Source: Isurus oxyrinchus
Taxonomy: Eukaryota
DNA: 64,000 nt
Assembly: GCA_026770705.1 (NCBI GenBank)
Contig: JANJGN010000031.1
Location: 1,550,001 to 1,614,000 of the forward strand
Direction: 5' to 3'
In this document: positions 1-64,000 of the stretch, in pieces
How the letters are laid out: every line of letters starts with the position of its first letter
Numbering within the stretch: the stretch's first letter is position 1
Notes under the pieces: generated by a model
What the model was told of the DNA's origin: nothing
What the model saw: the letters and a program-made list of their open reading frames with translations, nothing else
Database searches by the model: none
Program-made: the position numbers and the translations under genes

Positions 1-2
1 GG

Positions 3-41
3 GTGTTTTGTTGAGCTGCTCCATCTCTCTGAGTCACTGTG
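3..41 (-). other. 23-RSS of V type A copy 1
   Basis: CACAGTG + 23-nt spacer ACTCAGAGAGATGGAGCAGCTCA + variant nonamer ACAAAACAC. Confidence 0.92.
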
Positions 42-563
42 AAGACTCCGGGGGCAGTAATACACGGCCGAGTTATCCGCCCGCAGGCTGGGGGACTCCA
101 GCATGAACTCGGAGTCTCTTGGTCTCTGGGCGGTGAAACCGTCCACCGGCCCCTCTGGATTTACAATACTGGTGCCTCTGGAGTAAAATAGAAACTGCAG
201 CTCCTTCCCTGGGTCCTGTCTGTACCAGAACATGTCAGGGTTACTGCTCCCTTCCACAATGCACTCCAGTTCCATTTCATCCCCGGGAAATCCGGAGACA
301 GCAGCGGGAGTCTGGCGGATAGTCTGTGACTTCACACATGGGAAGGAAAGGAGAGCGGAAGCCGTCAGTAAAGAGGGTAAATTGGGTGTTGGGGAAACAA
401 AGGAAGGAAAGAGACAAACGTAGAGAAATAGAAAGAAAGACCAGAAGGAGAGAGAGCAAGGGAAGGTCAGAAAGTGGAGCGGAAAGCTGGATGCTGAATA
501 GGAATTGTTGTCTGGAAAGTTCCTTACAGTGAAACATGATTAACGGAGCCAGCAACAGTACAT
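42..563 (-). pseudogene. TRBV: TCR beta V segment, type A copy 1 (pseudogene); leader 528-563, V exon 42-337
   Basis: V domain QTIRQTP...LEC...WYRQ...YYCPRS. The leader is 36 nt instead of 37, giving ATG TAC TGT TGC TGG CTC CGT TAA (frameshift and stop). The splice acceptor reads CAT instead of CAG (339-338). CAWS is changed to CPRS. Confidence 0.9.
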
Positions 564-636
564 CTTCCACCTCAGGTTCCCTTTGAACCAATCTTTATTC
601 CTGGTAAGAAAACACTGCAAATACAATGCTCCTCCT

Positions 637-785
637 GGCTTGGCCTAAATAGCCAAGTGGTTATGATACTGGGCTTGTAACCCCAAGATCAAGCATTCAA
701 AATCTCACAATGGCAAAACTATGAAACAATGTAACTTCACCTGAATAGGAACAGATGGAAACGAGTTTGTACTCGAAAGAGTTAT
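637..785 (+). mobile_element. Short tRNA-derived SINE inserted in the type A V promoter
   Basis: A-box TAGCCAAGTGG, anticodon-like arm with TGT, and B-box-like TTCAAAATC (GTTCAAATC in copies 2 and 3). Flanked by a 12-bp TSD AATGCTCCTCCT (625-636 / 786-797, one mismatch here). Absent from the paralogous type C promoter. Confidence 0.75.
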
Positions 786-959
786 AATGTTCCTCCTCCT
801 CCTCGCTCTGATTGGTAGCCCAGCCCCTCCCATTCAGACTGACAGCCCCGCCTTTTCCAATTTCAGCCCCGCCCCTCACTCCCTGCTTGGATTATGTAGA
901 GCTGCGGGCAACAGGAAGTTGCACATAGGAGGTGCGGGGGGGGCGCTGTTAGTGGACAG

Positions 960-1545
960 GACAAAACTGGAGGGATCACAACTCAGATTCACCAGGACAA
1001 TGCTGGGGTTTAGAGGGGTAAATTAAGAAGACAGGCTGCAGAAACTTTGCTGCATTCTCCTGAATTTAGAATAGTGAGGGGCGCTTTAATTGAACAGCTC
1101 AAACTGGAAAAGCAAAATTGAGGGTGTTTGATAGAAACTTTTCTCTCTGCTGGGAGGACTGCCCAACAAAGTGGAATAACCTTAAAATTAGAGTTCGGAA
1201 TGAGAGGTGAGTTTATTGATGCGTAGAAGGGTCTGAGGTTGGCTTGACAGGGCAGATACTGTTCTTCATGGGGGAATCTAGAACTAGGAGCAGTTTCAAA
1301 AAAAAAGGGTTGCCCGTTTGAAGGAGATGAAGAGGAATCTCTTTGAAAACTGTGAATATTTGGAATTCTCTATACCAGAGAGCAGTGGAGGCTGGGTCAT
1401 TGAATATATTCAAGGCTGAGCTAGAGTTTTGAATTATTACGGAATCGGGGATAATGGATGGGGAAAGGCTGCAGACAAAGTGGATAAAGCTATAATGAGA
1501 TCAGCCATGATCTTATTGAAAGGTGGAGCAGGCTCGTGGATTAAC
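960..1545 (+). mobile_element. Degenerate CR1-type LINE 3' remnant upstream of V type A (boundaries approximate)
   Basis: Similar to the CR1 3' end seen at 59768-60739 (gcagtggaggctgggtcattgaatatattcaaggctgag; tcagccatgatcttattgaa..ggagcaggctcg). Confidence 0.6.
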
Positions 1546-3275
1546 ATAATGCATTAATTTTGGCACTAAATTTCTACTCAGTTAAAGGGCTTGTTAGTTC
1601 AGATAAGATTTTCCATTAGGATGAATGTTTTAATATTTTTGTAATTCCAAAACATAAATTCTTTACAAAGAAATGAAAGCAATGTTTTCCTCCTTTTACT
1701 GTCCTTTGGAAAAATTGTTGAGCCCACCACTTACTGAAAGGAAGCAGGGGATGTTTCTGTCTACCGACCAATCAGATGGTGTGATGAGAGTGATTTTCCC
1801 TTTGCCCTCTCACCCATTGCAATGTAGTTAAAATCAAGAACTTTGAAAGAATGAAGACAATCAAACTTTCAGTCCGGCTTTGCTTTTGAATTCAACTACA
1901 AGAAAAAAGCTTGTCTGTCGGGTTACCCCTTCCTACCTCTAGATTCTGATCATTCCCTTCTGTGGTTATTTTTGTTTCTCTGTTGTGCACATTCTGTGCC
2001 CCCTCACCCTCGCCGTACCAGCTTCTATTGTCAGCATTTTGAAAAATTTTCTCCTAAGCTGCTAATACACCATCTCACAAACTGTTCCCTCCCTGCTTCC
2101 TCTTTGCTTTGCAATCAGAACGTACAGTATTGTTTCTAACTCTTCAACTTCTAATTCCCCAGGCACATGAAGCTATGCAACTACTGTAATTTAACCAACT
2201 GTTGATGATCTTTGAAACCTATCATTTATTATTAACTGCAGTGTGCTCCACACTCTACAATCTTCAAACTAAACTGCGATTGGTGAAATATGGCTGTTTA
2301 TCACTGAGAAATACTGCTTGACAATTTCTGTAACCTGAAGGGGTACAGAACCAATCCCCCTCCAGTAGGTTGTGTGCAAGTTGGTCATCTTATATACTGA
2401 ATGGTGATGCACTAATCTATGAGTTCCTGCAACTGTAAATATCAGTTTTTCAAACCTTTTTTAAGCCAAAGCTTCAGCTATCCAACTTCCCCTCTCCATA
2501 TGAAATAAAACTGAAAATATTGGACCTGCAACAGTGAAAGCAAGGATCGTAAAAATCACAAGTAAAAAACCAGTGGGGAAAACGAAAGTATTACAGAGCC
2601 AAGAAAATTAAAGCATCGAAAATATATGAATAATCATACAGGGGATTGAAAAGACCCATTTAGAATAGGATAAAACAGAATAAAAGAGAAGCTGAGATTC
2701 AGCAGGTAAAGAGAGGTTACCTAACAGCTAAAGGATGGAACCACTTAAAGATATTTCAAAGGGAATAGTTCCTCACTGATACCTTTTGGGTCTCCCTTCC
2801 TTTTCCTTTTGATGCATTTTATAAGTGGGTTTTCCTACAGTACCAGCTCCAATCGAAACAGCAACCTCCTTGTTTTCTATTGAATTGTTGACTGACTCGT
2901 TTATAGATTTCCAGCATTTTCTGTTTTTATTTCTAATTTCCAGCGTTTCTGCATTTCCCTTTTGATTTATGACTAATCAATCTCTGATAGCATTGTACAC
3001 AGGGACAGAACTTTCCCAAATTTGCTCTAAATGCGGTAGCGGGTGGGTAAAACGTTGTTTTACCCACTGGCCACAATGGCAGCTTTACGCAGTATCGTCC
3101 CAAACCCGCCTCCTTATTTATGCACTCCTGGGAAACACGTTGTTTCCATGGCGAGCAGATTCTCATTCACCGCCCGCCATCACCCCGCTGCTGCATCACC
3201 CCGGGTGCCATATTTAAAGTCCAGCCACAAGCACACATCCCAGTGCTTCCAGCTCACCACTGCTGCTCCAAAGAC

Positions 3276-4900
3276 ATGGCCCTGAAAGTGAAAATGACTG
3301 CAGCCCCCAGGTTCAGCGACACGCCCCTTGATCACCTTTTGGATGCCATGGAGGCTCGTCGTGATGTCCTCTACACCCGCTGTGGCCGCAGGATGGGCAG
3401 CAACCGCACTAATCCAGCGAGGTGGCAGCGGTGGTCAGTGCCAACACCCTGCAAAACAGCACAGCCACCCACTGCCGCAAGAGGATGAATGATCTCCTCC
3501 ATCCCACCAGGGTAAGTCACCCTTCTCATCGCTCCCAACTCACACACTCACAAACCCATCACACACCCATAGGGCCCTCACTCACTGGCGATTGAAGGGA
3601 CATCACAATTCACTCTCTCACTCTCACCATCATTGTCCTCATCTCATCCATGGGACCACTCATCACCCACACATGCCAGGTACCTTTATCATCTGGCCCA
3701 GCAGGCATCCTGCTTACACTCTCTCCATCTCAATGCATGCAGGACAAGCTGGCACACAACGAAAAGGAGAGGTCACAGACTGGTGGAGGAATGTCTGAAA
3801 TCAAGGTCCTCACAGACTTTGAAAACAGCCATCCAGCTGGTCGGTGAGGATCTGGACTGTTCCTGTGCTGATGGTGAGGTCGGCGCGGCTCTACCAAGTG
3901 AGGATCCAGCAGTGCAACATCCATCAGACAACCATGCTCTGAGTGATGTGTCCTGCTTCACAGGCCCCTGCCATGCACTAATTATCACCCCTTGCTTCCA
4001 CAGGCACATCTGCCAAATGACTGACAGAGTCCATGACCCAGGGCCTCCAATCAAACCCCAAAAAAACCTCTGAAGAGGAATCTGAAGGCACCCTCCCTAA
4101 AGCCCTGTCACAGCGCTCACCTACACACTCCACCAGTGCAGAGACACACACCTCAGTGGGACCTAGCTGTAGAGTAGCCTTGGGACCACAATCTGGTGAG
4201 CACGTTGCACTGTCTAATCCACAGCAGGCAGAGGCAGGGACTCGGAGGACTGCTGGAGGCCAGAACCTTGCTGAGCCCGAGTCAGATGATGAGTCTCTGG
4301 ACTTAGTCATGTCACAGTTGCTGGAGCTGCAAAGGCAAGCTCGAAAACATCAGGAAGGGATGTCCACTGCACTCCTCAGATTGCAAGGCACGATGGAGGA
4401 GTCTGTCCGCCTTCACTCTGGACCAAGGTCAACACTGGCAGGATGGCAGCTGCCATGGAGACCTTGGTCCAGATGTCACTCCTGCACTGCTGCACTGATG
4501 TCATAGTTGGCCTCCTAAAGTGTGTACATGAGCGGGGTGCTGTGCAACATGATCTCACTCCAGCTGCCCTTTCTCCTCAAGGAGTCAGCCAGGGACCCTC
4601 TGGCACCCATAGGGAGGAGGCCTATCCACCAGCTGACTCTGGGAGTGACTGATCCATCCAACTCCCCTCTTACTGTGACCTCAGCAGCTTCAGCTCCACA
4701 GGCCGAGGAGGGAGCCATTGCCACACAGCAGGACCCCAAAAGCAGGCCGGGGCCCTCCAAGTCTCAGCCCTCCAGAGCACGCCCACCAAAAGTCACCACA
4801 GACAGGGCACAGCAGTCAGCAGTCTGCCACCACCTCCACTGTGGATGTCCAGGGAGCATCAAGATGTAGTGGCAGGGTTAAGACAGTTAAGGAGAACTAG
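3276..4900 (+). pseudogene. Harbinger Myb/SANT-like DNA-binding protein gene, spliced and degenerate (exons ~3276-3511, 3743-3897, 4004-4900)
   Basis: APRFSDTPLDHLLDAMEARRDVLY...CRKRMNDL, then GT..AG introns, then DKLAHNEKERSQTGGG. TATTTAAA at 3211 and AATAAA at 4955. Several frameshifts. Confidence 0.72.
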
Positions 4901-5639
4901 TTGCACAGCCTGGGCACAAGTGTTAATCACTCATATATAATGTTCACTTTTGTCAATAAACTCCCAAGAATGTCTCCCAGCCTATGGCTCCTTGCTCTGA
5001 TGAGCAGGGTTCATGTCACTCAGATGTGAAATCTTTCTGCACAAGGTAAAGGCAGGTGTCTCAGTCCAGGGCCTCTTCCCTGTGTCTGTGCAGCCTTCAG
5101 ACCAAAGTGATTGTCTAGCCTCACACTCCCTGGAAACATTACTGATGCCTGCACCTCAGTGGTACTGGTCATTGCTGCCAGAATGTAGTAAGCAGGCACC
5201 ACAGAGTTCTTTCATTCTCTCTGTGTGCTCTCAGCACCTTTAAGGTGCGGCTGGCCCCCATCTCTTCAATACTTGTGACCACTGATGCTGTGCTCCAGCT
5301 CCTGAAGGCCTCAGGTGCTGAGGGTGGACAAAGGATCATATGTTTCTAAAGTTTCATTGCTGCACCTCTATGATATGATCCTGATAACATAACGTAAGCG
5401 AGCTGCCCTCAGCCAGACAGGAGTCAGACATTCTCAGAGGCTATGTGATGATTTATGGAGTGTCTTCACTGTGTGCTGTAATCATCGTCCTGCAACTGAG
5501 TGACTATTAGGGCCTCCACTGCATCTCCATGACAGGAGCATTATCACAGAGGGTATTGGCATTGCCAATACATTACATAATGTCGTCAAACATTCACAAA
5601 TGCGATGTGAGGAACTATGGGGTCTCTCCAATGCATATC

Positions 5640-6361
5640 ATCATCATCCTCCACAAATCTATCAGCTATGAGAGCCTCATCCCCGTTGTTATTTGTCTCT
5701 GAGGACCCCCTCACCCTCATCCCTGTCGGTGTCCTCCTCATCCAAGGAGACCTCCAGCTCCTCCATCTCCTCCTCTCAATCTCGTATCACCTTTGAAGCA
5801 CCAGGTTATAAAGGACGCAGCAGACGATGATGATGCATGACACCCTCTGTGGACTGTATTGCAGGGCTCCACCAGCACTGGAACCTCACTTTCAGCATCC
5901 CAATGGTCTGCTCCACCAAGTTGCGAGCAGCTACATGAGCCTCATTACAGTGTCGCTCTGCTGCAGTCTGAGGCCGCCACACGGGTGTCATCAGCCACGG
6001 CCTCTGTGAGCAGCCCTTGTCCCCGAGCAGCCATCCCTGCAGCCTCTGTGGACCCTGGAAGACTCCAGGGATCTGTGACCGACTGAGGGTGTAGGAAACT
6101 GTGCGCACACCTGCAGGATGCATTTCTGGTCGTCGCACACTAGCTGCACATTCAGCCAATGGAACCCCCTGCAGTTGATGTAGTTCACCTTGTGTTGTGA
6201 TGGAGACCTGAGCACCACATGAGTGCAGTCGATCGCACCCTACACCCGTGGGAAACCTGAGATCTGGGTGAATCCAATTGTTCATGCATCCTGGCTGTCT
6301 TAGTCCTGGGAAAAATGCACAAAGTTGTGTTGCCCTTGCAAAGCTGGCATCCATGACCTCA
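5640..6361 (-). pseudogene. Harbinger (HARBI1-family) DDE transposase, C-terminal part, degenerate
   Basis: GAIDCTHV, GFHWLNVQLVCD, GWLLGDKG..PWLMTP and NEAH..ARNLVEQTIGMLKVRF motifs spread over shifted frames. Confidence 0.85.
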
Positions 6362-7404
6362 ATGCATGAACCAAAGTGCTAAATTCTTTGCCGGCAATAA
6401 TTCACAGATTATTTCATAAACACCCGAAAAGCGACCTTGAGTCTGAGAGAAGTGAGTTAACGGTTTTCAGCAGATTCTGAAACCACTGTCAGGGGGCAGG
6501 TGTCCTGCTGCTGAATACACCTTGTACAGTGTGAACCATCAGAGGCGTTTAAAGGTTCCGAAATGAATTATTTCCTAGTTGTGTGGGATATTCTCTTTAG
6601 AGATGAGATGGCTGAGCTAAAGTTTGCCGAAATGGGGAAAGGGTGAGGGTTTCCTATGGATTCTGTTTGTGCGGAGAGATTGGAGTAGCCGGGATTCTCC
6701 TCCACAGTGGAGATTAGATAACAGCATTCAGATCCATGAAGGTTTTTCTTAGAGTGAATAGGGAGAAGCTGTATCCAGTGATTCGGAACCGATGAACGAT
6801 GTTTTAAGATGACTAGGGGCGGTAATTAGAATTGTTTCCTTCAGTCAGTGATATCATTGACCCTGTCTCACTTGCTCAGTTTGAACATACATGACAATCA
6901 GGAAGCGGAAGGGGCTCAGTGTCAACCCTTGGTGCTATCCAGCTTTGACTTTGAAACTTTCATTCTTCCCAAACCTGCTTCTTATTCTTGTCTGGCACTA
7001 TTTGAACACGTCCTGTAATAATCGTAAGCACTTGACAGAGTCTCCGCAAATTCTAATCACCAGGTCTTCCTCCTAGATACCCAGTCATAAGGCATCTTTA
7101 GATCAGTGACTACATGAGGACTCGAAACGTCAACTCTTTTCTTCTCCGCCGATGCTGCCAGACCTGTTGAGTTTTATCAGCCTAGTGAACCGTCTCTCAA
7201 CTCTTTCCAATGCAAGTATATCCCTGCTTAATTAAAGTGACCAAAATGGAACCCATTGCCGTATGTGTGGCCTCACCAATTCCCTGTGCAGTTGTATCAA
7301 GACTTCTCTACTTTCATACTTAAACATTAGAACTCTACTTTATAAGCACAAACTTGTTTCCAAATTGCATCATGGTCACACATATTCCCTATCCCTGGGC
7401 CTTC

Positions 7405-7760
7405 CCTCAGCATCTACAACCCTCCCTATCTATGTAACCACCTCCAGCCTCTACAATCCTCCATATCTCTGTAATCTCTACCAGCCCCTAAAACCCTTCC
7501 TATCTATGTAATCACCTCCAGCCCCGACAACTCTCCTCATCACTGTAATCTCCTCCAGACTCTAAACCCTCCCTATCTCTTTAATCTCCTCCTGCCCCCA
7601 CAACACTCCCTGTCTCTGTAACCTCGTCCAGCACCTACAACCGCCTATCTGTGTAACCTGCTTTTACAACCACCCCACCACCCTCCCCACCAACTCTGTA
7701 CCCTCCACCAGCCCCTTCAACCCTCCGTATCTATGTAACCAGCTCCCATCTCAAAACCTT
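7405..7760 (+). repeat. ~35-bp degenerate minisatellite (ctatctctgtaacctcctccagcccctacaaccctcc)n
   Basis: About 10 imperfect tandem units; probably part of a LINE-derived sequence. Confidence 0.7.
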
Positions 7761-8139
7761 CCGGGATCTGCAACTGTCCTAATTCTGGTCTCTGGAATAT
7801 TCTCAATTTGAATTTCACTCTTATTGGCAGCTATCAACCACCAAGTAATGGGTTTCCTTCACTACATCTCTTCGCCTCTCTATCTCTCTCCTACTTTAAG
7901 GTACTCCTGAAAACCTACCTCTTAGATCAACTTTTTGGCCATCTACTCTAATATATTCTTACCCCGCTCGGTGTCAAAGCAGGTTTTATAATACCCAGGA
8001 GAAGTGTCTTGGGCTAGTTCACTACATTAAGGATGCCATCTAAATATAACTTTTTCTCCTTGTTGGCATTAAGGTTATAACAGCGTGAATTCACTAAACT
8101 GAAACCGGCGGTTAGAGGCTAAATTATGGGGATGGATTC

Positions 8140-8795
8140 TTTTTAATTTGTTCTCGTGATGTGAACGTGGCAAGACCAAAATTAATTCCGGAGCCTTGAA
8201 AAATCATGGTGAGCCACCTCGTTCAATGGCTGCAGCGAATGATGTGTGGGTACATCCCCGGTTAGGGAGGGTGTCCTAATGTTTACACCCAGCAACAGCA
8301 AAAGAAGACTTAAGTATTTCCCATTCCGAATAGTGTGTGATTTGGAGGGGTATTTGCAGGTGGTGGTGTTCCCATGTCTCTGCTGACCCTCTCTCAGGTA
8401 TAAATGTTGCAGTTTTGGATCACATTGCAAAAGAAACCTTGGCGAATTCTTGCAGTGCATCTTGTAGATGGTACACACTGTGCTACTCAGCATCGGTAGT
8501 GCATGGAGTGAATGTTTCTGGATGTGGTGCCATCAAGCGGACTGCTTTGTCCTGGATAGTGTTTATCTTCGAGTGTTGTGGGAGCTGCACTCATCCAGGC
8601 AAGTGGAGAGTCTTCCATCACACTCCTGACTTGTGCCATGTAGACAGTGAACAAGTCTTGGGGAGTCACGAAGTGAGTTACTTTCCACAGAAAACCCAGC
8701 CTCTGACTTGCCCTTTCAGCCCATTAGTTACGTTTCTGGTCAATGATAATCCCTAGGATGTCGAGGATGGTGCATTCAGCGAAGGCAATGCCATT
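8140..8795 (-). mobile_element. Non-LTR retrotransposon (CR1/L2 group) 3' fragment
   Basis: Degenerate RT C-terminus VYMAQVRSVMEDSPLAWMSAAPTTL; the 3' tail resembles that of the SINE at 16200-16540. Confidence 0.65.
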
Positions 8796-9544
8796 GGGAG
8801 TTGTTGGAGTTACATAGACTTGGTCTCTATTCCCTTGAGTATAATACATTTAGTGGTTACTTAATTGAGCATTAGAAAAATGTTAAAATGGGTTTATATA
8901 TTTGAGAAAGGGAAACAGTTCCCTGTGGTAGCTGAATCCAGACAAGATGGCAAAGTATTGAAATTCAGGCTAGGTATATTCAGATGTCCTGTTCTATTCC
9001 TTCGCATGACCAATGTGCTTATTGGAGTTAAGGGTGAAATTGAGCTTTCAAGAGAAACATATGGAACAAAGACAGTTAGATACAGTTAAGACATATTTGA
9101 ACCATGGTCTAATTGAATGGCTCTACTGTTTCTGTGTAAAAGGCTCGAGAGACGTTTGAACGGCCTCTTCCTGCAGCTATATAACCGGTCTGTTTAGGGG
9201 CAATTGACCTCCTCCTGCTGAAAAGTCGAATGAGCTAAATGGGATTCCGTTGTGCCACTTCAAACAATTTCAGTCGTCTGTTTCGTGGCCCTAGAGAGTC
9301 CTCTACTGTATTTGTGGAGAAATGCAACACAGCTTCAGTATATCGATTGAGAACAAATTCACTCCTCTCTATCGTTCTTCCTTTGTTTATTACATTCTCT
9401 CTTTCCTTCTTTTCTTTCGATATTCCCGATGTACCTTTTGTCTCTTCTTCTTGTCAAAAACACATTCATTCTGCAAAATGAAATCAAGTTTTTTTGGGGA
9501 CAGCGCATGATTTCCTCATTCACAGTTGTTTCCTGCCGCCTTTG

Positions 9545-9583
9545 GGCTTTTGTTGAGCTGCTCCATTTCTGTGAGTCACTGTG
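9545..9583 (-). other. 23-RSS of V type B copy 1
   Basis: CACAGTG-23 nt-ACAAAAGCC. Confidence 0.92.
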
Positions 9584-10087
9584 AAGACTCCAGGCGCAGT
9601 AATACACGGCCGAGTGATCCGCCTGCAGGTTGGGGGTCTCCAGTTTGAATTCAGGGTCACTCGGTCTCCGGGCAGTGAAACCGTCCACCGGGTCCCTCGG
9701 AACTAACTTGGTTGATAGCAGCTGAGTAAAACATTATTTGGGGCTCTCTCCCCGGGTATTGTCTGTACCAGTTAATAGCAGGGTTAGTGCTGCCCTCCAC
9801 ATCGCAATTCAGTTCCACTGCCTGCCCGGGAAATTTGGAGACAGCGGCGGGAGTCTGGCGGATCGTCTGCGAGTTCACGTCTGGAGAAGAGGCAGGAAGA
9901 GGAGGAGGTCAGAACCCGAGAAATTCTGGAGATGGAGAAGGAAAGTGGGAAAGAAAGAAAGGAAGGAAGGGGGGAGGAGAGGAATAATGAAGGAAAGGAA
10001 ATATAAAGGATTGTTGTTTAAACGGTTATTGCATAAAAAACATCACTTACATTGAAATAAGATCAGCAATCTCAAAACCACGTACAT
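9584..10087 (-). pseudogene. TRBV: TCR beta V segment, type B copy 1 (pseudogene); leader 10051-10087, V exon 9584-9880
   Basis: Intact leader MYVVLRLLILFQ with GT/AG sites. The V exon is 297 nt instead of 296: a +1 frameshift at ~9690-9692 (GGA CCC GGT vs GGG CCG GTG) puts YYCAWS out of frame. Confidence 0.9.
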
Positions 10088-11039
10088 GTTGACCGGTAAA
10101 ATTTTCCTATAATAGGGAAATGAGCTGAACCAAGGGCGTTGGGCATTGTTGGGAACCGACCTGCTTGTTTAAAATCATTGATGAAAACATGAAGAGCTTA
10201 AGGAAGTGAGTTAGGTGTAAAAAGCCAAGCCCCGCCCCCTCTGATTGAAAGCCCCGCCCTCATTATTGGGTGGAACAGGACGTTTCAAAGCGGACAGAGT
10301 GGGAAAAGAAGCGGCAGATGCATTTTGATGTGACCCATTCTCAGGACATCCAGGGTCGACCTAAGAAAGAGGGAGCAGGATACTTTCTAACTGGCGGAAG
10401 CGAAGGACTCTGGAGCTGCAAAGGAATTTAGTTGTCTCGCTGAACAAGGAAGAATCATACAGTCCAATCGAATTTTTACTTGAAGGGAACTAGAAGGCGA
10501 AACGGAGGAAGTTCTGGCTCATTGTAAGGAACTCAGAACAAACCCCTCCGACAATCCTTCTTTCCATTCGGGGCAGTCACATCAGGAAGGATGAATTGGA
10601 CCTGGAGGGTGTTCAACGCTGATGCAACAGAATTATACCTTGGTTTAAGGGGTTAAATCATGAGGACAGGTTGCATAATCTTGTCTGCCTGACCTTCAGC
10701 ATGAAAGACCCACGGGAACATTTGAGGTTCTTTCATGAGTTTCAGAAGCAGTTATCACAGGCTATAGGTACCTTGTTTTCTAGATTCCCACACCAGGAAA
10801 AATAGTATAACTTCACAGTTAGAGACATGTCTTTCAGGGTGATGTGAGGAAATATTTCCTCTGACAAATGGTTGTAGAAATCTGGAACTGTCTCCCAGCA
10901 AAAGATTAATGGGGGGGGGGGGGGGGGAGGGGGGGGTGCGTTAACCTTACATTTCAAAACTGAGATTGATGGACTTTTTGGGGGACAGTGTGCTGAGAAA
11001 TATGGACTGGAGGTGGACAGTTGGAGGTAAAATGTAGTC

Positions 11040-11345
11040 CTGACGCGGTCATGGTAACCATTAACATTAACACTCCCTTTTTCCTTTAGCTCATCTTTGT
11101 CAATCTCTCATTTGCCTCCACCTATCCCTGGCTTTGTATCCAGATCGACCTGCCCACCCCCCTTAAACAGTATAAATTTCAACATATTTCTACTTCTCTT
11201 CAACTCTGAATAAGGGTCATACGGACTCAAAGCGTTAACACCTTCTCTCTCCACAGATGCTGCTAGGCCTGCTGTGTTCTTTCAACATTTTCTGGGTTTT
11301 TGTTTTCAGATTTCTGGCATCTGCACTATTTTGCTTTTATTTCAG
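11040..11345 (+). mobile_element. Older Penelope-like pLTR / 3' fragment with a decayed hammerhead motif
   Basis: ctctgaataagggtcatacggactcaaagcgttaac...cagatgctgctaggcctgctg...tttctggcatctgca, homologous to the PLE terminus. Confidence 0.6.
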
Positions 11346-12284
11346 TCATTTCCCTCGCCCTTTCTCTCTCTCTCTTTTTTCTGTTGTTCTTCCTTCTCTA
11401 ACCTTCCCTCTCCCTTTCTATCCTTATTTCCCTCTTTCCTTTCTTTTTTTCACATTACTTAGTTGAATCTATTTATTTCTCCCTCATGTATTTGTTTAGT
11501 TTCTCCTCAAGCACATCCCTGCTGCAACCACATTCTCACCACCCACTGGATTTATTTCTCCTGGATTCCCAGTTAATTGTATTATTGATGACGTCTTCTA
11601 ATCGTTTTGATCTTCCTAGAAAGTGGAAACATGTTTGCGTTATCTTTCCTATCAAACAACTTTCACAATTTCAAATACCTCTATCATGAAAATATCTCAA
11701 TCTTCTTGCTCGAATAGAAATGCATATTCCAATTCTTTGCTTTTAACTATAGTCTCTCAGTTCTGGTAACCTCCTCCTTAATTTTCCTTTTCACTTTCTA
11801 CAGTCCTTCACAATATAATCAGTCACTTTCATTGTAGTCTTTTCTCTTATTGTCAAAAACCATATTAGCTCTGCAAGAAGAACAAAACACAACAGGTCCA
11901 GCCACCGCGCAGTGTTACCATTCGCAGCTGTTTCCTGCCGCCTTTGCATGAATTAGTTTGTTCCAAACTCCTGATTCGTTTTTGTAACTTATTCTCATCT
12001 TCCCCACCTCAATTCTAATAAATCCCTTCATCATTTCAATAAAACTTCTTGACAACTGCTCTCAACATCTATTTTCCAACAAAAACGAACAAATTCAGAA
12101 TATGCTGATGCTTGACCCACTCATATCTGGGAACTCTCTTCTCCAGTGCTTCCCAAACTAATCACTCACTTTTATTCTCGCTGTTCTCTTATTGTCAAAA
12201 GGTCTTTGCCCCGAGAGAAAAAGAAACAGCGAGTCGAAGCGCCCGGTAATGTTGTTTCGGGCAGCTGTTTCCTGCCGCCTTTGG

Positions 12285-12323
12285 GGTTTTTGTTGAGCTG
12301 CTCCATCTCTCTGAGTCACTGTG
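12285..12323 (-). other. 23-RSS of V type C copy 1 (consensus)
   Basis: CACAGTG-23 nt-ACAAAAACC. Confidence 0.95.
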
Positions 12324-12847
12324 CAGACTCCAGGCGCAGTAATACACGGCCGAGTGATTCCCCCGCAGGCTGGGGGACTCCAGCATGAACTTGGAGCCAC
12401 TCGGTCTCTGGGCCTTGAAACCGTCCACCGGCCCCTCTGAACTCACTTGATTGGTGCCTGCGGAGTAAAACATCAGCTGCGGCTCCCTCCCCGGGTACTG
12501 TCTGTACCAGAACATGTCAGGGTTACTGCTCCCCTCCATAGTGCACTCCAGTTCCACTTCATCCCCGGAATATCTGGAGACAGCAGCGGGAGTCTGGCGG
12601 ATAGTCTGTGAGTTCACATCTGGGGAACAGAAGGAGAGCGGAAGCCGTCAGTAAAGGGGGTTAATTGGGTGTTGGGGAAACAAAGAAAGATAAGAGATAA
12701 ACGTAGAGAAATAGAAAGAAACACCAGAAGGAGAGAGAGCAAGGGAAGGTCAGCAAGTGGAGCGGAAAGCTCGAGGCTGAGCTGGAATTGTTGTCTGGAA
12801 AGTTCCTTACAGTGAAACATGATTAACGGCGGCAGCAACAGATACAT
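12324..12847 (-). CDS. TRBV: TCR beta V segment, type C copy 1, apparently functional (TRBV30-like); leader 12811-12847, V exon 12324-12619
   Basis: Spliced product MYLLLPPLIMFHYVNS-QTIRQTPAAVSRYSGDEVELECTMEGSSNPDMFWYRQ...YYCAWSL. GT/AG sites, open frame, both Cys and the Trp present, consensus RSS. Confidence 0.92.
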
Positions 12848-12924
12848 CTTCCACTTCAGGTTCCCTTTGAACCAATCTTTATCACTGGTAAGAAAACACT
12901 AGAAATAAAATGCTCCTCCTCCTC

Positions 12925-13010
12925 ACTCTGATTGGCAGCCCAACCCCTCCCATTCAGACTAACAGCCCCGCCTTTTCCCGTTTCAGCCCCGCCTCTCTCT
13001 CCCTGATTGG
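12925..13010 (-). promoter_or_regulatory. Putative V promoter: CCAAT boxes and GC boxes upstream of the type C leader
   Basis: gattgg (CCAAT on the minus strand) twice and ccccgcc twice. The same layout occurs upstream of type A (809-880) and a similar one upstream of type B (10229-10270). Confidence 0.45.
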
Positions 13011-13371
13011 ATTATGTGGAGCTGCGGGCAGCAGGAAGGTGCGCACATGGGGGTGTTAGTGGACAGGGCAAAACTCGAGGGGTCACAACTCAGATTCATC
13101 AGGACAATACCGGAGTTTAGAGGGGTAAATTAAGAAGACAGGCTGCAGCAACCTTGCTGCATTCCCTGAATTTAGAATAGTGAGGGGTGACTTAATTCAA
13201 CTGCTCAAACTGGAAAAGCAAAATTGAGGGTATTTGATAGAAACTTTTCTCTCTGCTGGGAGGACTGTCCAAAAGAGTAGAATAACCTTAAAATTAGAGT
13301 TCGGAATGAGAGGTGAGCTTATTGATACATAGAAGATTCGGAGGTTGGCTTGAAAAGGCAGATACTGTTCT

Positions 13372-13513
13372 AGTTCTGTCGAAGGGTCATGAGGACTCGA
13401 AACGTCAACTCTTTTCTTCTCCGCCGATGCTGCCAGACCTGCTGAGTTTTTCCAGGTAATTCTGTCTTTGTTTTGGATTTCCAGCATCCGCAGTTTTCTT
13501 TGTTTTTATTTTT
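13372..13513 (+). mobile_element. 142-bp Penelope-like 3'-terminal mini-insertion containing a hammerhead ribozyme motif
   Basis: Near-identical to the reverse complement of PLE terminus 25345-25480. Perfect 12-bp TSD AGATACTGTTCT (13360-13371 / 13514-13525). The empty site is visible in the type A paralogue (~1254-1265). Confidence 0.88.
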
Positions 13514-14906
13514 AGATACTGTTCTTCATGGGGGAAGAGAGAACTCGGAGCAGTTTCAAAAAAGGGGGTCGCCCGTTTAAGAGGGAGATGAGGAACAATC
13601 TCTTTGAGAGTCGTGAATGTTTGCAATTCTGTACCTCAAAGAGCAGTGGAGGATGGGTCAATGAATATATTCAAGGCTGAGCAAAAGTTTTGAATTATTC
13701 GGGAAATAGGAGATAATGAATGCGGGAAGGCTGCAGACAAAGTGGATAAGGCTGCAATGAGATTTGCCATGATCTCATTGAATGGCAGAGCAGGCTCGTG
13801 GGGCCGAATGGCCTACTCCTGCTCTTCTTTCTTATGTCCTTAAGTTATGACCGGCTAACTTGCTCCTATATCAGTAACTACTTTCGATATTCCCGGGATA
13901 GTTTTCTCTCTGACCAGCCTTGTATTCCCTGGAATGTAGAAGTTCGAAGAGTGAGCAAATCAAGGCGTTAATGATTAAAGGATTTGATAAAGCAGATGGA
14001 GAGAAAGCATTTCCATTGGCTGGGGAAGGGTCCACCACACCGGCGCAGTACAATCAAATTCGACCCAGGCCGGTGGAAATCTTGAGCTCGGTCCCCTGCA
14101 AACAGCTGTGGAGCCTGGGGATCAACTGTAACCTTCAACAGCCGAATTAATCGAAAACAGAAAATGGTGGGAAAACGCAGGTCAGGCAGCATCTGTGGGG
14201 AGAGAAACAGATTTAACGTTTCGAGTCCGTCTAACACTTCCTCAGACCGGAAATGATAGATTTTTGTAATGTTGGGAGAACGAAAATACAGAGCGCAGGC
14301 GGGTAAATGGAGCTAAGAAACAGAGCAGCCACGATTCCATTGAATGAATGAACAGTTTCGCGGTGAGGAATCGCCTCCTCCGCCGACTCGAATGGCCGAA
14401 TGGTCTCCCGATATTCCTGTGTAAAAACTTCATTAAGCTCGATGGGCCTCCTCCTGTTCCTGTCTAATAGTTTCGAGAGGGGGCTGAAATGACCTCCTCC
14501 TTTACGTATGTAACAAATCCAAAGGGACAGAATGGGGACGTGTGTAACAAAACCAAAGGGACTGAACGGGGCTTCCGTATGTTGCCGTGCTGAATGGACG
14601 CCTTCTGTAACTTTGTTTCCTTTAAAACATTGTCCGGCGCTGGTCTCCTTGATGGTCTTTGTCCGTCCCCTGCTGCTCCAAGGAGAACGCGCAGTTAGTG
14701 AATAAATTTCAATTATTTTTGCTGCAGTCACAAACTCCTCATTCTGGTACAATATTGTTAATTAATCTCCAGTGTTTTTACATCCATTCCCTCACTTTCA
14801 TAGTAACCGGTTTCCTCTTATTGCCATAAACACGTTATTCAGCAAACGTGAAACAGGGGGCAACCGCCTGGTTCTCTCATTTACAGCTGTTTCCTGCCGC
14901 CTTTAG

Positions 14907-14945
14907 GGTTGTTGTTGAGCTGCTCCATCTCTCTGAGTCACTGTG
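14907..14945 (-). other. 23-RSS of V type D copy 1
   Basis: CACAGTG-23 nt-ACAACAACC (A-tract of the nonamer broken). Confidence 0.9.
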
Positions 14946-15423
14946 CAGACTCCAGGCGCAGTAATACACGGCCGCGTGATCCACCGGGCGACTCCAACTT
15001 GAACTCCGAGTCTCTCGATCTCCGAGCGGTGAAACCGCCCACCGGCCCCTCTGGATTTACAATATTGGTGCCTCAGGAGTCAAACATCAGCTGCAGCTCT
15101 TTCCCCGGGTCCTGTCTGTACCAGAACATGACACCGCTACTGGCTCCATCCGCAGTGCAATTCAATTCCACTCTCTCTCCAAGAAATTTGGAAATAGTTC
15201 GGGGAATCTGATGGACTGTCGCCGATTTCGCGGCTGAGAAACAAAACGGGAGAGAAGGACGTAAATAAACAGGGACATTCTCATGGAGAAGCAGGGAATG
15301 AAAGAGAAAACATGAGAGAAGGATGGAAGAAAATAAATGATAAACGATGGATGTTGACAAAAATTGTCGCTTGAAAAATCACTTACACTGAATTAAGATC
15401 ATGACACTCAGCAACAGAAACAT
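14946..15423 (-). pseudogene. TRBV: TCR beta V segment, type D copy 1 (pseudogene); leader 15387-15423, V exon 14946-15233
   Basis: Leader MFLLLSVMILIQ is intact. In-frame TGA at 15073-15075 and an 8-nt deletion in FR3 (exon is 288 nt). Confidence 0.9.
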
Positions 15424-16199
15424 CTTTCACTTTAAGTTTGTCTTGTCATTGGGAAAGGAACGAAAACTGGAGAGGCCAGGCTTGATGGGAGTGAAACCGC
15501 CTCCTGTCAAATCAATGAAGGGAAGATGGAGGGCCCAGGGATGTGTGCATATAGCCCTCCCTCCATGGTGGAAAGACACGCCTCTCCCTCAATAATTGGC
15601 TGTAAGTGGAGCTGATAAGAACAGCGGGTTTCAAAGGCCAGAGGGCGCGAGTGGGCAAAGCAGTCGCAGATGCAGTGGGTAAGTCAGAGGTCACAATTAT
15701 CGGCCTAAGCGGGGAGAGCATAATATGTTCTAACTGGCGAGAAGCGAAGAACTCTAGAGCTGCAAAGGAACTTAGTTATCCAGCATGAAAAATCTCAGAT
15801 AGACAGAAAGAAAAATGAGTCACCAAGGTGAATGGAATGCTAGCCTTTACTCAAGCGGAGCTGGAGTGCAGCATGGAGCCAGTTACACTCCAGTTGTTGA
15901 GAGCGTCGGGCGGACTCCATCGCGAGATTTATTTCAGTTCTGGCCAGCTCACCTCAGGAGGGATGTATTAGTCTGAGAGGGGGCGGGGGACAAAGTGGAT
16001 TGACCAGATTAATATTGGGCTCAAAGCGTTAAATCACGTGGACGGTTTCTCTGTATTCCCTTGAGTTTACAAGATTGAGGAATGTATTTGCGAGCTCCTT
16101 TTTGGACATCTTAGAAAGGTATCCCGCGTTAATAAATAGGTGCTATTTCATCTAGTGTTCTTCTAGAACAATGAGATGCAGTATGTTGCTTAGTGCTGG

Positions 16200-16540
16200 T
16201 GTTGGCATCATGGTGTTGTTACTGGTCTCGTATTTCAGAGAGCCACGATTATTCTCTGGGGGCCCGGGTTCAGGTCCCACCACGGCAGGTGGCGAAATTT
16301 GAATCCAATCAAAATCTGAAATTGAAAGTCTGATGACTATGAACCGATTGTCGTAAAAACCCATCTGGTTCCCTTTAGGGAAGAGAATGTGCCGTCCTTA
16401 CCCTGGTCTGGTCTACATGTGACTCCACACCCACACCCGCAGCAATGTGGTTCACTCTGAACGAGGGCAATGAGGGATGGCCAATAAATGCTGGCCTAGC
16501 CAGCGACGCCCACATCCCACGAACGAACCATTAAAAATAA
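16200..16540 (+). mobile_element. tRNA-derived SINE with LINE-like 3' tail
   Basis: B-box-like GGTTCAGGTCC, body (cgtaaaaacccatctggttc..tacatgtgactcca), tail gggatggccaataaatgctggcctagccagcgacgcccacatccc, A-rich end. Confidence 0.65.
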
Positions 16541-17500
16541 AGCCTAGGCCTTATGAGAGGCGTGCGGTAAGGAAGAACTGATTAAACAACGGATAGTGAA
16601 AACCTGCAACATTCTCCCCAAAATACAGTCAATGTTGGTGGTCAATTTCAAAATTGAGGTTGATAGATTTTGTCCGGTCAGTGTTTCAAGGGATGAGTAG
16701 TGGAGGTGGGTAGATGGAATGAACGGTACAGATCAGCTATAATGCTATAGTGGAACAGGCTCGAAGGGCTGTCTCGCCTCCATCTGTTTCTGTTCCAATT
16801 TCACCATGTTCCAGGCACTGATGTGTTTCATGGTCCTAGAGCGTCCTCTGCAGTTCGAGTTGGGAAAGAAATCGCAGAGTCAGTGTATTAAAGCCCAGCT
16901 TTTTCGGTGCTTCCTTAACGCTGTTTCCCTTCCATTTTGTAATTTATCTTTTATTTTTATTTGCTTTTTAATTTGCCGCACTCACAGCTAAATTCACAGT
17001 GAAAACCAGCCTCGTCCGCTGACTGTGCTCAAAACTTCAGCCCAGAGTGGGTTATTCATTTATTCACTTATTCATTTCTCATTCGTGTTTATCCAGTTTC
17101 CGCTTCAGGGCATCGATAATATTCCCCTCAAACACTCGGTGGTGGCGACTTCCACATGCTTTGCTTGAATTAGATTGTTCCAAATTCCTAATTCGATTTT
17201 GTAACTGATTCTCATCTTCTCCACCTGAATCCTATTGAACCGCTTCATTGTTTCAATAAAACTTCATGAGAATTGCTCTCAACCTCCATTTTCCAGCAAA
17301 AACAAACAAATTTAGACTTTGCTGATGGTTTCACCACTCATAGCTGGCAACTCCCTGCTCCAGTGCTTCACAATCTATTCACTCATTTTATTGTAACTGT
17401 TCTCTTATTGTCAAAAGGTCTTTGTCCCGAGAGAAAAAGAAACAGCGAGTCGAAGCGCCTCGTAATGTTGTCTCGAGCAGCTGTTTCCTGCCGCCTTTGG

Positions 17501-17539
17501 GGTTTTTGTTGAGCTGCTCCATCTCTCTGAGTCACTGTG
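17501..17539 (-). other. 23-RSS of V type E copy 1 (consensus)
   Basis: CACAGTG-23 nt-ACAAAAACC. Confidence 0.95.
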
Positions 17540-18042
17540 CAGACTCCAGGCGCAGTAATACACGGCCGAGTGATTCGCCCGCAGGCTGGGGGACTCCAGC
17601 ATGAACTTGGAGTCACTCGGTCTCTGGGCCTTGAAACCGTCCACCGGCCCCTCTGAATTCACCTGATTGGTACCTGTGGAGTAAAACATCAGCTGCGGCT
17701 CCCTCCCCGGGTACTGTCTGTACCAGAACATGTAAAGGTTACTGCTCCCCTCCATAGTGCACTCCAGTTCCACTTCATCCCCGGGAAATCTGGAGACGGC
17801 AGCGGGAGTCTGGCGGATAGTCTGTGAGTTCACATCTGGGGAAGAGAATGGAAGGAGGAGGTCAGTAAGTGGAGACAATGGCAGAGATTGGGGGAAAAAG
17901 GACAAAAAGAAAAGAAAAATAGCAAAAGACAGAAAGAAAGAGATAGAAATAAAAATATAAAAGAAGGTTATGAATGAGAGTTACTATTTAAAAGAATTCA
18001 CTTACGGTGAAACAAGGTCATCAGACCCAGCAACAGATACAT
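17540..18042 (-). CDS. TRBV: TCR beta V segment, type E copy 1, apparently functional (TRBV30-like); leader 18006-18042, V exon 17540-17835
   Basis: MYLLLGLMTLFHHVNS-QTIRQ...CTMEGSSNLYMFWYRQ...YYCAWSL. Open frame, GT/AG sites, consensus RSS. Confidence 0.92.
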
Positions 18043-19321
18043 TTTTAACTTGAAGTCTTTTACTCAATAAACACAGGAGCGAGAACAGAAGTGTGGACGC
18101 TTGTGAGGTGCCAACCCGCTCTTATCAAAACATCGAGGAAAACACGAAGAGCGGGAGGAAGTGATGAAGATTCGGACACACCTCTCCCTCTGAATGGCCT
18201 TTCTGCGACTCCCTCTCGAAGTTGCTGGGCCCTCCCTCTCTCTGATGTATTGACTCCCCGTACAGCCTGTTAACGTTTAAAGAGAAACTGAACTCCCAGT
18301 GAAAACAGTACGATACAAGATTTTAGGTTTTGAATAAGAAAAGCTTTACTGTACAAAACTTGTAAAAGCGAGCACTACTAAATTAACATAATATTTTGTA
18401 ATGACTCTGTTTAAAACCCATTTTACTTTCTACTTCCACTCAAGAATTTCTTTATACATTTCAAGGTCTGGAGGTTTCATTCACTTCTTCTGAGACAAAG
18501 CAAGGTACATCACAGTTCTCGGTAATTCACTCGGTAATTGTCCTCAATGATCCAGCTATTCTCTGATGTGCAAGTGCTTTTGGGATCCTTCCACCAGCAT
18601 TTGTATAGGTGACTCCAACCCTCCTTTGACACCTCCCGATTGTGGATCCCCACAGCTCAAGCATGGGCTTCACCATCTTGCGTAATTACTTTTAAAATCA
18701 GAAAATCACCTTTCATTTCTGACAGCCCTTTGTTATGGTTCTCATTGCTTCACAGCTCCTGGCAGACCTTCTCTCTGCTTTTCTTCAAGCTGAGTGACTG
18801 TTTCTGTGAGAAAACATATAGATAAAAACCCAAAACAAAAGTTTACCTTCCTGCATTGCATATCTCCATGGATGTTCCTAACAGAAATGTAAATTATCAA
18901 AACAACCCTTCGATTCTGGGTCTCACACAAATAATTTACATCTCTAATGAGAATAACAACCATCTTACCAGATTCTCAGGTTCCATGAAGAAACTCATTG
19001 TTTATAAAATAGTTTAAGAGCTTCTTAAATCTAGAGAGCCTACATGAATTATTTAAACCTCCTCAGTTTACACTCCAACTTTTACGCATTTTCTAAGATG
19101 TTGTGAGACAAACGGGCTGCTATACAGAGATCCAGATGTGCTGTTATAGAATGCTAGGTGTAAATATCTTTCACCACTATCCCAAAATCAAACTTTCCTC
19201 TTTGAACTGTAATGAAGAGGTGAACTGTCGAGTATTTCTTTATTTGTGAATTGATAGGGTAGATAGTTTACAGTTCTCTCCTCTGTGGGGAAATTCAGAA
19301 CAACTTTACAATAAAATCAAC

Positions 19322-20740
19322 ACACATACGAATTAGGAGCAGGAGTAGGCCACTCGGCCCCTCTAGCCTGCTCCGCCATTCAATAAAACCATGGCTGATC
19401 TAATTTTCACCTCAACTTCAAATTCCTGCCTACTCCTGCTAACCTTTCACCTCCTTAATATCAAGAATCTCTCTACTTCCGCCTTAATGATATTCAAAGA
19501 CTCTCCCTCAAACACCTTTTGCAGAAGAGAATTCCAAACCCTCACAACACTCTGAGAGAGAGAAAAATATCCTCACCACTGCCTGAAACAGGCAATGCCT
19601 AATTTTTAAACAGTGCCCCTTAGTTCGAGATTCTCCCACAAGAAGAAACATCCTCTCCACATCCACCTTGTCAAGACCCCTCAGGAACTTATATGTTTCA
19701 ATCAAGTCGCCTCTTCCCTTCTAAACTCCAGTGGATACAAGCCTAGTCCAACCTTTCCTTATAAGACAACCCGACCATTCCAGTATTAATCTAGGAAAAC
19801 TTCTCTGAACCGCTTCCAATGCATTTCCATCCTTCCTTAAATACTGCACACAGTACTGAGATGTGGTCTCACCAATGCCCTAAATAACTGAAGCATAACT
19901 TCCCTATCCTTGTATTCAACTCCCATCACAAAAACAATAACATTCTCTTAGCTTTCCCAATTACTTGCTGTACCTGCATTCTAACCTTTTGGGATTCAAG
20001 CACTTGGGCACCCAGAAATCTCTACATCTCAGAGCTCTGCAATCTCTCACCATTTATATAATATGCTTCTTTTTATGTCCTGCCAAAATGGGCAACTTCA
20101 CATTTTCTCACATTAATACTGTATTTGCCAGGTCTTTACCCACTCATTTAACTCATCTATATCCGTTTGTAACCTTCTTATGTCCTCTTCACAATTTACT
20201 TACCTACCTATCTTTGGATCAACTGCAAATTTAACAACAATATCGTCATTCCCTTCATGTTAATTATTTGTATAAATTGTGAAGTGTTGAGGCCCCAGCA
20301 TTGACACCTGTAGCACATCACTCGCCACATCCCAGCAACCAGAAAAAGACATATTTATGCCTACTCTCTGTTTCCTGTTAGCTAGTCAATCTGCTATCCA
20401 TGCCAATATGTAATGTCAAATACCACGTGCTCTTATTGTCAGTAATAATCTTTGATGTGGCACTTTATCAAATGCTTTCTGGAACTCTAAATGTAGTACA
20501 TCCACCAGTTCGCCTTTATTAACAGTACCTTTTCCTGTTTCAAAGAACTCCAATGAATTGGTTAAATATCATTTCCCTTTCTCAAAACCATGTTGACTCT
20601 GCCTGATGACCTTGAATTTACCTAAGTGTCCTGTTATAGCATCTTTGAGAACCACTTATGCCATTTTCCCTTTGACAGGTGTAAAGCTCACTGCCCTATA
20701 GATTCCTGCTCTCTGTCTCCCTTCCTTTTCAATAAAGCAG
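19322..20740 (-). mobile_element. CR1 LINE, 5'-truncated and degenerate
   Basis: RT C-terminus IETYKFLRGLDKVDVERMF..GESRTKGH.LKIR; 3' UTR ggagcaggagtaggcc..gcctgctccgccattcaat. Confidence 0.75.
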
Positions 20741-21229
20741 TTATATCAGGTTTTTTTGCAATCAGAACTAGGCTGTTGAGTTATGATATCAAGAAGCATT
20801 TATTCACACAAACAAATCTGTAACACTTGCCCCAATGATCACTGGATGACTTGGAGGGTCATTTGAAGATTTAAGACCGAAATTGATAGTTTTTTGTTGG
20901 GTAAATGTATGAATGGTGACAAGGCAGATAATTGAAATTAAGATACAGAACAGCTGGAATCTAATTGAATTGTCTGGCAGGTACGAAAGACTCCCGATTT
21001 TTCTTGAGTTCTCTACTTGAGGGCAGGTCCGACCCACAGCCTCCACCACAGGTGGGGCTAGGAAGCAGGCCACGAATTCACCCTATCCAGAATGGGGATC
21101 AAACCCCGTCGCTGTTAGCACCAAACTGATCCACACTAGCCATCCAGCTACTTCAACATGTATGTTGGAGCCTGGAATCTCCGACATTCCAAAACATTGC
21201 TAACCAGGAATATCTCCCGCTCCCACTGC

Positions 21230-21385
21230 CTGCCATTTGCGTGTGTTGGAAGGACTTCTACGTTGACACTCAACCTGTTTGGCTGCATTACGAATGTACC
21301 TTCCACGGGCATCGAGCCCTATAGTGGGGGATGAAGATAGAGCTTCTGACTCAGAGGCAGGGTCACTACTCGCTGCGCCACAAGA
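21230..21385 (-). mobile_element. tRNA-derived SINE 5' fragment
   Basis: Minus strand TGTGGCGCAGCGAGTAGTGACCCTGCCTCTGAGTCAGAAG, a tRNA-like head. Confidence 0.45.
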
Positions 21386-22634
21386 CCGCCTCCTGAGTTT
21401 CGATTCCTGTTAAACCAACATGTCCGGGACCAGGGTCTGGCAACAGCTTCGATCGCCTCCTGCTGTCCACTTGGAGAAAGAATCCTGGTGCCTGGAAACA
21501 CTGGACGTTATATTGTTCTCTTTGTCTCTTTATTTCTTTCTTCATTTGTCAAAGCCTTTCTCTTACTTGCTGTTTCATTATTTTCTGCGTCACTTCTTTC
21601 TTCCTGTCTTTAGTTTCATTTATTTCTCTATTCTGACTCTTACATTTTTTTAAACCCTGAAACAGGACGATGAGACTGGGCATGGCCTATGACGTGTTTA
21701 TTACTTTCTCTGCTCCTGTCTACCTATCCTTCTTATTTTCATTTTTTCATTCGCCCTTTCCTCGGGTTGGCTACTTTATTTTCTATTTTCCATTTTTCAA
21801 CCTTTTGTAATGAACACAGAGTTTGTAAACACATTCCTGCTGCAGATCGAAAGCCCATCTATGTGACTCCCGGTCCGCCCTTTATTTACCCGCCAATAAG
21901 AACAGCGTAAAAATGCTGAAAGAAGCAAGAAGCCAGAGTCCATCTCCCCCTCCCCACGGTTCCCATGTCTGTCCCTACTCAGGGGTCAGTTCACTAACTC
22001 CACTGATTAATCCCATAAAGGCATTTTACTGCCCCTCACTGTACCAACATGGACTGTATCACACAGAAACAGACCAGTCAATCCAACAGCCTCGTGCTAT
22101 TGTTTAAAGAGCGGCTTTAATCCTCTCCTCCCATGCTAACTGATTTCAACCCTTCAACACACCCTTCATCATTCATCTGTTTATCCAGCTTCCCCTGAAA
22201 TCCATCTCTGCTCTTCGCCCCATGGTTCCAGAATCTCGCCTCTCTGGGAAAATGAGGTTTCTCCTGAAAGCCCGATGGGATATATTGTATTATTAATCAT
22301 CTCATATTGCTGACCCCTAGTTCTGGTCACGCCTGCAAGTGAAAATATCTCCTGTCCATCTCCTTGTTGAACCGCCTTCCATCATGTTAAATTCCTCTAT
22401 CAGGATAGCAGCCATTCTGGTGGAAACAGCTCCAGTCTCTTCCGTCTTTCCCGATAGTAACAGCCGCTCAGTTGCTTGTAAATTTGTCTGTGCACCTTTT
22501 CCACAGCTTCTATACCTGACATTCAACCCAACTGATCTCTTGTTCTTCCCAAAACTGCCTTCACTTTGGTAAAGAGAAACAAGAGGCGGCATCGCCTGGT
22601 TTCCTCATTCACAGCTGTTTCGTGCCGCCTTTGG

Positions 22635-22673
22635 GTGATTTGTTGAGCTGCTACATCTCTCTGAGTCACTGTG
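22635..22673 (-). other. 23-RSS of V type A copy 2 (degenerate nonamer)
   Basis: CACAGTG-23 nt-ACAAATCAC. Confidence 0.88.
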
Positions 22674-23195
22674 AAGACTCCGGGGGCAGTAATACACGGC
22701 CGAGTTATCCGCCCGCAGGCTGGGGGACTCCAGCATGAACTCGGAGTCTCTTGGTCTCTGGGCGGTGAAACCGTCCACCGGCCCCTCTGGATTTACAATA
22801 CTGGTGCCTCTGGAGTAAAATAGAAACTGCAGCTCCTTCCCTGGGTCCTGTCTGTACCAGAACATGTCAGGGTTACTGCTCCCTTCCACAATGCACTCCA
22901 GTTCCATTTCATCCCCGGGAAATCCGGAGACAGCAGCGGGAGTCTGGCGGATAGTCTGTGACTTCACACATGGGAAGGAAAGGAGAGCGGAAGCCGTCAG
23001 TAAAGAGGGTAAATTGGGTGTTGGGGAAACAAAGGAAGGAAAGAGACAAACGTAGAGAAATAGAAAGAAAGACCAGAAGGAGAGAGAGCAAGGGAAGGTC
23101 AGAAAGTGGAGCGGAAAGCTGGATGCTGAATAGGAATTGTTGTCTGGAAAGTTCCTTACAGTGAAACATGATTAACGGAGCCAGCAACAGTACAT
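22674..23195 (-). pseudogene. TRBV: TCR beta V segment, type A copy 2 (pseudogene); leader 23160-23195, V exon 22674-22969
   Basis: Same leader frameshift, CAT acceptor and CPRS as copy 1. Confidence 0.9.
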
Positions 23196-23268
23196 CTTCC
23201 ACCTCAGGTTCCCTTTGAACCAATCTTTATCCCTGGTAAGAAAACACTGCAAATACAATGCTCCTCCT

Positions 23269-23413
23269 GGCTTGGCCTAAATAGCCAAGTGGTTATGATA
23301 CTGGGCTTGTAACCCCAAGATCAAGAGTTCAAATCTCACAATGGCAAAACTATGAAACAATGTAACTTCACCTGAAAAACAGATGGAAACGAGTTTGTAC
23401 TCGAAAGAGTTAT
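23269..23413 (+). mobile_element. tRNA-derived short SINE in the type A promoter, copy 2
   Basis: Perfect TSD AATGCTCCTCCT; A-box and B-box GTTCAAATC. Confidence 0.75.
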
Positions 23414-25441
23414 AATGCTCCTCCTCCTCCTCGCTCTGATTGGTAGCCCAGCCCCTCCCATTCAGACTGACAGCCCCGCCTTTTCCAGTTTCAGCCCCGC
23501 CCCTCACTCCCTGCTTGGATTATGTAGAGCTGCGGGCAACAGGAAGTTGCACATAGCAGGGGGGTGGGGGGCGGTTTAGTGGACAGGACAAAACTGGAGG
23601 GATCACAACTCAGATTCACCAGGACAATACTGGGGTTTAGAGGGGTAAATTAAGAAGACAGGCTGCAGAAACTTTGCTGCATTCTCCTGAATTTAGAATA
23701 GTGAGGGGCGCTTTAATTGAACAGCTCAAACCGGAAAAACAAAATTGAGGGTGTTTGATAGAAACTTTTCTCTCTGCTGGGAGGACTGTCCAACAAAGTG
23801 GAATAACCTTAAAATTAGAGTTCGGAATGAGAGGTGAGTTTATTGATGCATAGAAGGGTCTGAGGTTGGCTTGACAGGGCAGATGCTGTTCTTCATGGGG
23901 GAATCTAGAACTAGGAGCAGTTTCAAAAAAAAGGGTTGCCCGTTTGAAGGAGATGAGGAGGAATCTCTTTGAAAACTGTGAATATTTGGAATTCTCTATA
24001 CCAGAGAGCAGTGGAGGCTGGGTCATTGAATATATTCAAGGCTGAGCTAGAGTTTTGAATTATTAGGGAATCGGGGATAATGGATGGGGAAAGGCTGCAG
24101 ACAAAGTGGATAAAGCTATAATGAGATCAGCCATGATCTTATTGAATGGTGGAGCAGGCTCGTGGATTAACATAATGCATTAATTTTGGCACTAAATTTC
24201 TACTCAGTTAAAGGGCTTGTTAGTTCAGATAAGATTTTCCATTAGGATGAATGTTTTAATATTTTTGTAATTCCAAAACATAAATTCTTTACAAAGAAAT
24301 GAAAGCAATGTTTTCCTCCTTTTACTGTCCTTTGGAAAAATTGTTGAGCCCACCACTTACTGAAAGGAAGCAGGGGATGTTTCTGTCTACCGACCAATCA
24401 GATGGTGTGATGAGAGTGATTTTCCCTTTGCCCTCTCACCCATTGCAATGTAGTTAAAATCAAGAACTTTGAAAGAATGAAGACAATCAAACTTTCAGTC
24501 CTGCTTTGCTTTTGAATTCAACTACAAGAAAAAAGCTTGTCTGTTGGGTTACCCCTTCCTACCTCTAGATTCTGATCATTCCCTTCTGTGGTTATTTTTG
24601 TTTCTCTGTTGTGCACATTCTGTGCCCCCTCACCCTCGCCCTACCAGCTTCTATTGTCAGCATTTTGAAAAATTTTCTCCTAAGCTGCTAATACACCATC
24701 TCACAAACTGTTCCCTCCCTGCTTCCTCTTTGCTTTGCAATCAGAACGTACAGGATTGTTTCTAACTCTTCAACTTCTAATTCCCCAGGCACATGAAGCT
24801 ATGCAACTACTGTAATTTTACCAACTGTTGATGATCTTTTAAACCTATCATTTATTATTAACTGCAGTGTGCTCCACACTCTACAATCTTCAAACTAAAC
24901 TGCGATTGGTGAAATATGGCTGTTTATCACTGAGAAATACTGCTTGACAATTTCTGTAACCTGAAGGGGTACAGAACCAATCCCCCTCCAGTAGGTTGTG
25001 TGCAAGTTGGTCATCTTATATACTGAATGGTGATGCACTAATCTATGAGTTCCTGCAACTGTAAATATCAGTTTTTCAAACCTTTTTTAAGCCAAAGCTT
25101 CAGCTATCCAACTTCCCCTCTCCATATGAAATAAAACTGAAAATATTGGACCTGCAACAGTGAAAGCAAGGATCGTAAAAATCACAAGTAAAAAACCAGT
25201 GGGGAAAACGAAAGTATTACAGAGCCAAGAAAATTAAAGCATCGAAAATATATGAATAATCATGCAGGGGATTGAAAAGACCCATTTCGAATAGGATAAA
25301 ACAGAATAAAAGAGAAGCTGAGATTCGGCAGGTAAAGAGAGGTTGAAAACAAAGAAAACTGCGGATGCTGGAAATCCAAAACAAAAACAGAATTACCTGG
25401 AAAAACTCAGCAGGTCTGGCAGCATCGGCGGAGGAGAAAAG

Positions 25442-25480
25442 AGTTGACGTTTCGAGTCCTCATGACCCTTCGACAGAACT
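25442..25480 (-). ncRNA. Minimal type I hammerhead ribozyme motif in the pLTR
   Basis: AGUU-CUGUCGA-A-GGGUC(AUGAG)GACUC-GAAA-CG-UC/AACU: 4-bp stem I, 5-bp stem II, palindromic ACGU stem III; core variant at position 6. Confidence 0.7.
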
Positions 25481-25530
25481 TGATTTCGAGTCCAGGAAAG
25501 AGTTGAAATATAAGCTGGTTTAAGGTGTGT

Positions 25531-25569
<39 letters not shown>

Positions 25570-25900
25570 AGGAGAGAGAGAGAGAGACAGAGGTGCTTGT
25601 GTAGACAAACAAGCAGTGATAGAAGCAGATCATCAAAAGATGTCAGTAACAATGGTACAAAAGAACACATAGGTGTTAAAGTTAAAGTTGGTGATATTAT
25701 CTAAACGAATGTGCTAATTAAGAATGGATGGTAGGGCACTCAAGGTACAGCTCTAGTGGGGGTGGGGGGAGCATAAAGGATTTTAAAATATTTATAAATA
25801 ATGGAAATAGGTGGGAAAAGAAAAATCTATAAAATTTATAGGGAAAAAAAAGAGGGAAAAAAGGGGGAAACAGAAAGGGGGTGGGGATGGGGGAGGGAGC

Positions 25901-28656
25901 TCACGACCTAAAGTTATTGAATTCAATATTCAGACCGGAAGGCTGTAAGGTGCCTAGTCGGAAGATGAGGTGTTGTTCCTCCAGTTTGCGTTGGGCTTCA
26001 CTGGAACAATGCAGTAAGCCAAGGACAGACATGTGGGCAAGAGAGCAGGGTGGAGTGTTAAAATGGCAAGCCACAGGGAGGTTTGGGTCATTCTTGCGGA
26101 CAGACCGCAGGTGTTCTGCAAAGCGGTCGCCCAGTTTACGTTTGGTCTCTCCAATGTAGAGGAGACCACATTGGGAGCAACGAATGCAGTAGACTAAGTT
26201 GGGGGAAATGCAAGTGAAATGCTGCTTCACTTGAAGGAATGTTTGGGCCCTTGGACGGTGAGGAGAGAGGAAGTGAAGGGGCAGGTGTTACATCTTTTGC
26301 GTGGGCATGGGGTGGTGCCATAGGAGGGGGTTGAGGAGTAGGGGGTGATGGAGGAGTGGACCAGGGTGTCCCGGAGGGAGCGATCTCTACGGAATGCCGA
26401 TAAGGGGGGTGAAGGGAAGATGTGTTTGGTGGTGGCATCATGCTGGAGTTGGCGGAAATGGCGGAGGATGATCCTTTGAATGCGGAGGCTGGTGGGGTGA
26501 TAAGTGAGGACAAGGGGGACCCTATCATGTTTCTGGGAGGGAGGAGAAGGCGTGAGGGCGGATGCGCGGGAGATGGGCCGGACACGGTTGAGGGCCCTGT
26601 CAACGACCGTGGGTGGAAAACCTCGGTTAAGGAAGAAGGAGGACATGTCAGAGGAACCGTTTTTGAAGGTAGCATCATCGGAACAGATGCGACGAAGGCG
26701 AAGGAACTGGGAGAATGGGATGGAGTCCTTACAGGAAGCGGGGTGTGAGGAGCTGTAGTCGAGGTAGCTGTGGGAGTCGGTGGGTTTGTAGTGGATATTG
26801 GTGGACAGTCTATCACCAGAGATTGAGACAGAGAGGTCAAGGAAGGGAAGGGAAGTGTCAGAGATGGACCACGTGAAAATGATGGAGGGGTGGAGATTGG
26901 AAGCAAAATTAATAAATTTTTCCAAGTCCCGACGAGAGCATGAAGCAGCACCGAAGTAATCATCGATGTACCGGAGAAAAAGTTGTGGAAGGGGGCCGGG
27001 GTAGGACTGCAACAAGGAATGTTCCACATATCCCATAAAGAGACAGGCATAGCTGGGGCCCATGCGGGTACCCATAGCCACACCTTTTATTTGGAGAAAG
27101 TGAGAGGAGTTGAAGGAGAAATTGTTCAATGTGAGAACAAGTTCAGCCAGACGGAGGAGAGTAGTGGTGGATGGGGATTGTTCGGGCCTCTGTTCGAGGA
27201 AGAAGCTAAGGGCCCTCAGACCATCCTGGTGGGGGATGGAGGTGTAGAGGGATTGGACGTCCATGGTGAAGAGGAAGCGGTTGGAGCCAGGGAACTGGAA
27301 ATTGTTGATGTGACGTAAGGTGTCAGAGGAATCACGGATGTAGGTGGGAAGGGACTGGACAAGGGGAGAGAGAAGGGAGTCAAGATAACGAGAAATGAGT
27401 TCTGTGGGGCAGGAGCAAGCTGAGACGATCGGTCTACCAGGGCAGTTCTGTTTGTGGATTTTGGGTAGGAGATAGAAGCGGGCCGTCCGAGGTTGGGCGA
27501 CTATCAGGTTGGAAGCTGTGGGAGGGAGATCCCCAGAGGAGATGAGGTCAGTGACAGTCCTGGAAACAATGGCTTGATGTTCAGTGGTGGGGTCATGGTC
27601 CAGGGAGAGGTAGGAGGAAGTGTCTGCGAGTTGACGCTCAGCCTCCGCGAGGTAGAGGTCAGTGCGCCAGACAACAACAGCACCACCCTTGTCAGCGGGT
27701 TTGATGACAATGTCAGGGTTGGACCTGAGAGAATGGAGTGCAGTAAGTTCAGAGAGAGACAGGTTAGAATGGGTGAGAGGAGCAGAGAAATTGAGACGAC
27801 TAATGTCGCGCCGACAGTTCTCAATGAAAAGATCAAGAGAAGGTAAGAATCCAGAGGGAGGGGTCCAGGTGGAGGGAGAATATTGGAGATGGGTAAAAGG
27901 ATCTGTTGAACTGGGAGAGGACTCCTGCCCAAAGAAGTGAGCCCGGAGACGAAGACGGCGAAAGAAGAGTTCAGCATCATGCCGAGCCCGAAATTCATTG
28001 AGGTGAGGGCGTAAGGGTATGAAACTAAGTCCTTTGCTGAGCACTGAACGTTCAGCATCGGAGAGGGGAAGGTCAGGGGGTATAGTGAATACACGGCTGG
28101 GGCTGGGATTGGAAGATGGGGTGGGGACGGAGGGACAGGCTGGGGTGGAGGGTCCTAGATGGGTGTTGGTGTCGATGAGTTGTTGGAGCTTGCGTTCCTT
28201 AGCAGTTGAGAGAAAGAGAAAAAGTTTCTTGTTGAGGCGTCGGATGAGCCGAAGGATAAAATGAAACTGGGGGCACACGCAGCTTTGAAAAAGGGTACGG
28301 CGGTGCTGCTGGAGGGAAAGGTCGAGTGTGTTCATATGGCGGCGCATGGCACTGAGTGTGGATTTCAGAATGTGACGGGAACAGCAGTCTGAGAAACGTT
28401 TTATGTCCCGGAGATACCGGTAATCCTGGGTGGGTTCGAAAGATGAGGGGTGGAATTTCAGTTGAAATCCACGTGGGGTAAGTCGGAGACGGAGGCAGTC
28501 ACTGAGAAAGGAGATATGGCTGTGAAAGCGGGTTTTAGTAAACACCTTGTCAAACACTAGGAGGGAAATGGAAAGCAAAGAAGGTGAACAAGGCAACAGA
28601 GAGATACGGAAATCTTGTCGCAGAGAGGAACAGAACTTCTTCAAGGAGATAGGCAT
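25901..28656 (-). CDS. Penelope-like RT-GIY-YIG polyprotein, full length but with a 1-nt deletion frameshift at ~26234
   Basis: KPADKGG, LPKIHK..PGRPIVS, MDVQSLYTSIP, GVAMG and RYIDD RT motifs; Cys linker CPRKRCNTC; VYCIRCSQCGLLYIGET endonuclease. First ATG at 28656. The neighbouring copy reads through (FQVKQHF). Confidence 0.9.
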
Positions 28657-28791
28657 TTCTTGAAGAGCAGTGGCAGTCAATTAAACACGGAGTTGAAAAC
28701 AAAGAAAACTGCGGATGCTGGAAATCTAAAACAAAAACAGAATTACCTGGAAAAACTCAGCAGGTCTGGCAGCATCGGCGGAGGAGAAAAG

Positions 28792-28830
28792 AGTTGACGT
28801 TTCGAGTCCTCATGACCCTTCGACAGAACT
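28792..28830 (-). ncRNA. Minimal type I hammerhead ribozyme motif in the second pLTR
   Basis: Identical to 25442-25480, 3350 nt away. Confidence 0.7.
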
Positions 28831-29246
28831 TGATTTCGAGTCCAGGAAAGAGTTGAAATATAAGCTGGTTTAAGGTGTGTGGGGGGGGGGGGGGGGGGGT
28901 GGGGGGGGGGGGGGAAGGAGAGAGAGAGAGAGACAGAGGTGCTTGTGTAGACAAACAAGCAGTGATAGAAGCAGATCATCAAAAGATGTCAGTAACAATG
29001 GTACAAAAGAACACATAGGTGTTAAAGTTAAAGTTGGTGATATTATCTAAACGAATGTGCTAATTAAGAATGGATGGTAGGGCACTCAAGGTACAGCTCT
29101 AGTGGGGGTGGGGGGAGCATAAAGGATTTTAAAATATTTATAAATAATGGAAATAGGTGGGAAAAGAAAAATCTATAAAATTTATAGGGAAAAAAAGGGG
29201 GAAAAAAGGGGGGAAACAGAAAGGGGGTGGGGATGGGGGAGGGAGC

Positions 29247-31139
29247 TCACGACCTAAAGTTATTGAATTCAATATTCAGACCGGAAGGCTGTAAGGTGCC
29301 TAGTCGGAAGATGAGGTGTTGTTCCTCCAGTTTGCGTTGGGCTTCACTGGAACAATGCAGTAAGCCAAGGACAGACATGTGGGCAAGAGAGCAGGGTGGA
29401 GTGTTAAAATGGCAAGCCACAGGGAGGTTTGGGTCATTCTTGCGGACAGACCGCAGGTGTTCTGCAAAGCGGTCGCCCAGTTTACGTTTGGTCTCTCCAA
29501 TGTAGAGGAGACCACATTGGGAGCAACGAATGCAGTAGACTAAGTTGGGGGAAATGCAAGTGAAATGCTGCTTCACTTGAAAGGAATGTTTGGGCCCTTG
29601 GACGGTGAGGAGAGAGGAAGTGAAGGGGCAGGTGTTACATCTTTTGCGTGGGCATGGGGTGGTGCCATAGGAGGGGGTTGAGGAGTAGGGGGTGATGGAG
29701 GAGTGGACCAGGGTGTCCCGGAGGGAGCAATCTCTACGGAATGCCGATAAGGGGGGTGAAGGGAAGATGTGTTTGGTGGTGGCATCATGCTGGAGTTGGC
29801 GGAAATGGCGGAGGATGATCCTTTGAATGCGGAGGCTGGTGGGGTGATAAGTGAGGACAAGGGGGACCCTATCATGTTTCTGGGAGGGAGGAGAAGGCGT
29901 GAGGGCGGATGCGCGGGAGATGGGCCGGACACGGTTGAGGGCCCTGTCAACGACCGTGGGTGGAAAACCTCGGTTAAGGAAGAAGGAGGACATGTCAGAG
30001 GAACCGTTTTTGAAGGTAGCATCATCGGAACAGATGCGACGAAGGCGAAGGAACTGGGAGAATGGGATGGAGTCCTTACAGGAAGCGGGGTGTGAGGAGC
30101 TGTAGTCGAGGTAGCTGTGGGAGTCGGTGGGTTTGTAGTGGATATTGGTGGACAGTCTATCACCAGAGATTGAGACAGAGAGGTCAAGGAAGGGAAGGGA
30201 AGTGTCAGAGATGGACCACGTGAAAATGATGGAGGGGTGGAGATTGGAAGCAAAATTAATAAATTTTTCCAAGTCCCGACGAGAGCATGAAGCAGCACCG
30301 AAGTAATCATCGATGTACCGGAGAAAAAGTTGTGGAAGGGGGCCGGGGTAGGACTGCAACAAGGAATGTTCCACATATCCCATAAAGAGACAGGCATAGC
30401 TGGGGCCCATGCGGGTACCCATAGCCACACCTTTTATTTGGAGAAAGTGAGAGGAGTTGAAGGAGAAATTGTTCAATGTGAGAACAAGTTCAGCCAGACG
30501 GAGGAGAGTAGTGGTGGATGGGGATTGTTCGGGCCTCTGTTCGAGGAAGAAGCTAAGGGCCCTCAGACCATCCTGGTGGGGGATGGAGGTGTAGAGGGAT
30601 TGGACGTCCATGGTGAAGAGGAAGCGGTTGGAGCCAGGGAACTGGAAATTGTTGATGTGACGTAAGGTGTCAGAGGAATCACGGATGTAGGTGGGAAGGG
30701 ACTGGACAAGGGGAGAGAGAAGGGAGTCAAGATAACGAGAAATGAGTTCTGTGGGGCAGGAGCAAGCTGAGACGATCGGTCTACCAGGGCAGTTCTGTTT
30801 GTGGATTTTGGGTAGGAGATAGAAGCGGGCCGTCCGAGGTTGGGCGACTATCAGGTTGGAAGCTGTGGGAGGGAGATCCCCAGAGGAGATGAGGTCAGTG
30901 ACAGTCCTGGAAACAATGGCTTGATGTTCAGTGGTGGGGTCATGGTCCAGGGAGAGGTAGGAGGAAGTGTCTGCGAGTTGACGCTCAGCCTCCGCGAGGT
31001 AGAGGTCAGTGCGCCAGACAACAACAGCACCACCCTTGTCAGCGGGTTTGATGACAATGTCAGGGTTGGACCTGAGAGAATGGAGTGCAGTAAGTTCAGA
31101 GAGAGACAGGTTAGAATGGGTGAGAGGAGCAGAGAAATT
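29247..31139 (-). pseudogene. 5'-truncated PLE ORF (RT core + GIY-YIG, open frame)
   Basis: ORF 29247-30611 plus upstream in-frame sequence, near-identical to the full copy. Confidence 0.9.
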
Positions 31140-31435
31140 AGAGAGAGAGTTTACCTAACAGCTAAAGGATGGAACCACTTAAAGATATTTCAAAGGGAAT
31201 AGTTCCTCACTGATACCTTTTGGGTCTCCCTTCCTTTTCCTTTTGATGCATTTTATAAGTGGGTTTTCCTACTGTACCAGCTCCAATCGAAACAGCAACC
31301 TCCTTGTTTTCTATTGAATTGTTGACTGACTCGTTTATAGATTTCCAGCATTTTCTGTTTTTATTTCTAATTTCCAGCGTTTCTGCATTTCCCTTTTGAT
31401 TTATGACTAATCAATCTCTGATAGCATTGTACACA

Positions 31436-34400
31436 GGGACAGAACTTTCCCAAATTTGCTCTAAATGCGGTAGCGGGTGGGTAAAACGTTGTTTTACCCA
31501 CTGGCCACAATGGCAGCTTTACGCAGTATCGTCCCAAACCCGCCTCCTTATTTATGCACTCCTGGGAAACACGCTGTTTCCATGGCGAGCAGATTCTCAT
31601 TCACCGCCCGCCATCACCCCGCTGCTGCATCACCCCGGGTGCCATATTTAAAGTCCAGCCACAAGCACACATCCCAGTGCTTCCAGCTCACCACTGCTGC
31701 TCCAAAGACATGGCCCTGAAAGTGAAAATGACTGCAGCCCCCAGGTTCAGCGACACGCCCCTTGATCACCTCTTGGATGCCATGGAGGCTCATCGTGATG
31801 TCATCTACACCCGCTGTGGCCACAGGATGGGCAGCAACCGCACTAATCCAGCGAGGTGGCAGCGGTGGTCAGTGCCAACACCCTGCAAAACAGCACAGCC
31901 ACCCACTGCCGCAAGAGGATGAATGATCTCCTCCATCCCACCAGGGTAAGTCACCCTTCTCATCGCTCCCAACTCACACACTCACAAACCCATCACACAC
32001 CCACAGGGCCCTCACTCACTGGCGATTGAAGGGACATCACAATTCACTCTCTCACTCTCACCATCATTGTCCTCATCTCATCCATGGGACCACTCATCAC
32101 CCGCACATGCCAGGCACCTTTATCATCTGGCCCAGCAGGCATCCTGCTTACACTCTCTCCATCTCAATTCATGCAGGACAAGCTGGCACACAACGAAAAG
32201 GAGAGGTCACAGACTGGTGGAGGAATGTCTGAAATCAAGGTCCTCACAGACTTTGAAAACAGCCATCCAGCTGGTCGGTGAGGATCTGGACTGTTCCTGT
32301 GCTGATGGTGAGGTCGGCGCGGCTCTACCAAGTGAGGATCCAGCAGTGCAACATCCATCAGACAACCATGCTCTGAGTGATGTGTCCTGCTTCACAGGCC
32401 GCTGCCATGCACTAATTATCTCCCCTTGCTTCCACAGGCACATTTGCCAAATGACTGACAGAGTCCATGACCCAGGGCCTCCAATCAAACCCCAAAGAAA
32501 CCTCTGCAGAGGAATCTGAAGGCACCCTCCCTAAAGCCCTGTCACAGCGCTCACCTACACACTCCACCAGTGCAGAGACACACACCTCAGTGGGACCTAG
32601 CTGTAGAGTAGCCTTGGGACCACAATCTGGTGAGCACGTTGCACTGTCTAATCCACAGCAGGCAGAGGCAGGGACTTCCCAGGTCCCCGGCACTCGGAGG
32701 ACTGCTGGAGGCCAGAACCTTGCTGAGTCCGAGTCAGATGATGAGTCTCTGGACTTAGTCGTGTCACAGTTGCTGGAGCTGCAAAGGCAAGCTCGAGAAC
32801 ATCAAGAAGGGATGTCCACTGCACTCCTCAGATTGCAAGGCACGATGGAGGAGTCTGTCCGCCTTCACTCTGGACCAAGGTCAACACTGGCAGGATGGCA
32901 GCTGCCATGGAGACCTTGGTCCAGATGTCACTCCTGCACTGCTGCACTGATGTCATAGTTGGCCTCCTAAAGTGTGTACATGAGCGGGGTGCTGTGCAAC
33001 ATGATCTCACTCCAGCTGCCCTTTCTCCTCCAGGAGTCAGCCAGGAACCCTCTGGCACCCATAGGGAGGAGGCCTATCCACCAGCTGACTCTGGGAGTGA
33101 CTGATCCATCCAACTCCCCTCCTACTGTGACCTCAGCAGCTTCAGCTCCACAGGCCGAGGAGGGAGCCATTGCCACACAGCAGGACCCCAAAAGCAGGCC
33201 GGGGCCCTCCAAGTCTCAGCCCTCCAGAGCACGCCCACCAAAAGTCACCACAGACAGGGCATAGCAGTCAGCAGGCTGCCCCCACCTCCACTGTGGATGT
33301 CCAGGGAGCATCAAGACGTAGTGGCAGGGTTAGGGGACAGTTAAGGAGAACTAGTTGCACAGCCTGGGCACAAGTGTTAATCACTCATATATAATGTTCA
33401 CTTTTGTCAATAAACTCCCAAGAATGTCTCCCAGCCTATGGCTCCTTGCTCTGATGAGCAGGGTTCATGTCACTCAGATGTGAAATCTTTCTGCACAAGG
33501 TAAAGGCAGGTGTCTCAGTCCAGGGCCTCTTCCCTGTGTCTGTGCAGCCTTCAGACCAAAGTGATTGTCTAGCCTCACACTCCCTGGAAACATTACTGAT
33601 GCCTGCACCTCAGTGGTACTGGTCATTGCTGCCAGAATGTAGTAAGCAGGCACCACAGAGTTCTCTCATTCTCTCTGTGTGCTCTCAGCACCTTTAAGTT
33701 GCGGCTGGCCCCCATCTCTTCAATACTTGTGACCACTGATGCTGTGCTCCAGCTCCTGAAGGCCTCAGGTGCTGAGGGTGGACAAAGGATCATATGTTTC
33801 TAAAGTTTCATTGCTGCACCTCTATGATATGATCCTGATAACATAGTGTAAGCGAGCTGCCCTCAGCCAGACAGGAGTCAGACATTCTCAGAGGCTATGT
33901 GATGATTTATGGAGTGTCTTCACTGTGTGCTGTAATCATCGTCCTGCAACTGAGTGACTATTAGGGCCTCCACTGCATCTCCATGACAGGAGCATTATCA
34001 CAGAGGGTATTGGCATTGCCAATACATTACATAATGTCGTCAAACATTCACAAATGCGATGTGAGGAACTATGGGGTCTCTCCAATGCATATCATCATCA
34101 TCCTCCACAAATCTATCAGCTATGAGAGCCTCATCCCCGTTGTTATTTGTCTCTGAGGACCCCCTCACCCTCATCCCTGTCGGTGTCCTCCTCATCCAAG
34201 GAGACCTCCAGCTCCTCCATCTCCTCCTCTCAATCTCGTATCACCTTTGAAGCATCAGGTTATAAAGGACGCAGCAGACGATGATGATGCATGACACCCT
34301 CTGTGGACTGTATTGCAGGGCTCCATCAGCACTGGAACCTCACTTTCAGCATCCCAATGGTCTGCTCCACCAAGTTGCAAGCAGCTACATGAGCCTCATT

Positions 34401-34815
34401 ACAGTGTCGCTCTGCTGCAGTCTGAGGCCGCCACACGGGTGTCATCAGCCACGGCCTCTGTGAGCAGCCCTTGTCCCCGAGCAGCCATCCCTGCAGCCTC
34501 TGTGGACCCTGGAAGACTCCAGGGATCTGTGACCGACTGAGGGTGTAGGAAACTGTGCGCACACCTGCAGGATGCATTTCTGGTCATCGCACACTAGCTG
34601 CACATTCAGCCAATGGAACCCCCTGCAGTTGATGTAGTTCACCTTGGGTTGTGATGGAGACCTGAGCACCACATGAGTGCAGTCGATCGCACCCTACTCC
34701 CGTGGGAAACCTGAGATCTGGGTGAATCCAATTGTTCATGCATCCTGGCTGTCTTAGTCCTGGGAAAAATGCACAAAGTTGTGTTGCCCTTGCAAAGCTG
34801 GCATCCATGACCTCA
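31436..34815. mobile_element. PIF/Harbinger transposon copy 2, truncated (Myb-like gene ~31710-33354 +; transposase ~34095-34815 -)
   Basis: Duplicate of 3002-6361. Confidence 0.8.
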
Positions 34816-35859
34816 ATGCATGAACCAAAGTGCTAAATTCTTTGCCGGCAATAATTCACAGATTATTTCATAAACACCCGAAAAGCGACCTTGAGTCTGA
34901 GAGAAGTGAGTTAACGGTTTTCAGCAGATTCTGAAACCGCTGTCAGGGGGCAGGTGTCCTGCTGCTGAATACACCTTGTACAGTGTGAACCATCAGAGGC
35001 GTTTAAAGGTTCTGAAATGAATTATTTCCTAGTTGTGTGGGATATTCCCTTTAGAGATGAGATGGCTGAGCTACGGTTTGCCAAAATGGGGAAAGGGTGA
35101 GGGTTTCCTATGGATTCTGTTTGTGCGGAGAGATTGGAGTAGCTGGGATTCTCCTCCACAGTGGAGATTAGATAACAGCATTCAGATCCATGAAGGTTTT
35201 TCTTAGAGTGAATAGGGAGAAGCTGTATCCAGTGATTCGGAACCGATGAACGATGTTTTAAGACGACTAGGGGCGGTAATTAGAATTGTTTCCTTCAGTC
35301 AGTGATATCATTGACCCTGTCTCACTTGCTCAGTTTGAACATACATGACAATCAGGAAGCGGAAGGGGCTCAGTGTCAACCCTTGGTGCTATCCAGCTTT
35401 GACTTTGAAACTTTCATTCTCCCCGAACCTGCTTCTTATTCTTGTCTGGCACTATTTGAACATGTCCTGTAATAATCGTAAGCACTTGACAGAGTCTCCG
35501 CAAATTCTAATCACCAGGTCTTCCTCCTAGATACCCAGTCATAAGGCATCTTTAGATCAGTGAATACATGAGGACTCGAAACGTCAACTCTTTTCTTCTT
35601 CGCCGATGCTGCCAGACCTGTTGAGTTTTATCAGCCTAGTGAACCGTCTCTCAACTCTTTCCAATGCAAGTATATCCCTGCTTAATTAAAGTGACCAAAA
35701 TGGAACCCATTGCCGTATGTGTGGCCTCACCAATTCCCTGTGCAGTTGTATCAAGACTTCTCTACTTTCATACTTAAACATTAGAACTCTACTTTATAAG
35801 CACAAACTTGTTTCCAAATTGCATCATGGTCACACATATTCCCTATCCCTGGGCCTTCC

Positions 35860-36217
35860 CTCAGCATCTACAACCCTCCCTATCTATGTAACCACCTCCA
35901 GCCTCTACAATCCTCCATATCTCTGTAATCTCTACCAGCCCCTAAAACCCTTCCTATCTATGTAATCACCTCCAGCCCCGACAACTCTCCTCATCACTGT
36001 AATCTCCTCCAGACTCTAAACCCTCCCTATCTCTTTAATCTCCTCCTGCCCCCACAACACTCCCTGTCTCTGTAACCTCGTCCAGCACCTACAACCGCCT
36101 ATCTGTGTAACCTGCTTTTACAACCACCCCCCCCCCCCCCCCCCCACCAACTCTGTACCCTCCACCAGCCCCTTCAACCCTCCATATCTATGTAACCAGC
36201 TCCCATCTCAAAACCTT
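35860..36217 (+). repeat. ~35-bp minisatellite, copy 2
   Basis: Duplicate of 7405-7760. Confidence 0.7.
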
Positions 36218-36596
36218 CCGGGATCTGCAACTGTCCTAATTCTGGTCTCTGGAATATTCTCAATTTGAATTTCACTCTTATTGGCAGCGATCAACCACCA
36301 AGTAATGGGTTTCCTTCACTACATCTCTTCGCCTCTCTATCTCTCTCCTACTTTAAGGTACTCCTGAAAACCTACCTCTTAGATCAACCTTTTGGCCATC
36401 TACTCTAATATATTCTTACCCCGCTCGGTGTCAAAGCAGGTTTTATAATACCCAGGAGAAGTGTCTTGGGCTAGTTCACTACATTAAGGATGCCATCTAA
36501 ATATAACTTTTTCTCCTTGTTGGCATTAAGGTTATAACAGCGTGAATTCACTAAACTGAAACCGGCGGTTAGAGGCTAAATTATGGGGATGGATTC

Positions 36597-37252
36597 TTTT
36601 TAATTTCTTCTCGTGATGTGAACGTGGCAAGACCAAAATTAATTCCGGAGCCTTGAAAAATCATGGTGAGCCACCTCGTTCAATGGCTGCAGCGAATGAT
36701 GTGTGGGTACATCCCCGGTTAGGGAGGGTGTCCTAATGTTTACACCCAGCAACAGCGAAAGAAGACTTAAGTATTTCCCATTCCGAATAGTGTGTGATTT
36801 GGAGGGGTATTTGCAGGTGGTGGTGTTCCCATGTCTCTGCTGACCCTCTCTCAGGTATAAATGTTGCAGTTTTGGATCACATTGCAAAAGAAACCTTGGC
36901 GAATTCTTGCAGTGCATCTTGTAGATGGTACACACTGTGCTACTCAGCATCGGTAGTGCATGGAGTGAATGTTTCTGGATGTGGTGCCATCAAGCGGACT
37001 GCTTTGTCCTGGATAGTGTTTATCTTCGAGTGTTATGGGAGCTGCACTCATCCAGGCAAGTGGAGAGTCTTCCATCACACTCCTGACTTGTGCCATGTAG
37101 ACAGTGGACAAGTCTTGGGGAGTCACGAAGTGATTTACTTTCCACAGAAAACCCAGCCTCTGACTTGCCCTTTCAGCCCATTAGTTACGTTTCTGGTCAA
37201 TGATAATCCCTAGGATGTCGAGGATGGTGCATTCAGCGAAGGCAATGCCATT
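36597..37252 (-). mobile_element. CR1/L2-group LINE 3' fragment, copy 2
   Basis: Duplicate of 8140-8795. Confidence 0.65.
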
Positions 37253-38001
37253 GGGAGTTGTTGGAGTTACATAGACTTGGTCTCTATTCCCTTGAGTATA
37301 ATACATTTAGTGGTTAGTTAATTGAGCATTAGAAAAATGTTAAAATGGGTTTATATATTTGAGAAAAGGAAACAGTTCCCTGTGGTAGCTGAATCCAGAC
37401 AAGATGGCAAAGTATTGAAATTCAGGCTAGGTATATTCAGATGTCCTGTTCTATTCCTTCGCATGACCAATGTGCTTATTGGAGTTAAGGGTGAAATTGA
37501 GCTTTCAAGAGAAACATATGGAACAAAGACAGTTAGATACAGTTAAAACATATTTGAACCATGGTCTAATTGAATGGCTCTACTGTTTCTGTGTAAAAGG
37601 CTCGAGAGACGTTTAAACGGCCTCTTCCTGCAGCTATATAACCGGTCTGTTTAGGGGCAATTGACCTCCTCCTGCTGAAAAGTCGAATGAGCTAAATGGG
37701 ATTCCGTTGTGCCACTTCAAACAATTTCAGTCGTCTGTTTCGTGGCCCTAGAGAGTCCTCTACTGTATTTGTGGAGAAATGCAACACAGCTTCAGTATAT
37801 CGATTGAGAACAAATTCACTCCTCTCTATCGTTCTTCCTTTGTTTATTACATTCTCTCTTTCCTTCCTTTCTTTCGATATTCCCGATGTACCTTTTGTCT
37901 CTTCTTCTTGTCAAAAACACATTCATTCTGCAAAATGAAATCAAGTTTTTTTGGGGACAGCGCATGATTTCCTCACTCACAGTTGTTTCCTGCCGCCTTT
38001 G

Positions 38002-38040
38002 GGCTTTTGTTGAGCTGCTCCATTTCTGTGAGTCACTGTG
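38002..38040 (-). other. 23-RSS of V type B copy 2
   Basis: CACAGTG-23 nt-ACAAAAGCC. Confidence 0.92.
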
Positions 38041-38544
38041 AAGACTCCAGGCGCAGTAATACACGGCCGAGTGATCCGCCTGCAGGTTGGGGGTCTCCAG
38101 TTTGAATTCAGGGTCACTCGGTCTCCGGGCAGTGAAACCGTCCACCGGGTCCCTCGGAACTAACTTGGTTGATAGCAGCTGAGTAAAACATTATTTGGGG
38201 CTCTCTCCCCGGGTATTGTCTGTACCAGTTAATAGCAGGGTTAGTGCTGCCCTCCACATCGCAATTCAGTTCCACTGCCTGCCCGGGAAATTTGGAGACA
38301 GCGGCGGGAGTCTGGCGGATCGTCTGCGAGTTCACGTCTGGAGAAGAGGCAGGAAGAGGAGGAGGTCAGAACCGGAGAAATTCTGGAGATGGAGAAGGAA
38401 AGTGGGAAAGAAAGGAAGGAAGGAAGGGGGGAGGAGAGGAATAATGAAGGAAAGGAAATATAAAGGATTGTTGTTTAAACGGTTATTGCATAAAAAACAT
38501 CACTTACATTGAAATAAGATCAGCAATCTCAAAACCACGTACAT
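38041..38544 (-). pseudogene. TRBV: TCR beta V segment, type B copy 2 (pseudogene); leader 38508-38544, V exon 38041-38337
   Basis: Same +1 frameshift as copy 1. Confidence 0.9.
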
Positions 38545-40731
38545 GTTGACCGGTAAAATTTTCCTATAATAGGGAAATGAGCTGAACCAAGGGCGTTGGG
38601 CATTGTTGGGAACCGACCTGCTTGTTTAAAATCATTGATGAAAACATGAAGAGCTTAAGGAAGTGATTTAGGTGTAAAAAGCCAAGCCCCGCCCCCTCCG
38701 ATTGAAAGCCCCGCCCTTATTATTGGGTGGAACAGGACGTTTCAAAGCGGACAGAGTGGGAAAAGAAGCGGCAGATGCATTTTGATGTGACCCATTCTCA
38801 GGACATCCAGGGTCGACCTAAGAAAGAGGGAGCAGGATACTTTCTAACTGGCGGAAGCGAAGGACTCTGGAGCTGCAAAGGAATTTAGTTGTCTCGCTGA
38901 ACAAGGAAGAATCATACAGTCCAATCGAATTTTTACTTGAAGGGAACTAGAATGCGAGACGGAGGAAGTTCTGGCTCATTGTAAGGAACTCAGAACAAAC
39001 CCCTCCGACAATCCTTCTTTCCATTCGGGGCAGTCACATCAGGAAGGATGAATTGGACCTGGAGGGTGTTCAACGCTGATGCAACAGAATTATACCTTGG
39101 TTTAAGGGGTTAAATCATGAGGACAGGTTGCATAATCTTGTCTGCCTGACCTTCAGCATGAAAGACCCACGGGAACATTTGAGGTTCTTTCATGAGTTTC
39201 AGAAGCAGTTATCACAGGCTATAGCTACCTTGTTTTCTAGATTCCCACACCAGGAAAAATAGTATAACTTCACAGTTAGAGACATGTCTTTCAGGGTGAT
39301 GTGAGGAAATATTTCCTCTGACAAATGGTTGTAGAAATCTGGAACTGTCTCCCAGCAAAAGATTAATGGTGGGTGGGGGGCGTTAACCTTACATTTCAAA
39401 ACTGAGATTGATGGACTTTTTGGGGGACAGTGTGCTGAGAAATATGGACTGGAGGTGGACAGTTGGAGGTAAAATGTAGTCCTGACGCGGTCATGGTAAC
39501 CATTAACATTAACACTCCCTTTGTCCTTTAGCTCATGACATCTTTGTCAATCTCTCGTTTGCCTCCACCTATCGCTGGCTTTGTATCCAGATCGACCTGC
39601 CCACCCCCCTTAAACAGTATAAATTTCAACACATTTCCACTTCTCTTCAACTCTGAATAAGGGTCATACGGACTCAAAGCGTTAACTCCTTCTCTCTCCA
39701 CAGATGCTGCTAGGCCTGCTGTGTTCTTTCAACATTTTCTGGGTTTTTGTTTTCAGATTTCTGGCATCTGCACTATTTTGCTTTTATTTTAGTCATTTCC
39801 CTCGCGCTTTCTCTCTCTCTCTTTTTTCTGTTGTTCTTCCTTCTCTAACCTTCCCTCTCCCTTTCTATCCTTATTTCCCTCTTTCCTTTCTTTTTTTCAC
39901 ATTACTTAGTTGAATCTATTTATTTCTCCCTCATGTATTTGTTTAGTTTCTCCTCAAGCACATCCCTGCTGCAACCACATTCTCACCACCCACTGGATTT
40001 ATTTCTCCTGGATTCCCAGTTAATTGTATTACTGATGACGTCTTCTAATTGTTTTGATCTTCCTAGAAAGTGGAGACATGTTTGCGTTATCTTTCCTATC
40101 AAACAACTTTCACAATTTCAAATACCTCTATCATGAAAATATCTCAATCTTCTTGCTCGAATAGAAATGCATATTCCAATTCTTTGCTTTTAACTATAGT
40201 CTCTCAGTTCTGGTAACCTCCTCCTTAATTTTCCTTTTCACTTTCTACAGTCCTTCACAATATAATCAGTCACTTTCATTGTAGTCTTTTCTCTTATTGT
40301 CAAAAACCATATTAGCTCTGCAAGAAGAACAAAACACAACAGGTCCAGCCACCGCGCAGTGTTACCATTCGCAGCTGTTTCCTGCCGCCTTTGCATGAAT
40401 TAGTTTGTTCCAAACTCCTGATTCGTTTTTGTAACTTATTCTCATCTTCCCCACCTCAATTCTAATAAATCCCTTCATCATTTCAATAAAACTTCTTGAC
40501 AACTGCTCTCAACCTCTATTTTCCAACAAAAACGAACAAATTCAGAATATGCTGATGCTTGACCCACTCATATCTGGGAACTCTCTTCTCCAGTGCTTCC
40601 CAAACTAATCACTCACTTTTATTCTCGCTGTTCTCTTATTGTCAAAAGGTCTTTGCCCCGAGAGAAAAAGAAACAGGGAGTCGAAGCGCCCGGTAATGTT
40701 GTCTCGAGCAGCTGTTTCCTGCCGCCTTTGG

Positions 40732-40770
40732 GGTTTTTGTTGAGCTGCTCCATCTCTCTGAGTCACTGTG
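40732..40770 (-). other. 23-RSS of V type C copy 2 (consensus)
   Basis: CACAGTG-23 nt-ACAAAAACC. Confidence 0.95.
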
Positions 40771-41294
40771 AAGACTCCAGGCGCAGTAATACACGGCCGA
40801 GTGATTCCCCCGCAGGCTGGGGGACTCCAGCATGAACTTGGAGCCACTCGGTCTCTGGGCCTTGAAACCGTCCACCCGCCCCTCTGAACTCACGTGATTG
40901 GTGCTTGTGGAGTAAAACATCAGCTGCGGCTCCCTCCCCGGGTACTGTCTGTACCAGAACATGTAAGGGTTACTGCTCGCCTCTACAGTGCACTCCAGTT
41001 CCACTTTATCCCCGGAATATCTGGAGACGGCAGCGGGAGTCTGGCGGATAGTCTGTGAGTTCACATCTGGGGAACAGAAGGAGAGCGGAAGCCGTCAGTA
41101 AAGGGGGTTAATTGGGTGTTGGGGAAACAAAGAAAGATAAGAGATAAACGTAGAGAAATAGAAAGAAACACCAGAAGGAGAGAGAGCAAGGGAAGGTCAG
41201 CAAGTGGAGCGGAAAGCTCGAGGCTGAGCTGGAATTGTTGTCTGGAAAGTTCCTTACAGTGAAACATGATTAACGGCGGCAGCAACAGATACAT
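40771..41294 (-). CDS. TRBV: TCR beta V segment, type C copy 2, apparently functional; leader 41258-41294, V exon 40771-41066
   Basis: Open frame ...DKVELECTVEASSNPYMFWYRQ...FYSTSTNHVSSEGRVDG...YYCAWSL; GT/AG sites; consensus RSS. Confidence 0.92.
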
Positions 41295-41818
41295 CTTCCA
41301 CTTCAGGTTCCCTTTGAACCAATCTTTATCACTGGTAAGAAAACACTAGAAATAAAATGCTCCTCCTCCTCACTCTGATTGGCAGCCCAACCCCTCCCAT
41401 TCAGACTAACAGCCCCGCCTTTTCCCGTTTCAGCCCCGCCTCTCTCTCCCTGATTGGATTATGTGGAGCTGCGGGCAGCAGGAAGGTGCGCACATGGGGG
41501 TGTTAGTGGACAGGGCAAAACTCGAGGGGTCACAACTCAGATTCATCAGGACAATACCGGAGTTTAGAGGGGTAAATTAAGAAGACAGGCTGCAGCAACC
41601 TTGCTGCATTCCCTGAATTTAGAATAGTGAGGGGTGACTTAATTCAACTGCTCAAACTGGAAAAGCAAAATTGAGGGTATTTGATAGAAACTTTTCTCTC
41701 TGCTGGGAGGACTGTCCAAAAGAGTAGAATAACCTTAAAATTAGAGTTCGGAATGAGAAGTGAGCTTATTGATACATAGAAGATTCGGAGGTTGGCTTGA
41801 AAAGGCAGATACTGTTCT

Positions 41819-41960
41819 AGTTCTGTCGAAGGGTCATGAGGACTCGAAACGTCAACTCTTTTCTTCTCCGCCGATGCTGCCAGACCTGCTGAGTTTTTCC
41901 AGGTAATTCTGTCTTTGTTTTGGATTTCCAGCATCCGCAGTTTTCTTTGTTTTTATTTTT
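41819..41960 (+). mobile_element. 142-bp PLE-terminal hammerhead mini-insertion, copy 2
   Basis: TSD AGATACTGTTCT at 41807-41818 / 41961-41972. Confidence 0.88.
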
Positions 41961-43353
41961 AGATACTGTTCTTCATGGGGGAAGAGAGAACTCGGAGCAG
42001 TTTCAAAAAAGGGGGTCGCCCGTTTAAGAGGGAGATGAGGAACAATCTCTTTGAGAGTCGTGAATGTTTGCAATTCTGTACCTCAAAGAGCAGTGGAGGA
42101 TGGGTCAATGAATATATTCAAGGCTGAGCAAAAGTTTTGAATTATTCGGGAAATAGGAGATAATGAATGCGGGAAGGCTGCAGACAAAGTGGATAAGGCT
42201 GCAATGAGATTTGCCATGATCTCATTGAATGGCAGAGCAGGCTCGTGGGGCCGAATGGCCTACTCCTGCTTTTCTTTCTTATGTCCTTAAGTTATGACCG
42301 GCTAACTTGCTCCTATATCAGTAACTACTTTCGATATTCCCGGGATAGTTTTCACTCTGACCAGCCTTGTATTCCCTGGAATGTAGAAGTTCGAAGAGTG
42401 AGCAAATCAAGGCGTTAATGATTAAAGGATTTGATAAAGCAGATGGAGAGAAAGCATTTCCATTGGCTGGGGAAGGGTCCACCACACCGGCGCAGTACAA
42501 TCAAATTCGACCCAGGCCGGTGGAAATCTTGAGCTCGGTCCCCTGCAAACAGCTGTGGAGCCTGGGGATCAACTGTAACCTTCAACAGCCGAATTAATCG
42601 AAAACAGAAAATGGTGGGAAAACGCAGGTCAGGCAGCATCTGTGGGGAGAGAAACAGATTTAACGTTTCGAGTCCGTCTAACACTTCCTCAGACCGGAAA
42701 TGATAGATTTTTGTAATGTTGGGAGAACGAAAATACAGAGCGCAGGCGGGTAAATGGAGCTAAGAAACAGAGCAGCCACGATTCCATTGAATGAATGAAC
42801 AGTTTCGCGGTGAGGAATCGCCTCCTCCGCCGACTCGAATGGCCGAATGGTCTCCCGATATTCCTGTGTAAAAACTTCATTAAGCTCGATGGGCCTCCTC
42901 CTGTTCCTGTCTAATAGTTTCGAGAGGGGGCTGAAATGACCTCCTCCTTTACGTATGTAACAAATCCAAAGGGACAGAATGGGGACGTATGTAACAAAAC
43001 CAAAGGGACAGAATGGGGCTTCCGTATGTTGCCGTGCTGAATGGACGCCTTCTGTAACTTTGTTTCCTTTAAAACATTGTCCGGCGCTGGTCTCCTTGAT
43101 GGTCTTTGTCCGTCCCCTGCTGCTCCAAGGAGAACGCGCACTTAGTGAATAAATTTCAATTATTTTTGCTGCAGTCACAAACTCCTAATTCTGGTACAAT
43201 ATTGTTAATTAAACTCCAGTGTTTTTACATCCATTCCCTCACTTTCATAGTAACCGGTTTCCTCTTATTGCCATAAACACGTTATTCAGCAAACGTGAAA
43301 CTGGGGGCAACCGCCTGGTTCTCTCATTTACAGCTGTTTCCTGCCGCCTTTAG

Positions 43354-43392
43354 GGTTGTTGTTGAGCTGCTCCATCTCTCTGAGTCACTGTG
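43354..43392 (-). other. 23-RSS of V type D copy 2
   Basis: CACAGTG-23 nt-ACAACAACC. Confidence 0.9.
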
Positions 43393-43870
43393 CAGACTCC
43401 AGGCGCAGTAATACACGGCCGCGTGATCCACCGGGCGACTCCAACTTGAACTCCGAGTCTCTCGATCTCCGAGCGGTGAAACCGCCCACCGGCCCCTCTG
43501 GATTTACAATATTGGTGCCTCAGGAGTCAAACATCAGCTGCAGCTCTTTCCCCGGGTCCTGTCTGTACCAGAACATGACACCGCTACTGGCTCCATCCGC
43601 AGTGCAATTCAATTCCACTCTCTCTCCAAGAAATTTGGAAATAGTTCGGGGAATCTGATGGACTGTCGCCGATTTCGCGGCTGAGAAACAAAACGGGAGA
43701 GAAGGACGTAAATAAACAGGGACATTCTCATGGAGAAGCAGGGAATGAAAGAGAAAACATGAGAGAAGGATGGAAGAAAAGAAATGATAAACGATGGATG
43801 TTGACAAACATTGTCGCTTGAAAAATCACTTACACTGAATTAAGATCATGACACTCAGCAACAGAAACAT
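43393..43870 (-). pseudogene. TRBV: TCR beta V segment, type D copy 2 (pseudogene); leader 43834-43870, V exon 43393-43680
   Basis: Same TGA (43520-43522) and 8-nt deletion as copy 1. Confidence 0.9.
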
Positions 43871-44648
43871 CTTTCACTTTAAGTTTGTCTTGTCATTGGG
43901 AAAGGAACGAAAACTGGAGAGGCCAGGCTTGATGGGAGTGAAACCGCCTCCTGTCAAATCAATGAAGGGAAGATGGAGGGCCCAGGGATGTGTGCATATA
44001 GCCCTCCCTCCATGGTGGAAAGACACGCCCTCTCCCTCAATAATTGGCTGTAAGTGGAGCTGATAAGAACAGCAGGTTTCAAAGGCCAGAGGGCGCGAGT
44101 GGGCAAAGCAGTCGCAGATGCAGTGGGTAATGTCAGAGGTCACAATTATCGGCCTAAGCGGGGAGAGCATAATATGTTCTAACTGGCGAGAAGCGAAGAA
44201 CTCTAGAGCTGCAAAGGAACTTAGTTATCCAGCATGAAAAATCTCAGATAGACAGAAAGAAAAATGAGTCACCAAGGTGAATGGAATGCTAGCCTTTACT
44301 CAAGCGGAGCTGGAGTGCAGCATGGAGCCAGTTACACTCCAGTTGTTGAGAGCGTCGGGCGGACTCCATCGCGAGATTTATTTCAGTTCTGGCCAGCTCA
44401 CCTCAGGAGGGATGTATTAGTCTGAGAGGGGGCGGGGGACAAAGTGGATTGACCAGATTAATATTGGGCTCAAAGCGTTAAATCACGTGGACGGTTTCTC
44501 TGTACTCCCTTGAGTTTACAAGATTGAGGAATGTATTTGCGAGCTCCTTTTTGGACATCTTAGAAAGGTATCCCGCGTTAATAAATAGGTGCTATTTCAT
44601 CTAGTGTTCTTCTAGAACAATGAGGTGCAGTATGTTGCTTAGTGCTGG

Positions 44649-44989
44649 TGTTGGCATCATGGTGTTGTTACTGGTCTCGTATTTCAGAGAGCCACGATTA
44701 TTCTCTGGGGGCCCGGGTTCAGGTCCCACCACGGCAGGTGGCGAAATTTGAATCCAATCAAAATCTGAAATTGAAAGTCTGATGACTATGAACCGATTGT
44801 CGTAAAAACCCATCTGGTTCCCTTTAGGGAAGAGAATGTGCCGTCCTTACCCTGGTCTGGTCTACATGTGACTCCACACCCACACCCGCAGCAATGTGGT
44901 TCACTCTGAACGAGGGTAATGAGGGATGGCCAATAAATGCTGGCCTAGCCAGCGACGCCCACATCCCACGAACGAACCATTAAAAATAA
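44649..44989 (+). mobile_element. tRNA-derived SINE, copy 2
   Basis: Duplicate of 16200-16540. Confidence 0.65.
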
Positions 44990-45949
44990 AGCCTAGGCCT
45001 TATTAGAGGCGTGCGGTAAGGAAGAACTGATTAAACAACGGATAGTGAAAACCTGCAACATTCTCCCCAAAATACAGTCAATGTTGGTGGTCAATTTCAA
45101 AATTGAGGTTGATAGATTTTGTTCGGTCAGTGTTTCAAGGGATGAGTAGTGGAGGTAGGTAGATGGAATGAACGGTACAGATCAGCTATAATGCTATAGT
45201 GGAACAGGCTCGAAGGGCTGTCTCGCCTCCATCTGTTTCTGTTCCAATTTCACCATGTTCCAGGCACTGATGTGTTTCATGGTCCTAGAGCGTCCTCTGC
45301 AGTTCGAGTTGGGAAAGAAATCGCAGAGTCAGTGTATTAAAGCCCAGCCTTTTCGGTGCTTCCTTAACGCTGTTTCCCTTCCCTTTTGTAATTTATCTTT
45401 TATTTTTATTTGCTATTTAATTTGCCGCACTCACAGCTAAATTCACAGTGAAAACCAGCCTCGTCCGCTGACTGTGCTCAAAACTTCAGCCCAGAGTGGG
45501 TTATTCATTTATTCACTTATTCATTTCTCATTCGTGTTTATCCAGTTTCCGCTTCAGGGCATCGATAATATTCCCCTCAAACACTCGGTGGTGGCGACTT
45601 CCACATGCTTTGCTTGAATTAGATTGTTCCAAATTCCTAATTCGATTTTGTAACTGATTCTCATCTTCTCCACCTGAATCCTACTGAACCGCTTCATCGT
45701 TTCAATAAAACTTCATGAGAATTGCTCTCAACCTCCATTTTCCAGCAAAAACAAACAAATTTAGACTTTGCTGATGGTTTCACCACTCATAGCTGGCAAC
45801 TCCCTGCTCCAGTGCTTCACAATCTATTCATTCATTTTATTGTAACTGTTCTCTTATTGTCAAAAGGTCTTTGTCCCGAGAGAAAAAGAAACAGCGAGTC
45901 GAAGCGCCTCGTAATGTTGTCTCGAGCAGCTGTTTCCTGCCGCCTTTGG

Positions 45950-45988
45950 GGTTTTTGTTGAGCTGCTCCATCTCTCTGAGTCACTGTG
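45950..45988 (-). other. 23-RSS of V type E copy 2 (consensus)
   Basis: CACAGTG-23 nt-ACAAAAACC. Confidence 0.95.
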
Positions 45989-46491
45989 CAGACTCCAGGC
46001 GCAGTAATACACGGCCGAGTGATTCCCCCGCAGGCTGGGGGACTCCAGCATGAACTTGGAGTCACTCGGTCTCTGGGCCTTGAAACCGTCCACCGGCCCC
46101 TCTGAATTCACCTGATTGGTGCCTCTGGAGTAAAACATCAGCTGCGGCTCCCTCCCCGGGTACTGTCTGTACCAGAACATGTCAGGGTTATTGCTCCCCT
46201 CCATAGTGCACTCCAGTTCCACTTCATCCCCGCGAAATCTGGAGACGGCAGCGGGAGTCTGGCGGATAGTCTGTGAGTTCACATCTGGGGAAGAGAATGG
46301 AAGGAGGAGGTCAGTAAGTGGAGACAATGGCAGAGATTGGGGGAAAAAGGACAAAAAGAAAAGAAAAATAGCAAAAGACAGAAAGAAAGAGATAGAAATA
46401 AAAATATAAAAGAAGGTTATGAATGAGAGTTACTATTTAAAAGAATTCACTTACGGTGAAACAAGGTCATCAGACCCAGCAACAGATACAT
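45989..46491 (-). CDS. TRBV: TCR beta V segment, type E copy 2, apparently functional; leader 46455-46491, V exon 45989-46284
   Basis: Open frame ...CTMEGSNNPDMFWYRQ...FYSRGTNQV...YYCAWSL; GT/AG sites; consensus RSS. Confidence 0.92.
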
Positions 46492-47771
46492 TTTTAACTT
46501 GAAGTCTTTTACTCAATAAACACAGGAGCGAGAACAGAAGTGTGGACGCCTGTGAGGGGCCAACCCGCTCTTATCAAAACATCGAGGAAAACACGAAGAG
46601 CGGGAGGAAGTGATGAAGATTCGGACACACCTCTCCCTCTGAATGGCCTTTCTGCGACTCCCTCTCGAAGTTGCTGGGCCCTCCCTCTCTCTGATGTATT
46701 GACTCCCCGTACAGCCTGTTAACGTTTAAAGAGAAACTGAACTCCCAGTGAAAACAGTACGATACAAGATTTTAGGTTTTGAATAAGAAAAGCTTTACTG
46801 TACAAAACTTGTAAATTAACATAATATTTTGTAATGACTCTGTTTAAAACCCATTTTACTTTCTACTTCCACTCAAGAATTTCTTTATACATTACAAGGT
46901 CTGGAGGTTTCATTCACTTCTTCTGAGACAAACCAAGGTACATCACAGTTCTCGGTAATTCACTCGGTAATTCTCCTCAATGATCCAGCTATTCTCTGAT
47001 GTGCAAGTGCTTTTAGGATCCTTCCACCAGCATTTGTATAGGTGACTCCAACCCTCCTTTGACACCTCCCGATTGTGGATCCCCACAGCTCAAGCATGGG
47101 CTTCACCATCTTGCGTAATTACTTTTAAAATCAGAAAATCACCTTTCATTTCTGACAGCCCTTTGTTATGGTTCTCATTGCTTCACAGCTCCTGGCAGAC
47201 CTTCTCTCTGCTTTTCTTCAAGCTGAGTGACTGTTTCTGTGAGAAAACATATAGATAAAAACCCAAAACAAAAGTTTACCTTCCTGCATTGCATATCTCC
47301 ATAGCAACGTGTGGATACCTGGATGTTCCTAACAGAAATGTAAATTATCAAAACAACCCTTCGATTCTGGGTCCCACACGAATAATTTACATCTCTAATG
47401 AGAATAACAACCATCTTACCAGATTCTCAGGTTCCATGAAGAAACTCATTGTTTATAAAATAGTTTAAGAGCTTCTCAAATCTAGAGAGCCTACATGAAT
47501 TATTTAAACCTCCTCAGTTTACACTCCAACTTTTATGCATTTTCTAAGATGTTGTGAGACAAACGGGCTGCTATACAGAGATCCAGATGTGCTGTTATAG
47601 AATGCTAGGTGTAAATATCTTTCACCACTATCCCAAAATCAAACTTTCCTCTTTGAACTGTAATGAAGAGGTGAACTGTCGAGTATTTCTTTATTTGTGA
47701 ATTGATAGGGTAGATAGTTTACAGTTCTCTCCTCTGTGGGGAAATTCAGAACAACTTTACAATAAAATCAA

Positions 47772-49192
47772 CACACATACGAATTAGGAGCAGGAGTAGG
47801 CCACTCGGCCCCTCTAGCCTGCTCCGCCATTCAATAAAACCATGGCTGATCTAATTTTCACCTCAACTTCAAATTCCTGCCTACTCCTGCTAACCTTTCA
47901 CCTCCTTAATATCAAGAATCTCTCTACTTCCGCCTTAATGATATTCAAAGACTCTCCCTCAAACACCTTTTGCAGAAAAGAATTCCAAACCCTCACAACA
48001 CTCTGAGAGAAAAATATCCTCACCACTGCCTGAAATAGGCAATGCCTAATTTTTAAACAGTGCCCCTTAGTTCGAGATTCTCCCACAAGAAGAAACATCC
48101 TCTCCACAACCACCTTGTCAAGACCCCTAAGGAACTTATATGTTTCAATCAAGTCGCCTCTTCCCTTCTAAACTCCACTGGATACAAGCCTAGTCTGTCC
48201 AACCTTTCCTTATAAGACAACCCGCCCATTCCAGTATTAATCTAGGAAAACTTCTCTGAACCGCTTCCAATGCATTTCCATCCTTCCTTAAATACTGCAC
48301 ACAGTACTGAGATGTGGTCTCACCAATGCCCTAAATAACTGAAGCATAACTTCCCTATCCTTGTTTTCAACTCCCATCACAATAAACAATAACATTCTCT
48401 TAGCTTTCCCAATTACTTGCTGTACCTGCATTCTAACCTTTTGGGATTCAAGCACTTGGGCACCCAGAAATCTCTACATCTCAGAGCTCTGCAATCTCTC
48501 ACCATTTATATAATATGCTTCTTTTTATGTCCTGCCAAAATGGGCAACTTCACATTTTCTCACATTAATACTGTATTTGCCAGGTCTTTACCCACTCATT
48601 TAACTAATCTATATCCGTTTGTAACCTTCTTATGTCCTCTTCACAATTTACTTACCTACCTATCTTTGGATCAACAGCAAATTTAACAACAATATCATCA
48701 TTCCCTTCATGTTAATTATTTGTATAAATTGTGAAGTGTTGAGGCCCCAGCATTGACACCTGTAGCACATCACTCGCCACATCCCAGCAACCAGAAAAAG
48801 ACATATTTATGCCTACTCTCTGTTTCCTGTTAGCTAGTCAATCTGCTATCCATGCCAATATGTAATGTCAAATACCACGTGCTCTTATTGTCAGTAATAA
48901 TCTTTGATGTGGCACTTTATCAAATGCTTTCTGGAACTCTCAATGTAGTACATCCACCAGTTCGCCTTTATTAACAGTACCTTTTCCTGTTTCAAAGAAC
49001 TCCAATGAATTGGTTAAATATCATTTCCCTCTCTCAAAACCATGTTGACTCTGCCTGATGACCTTGAATTTACCTAAGTGTCCTGTTATAGCATCTTTGA
49101 GAACCACTTATGTCATTTTCCCTTTGACAGGTGTAAAGCTCACTGCCCTATAGATTCCTGCTCTCTGTCTCCCTTCCTTTTCAATAAAGCAG
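47772..49192 (-). mobile_element. CR1 LINE fragment, copy 2
   Basis: Duplicate of 19322-20740. Confidence 0.75.
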
Positions 49193-51084
49193 TTATATCA
49201 GGTTTTTTTGCAATCAGAACTAGGCTGTTGAGTTATGATATCAAGAAGCATTTATTCACACAAACAAATCTGTAACACTTGCCCCAATGATCACTGGATG
49301 ACTTGGAGGGTCATTTGAAGATTTAAGACCGAAATTGATAGTTTTTTGTTGGGTAAATGTATGAATGGTGACAAGGCAGATAATTGAAATTAAGATACAG
49401 AACAGCTGGAATCTAATTGAATTGTCTGGCAGGTACGAAAGACTCCCGATTTTTCTTGAGTTCTCTACTTGAAGGCAGGTCCGACCCACAGCCTCCACCA
49501 CAGGTGGGGCTAGGAAGCAGGCCACGAATTCACCCTATCCAGAATGGGGATCAAACCCCGTCGCTGTTAGCACCAAACTGATCCACACTAGCCATCCAGC
49601 TACTTCAACATGTATGTTGGAGCCTGGAATCTCCGACATTCCAAAACATTGCTAACCAGGAATATCTCCCGCTCCCACTGCCTGCCATTTGCGTGTGTTG
49701 GAAGGACTTCTACGTTGACACTCAACCTGTTTGGCTGCATTACGAATGTACCTTCCACGGGCATCGAGCCCTATAGTGGGGGATGAAGATAGAGCTTCTG
49801 ACTCAGAGGCAGGGTCACTACTCGCTGCGCCACAAGACCGCCTCCTGAGCTTCGATTCCTGTTAAACCAACATGTCAGGCACCAGGGTCTGGCAACAGCT
49901 TCGATCGCCTCCTGCTGTCCACTTGGAGAAAGAAACCCGGTGCCTGGAAACACTGGACGTTATATTGTTCTCTTTGTCTCTTTATTTCTTTCTTCATTTG
50001 TCAAAGCCTTTCTCTTACTTGCTGTTTCATTATTTTCTGCGTCACTTCTTTCTTCCTGTCTTTAGTTTCATTTATTTCTCAATTCTGACTCTTACATTTT
50101 TTTAAACCCTGAAACAGGACGATGAGACTGGGCATGGCCTATGACGTGTTTATTACTTTCTCTGCTCCTGTCTACCTATCCTTCTTATTTTCATTTTTTC
50201 ATTCGCCCTTTCCTCGGGTTGGCCACTTTATTTTCTATTTTCCATTTTTCAACCTTTTGTAATGAACAGAGTTTGTAAACACATTCCTGCTGCAGATCGA
50301 AAGCCCATCTCTGTGACTCCCGGTCCGCCCTTTATTTACCCGCCAATAAGAACAGCGTAAAAATGCTGAAAGAAGCAAGAAGCCAGAGTCCATCTCCCCC
50401 TCCCCACGGTTCCCATGTCTGTCCCTACTCAGGGGTCAGTTCACTAACTCCACTGATTAATCCCATAAAGGCATTTTACTGCCCCTCACTGTACCAGCAT
50501 GGACTGTATCACACAGAAACAGACCAGTCAATCCAACAGCCTCGTGCTACTGTTTAAAGAGCGGCTTTAATCCTCTCCTCCCATGCTAACTGATTTCAAC
50601 CCTTCAACACACCCTTCACCATTCATCTGTTTATCCAGCTTCCCCTGAAATCCATCTCTGCTCTTCGCCCCATGGTTCCAGAATCTCGCCTCTCTGGGAA
50701 AATTAGGTTTCTCCTGAAAGCCCGATGGGATATATTGTATTATTAATCATCTCATATTGATGACCCCTAGTTCTGGTCACGCCTGCAAGTGAAAATATCT
50801 CCTGTCCATCTCCTTGTTGAACCGCCTTCCATCATGTTAAATTCCTCTATCAGGATAGCAGCCATTCTGGTGGAAACAGTTCCAGTCTCTTCCGTCTTTC
50901 CCGATAGTAACAGCCGCTCAGTTGCTTGTAAATTTGTCTGTGCACCTTTTCCACAGCTTCTATACCTGACATTCAACCCAACTGATCTCGTGTTCTTCCC
51001 AAAACTGCCTTCACTTTGGTAAAGAGAAACAAGAGGCGGCATCGCCTTGTCTCCTCATTCACAGCTGTTTCCTGCCGCCTTTGG

Positions 51085-51123
51085 GTGTTTTGTTGAGCTG
51101 CTCCATCTCTCTGAGTCACTGTG
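51085..51123 (-). other. 23-RSS of V type A copy 3
   Basis: CACAGTG-23 nt-ACAAAACAC. Confidence 0.92.
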
Positions 51124-51645
51124 AAGACTCCGGGGGCAGTAATACACGGCCGAGTTATCCGCCCGCAGGCTGGGGGACTCCAGCATGAACTCGGAGTCTC
51201 TTGGTCTCTGGGCGGTGAAACCGTCCACCGGCCCCTCTGGATTTACAATACTGGTGCCTCTGGAGTAAAATAGAAACTGCAGCTCCTTCCCTGGGTCCTG
51301 TCTGTACCAGAACATGTCAGGGTTACTGCTCCCTTCCACAATGCACTCCAGTTCCATTTCATCCCCGGGAAATCCGGAGACAGCAGCGGGAGTCTGGCGG
51401 ATAGTCTGTGACTTCACACATGGGAAGGAAAGGAGAGCGGAAGCCGTCAGTAAAGAGGGTAAATTGGGTGTTGGGGAAACAAAGGAAGGAAAGAGACAAA
51501 CGTAGAGAAATAGAAAGAAAGACCAGAAGGAGAGAGAGCAAGGGAAGGTCAGAAAGTGGAGCGGAAAGCTGGATGCTGAATAGGAATTGTTGTCTGGAAA
51601 GTTCCTTACAGTGAAACATGATTAACGGAGCCAGCAACAGTACAT
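51124..51645 (-). pseudogene. TRBV: TCR beta V segment, type A copy 3 (pseudogene); leader 51610-51645, V exon 51124-51419
   Basis: Same lesions as copies 1 and 2. Confidence 0.9.
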
Positions 51646-51718
51646 CTTCCACCTCAGGTTCCCTTTGAACCAATCTTTATTCCTGGTAAGAAAACACTGC
51701 AAATACAATGCTCCTCCT

Positions 51719-51860
51719 GGCTTGGCCTAAATAGCCAAGTGGTTATGATACTGGGTTTGTAACCCCAAGATCAAGAGTTCAAATCTCACAATGGCACACT
51801 ATGAAACAATGTAACTTCATCTGAAACAGATGGAAATGGGTTTGTGCTCGAAAGAGTTAT
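51719..51860 (+). mobile_element. tRNA-derived short SINE in the type A promoter, copy 3
   Basis: TSD AATGCTCCTCCT; A-box and B-box present. Confidence 0.75.
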
Positions 51861-54075
51861 AATGCTCCTCCTCCTCCTCGCTCTGATTGGTAGCCCAGCC
51901 CCTCCCATTCAGACTGACAGCCCCGCCTTTTCCAGTTTCAGCCCCGCCCCTCACTCCCTGCTTGGATTATGTAGAGCTGCGGGCAACAGGAAGTTGCACA
52001 TAGGAGGTGCGGGGGGGCGCTGTTAGTGGACAGGACAAAACTGGAGGGATCACAACTCAGATTCACCAGGACAATGCTGGGGTTTAGAGGGGTAAATTAA
52101 GAAGACAGGCTGCAGAAACTTTGCTGCATTCTCCTGAATTTAGAATAGTGAGGGGCGCTTTAATTGAACAGCTCAAACTGGAAAAGCAAAATTGAGGGTG
52201 TTTGATAGAAACTTTTCTCTCTGCTGGGAGGACTGCCCAACAAAGTGGAATAACCTTAAAATTAGAGTTCGGAATGAGAGGTGAGTTTATTGATGCATAG
52301 AAGGGTCTGAGGTTGGCTTGACAGGGCAGATACTGTTCTTCATGGGGGAATCTAGAACTAGGAGCAGTTTCAAAAAAAAAGGGTTGCCCGTTTGAAGGAG
52401 ATGAAGAGGAATCTCTTTGAAAACTGTGAATATTTGGAATTCTCTATACCAGAGAGCAGTGGAGGCTGGGTCATTGAATATATTCAAGGCTGAGCTAGAG
52501 TTTTGAATTATTAGGGAATCGGGGATAATGGATGGGGAAAGGCTGCAGACAAAGTGGATAAAGCTATAATGAGATCAGCCATGATCTTATTGAAAGGTGA
52601 AGCAGGCTCGTGGATTAACATAATGCATTAATTTTGGCACTAAATTTCTACTCAGTTAAAGGGCTTGTTAGTTCAGATAAGATTTTCCATTAGGATGAAT
52701 GTTTTAATATTTTTGTAATTCCAAAACATAAATTCTTTACAAAGAAATGAAAGCAATGTTTTCCTCCTTTTACTGTCCTTTGGAAAAATTGTTGAGCCCA
52801 CCACTTACTGAAAGGAAGCAGGGGATGTTTCTGTCTACCGACCAATCAGATGGTGTGATGAGAGTGATTTTCCCTTTGCCCTCTCACCCATTGCAATGTA
52901 GTTAAAATCAAGAACTTTGAAAGAATGAAGACAATCAAACTTTCAGTCCGGCTTTGCTTTTGAATTCAACTACAAGAAAAAAGCTTGTCTGTCGGGTTAC
53001 CCCTTCCTACCTCTAGATTCTGATCATTCCCTTCTGTGGTTATTTTTGTTTCTCTGTTGTGCACATTCTGTGCCCCCTCACCCTCGCCGTACCAGCTTCT
53101 ATTGTCAGCATTTTGAAAAATTTTCTCCTAAGCTGCTAATACACCATCTCACAAACTGTTCCCTCCCTGCTTCCTCTTTGCTTTGCAATCAGAACGTACA
53201 GGATTGTTTCTAACTCTTCAACTTCTAATTCCCCAGGCACATGAAGCTATGCAACTACTGTAATTTAACCAACTGTTGATGATCTTTGAAACCTATCATT
53301 TATTATTAACTGCAGTGTGCTCCACACTCTACAATCTTCAAACTAAACTGCGATTGGTGAAATATGGCTGTTTATCACTGAGAAATACTGCTTGACAATT
53401 TCTGTAACCTGAAGGGGTACAGAACCAATCCCCCTCCAGTAGGTTGTGTGCAAGTTGGTCATCTTATATACTGAATGGTGATGCACTAATCTATGAGTTC
53501 CTGCAACTGTAAATATCAGTTTTTCAAACCTTTTTTAAGCCAAAGCTTCAGCTATCCAACTTCCCCTCTCCATATGAAATAAAACTGAAAATATTGGACC
53601 TGCAACAGTGAAAGCAAGGATCGTAAAAATCACAAGTAAAAAACCAGTGGGGAAAACGAAAGTATTACAGAGCCAAGAAAATTAAAGCATCGAAAATATA
53701 TGAATAATCATACAGGGGATTGAAAAGACCCATTTAGAATAGGATAAAACAGAATAAAAGAGAAGCTGAGATTCAGCAGGTAAAGAGAGGTTACCTAACA
53801 GCTAAAGGATGGAACCACTTAAAGATATTTCAAAGGGAATAGTTCCTCACTGATACCTTTTGGGTCTCCCTTCCTTTTCCTTTTGATGCATTTTATAAGT
53901 GGGTTTTCCTACTGTACCAGCTCCAATCGAAACAGCAACCTCCTTGTTTTCTATTGAATTGTTGACTGACTCGTTTATAGATTTCCAGCATTTTCTGTTT
54001 TTATTTCTAATTTCCAGCGTTTCTGCATTTCCCTTTTGATTTATGACTAATCAATCTCTGATAGCATTGTACACA

Positions 54076-57000
54076 GGGACAGAATTTTCCCAAACTTGCT
54101 CTAAATGCGGTAGCGGGTGGGTAAAACGTTGTTTTACCCACTGGCCACAATGGCAGCTTTACGCAGTATCGTCCCAAACCCGCCTCCTTATTTATGCACT
54201 CCTGGGAAACACGCTGTTTCCATGGCGAGCAGATTCTCATTCACCGCCCGCCATCACCCCGCTGCTGCATCACCCCGGGTGCCATATTTAAAGTCCAGCC
54301 ACAAGCACACATCCCAGTGCTTCCAGCTCACCACTGCTGCTCCAAAGACATGGCCCTGAAAGTGAAAATGACTGCAGCCCCCAGGTTCAGCGACACGCCC
54401 CTTGATCACCTTTTGGATGCCATGGAGGCTCGTCGTGATGTCCTCTACACCCGCTGTGGCCGCAGGATGGGCAGCAACCGCACTAATCCAGCGAGGTGGC
54501 AGCGGTGGTCAGTGCCAACACCCTGCAAAACAGCACAGCCACCCACTGCCGCAAGAGGATGAATGATCTCCTCCATCCCACCAGGGTAAGTCACCCTTCT
54601 CATCGCTCCCAACTCACACACTCACAGACCCATCACACACCCACAGGGCCCTCACTCACTGGCGATTGAAGGGACATCACAATTCACTCTCTCACTCTCA
54701 CCATCATTGTCCTCATCTCATCCATGGGACCACTCATCACCCACACATGCCAGGTACCTTTATCATCTGGCCCAGCAGGCATCCTGCTTACACTCTCTCC
54801 ATCTCAATGCATGCAGGACAAGCTGGCACACAACGAAAAGGAGAGGTCACAGACTGGTGGAGGAATGTCTGAAATCAAGGTCCTCACAGACTTTGAAAAC
54901 AGCCATCCAGCTGGTCGGTGAGGATCTGGACTGTTCCTGTGCTGATGGTGAGGTCGGCGCGGCTCTACCAAGTGAGGATCCAGCAGTGCAACATCCATCA
55001 GACAACCATGCTCTGAGTGATGTGTCCTGCTTCACAGGCCGCTGCCATGCACTAATTATCACCCCTTGCTTCCACAGGCACATCTGCCAAATGACTGACA
55101 GAGTCCATGACCCAGGGCCTCCAATCAAACCCCAAAGAAACCTCTGAAGAGGAATCTGAAGGCACCCTCCCTAAAGCCCTGTCACAGCTCACCTACACCC
55201 TCCACCAGTGCAGAGACACACACCTCAGTGGGACCTAGCTGTAGAGTTGCCTTGGGACCACAATCTGGTGAGCACGTTGCACTGTCTAATCCACAGCAGG
55301 CAGAGGCAGGAACTTCCCAGGTCCCCGGCACTCGGAGGACTGCTGGAGGCCAGCACCTTGCTGAGCCCGAGTCAGATGATGAGTCTCTGGACTTAGTCAT
55401 GTCACAGTTGCTGGAGCTGCAAAGGCAAGCTCGAGAACATCAGGAAGGGATGTCCACTGCACTCCTCAGATTGCAAGGCACGATGGAGGAGTCTGTCCGC
55501 CTTCACTCTGGACCAAGGTCAACACTGGCAGGATGGCAGCTGCCATGGAGACCTTGGTCCAGATGTCACTCCTGCACTGCTGCACTGATGTCATAGTTGG
55601 CCTCCTAAAGTGTGTACATGAGCGGGGTGCTGTGCAACATGATCTCACTCCAGCTGCCCTTTCTCCTCAAGGAGTCAGCCAGGGACCCTCTGGCACCCAT
55701 AGGGAGGAGGCCTATCCACCAGCTGACTCTGGGAGTGACTGATCCATCCAACTCCCCTCTTACTGTGACCTCAGCAGCTTCAGCTCCACAGGCCGAGGAG
55801 GGAGCCATTGCCACACAGCAGGACCCCAAAAGCAGGCCGGGGCCCTCCAAGTCTCAGCCCTCCAGAGCACGCCCACCAGAAGTCACCACAGACAGGGCAT
55901 AGCAGTCAGCAGGCTGCCCCCACCTCCACTGTGGATGTCCAGGGAGCATCAAGACGTAGTGGCAGGGTTAGGGGACAGTTAAGGAGAACTAGTTGCACAG
56001 CCTGGGCACAAGTGTTAATCACTCATATATAATGTTCACTTTTGTCAATAAACTCCCAAGAATGTCTCCCAGCCTATGGCTCCTTGCTCTGATGAGCAGG
56101 GTTCATGTCACTCAGATGTGAAATCTTTCTGCACAAGGTAAAGGCAGGTGTCTCAGTCCAGGGCCTCTTCCCTGTGTCTGTGCAGCCTTCAGACCAAAGT
56201 GATTGTCTAGCCTCACACTCTCTGGAAACATTACTGATGCCTGCACCTCAGTGGTGCTGGTCATTGCTGCCAGAATGTAGTGAGCAGGCACCATAGAGTT
56301 CTCTCATTCTCTCTGTGTGCTCTCAGCACCTTTAAGGTGCGGCTGGCCCCCATCTCTTCAATACTTGTGACCACTGATGCTGTGCTCCAGCTCCTGAAGG
56401 GCTCAGGTGCTGAGGGTGGACAAAGGATCATATGTTTCTAAAGTTTCATTGCTGCACCTCTATGATATGATCCTGATAACATAACGTAAGCGAGCTGCCC
56501 TCAGCCAGACAGGAGTCAGACATTCTCAGAGGCTATGTGATGATTTATGGAGTGTCTTCACTGTGTGCTGTAATCATCGTCCTGCAACTGAGTGACTATT
56601 AGGGCCTCCACTGCATCTCCATGACAGGAGCATTATCACAGAGGGTATTGGCATTGCCAATACATTACATAATGTCGTCAAACATTCACAAATGCGATGT
56701 GAGGAACTATGGGGTCTCTCCAATGCATATCATCATCATCCTCCACAAATCTATCAGCTGTGAGAGCCTCATCCCCGTTGTTATTTGTCTCTGAGGACCC
56801 CCTCACCCTCATCCCTGTCGGTGTCCTCCTCATCCAAGGAGACCTCCAGCTCCTCCATCTCCTCCTCTCAATCTCGTATCACCTTTGAAGCACCAGGTTA
56901 TAAAGGACGCAGCAGACGATGATGATGCATGACACCCTCTGTGGACTGTATTGCAGGGCTCCACCAGCACTGGAACCTCACTTTCAGCATCCCAATGGTC

Positions 57001-58170
57001 TGCTCCACCAAGTTGCGAGCAGCTACATGAGCCTCATTACAGTGTCGCTCTGCTGCAGTCTGAGGCCGCCACACGGGTGTCATCAGCCACGGCCTCTGTG
57101 AGCAGCCCTTGTCCCTGAGCAGCCATCCCTGCAGCCTCTGTGGACCCTGGAAGACTCCAGGGATCTGTGACCGACTGAGGGTGTAGGAAACTGTGCGCAC
57201 ACCTGCAGGATGCATTTCTGGTGGTCGCACACTAGCTGCACATTCAGCCAATGGAACCCCCTGCAGTTGATGTAGTTCACCTTGTGTTGTGATGGAGACC
57301 TGAGCACCACATGAGTGCAGTCGATCGCACCCTACACCCGTGGGAAACCTGAGATCTGGGTGAATCCAATTGTTCATGCATCCTGGCTGTCTTAGTCCTG
57401 GGAAAAATGCACAAAGTTGTGTTGCCCTTGCAAAGCTGGCATCCATGACCTCATGGATGCATTTGTGGGTGAAAAGTTGAGAGATCCCACAGGGGTCACC
57501 TGTGAGCCTTGAAAGGAGCCATTGGTGTAGAAATTGAGCATCCCAGTCACTTTCACAGCCGCTAGCAGTGGATACCCTCCATGTCCCAATGGCATCAAAT
57601 CCTGCAGTAACTGGCAGATGTGAGTGACCAGTGCCCTAGACATGCAAAGTCTTTGGCGACACTCGTTCTCGGTCTTCTGCAGGAATTAAATATGGTGTCT
57701 ATAGACCCTGGGTGTCGCTAAATACTGACCTGCGATGGTTCACTGTGCCTCTTGACTGGCATGTGCGGGAGCCCCAACTGCCCCTTCTTCCTCAGGTTGC
57801 CGCTCCTGACTCTGTGGAGTCAGGGGCCTCAGTCGCTCTCTGCTCCATCATCTTCATGGTCTCTAGACTATCAGGCCTAGTTCACCATGCTCCATGATCC
57901 TGATGTACTGCTCCTGCGAGATGAAAGAGAAAGACACGTGGTTAGCATGGGTGTACTGAGAACCTGTCCTGTGTGACAGCCCCTTAACGCTTCCTGGAGA
58001 GAGTTGGCCACTATTTGGATGGCCAGAGATTAGTGGGCTGCATAGCTGCCCTGTTAGCTTGAACCATGGGGGAGACTGGTCCAAACTGGGATGCTGACAT
58101 TGCAAGAGGGCGTGAGCACCTCCAGCAGTGACTTCCCCATGGCCAGTTTTTGTTGGGAGACTGCATAATC
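54076..58170. mobile_element. PIF/Harbinger transposon copy 3, the longest (Myb-like gene ~54350-55992 +; transposase ~56730-57897 -)
   Basis: Continues past 57453 into the transposase N-terminal region (MSRALVTHICQLLQDL..LLAAVKVTGMLNFYTNGSFQ). The right TIR is not seen. Confidence 0.82.
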
Positions 58171-58173
58171 TTT

Positions 58174-58722
58174 GCTGGAGGAACAGCACCTCATCTTCCG
58201 ACTTGGCACTTTACAGCCTTCCGGACTGAATATTGAGTTCAACAATTTTAAATCATGAACTCTCTCCTCCATCCCCACCCCCTTTCCCATCCCCCCCCCC
58301 TCTTTTTTCCAATAATTATTATAGATTTTTCTTTTCCATTATTTTTCAATGTATTTCCATCCATTGTTTTATCTCTACCTTTTAGCCTTTTTCGATTCCT
58401 TCACCCCACCACCACTAGGGCTATCTGTACCTTGCTTGTCCTGCTTTCTACCCGTCATTAGCACATTCCTTAGATAATATCACCACCTTCAACACCTCTT
58501 TGTCCTTTTGTCTGTGACATCATTTGGTTATCTCCACCTATCACTGACCCTCTGTCCAGCTCTACTTGTCCCCCCCCCCCTTAAACCAGCTTATATTTCA
58601 CCTCTCTTCTATTTTTACTTAGTTCTGTTGAAGAGTCATGCGGACTCAAAACGTTAACTGTATTCCTCTCTGCAGATGCTCCAGACCTGCTGAGTTTTTC
58701 CAGGTATTTTTATTTTTGTTTT
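58174..58722 (+). mobile_element. Neptune-type PLE 3' fragment with pLTR and a decayed hammerhead motif (~58621-58659)
   Basis: LEEQHLIFRLGTLQPSGLNIEFNNFKS* followed by a 3' UTR homologous to 25345-25900. Confidence 0.8.
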
Positions 58723-59767
58723 ATACATATCTGTAAACCTGACAAGGGGACTGGAATAATCATCCTTAACAAGTGTGACTATATCAACAAAATACACACC
58801 ATTCTTAACCTGACAGCCCTGCTCGAAAGAAACTTACAGAAATGCTTTTTGGATTTGTGTAAGAGTAACGAGCTGCCAGGTGGGTGATATATATGATAGG
58901 ATTTGTCATCAAGGCTCACTGCATCCACCTATGTATGGGCTGCCCAAGGCAAATGGAAGTTATCTCCCTTTATGCCCTATCTTATCCATATCTGGTTCTG
59001 CACAAAATTAACTGTTCAAATGGTTGGATAAGTTGCTACAAGTGGTTCTGAGCAAGTTTTCCACATACCCAGTGAAGGATTCCTTCACCTTTGCGAAGGC
59101 CACACAGGACTGGCATATCAGTAGCAATGCCATGTCCATGTGCTGGTTCGATATTGCCAGCCTATTCACAAATGTACCATTCAAGGAAGCCATTGACATT
59201 TTCACTGCATCACTGTATCATGATGATCTAGATGCACTGCAGTGTATGACTATATATTATATACATAATATATATACTATCTTATGAACTCAGCAGCTTG
59301 TGCAGTTGAGTTCGGTTTTACAACACTACGTATGCCCAAATAGATGGCATTGGGATCCTCTCTAGGCCCAGCTCTCGCAAACCTCTTTGTTGGTTTCCAC
59401 AGGAAACACATCTTCAGTGGAATTATAGCTAACCTCCTTCCCCCTGCATCTTTCCAATGTGTGGATGATACATTTGCTATGTTTGAATCTGCAGCTGTGA
59501 GTAAGAATTTCCTTATGCATCTTAATGGGCTCCATCCTGTGCTCAAATTCACTGTTGAAATGAGCTCCCTTCCCTTGACATGTGAGTTGAGAAATCTGCC
59601 AATAGGCTCTCTACTACTGTACAAGTTGGTCAATATAAGCTGGTGAATATAAGCATTGGGATTCTTACAGTTGCACACACTATAAGATTGGCCTTATCAG
59701 CAACCTCTTTAATAGGGCCCGAGCCATTTGATCACTGTGCAAGCTTGACGCTGAAATAGGTGCATCA

Positions 59768-60739
59768 TAGAAACATAGAAACTAGGAGCAGGAGTAGATC
59801 ATTCGGCCCTTCGAGCCTGCTTTACTATTCAATGTGATCATGGCTGATCGTCTATCTCAATGGCCGCTCCCGCTCTCTCCCCATACTCCTTGATGCCTTT
59901 AGAGTCCTGAAATCTATCTATTTCCTTCTTAAATATATTCAGTGACTTGGCTTCCACAGCTTCTGTGGTAGAGAGTTTCACAAGTTCACCACCCTGAGTG
60001 AAGACATTTCTCCTCATTTTGGTCTTAAATGGTTTGTCCCATATCCTGAGACTGTGACCCCTTGTTCTAGACACCGCCAACAACCCCACCCCCCCCACCG
60101 CCCCCACCACCACCCCCTCCCCCCCACCACCCTCAGCCAGAGGAAATATCCTCCCTGCATCCAGTCTGTCCATCCCTGTCAGAATTTTATATATTTCAAT
60201 GAGACGCTCTCTCATTCTTCTAAACTCCAGTGAATACAGGCCTAGTTGACCCAATCTGTCTCTCTTCTTACGACAATCCTGCCATCCCAGGAATCAGTCT
60301 GGTAAATCTTTACTGCACTCCCTCTATGGCAAGTAAATCCTTCCTTCGGTTAGGAGACCAAAACTGCACACAATACTCCAGGTGTGGGCTCACCAAGGCC
60401 CTGTACAGCTGCAATAAGACATCCTTGCTCCTGCACTCATGTCCTCTTGCAATGAAGGCCAACATACCATTTACTTTCTTAACTACTTGCTGCACCTGCA
60501 TGCTTGCTTTCAGTGATTGGTGTACAAGGACACCCAGGTCCCTTTGTACATCAACATCTCCCAATTTATCACCATTTCAATAATACTCTGTCATTCTGTT
60601 TTTCCTACCAAAATGGATAGCTTCACACTCATACACGTTATACTGCATCTAGTATGTATTTGCCCACTCACTCAATTTATCTAAATCATCTTGAAGCCTC
60701 TTAACATTCTCCTCAACACTTACATTCCCATCATTCTCA
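59768..60739 (-). mobile_element. CR1 LINE, 5'-truncated, nested inside the Poseidon-type PLE
   Basis: QRDLGVLV..LQLYRALVSPHLEYCVQFWSP and LGLYSLEFRRMR motifs; (TTTCTATG)n tail; possible TSD CATCA (59763-59767 / 60740-60744). Confidence 0.85.
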
Positions 60740-61608
60740 CATCAAAGCCATCCTGCAGGATATTGGCTTCCCTGATCTGATCACTGCTCACTATATCGAA
60801 CCAATTCATGAACGGGCCTAAGGCTGCCACATTCCATCCTGAAATGTACCCAGTCTACCTCAGATTACCCTGGAAGGGGAAGGTGCTCAAAAATTTGATT
60901 AACAGGTGAAGCCATTTGTTTCACGCTGCTACTATGCAGTAGCAACATGAGTGATATTTTCCATTAACAGGATGCTGCCATCAAGCCAAAAAGACATTCT
61001 GCTAATCACACAAATGAATAACCTGGTATATGAATTGCAGTTCTGGTGTGATGCCAGGTATGTAGGCCGTATGTTCCAATGACTTCTGGATCGTATCAAA
61101 CAGCACGTTCCTTTGGCTGTTCGTGACAGACAAAGTACTAACCATATCCAACCAGCCCATGCTTGCAAAACTGAAAACATAGTGTCCAACATTGGATGTG
61201 ATTCTGTGATTGAACAACACTTTCTAAACAATCCTGATTGTGCTAAGAATTACACTGACAACCAGTTTAAGATTATCAGTCATGCTTGCAGGGTGGTTCA
61301 CTTGCATATGCTAGAAGCTACATATATTCACACAGAGCCCTGCCATTGCAGACAGAAGGAGCATGTCTATGCATTGTACCTTTTTCAACTAAACAAAAGC
61401 TTGGGGGATAGCCTGGTTCACTGAACATGGCAATGCCTTGGCCAATCAGAGTTGACCTGCCTGGTTGACCTGCTTGCCAGTTAACTATTCCTTGGTGAAT
61501 TCCCCAAGGCAAAGCTTCTACCAATCAGAGTCAACTTGCTAATTAATCAGCACTCTGTTCTCATGCAGTATAAACTGTTCCCTGTTCAATTGGTATTCTT
61601 GCAAATCT

Positions 61609-61640
61609 GTCCTGATGAGTGCAAGATGAAAAGCTTCAAC
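61609..61640 (+). ncRNA. Hammerhead-like motif (decayed) of the Poseidon-type PLE; second copy at 61901-61932
   Basis: GUC-CUGAUGA-GUGCAAGAU-GAAA-AGCU-UC-AAC, with palindromic AAGCUU stem III. Confidence 0.55.
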
Positions 61641-62648
61641 ATCATGTCTCTTTTTTCAGTGACACTCAAGTTCTGTACTACCAAACTTCTATTTACATAC
61701 TTATATTCTTACACAAACTCCCCCAGCCCCCACCAACACCCTATCCAATCCCCAGTGATCTGCTTACTATATCTTTCATTTGCTTTTCCCCTCATATACT
61801 TGTTGAGCTTCCCCTCAGCTGTCCATTTGAATAGCTGACAAATAGAATATACTCGGCCAACAAAGATGGTGCTTCCTTTACAATTGGTATTCTTGCATCT
61901 GTCATGATGAGTGCAAGATGAAAAGCTTTGACAGCATGTCTCTTTTTCAGCAAAACTGAAGGGCATTAGTGAACCAGATGGGTTTTGCTGACAATTGATG
62001 ATAGTTTCTTGGTCTCCATTATGGAATCACAGAGTTCAGTAGAGGCCCTTCAGCCCATCGAGTCTGCATGAGACAGGCTTTCAATTCCAGATTTTATTAA
62101 TTGAATTTAACTCCCACCAATAGCAAGATGATGTTTCTCCTTTAAAAGTTAAAGGATGCCATTGAAAGATAGCTTCGATTACTGTTACAGGGGCCAAAAA
62201 GAGGACAAACTTTGACAGGACTAAAATTTGTGAGGTAAATTGCTCTGGATTTACAATGTCATGGGTGGGGTTCTAATTGTAAATGTGCCAGTTACATCTT
62301 CACAGTATTTTCTCAATCCTGTTTTTCTCCAAAAATAGTGACATTAACTTCCATGTTTCAGCACAAGCTAATTGCATCAAAGTAGAAATTTTAATCCTCA
62401 TCTTGTCGTCACATTTGTTAAACCATGATGTACATTATTGACAAAGAGAATCATTTGAATAATCTGCTTTGAGTTCCTTTCCTTCCTGTTCCTTTGTTTA
62501 AAGATTCGTTTTACAATTGCTTGTAACGGTGGTTTACATTTCCATGGTGGGATTTTTTCCTTGATGTGATTTTGTTTCTTAGACCATGAAGTCCCAACAT
62601 GTACAATTCTAATATTAATCTAAGCTGCTCGACTGGCTTCATGTGATA

Positions 62649-63079
62649 CAGGTCATGTATCCTTTATCCATAAATCCAAAATCCAAACACATCCAAAAAC
62701 TGCACTATCTGTGCACCTCTTCAACCTTTAACAGAAAAAGCCTGACCTAAGCCAACATTAACCTTGCTGACTGCACCCAACCTTTAGCATTGAAGTCCAG
62801 TTGTTTGCCTGCACTGTTACTTTGCAAACCCTCTCCTTCAAGCAGACTCGCAGATGGCGCCACAGGTGGGAACTCACTGCAGGTACCCCTGTATTTATTA
62901 TTCTGTGTTACATCTTACTTTTCTAGCTATTACAATTACTTTAAACTACAGCTAACCTAGGATTCAGCCATTAGAATGTAAGTAGGCCTAGTCCTATATG
63001 AGGTATCCAAAAAATGAAATAACCTGAAATCCAAAACGCAATCAGCCCCGAGGGCTTTGGATAAAGGATACTCAACCTG
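62649..63079. mobile_element. Tc1/mariner (pogo/Tigger-like) MITE
   Basis: 22-bp imperfect TIRs CAGGTCATGTATCCTTTATCCA / CAGGTTGAGTATCCTTTATCCA, flanked by TA on both sides. Confidence 0.75.
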
Positions 63080-64000
63080 TATTGCCCTATCTATTGTTGC
63101 ACATTTACCCACATGGATAAACCCTGCTGAAAGCATCACCAAGCTTAAAAACACATCATTTGATCTACATTTAGAGTTTTTTTCTTGGAGCTCCATTTTT
63201 CCATCTCCATTTTTCTCCTCTACATTCTAAAAGCATTAAATCCTGCTGGGATTAGAACTTCCAAGAAGTGGCCTTTGTTCAAGTGTGTGCCTTCACAGTG
63301 AGCACTGGGGGGTATGTGAGTTGGGTGGGGGAAAGGGCTGTGGGTGTTGATTTCCAGCTCTGACATGTGTATGCGTAACTTTAACCCCTCAAAGCACAGG
63401 ATTTCTGAGGCTAATGGTACAGGTCCGTCCTCAGCTGGGAGCAGCTAATTCAGCATAGCATGGGGATTCAACCAGGGTTCATTTCCCTATGTGGTTCAGT
63501 TGTACAATACCTTTACCCATGTGGTGGGAGCAATGTACAAATAATTAATTAAATATCCCTTAGGAAGATAGTTTTTGTACAATAAATAATTTGTCTTTGC
63601 TGTTGTAACTCACATTAATGAGTCATGTGACTGGCGCCGTTTGATTTGTTTTGTATAAATTGACCGTCTTTGTCCTGTTTCCTCTGTTTGAGTTGGAAAT
63701 TTACATAAAGACTGGAAATGCAATGCACTTTTGTTCCAGATTCCAATTTCTGGTGTCAACATAAAACACGGAAGTCGGGTGTCCACTGGAGTTTGGATTA
63801 CATCAACTTGAAATTTGAATATTTTCTCCATGGAGTGCTTTACCAGAAAGAGTGATGGAACCAGAATCCAGTTTTTAAAGTAGGTAGTGGATAAATATTT
63901 GAAAAAGACTTTTTAAAAATTGAAAGAACAAGGGAATGGAGACTAAGTGGATAGTTGTATCAGAGACATGGCAATTTTAAAAAAAGCATATCTTCCTGAC

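Follow-up and report, generated by a model that had tools for sequence, protein, structure and literature searches.

The stretch of DNA analysed in this study (the window) comprises 64,000 nucleotides of the shark Isurus oxyrinchus, positions 1550001-1614000 of contig JANJGN010000031.1 in a genome of 4.98 Gb. With a probability of roughly 0.8, it is the outer end of an elasmobranch germline TCR beta (TRB) V array that was built by repeated duplication of a five-V cassette and whose intact V likely join a same-strand D-J-C cluster by deletion. The contig was examined from 500 to 1864 kb, and the architecture of the surrounding locus is more informative than the window alone.

V segments of the window

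Between positions 3 and 51645 the window contained 11 V segments, all on the minus strand and belonging to a single family (81-100% nucleotide identity to one V query). Every one of them carried a 23-RSS consisting of CACAGTG, a 23-nt spacer and a nonamer. When a loose 23-RSS pattern was run over the window, 14 sites were obtained, 11 of which were the V ends, while 30 shuffles gave an average of 1.3. The first RSS ends at position 3, and the ATG of the last leader is at 51645. The limits set by an earlier reading made from the letters only (the sequence-only reading) were thus exact, and its count of 11 V of one family with 23-RSS was also right.

The V types followed each other in the order A-B-C-D-E, which was repeated, with three copies of A and two of each of the others (Table 1). 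The structure of a TRB V (leader exon, intron and V exon with Cys23-Trp41-Cys104) was found, and splicing of the leader to the V exon gave an open frame in 4/11 segments, namely both copies of C and of E. The remaining 7/11 (all A, B and D copies) are pseudogenes, a point absent from the sequence-only reading. Type A presented a 36-nt leader with a frameshift and a stop, an acceptor changed from AG to AT, and CPRS; type B had a frameshift and type D a stop plus a deletion, both in the V exon. In addition, a look-up of read runs with the C2 exon listed 19, none of them recorded as RNA. Four read runs were aligned to window positions 37900-51700, and repeats dominated the alignments. One read contig, from a run that was guessed and not recorded to be RNA, spans 46126-46284 and ends at the type E acceptor; it is not counted as evidence.

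Table 1. Coordinates of the features in the window (window positions) and in the surrounding TRB locus (contig positions)
Feature	Position	Strand	Details
Type A pseudogene	3..563	-	RSS 3-41, V exon 42-337, leader 528-563 (frameshift, stop), acceptor lost, CPRS
Type B pseudogene	9545..10087	-	Frameshift in V exon 9584-9880
Type C intact	12285..12847	-	RSS 12285-12323, V exon 12324-12619, leader 12811-12847
Type D pseudogene	14907..15423	-	Stop and deletion, V exon 14946-15233
Type E intact	17501..18042	-	RSS 17501-17539, V exon 17540-17835, leader 18006-18042
Type A pseudogene	22635..23195	-	
Type B pseudogene	38002..38544	-	Frameshift
Type C intact	40732..41294	-	V exon 40771-41066, leader 41258-41294
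Type D pseudogene	43354..43870	-	Stop and deletion
Type E intact	45950..46491	-	V exon 45989-46284, leader 46455-46491
Type A pseudogene	51085..51645	-	Outermost array V; next 260 kb without V match
One cassette period, five V	2710..25344		98.7% identical over 22,690 nt to 31144-53792
5.8-kb insertion	25345..31143	-	In one of two window spacers only; reverse-transcriptase-like frames, GIY-YIG-like end, 2.45-kb tandem partial repeat
V	contig 844-1163 kb	mostly +	
Cluster 1	contig 1182-1203 kb	+	D 1182586; 10 J 1182-1191 kb; C1 exon 1200280-1200630; TM exon
7 V	contig 1225-1250 kb	-	
4 V	contig 1290-1307 kb	+	
Cluster 2	contig 1327-1348 kb	-	D2 1347514; 9 J 1338.8-1347.0 kb; C2 exon 1329770-1330117; TM exon
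18 V	contig 1357-1440 kb	-	
35 V in seven cassettes	contig 1447-1601 kb	-	Window at the outer end

Cassette organization of the array

The five V form a cassette with a period of about 22.6 kb, whose copies in the window are about 99% identical. The tandem amplification proposed from the window alone was confirmed, and the repeat continues beyond it: the window is the far end of an array of seven cassettes with 35 V. A script-based check, which may miss a few, classed 14/35 of these V as intact and 21/35 as not intact. Cassettes 3-7 are 98.6-99.6% identical to each other, and cassettes 1-2 are 85-94% identical to the rest. Near-identical cassettes in which dead and live V occur together are the pattern expected of unequal crossing-over, and the cassettes would have arisen by recent events of this kind, dead and live V being copied together. 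The 5.8-kb insertion is presumably a Penelope-like retroelement, a family label taken from its motifs and not from a library scan.

Cassettes 4, 5, and 7 reach 99.4-99.6% identity over 14 kb, a level that alleles can also show, and some of the copies could be an assembly artefact, the two haplotypes of a shorter array having been joined one after the other. We consider this improbable. All pairwise comparisons among five cassettes show differences of 0.4-1.4%, cassettes 1-2 are far more distant, one spacer has an insertion of its own, and there is no N in the contig between 650 and 1714 kb. Moreover, a multigene block remains even if the copies are halved.

With respect to the differences among copies, the six C and six E intact copies showed 11/21 variable nucleotide columns in CDR1/2, which occupy 72/576 nt (12.5%; Fisher p 7e-6), the test counting columns and not independent events and the CDR limits following IMGT numbering. 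In the six copies of pseudogene A, 1/5 variable columns was in CDR1/2 (p 0.49). Several variants were common to C and E copies, as would be expected under conversion or selection. The bias of the differences among intact copies toward CDR1/2 may be attributed to either process.

Assignment to the TRBV30 lineage

The four intact V of the window were 46-49% identical to human TRBV30 (P0183; 44-47/95 positions, 84-94 bits) and 41-49% identical to four mammalian TRBV30-type proteins. Against 13 other mammalian TRBV, TRAV, and kappa-like domains the identity was 26-38% (at most 62 bits), and against other mammalian TRBV it did not exceed 36%. The estimate that type C is just under half identical to human TRBV30 was therefore accurate (44/95 and 47/95). 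Among the single-domain TCR chains in the PDB, two human beta chains (5xov and Mel5) matched the window V best, at about 84 bits, followed by a TCR beta with 57; multi-domain antibodies swamp the matches in the PDB searches with both the V profile and the C2 exon. The V of 5xov reads the same as human P0183, which in turn groups with 100/100 support with proteins named TRBV30 in UniRef (marmoset, galago, crocodile, anole, and reedfish); four rows of the TRBV30 group lack that name, and hCG1644527 is the label given to the human row. Reedfish and bichir proteins are already named TRBV30 in databases. The proteins nearest to the window V were those of bamboo sharks (57-66%), then those of catshark and rays, each with several such V. 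Vbeta14, the other label used for this family, is the old name of mouse Trbv31, the mouse counterpart of TRBV30.

An IQ-TREE phylogeny (96 rows) recovered a 48-row clade with 99/94 support that joins the window V, the elasmobranch V ending in CAWS and the TRBV30 of bony vertebrates (reedfish, sturgeon, gar, tarpon, newt, frogs, caecilian, lizards, turtles, crocodile, and mammals), and left other shark V families outside it; this tree is built on 95 columns, with an outgroup that is not monophyletic, four intended rows missing and rows drawn from searches seeded with a TRBV30-like family. A single clade of all shark V was rejected (p-AU 0.004). In a FastTree analysis of all extracted domains, the joint clade of 74 rows, 70 of which end in CAWS, had a support of only 0.78. 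Taken together, the clade and the identity values (46-49% versus at most 36%) bear out the assignment of the window V to the TRBV30 lineage made by the sequence-only reading.

The likeness to TRBV30 might alternatively be due to convergence or to shared slow evolution, the V of the window being a radiation specific to sharks. The alignment is indeed short and the forks inside the 48-row clade are poorly supported. This explanation is nevertheless disfavoured and appears highly improbable in view of the gap between the identities to TRBV30-type proteins and to the other mammalian V, the intermediates that form a chain through sturgeon, gar, reedfish, newt, frog, turtle, and crocodile, and the rejection of a single shark clade. 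It should be noted that the assignment to TRBV30 refers to a lineage. Membership of TRBV30 as an IMGT subgroup, for which the criterion is at least 75% nucleotide identity (as quoted in PMC10464911), is very unlikely at less than 50% amino acid identity.

Organization of the TRB locus

The contig gave 101 V matches spanning 844-1601 kb, of which 72 were closest to TRBV30-lineage seeds (12/101 matches had weak family scores). The presence of linked TRB D-J-C genes, on which the sequence-only reading depended, was verified by two intact clusters in the same contig (Table 1). A G-rich D core of identical sequence, accompanied by 12- and 23-RSS, occurs in both, and their J RSS are poor matches to the consensus. 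The C and TM exons are open in both clusters, and C1 and C2 are 91% identical. The best database match of both was the nurse-shark TCR beta C (about 50%), which, together with the elasmobranch origin of the proteins nearest to the V, agrees with the earlier attribution of the window to a cartilaginous fish. The expansion of the lineage had also been claimed, and it holds as a multigene block (the 35-V array). However, it is not special to the window or the species, because most V of the locus are TRBV30-like and bamboo sharks, catshark, and rays have several such V; besides, 7/11 of the window copies are pseudogenes.

The region at 1160-1220 kb is collinear with that at 1308-1358 kb in inverted orientation, at 77-86% nucleotide identity including introns. 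Such divergence indicates an old event and is too high for two haplotypes, so that the facing D-J-C clusters are, judging from their sequences, an old inverted duplication. Contig C2826 was considered as the other haplotype of the TRB locus and rejected, as its matches of at least 700 nt fall in two repeat-like stretches. V-D-J-C miniclusters at two broken C exons (912 and 1099 kb) were also rejected as functional units, no J or D being found between the exon and the upstream V.

The V located directly 3' of the C genes are mostly TRBV30-like (5/7 for C1 and 4/4 for C2), and all nine of these TRBV30-like V are broken. Spacer DNA of the cassette matched both inverted blocks, the one 3' of C1 on the same strand at 84% over 2.8 kb and the one 3' of C2 in mirrored orientation at 80-88%. 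This common spacer DNA implies a shared origin of the array and the inverted blocks, and the cassette would accordingly descend from the same stock as the V blocks 3' of each C. When the D-J-C region was duplicated in inverted orientation long ago, a formerly inverted block probably acquired an in-line partner in front of it.

Probable joining of the array V

With respect to cluster 2, the window V are in line, in the ordinary 5' position, on the same strand and pointing at D2, at 200-250 kb. With respect to cluster 1, they are 3' of C1 and inverted, at 370-420 kb. The sequence-only reading had presented these positions as alternatives, with minus-strand J-C genes marking an ordinary 5' array and plus-strand J-C genes to the left, with EPHB6 to the right, marking the inverted position of TRBV30. 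Both outcomes are partly realized: D-J-C genes occur on the minus strand and also on the plus strand to the left, and EPHB6 was not found to the right. The array departs from the mammalian position in having an in-line D-J-C and in copy number, with 35 V in the array and 72/101 TRBV30-like V in the locus.

The 12/23 rule governs the pairing of RSS, and by this rule the window V would join D2 by deletion, RAG pairing the 23-RSS of the V with the 12-RSS of D2. A script-based search, which may miss a few, found 17 V in line with cluster 2 with leader, acceptor, open frame, and CAC heptamer, 16 of them of the TRBV30 lineage, and it is likely that the array V supply most variable segments of this cluster.

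It could be proposed instead that the array works as an inverted 3' block like mammalian TRBV30, joining mainly cluster 1 by inversion. The location of the array 3' of C1 on the opposite strand and the collinearity of its spacer DNA with the inverted block beside C1 agree with this, as do the 15 inverted V beyond each C in the available description of the bamboo shark (PMC10322711) and the long-range inversional joining that mouse Tcrb supports (PMC10772921). Against it, an intact same-strand D-J-C is nearer, and no Eph ligand-binding exon was detected on the contig (0/14 Eph-domain matches, 31 candidates scored) or in the 260 kb right of the array, where 150 of the 216 unique frames were scanned and only retroelement domains (five frames) appeared. 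We therefore regard it as unlikely and favour deletional joining to cluster 2, while inversional joining to plus-strand cluster 1 may also occur, the mouse precedent making this cluster a possible second partner.

Within the contig matches and the scanned frames of the right flank, EPHB6 is thus not the next gene, and the proximity of TRB and EPHB6 has apparently not been preserved in the Isurus oxyrinchus genome. An Eph exon on contig C33 had EphB3 as its best PDB match and is not decisive for EPHB6. The left flank contained a C1s-like protease exon at 815 kb, a CUB exon, a KAP NTPase, and BLOC1S3 (150/268 frames scanned); a mirrored intact C1s-like exon was looked for right of the window and not found.

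Implications

These results show, with tree support, that the TRBV30 lineage reaches into cartilaginous fish and that in a shark TRB locus it can be the principal V family and no mere side branch. The reason for the retention of a single inverted V beta in mammals is a question raised in the available text of PMC11754216 and PMC10772921. The locus described here offers a natural test. Its V are in line with one D-J-C and inverted relative to a second, the J and C of the two clusters are distinguishable by sequence, and a single repertoire experiment in Isurus oxyrinchus could compare deletional with inversional joining. A wider reading, which we advance tentatively and consider rather doubtful as a whole, would see the lone inverted TRBV30 of mammals as what remains of an inverted block of many V genes, once dominant in the TCR beta repertoire of early jawed vertebrates. 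The shark block, between two convergent D-J-C, would offer a given V two possible joins, a deletional one for one beta chain and an inversional one for the other, its near-identical cassettes would diversify CDR1/2 under selection, and a third, 53%-identical C cluster might be a separate beta isotype.

Comparison with known systems

Both the clade of inverted TRBV in amniotes and axolotl and the opposed TRB clusters of bamboo shark and salmonids are already in print. As far as their available portions go, PMC13433984, PMC10768021, PMC12227049, PMC12529555, PMC5931798, and PMC5278385 add nothing on the layout of shark TRB. The literature search, which had key subscription papers outside its reach, returned no account of an expansion of the TRBV30 lineage in sharks or of a tail-to-tail layout. 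Papers from the 1990s on horned-shark TCR beta are said to describe several V beta families that correspond to mammalian ones, and the novelty would be lower in that case.

According to the parts consulted of PMC10772921 and PMC10464911, TRBV30 is single and inverted in mammals. The shark V resemble it in lineage (by identity and tree), in the CAWS end and in the presence of TRBV30-like V that are also inverted 3' of both C genes. In contrast to mammals, the shark has about 72 copies on both strands, the nine directly 3' of C are broken, the intact ones are in line with a D-J-C, and an Eph gene was not found on the contig. The accessible text of Sampson et al. 2025 (PMC11754216) describes a clade of 3'-inverted TRBV across amniotes and axolotl, the members of the latter being non-inverted; nurse shark is in that tree, and this text does not state its placement in the inverted-TRBV clade.

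In the brownbanded bamboo shark, the available part of Giorgetti et al. 2023 (PMC10322711) reports a single scaffold that carries two oppositely oriented D-J-C clusters. Both sharks share two opposed clusters with V on both strands, and many bamboo shark V with an intron start of 38 would fit the 37-nt leader exon of the window, the comparison being with a table without sequences. The bamboo shark clusters point apart, with five V between them and the inverted V mentioned above beyond each C, whereas those of Isurus oxyrinchus, 91% identical in C, face each other and have large in-line arrays outside. Salmonids and pike, in the portion of PMC10464911 at hand, have paired V-D-J-C loci in opposite orientation. 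They are similar in these opposed pairs and in a repertoire dominated by few expanded V subgroups, but are arranged head-to-head with the V in the middle and 8-15% of pseudogenes, while the clusters of Isurus oxyrinchus lie tail-to-tail and 21/35 of its array V are not intact.

Third TRB cluster and other V clusters

A further TRB cluster was found on C2826, an unplaced contig of 58.5 kb on which no V segments were found (Table). The identity of its TRBC was 53% to C1 and C2, the TRBC of the plus-strand cluster 1 and minus-strand cluster 2 of contig C31, and 56% to the nurse-shark C. This cluster is possibly a separate old beta isotype. Other V clusters, with 34-43% identity to the V segments of the window, were observed on contigs C163, C1134 and C1481 and at C26:28274524; they are probably TRA/D or other antigen receptors.

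Table. Features on C2826 and in and around the TRB locus of C31 (G000, shark genome; L, sub-stretches of its contigs).
Feature	Position	Strand	Remarks
Third TRB cluster	G000:C2826:19078-35500 (L102-L104, L125)	minus	Single D, 6 or more J; C + TM exons both open
J segment	G000:C31:1182154 (L123)		430 nt upstream of D1 (cluster 1 D segment)
Broken TRBC exon	G000:C31:912101-912271	minus	Inside plus-strand V region
Broken TRBC exon	G000:C31:1099265-1099462	minus	Inside plus-strand V region
BLOC1S3	L136:853-1440	+	C31, left of TRB locus
KAP NTPase (NKPD1-like)	L139:5801-7522	-	C31, left of TRB locus
CUB exon	L089:3842-4354	+	C31, left of TRB locus
C1s-like serine-protease exon, intronless	G000:C31:815464-816162	+	Adjoins TRB locus
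Broken mirrored copy of C1s-like exon	G000:C31:1275933-1276626	-	Between two TRB clusters

Organization of the TRB region of C31

BLOC1S3, the KAP NTPase and the CUB exon lay 110-245 kb from the locus; in human, BLOC1S3 and NKPD1 are located at 19q13, away from TRB. The 790-833 kb segment of C31, which holds the intronless C1s-like exon, is mirrored, and the broken copy lies within its mirror image. The J upstream of D1 and the J at 1183946 had FGDGTKLTV coding in common; the former had no recognisable RSS and was without a counterpart in cluster 2.

A Penelope-like element with open stretches of 817 and 635 residues was observed at 25345-31143 of the window; given that its other copies on C31 were 94-98% identical, the family is young.

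A minus-strand V was situated about 4 kb from each broken TRBC exon, with no J or D found between them. The resulting unit (plus-strand V, broken minus-strand C, minus-strand V) was repeated about three times and resembles the left half of the brownbanded bamboo shark TRB locus (PMC10322711).

What the first reader, a model, noticed from the sequence alone, without database searches (positions are those of the whole stretch)
12324..46284. Duplicate copies differ almost only in CDR1/CDR2 of the intact V genes, while pseudogene V exons are identical
Counted by eye: C1 vs C2 has 11 nt differences in 296 nt, giving 8 amino-acid changes (E>K, M>V, G>A, D>Y, A>T, G>S, Q>H, P>R). E1 vs E2 has 7 differences giving 6 changes (P>R, S>N, L>P, Y>D, T>R, A>G). 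Most fall in or next to CDR1/CDR2. Their leaders and introns appear identical between copies, and I see no differences in the V exons of A1/A2/A3, B1/B2 or D1/D2 in the same duplication units. Inference: rapid germline diversification of the loops that contact MHC in mammalian TCRs, by positive selection and/or short conversion tracts, with pseudogenes as a built-in neutral control.
Basis: partly seen in the sequence, partly recalled or inferred. Interest (0 to 1): 0.8.

Follow-up and report, generated by a model that had tools for sequence, protein, structure and literature searches.

The report
Shark TCR duplicates differ in loops
Two recently duplicated pairs of working shark T-cell-receptor beta V genes differ mainly in their two inherited binding loops; the pattern is real and statistically strong, is of a kind long known for antibody-type genes, and its cause (selection or copying from related genes) cannot be settled from this window.

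Summary
The counts hold. The window carries a tandem 22.6-kb unit twice (2710-25344 and 31144-53792), with 212 substitutions in 22,595 aligned bases (0.94%). All V genes lie on the minus strand. C1/C2 differ at 11 of 296 exon bases (8 residues) and E1/E2 at 7 of 296 (6 residues). The V exons of A, B and D show 0 of 881. Leaders and introns are identical.

Ten of the 18 differences fall in the 36 CDR1/CDR2 bases (P=1.2e-5). CDR replacement divergence is 16% against 0.88% in the rest of the unit (P=1.7e-9).

- dN/dS has no power (1.17 overall, not significant).
- The C excess also covers framework and 3' flank.
- Dense patches of change also occur in non-coding DNA: 9 found, 1.4 expected, 6 outside the exons.
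- Identical blocks cover 36% of the unit, so the pseudogenes are not a clean neutral control.

Sixteen of 21 odd alleles have no donor in the window. An RNA-type contig from another sample matches C1 exactly and is spliced. The C2, E1 and E2 alleles could not be checked in reads.

Best reading (0.5): CDR changes were retained after duplication, with some conversion. The scan noted similar loop-swapped TRBV duplicates elsewhere in this genome.

The parts
2710..25344 (.). Tandem unit 1 (22.6 kb), holding V genes B1, C1, D1, E1 and A2
   Evidence: 98.7% identical to 31144-53792, with 212 substitutions in 22,595 aligned bases.
31144..53792 (.). Tandem unit 2, holding B2, C2, D2, E2 and A3
1..2718 (.). 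Tail of a preceding unit (unit 0) with pseudogene A1. Together with the head of unit 1, positions 1-6368 are closest to 51083-57459.
   Evidence: 98.86% over 6,388 columns; three-copy site patterns.
53784..57459 (.). Truncated head of a further unit (unit 3)
25342..31144 (.). 5.8-kb insert between units 1 and 2, made of two 3.35-kb tandem copies. It is not part of the V genes.
   Evidence: 25342-27796 matches 28692-31144 at 99.5%.
12324..12619 (-). C1 V exon (exon 2), intact, 98 codons read from 12617. CDR1 is 12516-12533 and CDR2 is 12447-12464.
   Evidence: Pfam V-set E=3.4e-11. An exact contig from another sample covers 12488-12619.
12811..12847 (-). C1 leader exon (37 nt, GT donor at 12810); the intron is 12620-12810
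   Evidence: In one search, run X20 has depth 5.12 at 12830-12842 and at 12619, but 0 at 12630 and at 12722-12783.
12285..12323 (-). C1 recombination signal: heptamer CACAGTG, 23-nt spacer, nonamer ACAAAAACC
   Evidence: read directly from the sequence.
40771..41066 (-). C2 V exon, intact; 11 differences from C1
17540..17835 (-). E1 V exon, intact. CDR1 is 17732-17749 and CDR2 is 17663-17680. The leader is 18006-18042 and the RSS is 17501-17539.
45989..46284 (-). E2 V exon, intact; 7 differences from E1
22674..22969 (-). A2 V exon (pseudogene). The exon's reading frame is open, but the leader has a 1-nt deletion that leads to a stop, and the acceptor AG is changed to AT. Identical copies are A1 at 42-337 and A3 at 51124-51419.
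9584..9880 (-). B1 V exon (pseudogene, 1-nt insertion causing a frameshift). The identical copy B2 is at 38041-38337.
14946..15233 (-). D1 V exon (pseudogene, with a stop codon and an 8-nt deletion). The identical copy D2 is at 43393-43680.
12230..12582 (-). Island of 14 C1/C2 differences in 353 nt. On the leader and intron side it is followed by a 729-nt identical block. On the other side there are 162 identical nt, then one difference, then 438 identical nt.

Best explanation
A cluster of T-cell-receptor beta-type V gene segments was duplicated in tandem recently; neutral divergence is about 0.9%. In the two V genes that still work (C and E), changes that alter the two germline-encoded binding loops, CDR1 and CDR2, were retained far more often than neutral change elsewhere. 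The four copies now offer four different CDR1/CDR2 pairs on one framework. The changes probably arose as point or small clustered mutations. A minority were copied from sister V genes. Large parts of the unit, including introns and pseudogene exons, have stayed identical or were made identical again. Shown here: the duplication, the counts, the loop focus, the rate excess, the intact gene anatomy, and a spliced transcript of C1. Inferred: that selection for loop diversity caused the retention, and that these loops dock on MHC as they do in mammals.
For: Replacement divergence in the CDRs is 9 per 56.5 sites (16%) against 0.88% in the rest of the unit (P=1.7e-9). Framework pN is 1.4% and pS is 2.2%, close to background. 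Ten of the 18 differences lie in 36 of 296 bases (P=1.2e-5). Three of the 9 dense patches of the unit lie in the two intact exons, which make up 2.6% of the unit (P=1.3e-3). For 16 of 21 sites in or just behind the exons, the odd allele has only chance-length matches (8-12 nt) anywhere else in the window, so most are not copies of a V gene seen here. The CDR changes are single bases rather than replaced blocks. The CDR1 string is identical in C1 and in the older paralogue A (0 of 18 bases, with 38 of 296 exon differences), yet it is altered in C2, E1 and E2. CpG transitions account for 2 of 18 differences, against 34 of 212 unit-wide. All four genes keep the two cysteines, the core tryptophan, the leader, the splice sites and a consensus 23-RSS. 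A contig of an RNA-type run from another sample matches C1 exactly over 12488-12619, covers the leader and skips the intron. Passages of Ott et al. 2018 (PMC5931798) say shark TCR gamma, delta and alpha hypermutate but 'apparently not' beta. That would leave germline change as the route to beta CDR1/2 diversity.
Against: The replacement-to-silent ratio does not differ from neutral (9:1 in the CDRs, Fisher P=0.68; 1.17 for the whole exon). Silent sites in the exons also look raised (3.5 per 129; P=0.03 to 0.11). C carries extra changes in framework and in 3' non-coding DNA (9 in 317 nt, P=0.002). Six dense patches lie in non-coding DNA, also with no donor in the window, so a patch-making process acts without any selection on loops. 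The loop density of 5 in 36 is not significantly above the density of non-coding patches (P=0.07). Codon 34 shows the same D/Y change in C and in E, in opposite units. C itself is an older chimera, with an A-like leader and intron and an E-like exon. Conversion therefore does occur in this array. There are only two gene pairs. The alleles of C2, E1 and E2 were not seen in reads, because the table was cut off. Further C/E copies very probably lie just outside the window.
Confidence: 0.5

Rival explanations
1. Gene conversion from C/E-family donors outside the window. Short to medium tracts copied from sister V genes carry older loop variants into the young duplicates. Such donors share the framework and differ mainly in loops, so the loop focus and the apparent rate excess reflect the age of the donors' variation, not faster change since the duplication.
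For: There is an island of 14 differences in 353 nt in C, reaching into non-coding 3' flank and set between long identical blocks. Over the CDR1-CDR2 stretch 12415-12597, C1 is nearer to E2 (6 mismatches in a 184-column match) than to C2 (10 in 183). Codon 34 is shared crosswise between C2 and E1. Five sites have possible donors in the window, with matches to A genes of 19-36 nt and to B of 47 nt. C is a chimera of A-like and E-like parts. Unit 0 extends beyond the start of the window. Earlier notes on another piece of this genome read similar TRBV pairs as block exchange (unchecked).
Against: Sixteen of 21 odd alleles have no donor among the 11 V genes of the window. The changes are isolated single bases, 9 of 10 in the CDRs being replacements, rather than blocks with mixed silent changes. 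Both C1 and C2 carry derived states, so one tract does not suffice. Conversion only moves variation; how the loop-biased variants arose still needs explaining.
Confidence: 0.3
2. Neutral patchy mutation plus relaxed constraint. Clustered mutation events hit the array at random. In working genes, framework hits are purged and loop hits are tolerated, so the loop pattern arises without positive selection, and its coincidence with both intact exons is chance.
For: Nine patches of 5 or more substitutions within 90 nt were found, against 1.4 expected, and 6 are in non-coding DNA. Close pairs of substitutions are in excess outside the exons too (14 against 7.4 within 5 nt). The replacement-to-silent ratio equals the neutral expectation.
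Against: Three of 9 patches fall in 2.6% of the sequence (P=1.3e-3), and none falls in the three pseudogene exons. C keeps 6 non-CDR exon changes, 3.5 of them replacements, so purging of framework hits is not evident there.
Confidence: 0.1
3. Assembly or polishing artefact, or somatic variants. Reads from the four 96-97% alike exons were mixed during assembly, or DNA from lymphoid tissue contributed mutated copies.
For: Four near-identical exons lie in a tandem array that is hard to assemble. The alleles of C2, E1 and E2 were not seen in the read tables. One X1 contig carries a base at 15447 that neither unit has.
Against: The window has no N runs. A contig from a different study and sample matches C1 exactly over 132 nt, including six C1/C2 sites. 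An X1 contig carries 6 of the 7 unit-2 alleles between 14542 and 14855. Mixing of reads cannot create alleles that are absent from every copy. Unrearranged V segments are not known targets of hypermutation, and a consensus would not take up rare somatic variants (established knowledge).
Confidence: 0.06
4. A targeted germline mutator: an AID-like deaminase or error-prone repair acting on active V genes in germ cells and preferring the loops.
For: The rate excess is limited to intact genes. Changes within the loops are clustered, for example 12537/12539 and 17734/17736. The abstract of PMC2193156 (listing) reports rearrangement of immunoglobulin genes in shark germ cells.
Against: Only 4 of 18 sites touch a WRC/GYW hotspot in either allele, while 36 of 296 exon positions are such hotspots. 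Transitions and transversions are 9 to 9, close to the background of 119 to 93. Pseudogene A shares C's promoter, leader and intron type (about 90% alike) yet has 0 changes.
Confidence: 0.04

Closest known systems
Positive (diversifying) selection on CDRs of germline immunoglobulin V genes (Tanaka and Nei 1989; recalled, not read here)
   Same: Related germline V genes differ mostly by replacement changes in CDR1/CDR2 while the frameworks stay alike.
   Different: This case involves a T-cell-receptor beta-type V family in a shark and very young duplicates (0.9% neutral divergence). The evidence is a rate excess over non-coding DNA, not a significant dN above dS.
Homology-unit duplication and birth-and-death evolution of TRB V clusters (bovine TRB locus, PMC2685407; passages read)
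   Same: Multi-gene units that mix working V genes and pseudogenes are duplicated in tandem. The copies then diverge or decay. [quoted passage not shown]
   Different: The passages I read do not describe a loop-focused contrast between intact and dead genes of the same young unit. Here long identical blocks also point to homogenisation between units.
Germline block exchange between TRBV paralogues noted by this scan elsewhere in the same genome (s1-866041, s1-866045; AI notes, unchecked)
   Same: Neighbouring TRBV duplicates have near-identical frameworks and flanks and differing loops.
   Different: Those notes describe old, very different loop blocks in mixed combinations. Here the loops differ by one to three single bases, and 16 of 21 odd alleles have no donor in the window.
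Somatic hypermutation of shark TCR V regions (Ott et al. 2018, PMC5931798; abstract and passages read)
   Same: Replacement changes are concentrated in CDRs of shark TCR V regions.
   Different: That process is somatic, tied to AID hotspots, and reported for alpha, gamma and delta but 'apparently not' beta. Here the differences are in germline-configuration genes with RSS attached and show no hotspot bias. Such near-identical germline copies could be mistaken for hypermutation in cDNA studies.

Membership tests
TCR beta variable gene segment (TRBV) | V-set Ig domain with the first cysteine, the core tryptophan and the second cysteine | tested here: met
   Pfam V-set matches all 4 of 4 intact exons, E=2.5e-12 to 3.4e-11. 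C25, W37 and C94 of the exon translation are present in all four.
TCR beta variable gene segment (TRBV) | Split leader: a short leader exon, an intron, then the V exon | tested here: met
   Both genes have a 37-nt leader with a GT donor and an AG acceptor; the introns are 191 nt (C1) and 170 nt (E1). The X20 contig covers the leader and the V exon but not the intron.
TCR beta variable gene segment (TRBV) | Recombination signal with a 23-nt spacer directly 3' of the V exon | tested here: met
   CACAGTG, 23 nt, ACAAAAACC at C1 and E1. The signal is identical in C2 and E2.
TCR beta variable gene segment (TRBV) | Closest relatives are beta chains rather than other V types | tested here: met
   The best single-domain PDB matches are TCR beta chains (5xov_J 2.4e-23, 3hg1_E 3.9e-23). 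Engineered multi-domain antibody and TCR constructs rank above or among them. The nearest database protein is an unnamed bamboo-shark V domain at 61% identity.
TCR beta variable gene segment (TRBV) | Lies in a TRB locus upstream of D-J-C beta | not tested
   No D, J or C gene was looked for in the window. Only earlier AI notes place a TRB locus 0.3-0.4 Mb before the window.
Positive selection on germline CDRs | Replacement rate exceeds silent rate within the CDRs | tested here: inconclusive
   9 replacements per 56.5 sites against 1 silent per 15.5 sites; ratio 2.5, Fisher P=0.68.
Positive selection on germline CDRs | CDR replacement rate exceeds an independent neutral rate | tested here: met
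   16% against 0.88% in the rest of the same duplication, P=1.7e-9. The neutral rate is patchy.
Positive selection on germline CDRs | Frameworks under purifying selection | tested here: inconclusive
   Framework pN/pS is 0.62 from 5.5 replacement and 2.5 silent changes, Fisher P=0.69.
Interlocus gene conversion among V segments | A donor carrying the converted tract | tested here: not met
   For 16 of 21 sites the odd allele matches nothing else in the window beyond 8-12 nt. Five sites have possible donors. Donors outside the window could not be searched.
Interlocus gene conversion among V segments | Site patterns that conflict with the duplication tree | tested here: met
   At codon 34, C1 = E2 (GAC) and C2 = E1 (TAC), against 4 sites that separate C from E. 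The chance of the same site and the same base is about 0.09. An older event is also visible: the C exon is 97% like E while its intron is like A.

The most novel reading that the evidence does not exclude
After long stasis, the inherited docking loops of working TCR beta V genes changed in a burst right after duplication. CDR1 is identical between C1 and the older paralogue A across 12.8% exon divergence, yet in three of four copies the loops changed at about 18 times the neutral rate, while dead genes in the same unit did not change at all. This would be either adaptive germline tuning of beta-chain loops in a lineage whose beta chain is reported not to hypermutate, or a germline process that targets active V exons.
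Probability: 0.12. Interest if true: 0.7.

Novelty: new member of a known kind. Interest (0 to 1): 0.4.

Why it matters
It gives a dated, internally controlled example of how a germline V repertoire gains new loop combinations soon after a duplication, in the oldest vertebrate lineage with T-cell receptors. It also has a practical use. These working V genes are 96-98% alike and differ by a few loop bases, so in shark repertoire studies that lack a complete germline catalogue they could be mistaken for somatic hypermutation. The unit-wide mosaic of identical blocks and dense patches shows that pseudogenes in such arrays cannot be taken as neutral clocks without checking.

Tried and rejected
AID-type hotspots: only 4 of 18 sites touch WRC/GYW in either allele, and 36 of 296 exon positions are such hotspots. 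Rejected as the cause.

CpG decay: 2 of the 18 differences are CpG transitions, against 34 of 212 unit-wide. Rejected.

Donors in the window: longest-exact-match scans and BLAST of the patches found none for most alleles.

More family copies from protein databases: the search with the C2 exon returned 4 proteins at E<=1e-10 among 6 candidates. Two were bamboo shark and two sturgeon; none came from a close relative. The 140-aa mechanical ORFs fall within that search's length range, so I did not spend a second search.

Reads: all listed runs are kept as contigs. The single read-laying run was swamped by interspersed repeats at 13352-14500 and 16232-16615, and its table of other letters was cut (202 rows not shown). 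The 18 sites could therefore not be read directly for X1 or for the sister species. Only the listed pieces were usable.

Structure: AlphaFold2 on a 7-row alignment gave a weak model (mean pLDDT 58.7). Its strand pattern puts residues 25-34, 53-56 and 62-67 in loops, which agrees with my CDR limits, but I give it little weight.

Relative-rate test of C1 against C2 with E as outgroup: 2 against 7 changes, P=0.18. Not significant.

Papers: five searches listed no paper on germline TRBV duplicates in sharks. I read passages only of PMC2685407, 10.1101/2024.09.05.611428, PMC5931798, PMC2191167 and PMC4289303. No supplements were opened. Tanaka and Nei 1989, and the mammalian view that CDR1/2 contact MHC, are recalled or taken from the introductions of those papers.

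Full report
STRUCTURE OF THE WINDOW. The window has no N runs. Self-BLAST shows a 22.6-kb unit present twice in full: 2710-25344 and 31144-53792, 98.67% identical over 22,690 columns. The tail of an earlier unit lies at 1-2718 and the truncated head of a later one at 53784-57459. A 5.8-kb insert at 25342-31144 is itself two 3.35-kb tandem copies. A MAFFT alignment of the two full units has 212 substitutions and 94 gap columns in 22,689 columns, that is 0.94% over 22,595 aligned bases.

Where three copies exist, the junction segments 1-6368 and 51083-57459 are the closest pair. The segments flanking the insert are the odd ones: 23 of 37 variable sites in the tail and 26 of 55 in the head. This suggests a higher-order repeat of about 51 kb and further copies to the left of the window.

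THE GENES. All V genes lie on the minus strand. C and E are intact:
- a 37-nt leader exon with a GT donor;
- an intron of 191 nt (C1) or 170 nt (E1) ending in AG;
- a 296-nt V exon;
- a consensus signal of CACAGTG, 23 nt and ACAAAAACC.

The exon translations match Pfam V-set in 4 of 4 cases. Their best single-domain matches among solved structures are TCR beta chains. The nearest database protein is an unnamed bamboo-shark V domain at 61% identity. That fits the earlier AI notes, which call this genome a lamnid shark and place a TRB locus nearby (not verified by me beyond this).

A, B and D are pseudogenes. A has a 1-nt deletion and a stop in the leader, and its acceptor AG is changed to AT. 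B has a 1-nt insertion. D has a stop and an 8-nt deletion. I searched exon 2 alone and never joined it to the leader.

THE OBSERVATION. C1/C2 differ at 11 of 296 exon bases, changing 8 residues. E1/E2 differ at 7 of 296, changing 6 residues. The leader, intron and about 90 nt upstream show 0 differences for C. E shows 2, both about 60 nt before the ATG. The V exons of A (three copies), B and D show 0 differences in 881 nt of the unit 1 to unit 2 comparison.

IS IT MORE THAN CHANCE? Outside the two exons the units differ at 194 of 22,003 bases (0.88%). Against that rate:

| Comparison | Result | P |
|---|---|---|
| C exon | 11 of 296 | 8e-5 |
| E exon | 7 of 296 | 0.017 |
| C and E together | 18 of 592 | 8e-6 |

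Among 22,300 sliding 296-nt windows, 1.35% reach 11 or more differences; these are only the C region and one G-run region at 23273-23858. A further 5.2% reach 7 or more.

I set CDR1 as exon residues 29-34 and CDR2 as 52-57, counted from the conserved cysteines and tryptophan. These limits agree with the alignment to a solved mouse beta chain and, weakly, with the loops of a low-confidence model (pLDDT 58.7). Ten of the 18 nucleotide differences fall in these 36 bases (P=1.2e-5), and 9 of 14 residue changes fall in 12 of 98 codons (P=7e-6). Replacement divergence in the CDRs is 9 per 56.5 sites (16%), 18 times the background (P=1.7e-9). Frameworks show pN 1.4% and pS 2.2%. The loop focus is solid.

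WHAT WEAKENS A SIMPLE SELECTION STORY.
- The replacement-to-silent contrast has no power. Pooled pN/pS is 1.17 overall and 2.5 in the CDRs (9 to 1, Fisher P=0.68). Silent sites in the exons look raised themselves (P=0.03 to 0.11).
- The excess in C is not confined to the loops. Fourteen differences lie in 12230-12582, nine of them outside the CDRs (P=0.002) and three behind the RSS. In E the non-CDR rate (2 of 260) equals the background.
- Divergence between the units is a mosaic. Eighteen difference-free blocks of 300 nt or more (7.9 expected) cover 36% of the unit. They include 729 nt over C's leader and intron and the blocks that hold the pseudogene exons. There are also nine patches of 5 or more substitutions within 90 nt (1.4 expected). 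Six of these are in non-coding DNA, with no donor in the window.
- It follows that the pseudogene exons, at 0 of 881 (P=4e-4 against background), are not a neutral clock. They sit in blocks that stayed identical or were made identical again.
- Even so, three of the nine patches lie in the two intact exons, which make up 2.6% of the unit (P=1.3e-3).

CONVERSION OR NEW MUTATION? Exchange does occur in this array. The C exon is 96-97% like E, while C's leader and intron are about 90% like A. Only 4 exon sites separate C from E. Codon 34 is GAC in C1 and E2 but TAC in C2 and E1. Over the CDR1-CDR2 stretch, C1 is nearer to E2 than to C2.

However, for 16 of 21 sites the odd allele matches nothing else in the window beyond 8-12 nt. 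Possible donors exist for five sites only: 12582, 12518/17734, 12324, 17676 with 17672, and 17577. The loop changes are single bases. CDR1 is identical in C1 and in all A copies (0 of 18, against 38 of 296 exon differences) but is changed in C2 (two bases), E1 (two) and E2 (one). Hotspot bias (4 of 18) and CpG decay (2 of 18) do not explain them. Donors outside the window remain possible and untested.

READ SUPPORT. All runs that hold the stretch are kept as contigs. There is one sample of the same species, twelve samples of a sister species that holds about 28% of the sampled words, and small RNA-type runs of the same species.

The usable pieces were these:
- A 174-nt contig of run X20 (another study and sample) matches C1 with 0 other letters over 12488-12619 and stops at the exon edge. 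The run's depth of 5.12 reappears at 12830-12842 in the leader but is 0 at 12630 and at 12722-12783 in the intron. This shows a spliced leader-to-V transcript carrying the C1 alleles at six of the C1/C2 sites.
- A contig of X1 carries 6 of the 7 unit-2 alleles between 14542 and 14855.
- A sister-species contig over 12418-12548 has 10 other letters in 131 nt, against 2-3% in four non-coding pieces. This is suggestive only, since it may come from a paralogue.
- The alleles of C2, E1 and E2 remain unverified.

VERDICT. The most likely account (0.5) is retention of loop-changing mutations in the two working V genes after a recent tandem duplication, with a minority of sites exchanged between sister genes, set in a unit whose other parts were kept or made identical. 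Conversion from unseen family members (0.3) is the main rival. Neutral patches with relaxed loops (0.1), artefact (0.06) and a targeted germline mutator (0.04) follow.

The kind of pattern is long known for antibody-type V genes (recalled). Conversion and unit duplication of TRBV genes are documented in mammals (PMC2685407, passages). The scan's own notes describe similar loop-swapped TRBV pairs elsewhere in this genome. My five paper searches listed no report of it for shark TRB genes. I rate it a new member of a known kind, of moderate interest. It also carries a practical warning for studies of shark TCR hypermutation (PMC5931798, passages).

Noticed in passing
12285-12323 and 17501-17539; proteins P0001, P0002: The whole 23-nt RSS spacer appears deeply conserved. 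Read through as protein, the signal gives HSDSERWSSSTKTPK in this window and the same string in a bamboo-shark V protein (P0002); P0001 differs at 2 residues. The heptamer/spacer junction contains TGACTCA, as another first-reader note says (s1-863624).
   Followed up: partly
12620-12900 versus 22970-23248 and 17836-18116: Gene C is a chimera. Its upstream region, leader and intron are about 90% like pseudogene A, while its V exon and RSS are 96-97% like gene E, whose intron is unrelated. This marks an older exon-scale exchange.
   Followed up: partly
4810-4881, 6559-6629, 21398-21486, 22598-22653, 23306-23392, 23557-23629: Six non-coding patches each hold 5-10 substitutions within 90 nt between the units, with no donor in the window. 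At 4810-4881 unit 1 alone differs from two identical copies. The patch at 23557-23575 is 9 changes in a G-run.
   Followed up: partly
1-6368 versus 51083-57459: The closest pair of copies (98.86%) spans a unit junction at an offset of 51,082 nt. This suggests a higher-order repeat of two units plus the 5.8-kb insert, and more V copies left of the window.
   Followed up: no
22598-22653: Pseudogene A2 alone carries 5 changes within 56 nt, in and just behind its RSS (spacer, nonamer and flank), while A1 and A3 agree with each other where both are present.
   Followed up: no
15447 and 15035-15289: A contig of the source-species run X1 has A at 15447, where both units have C; the sister species also has A. 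An RNA-type contig of X20 lies on the D1 pseudogene region with 6 other letters in 255. Either may come from a further copy of the unit.
   Followed up: no
13352-14500 and 16232-16615: Contig depth is extremely high in all four runs and both species, with loose ends rich in A runs. These are interspersed repeats (SINE/LINE-like) inside the unit.
   Followed up: no
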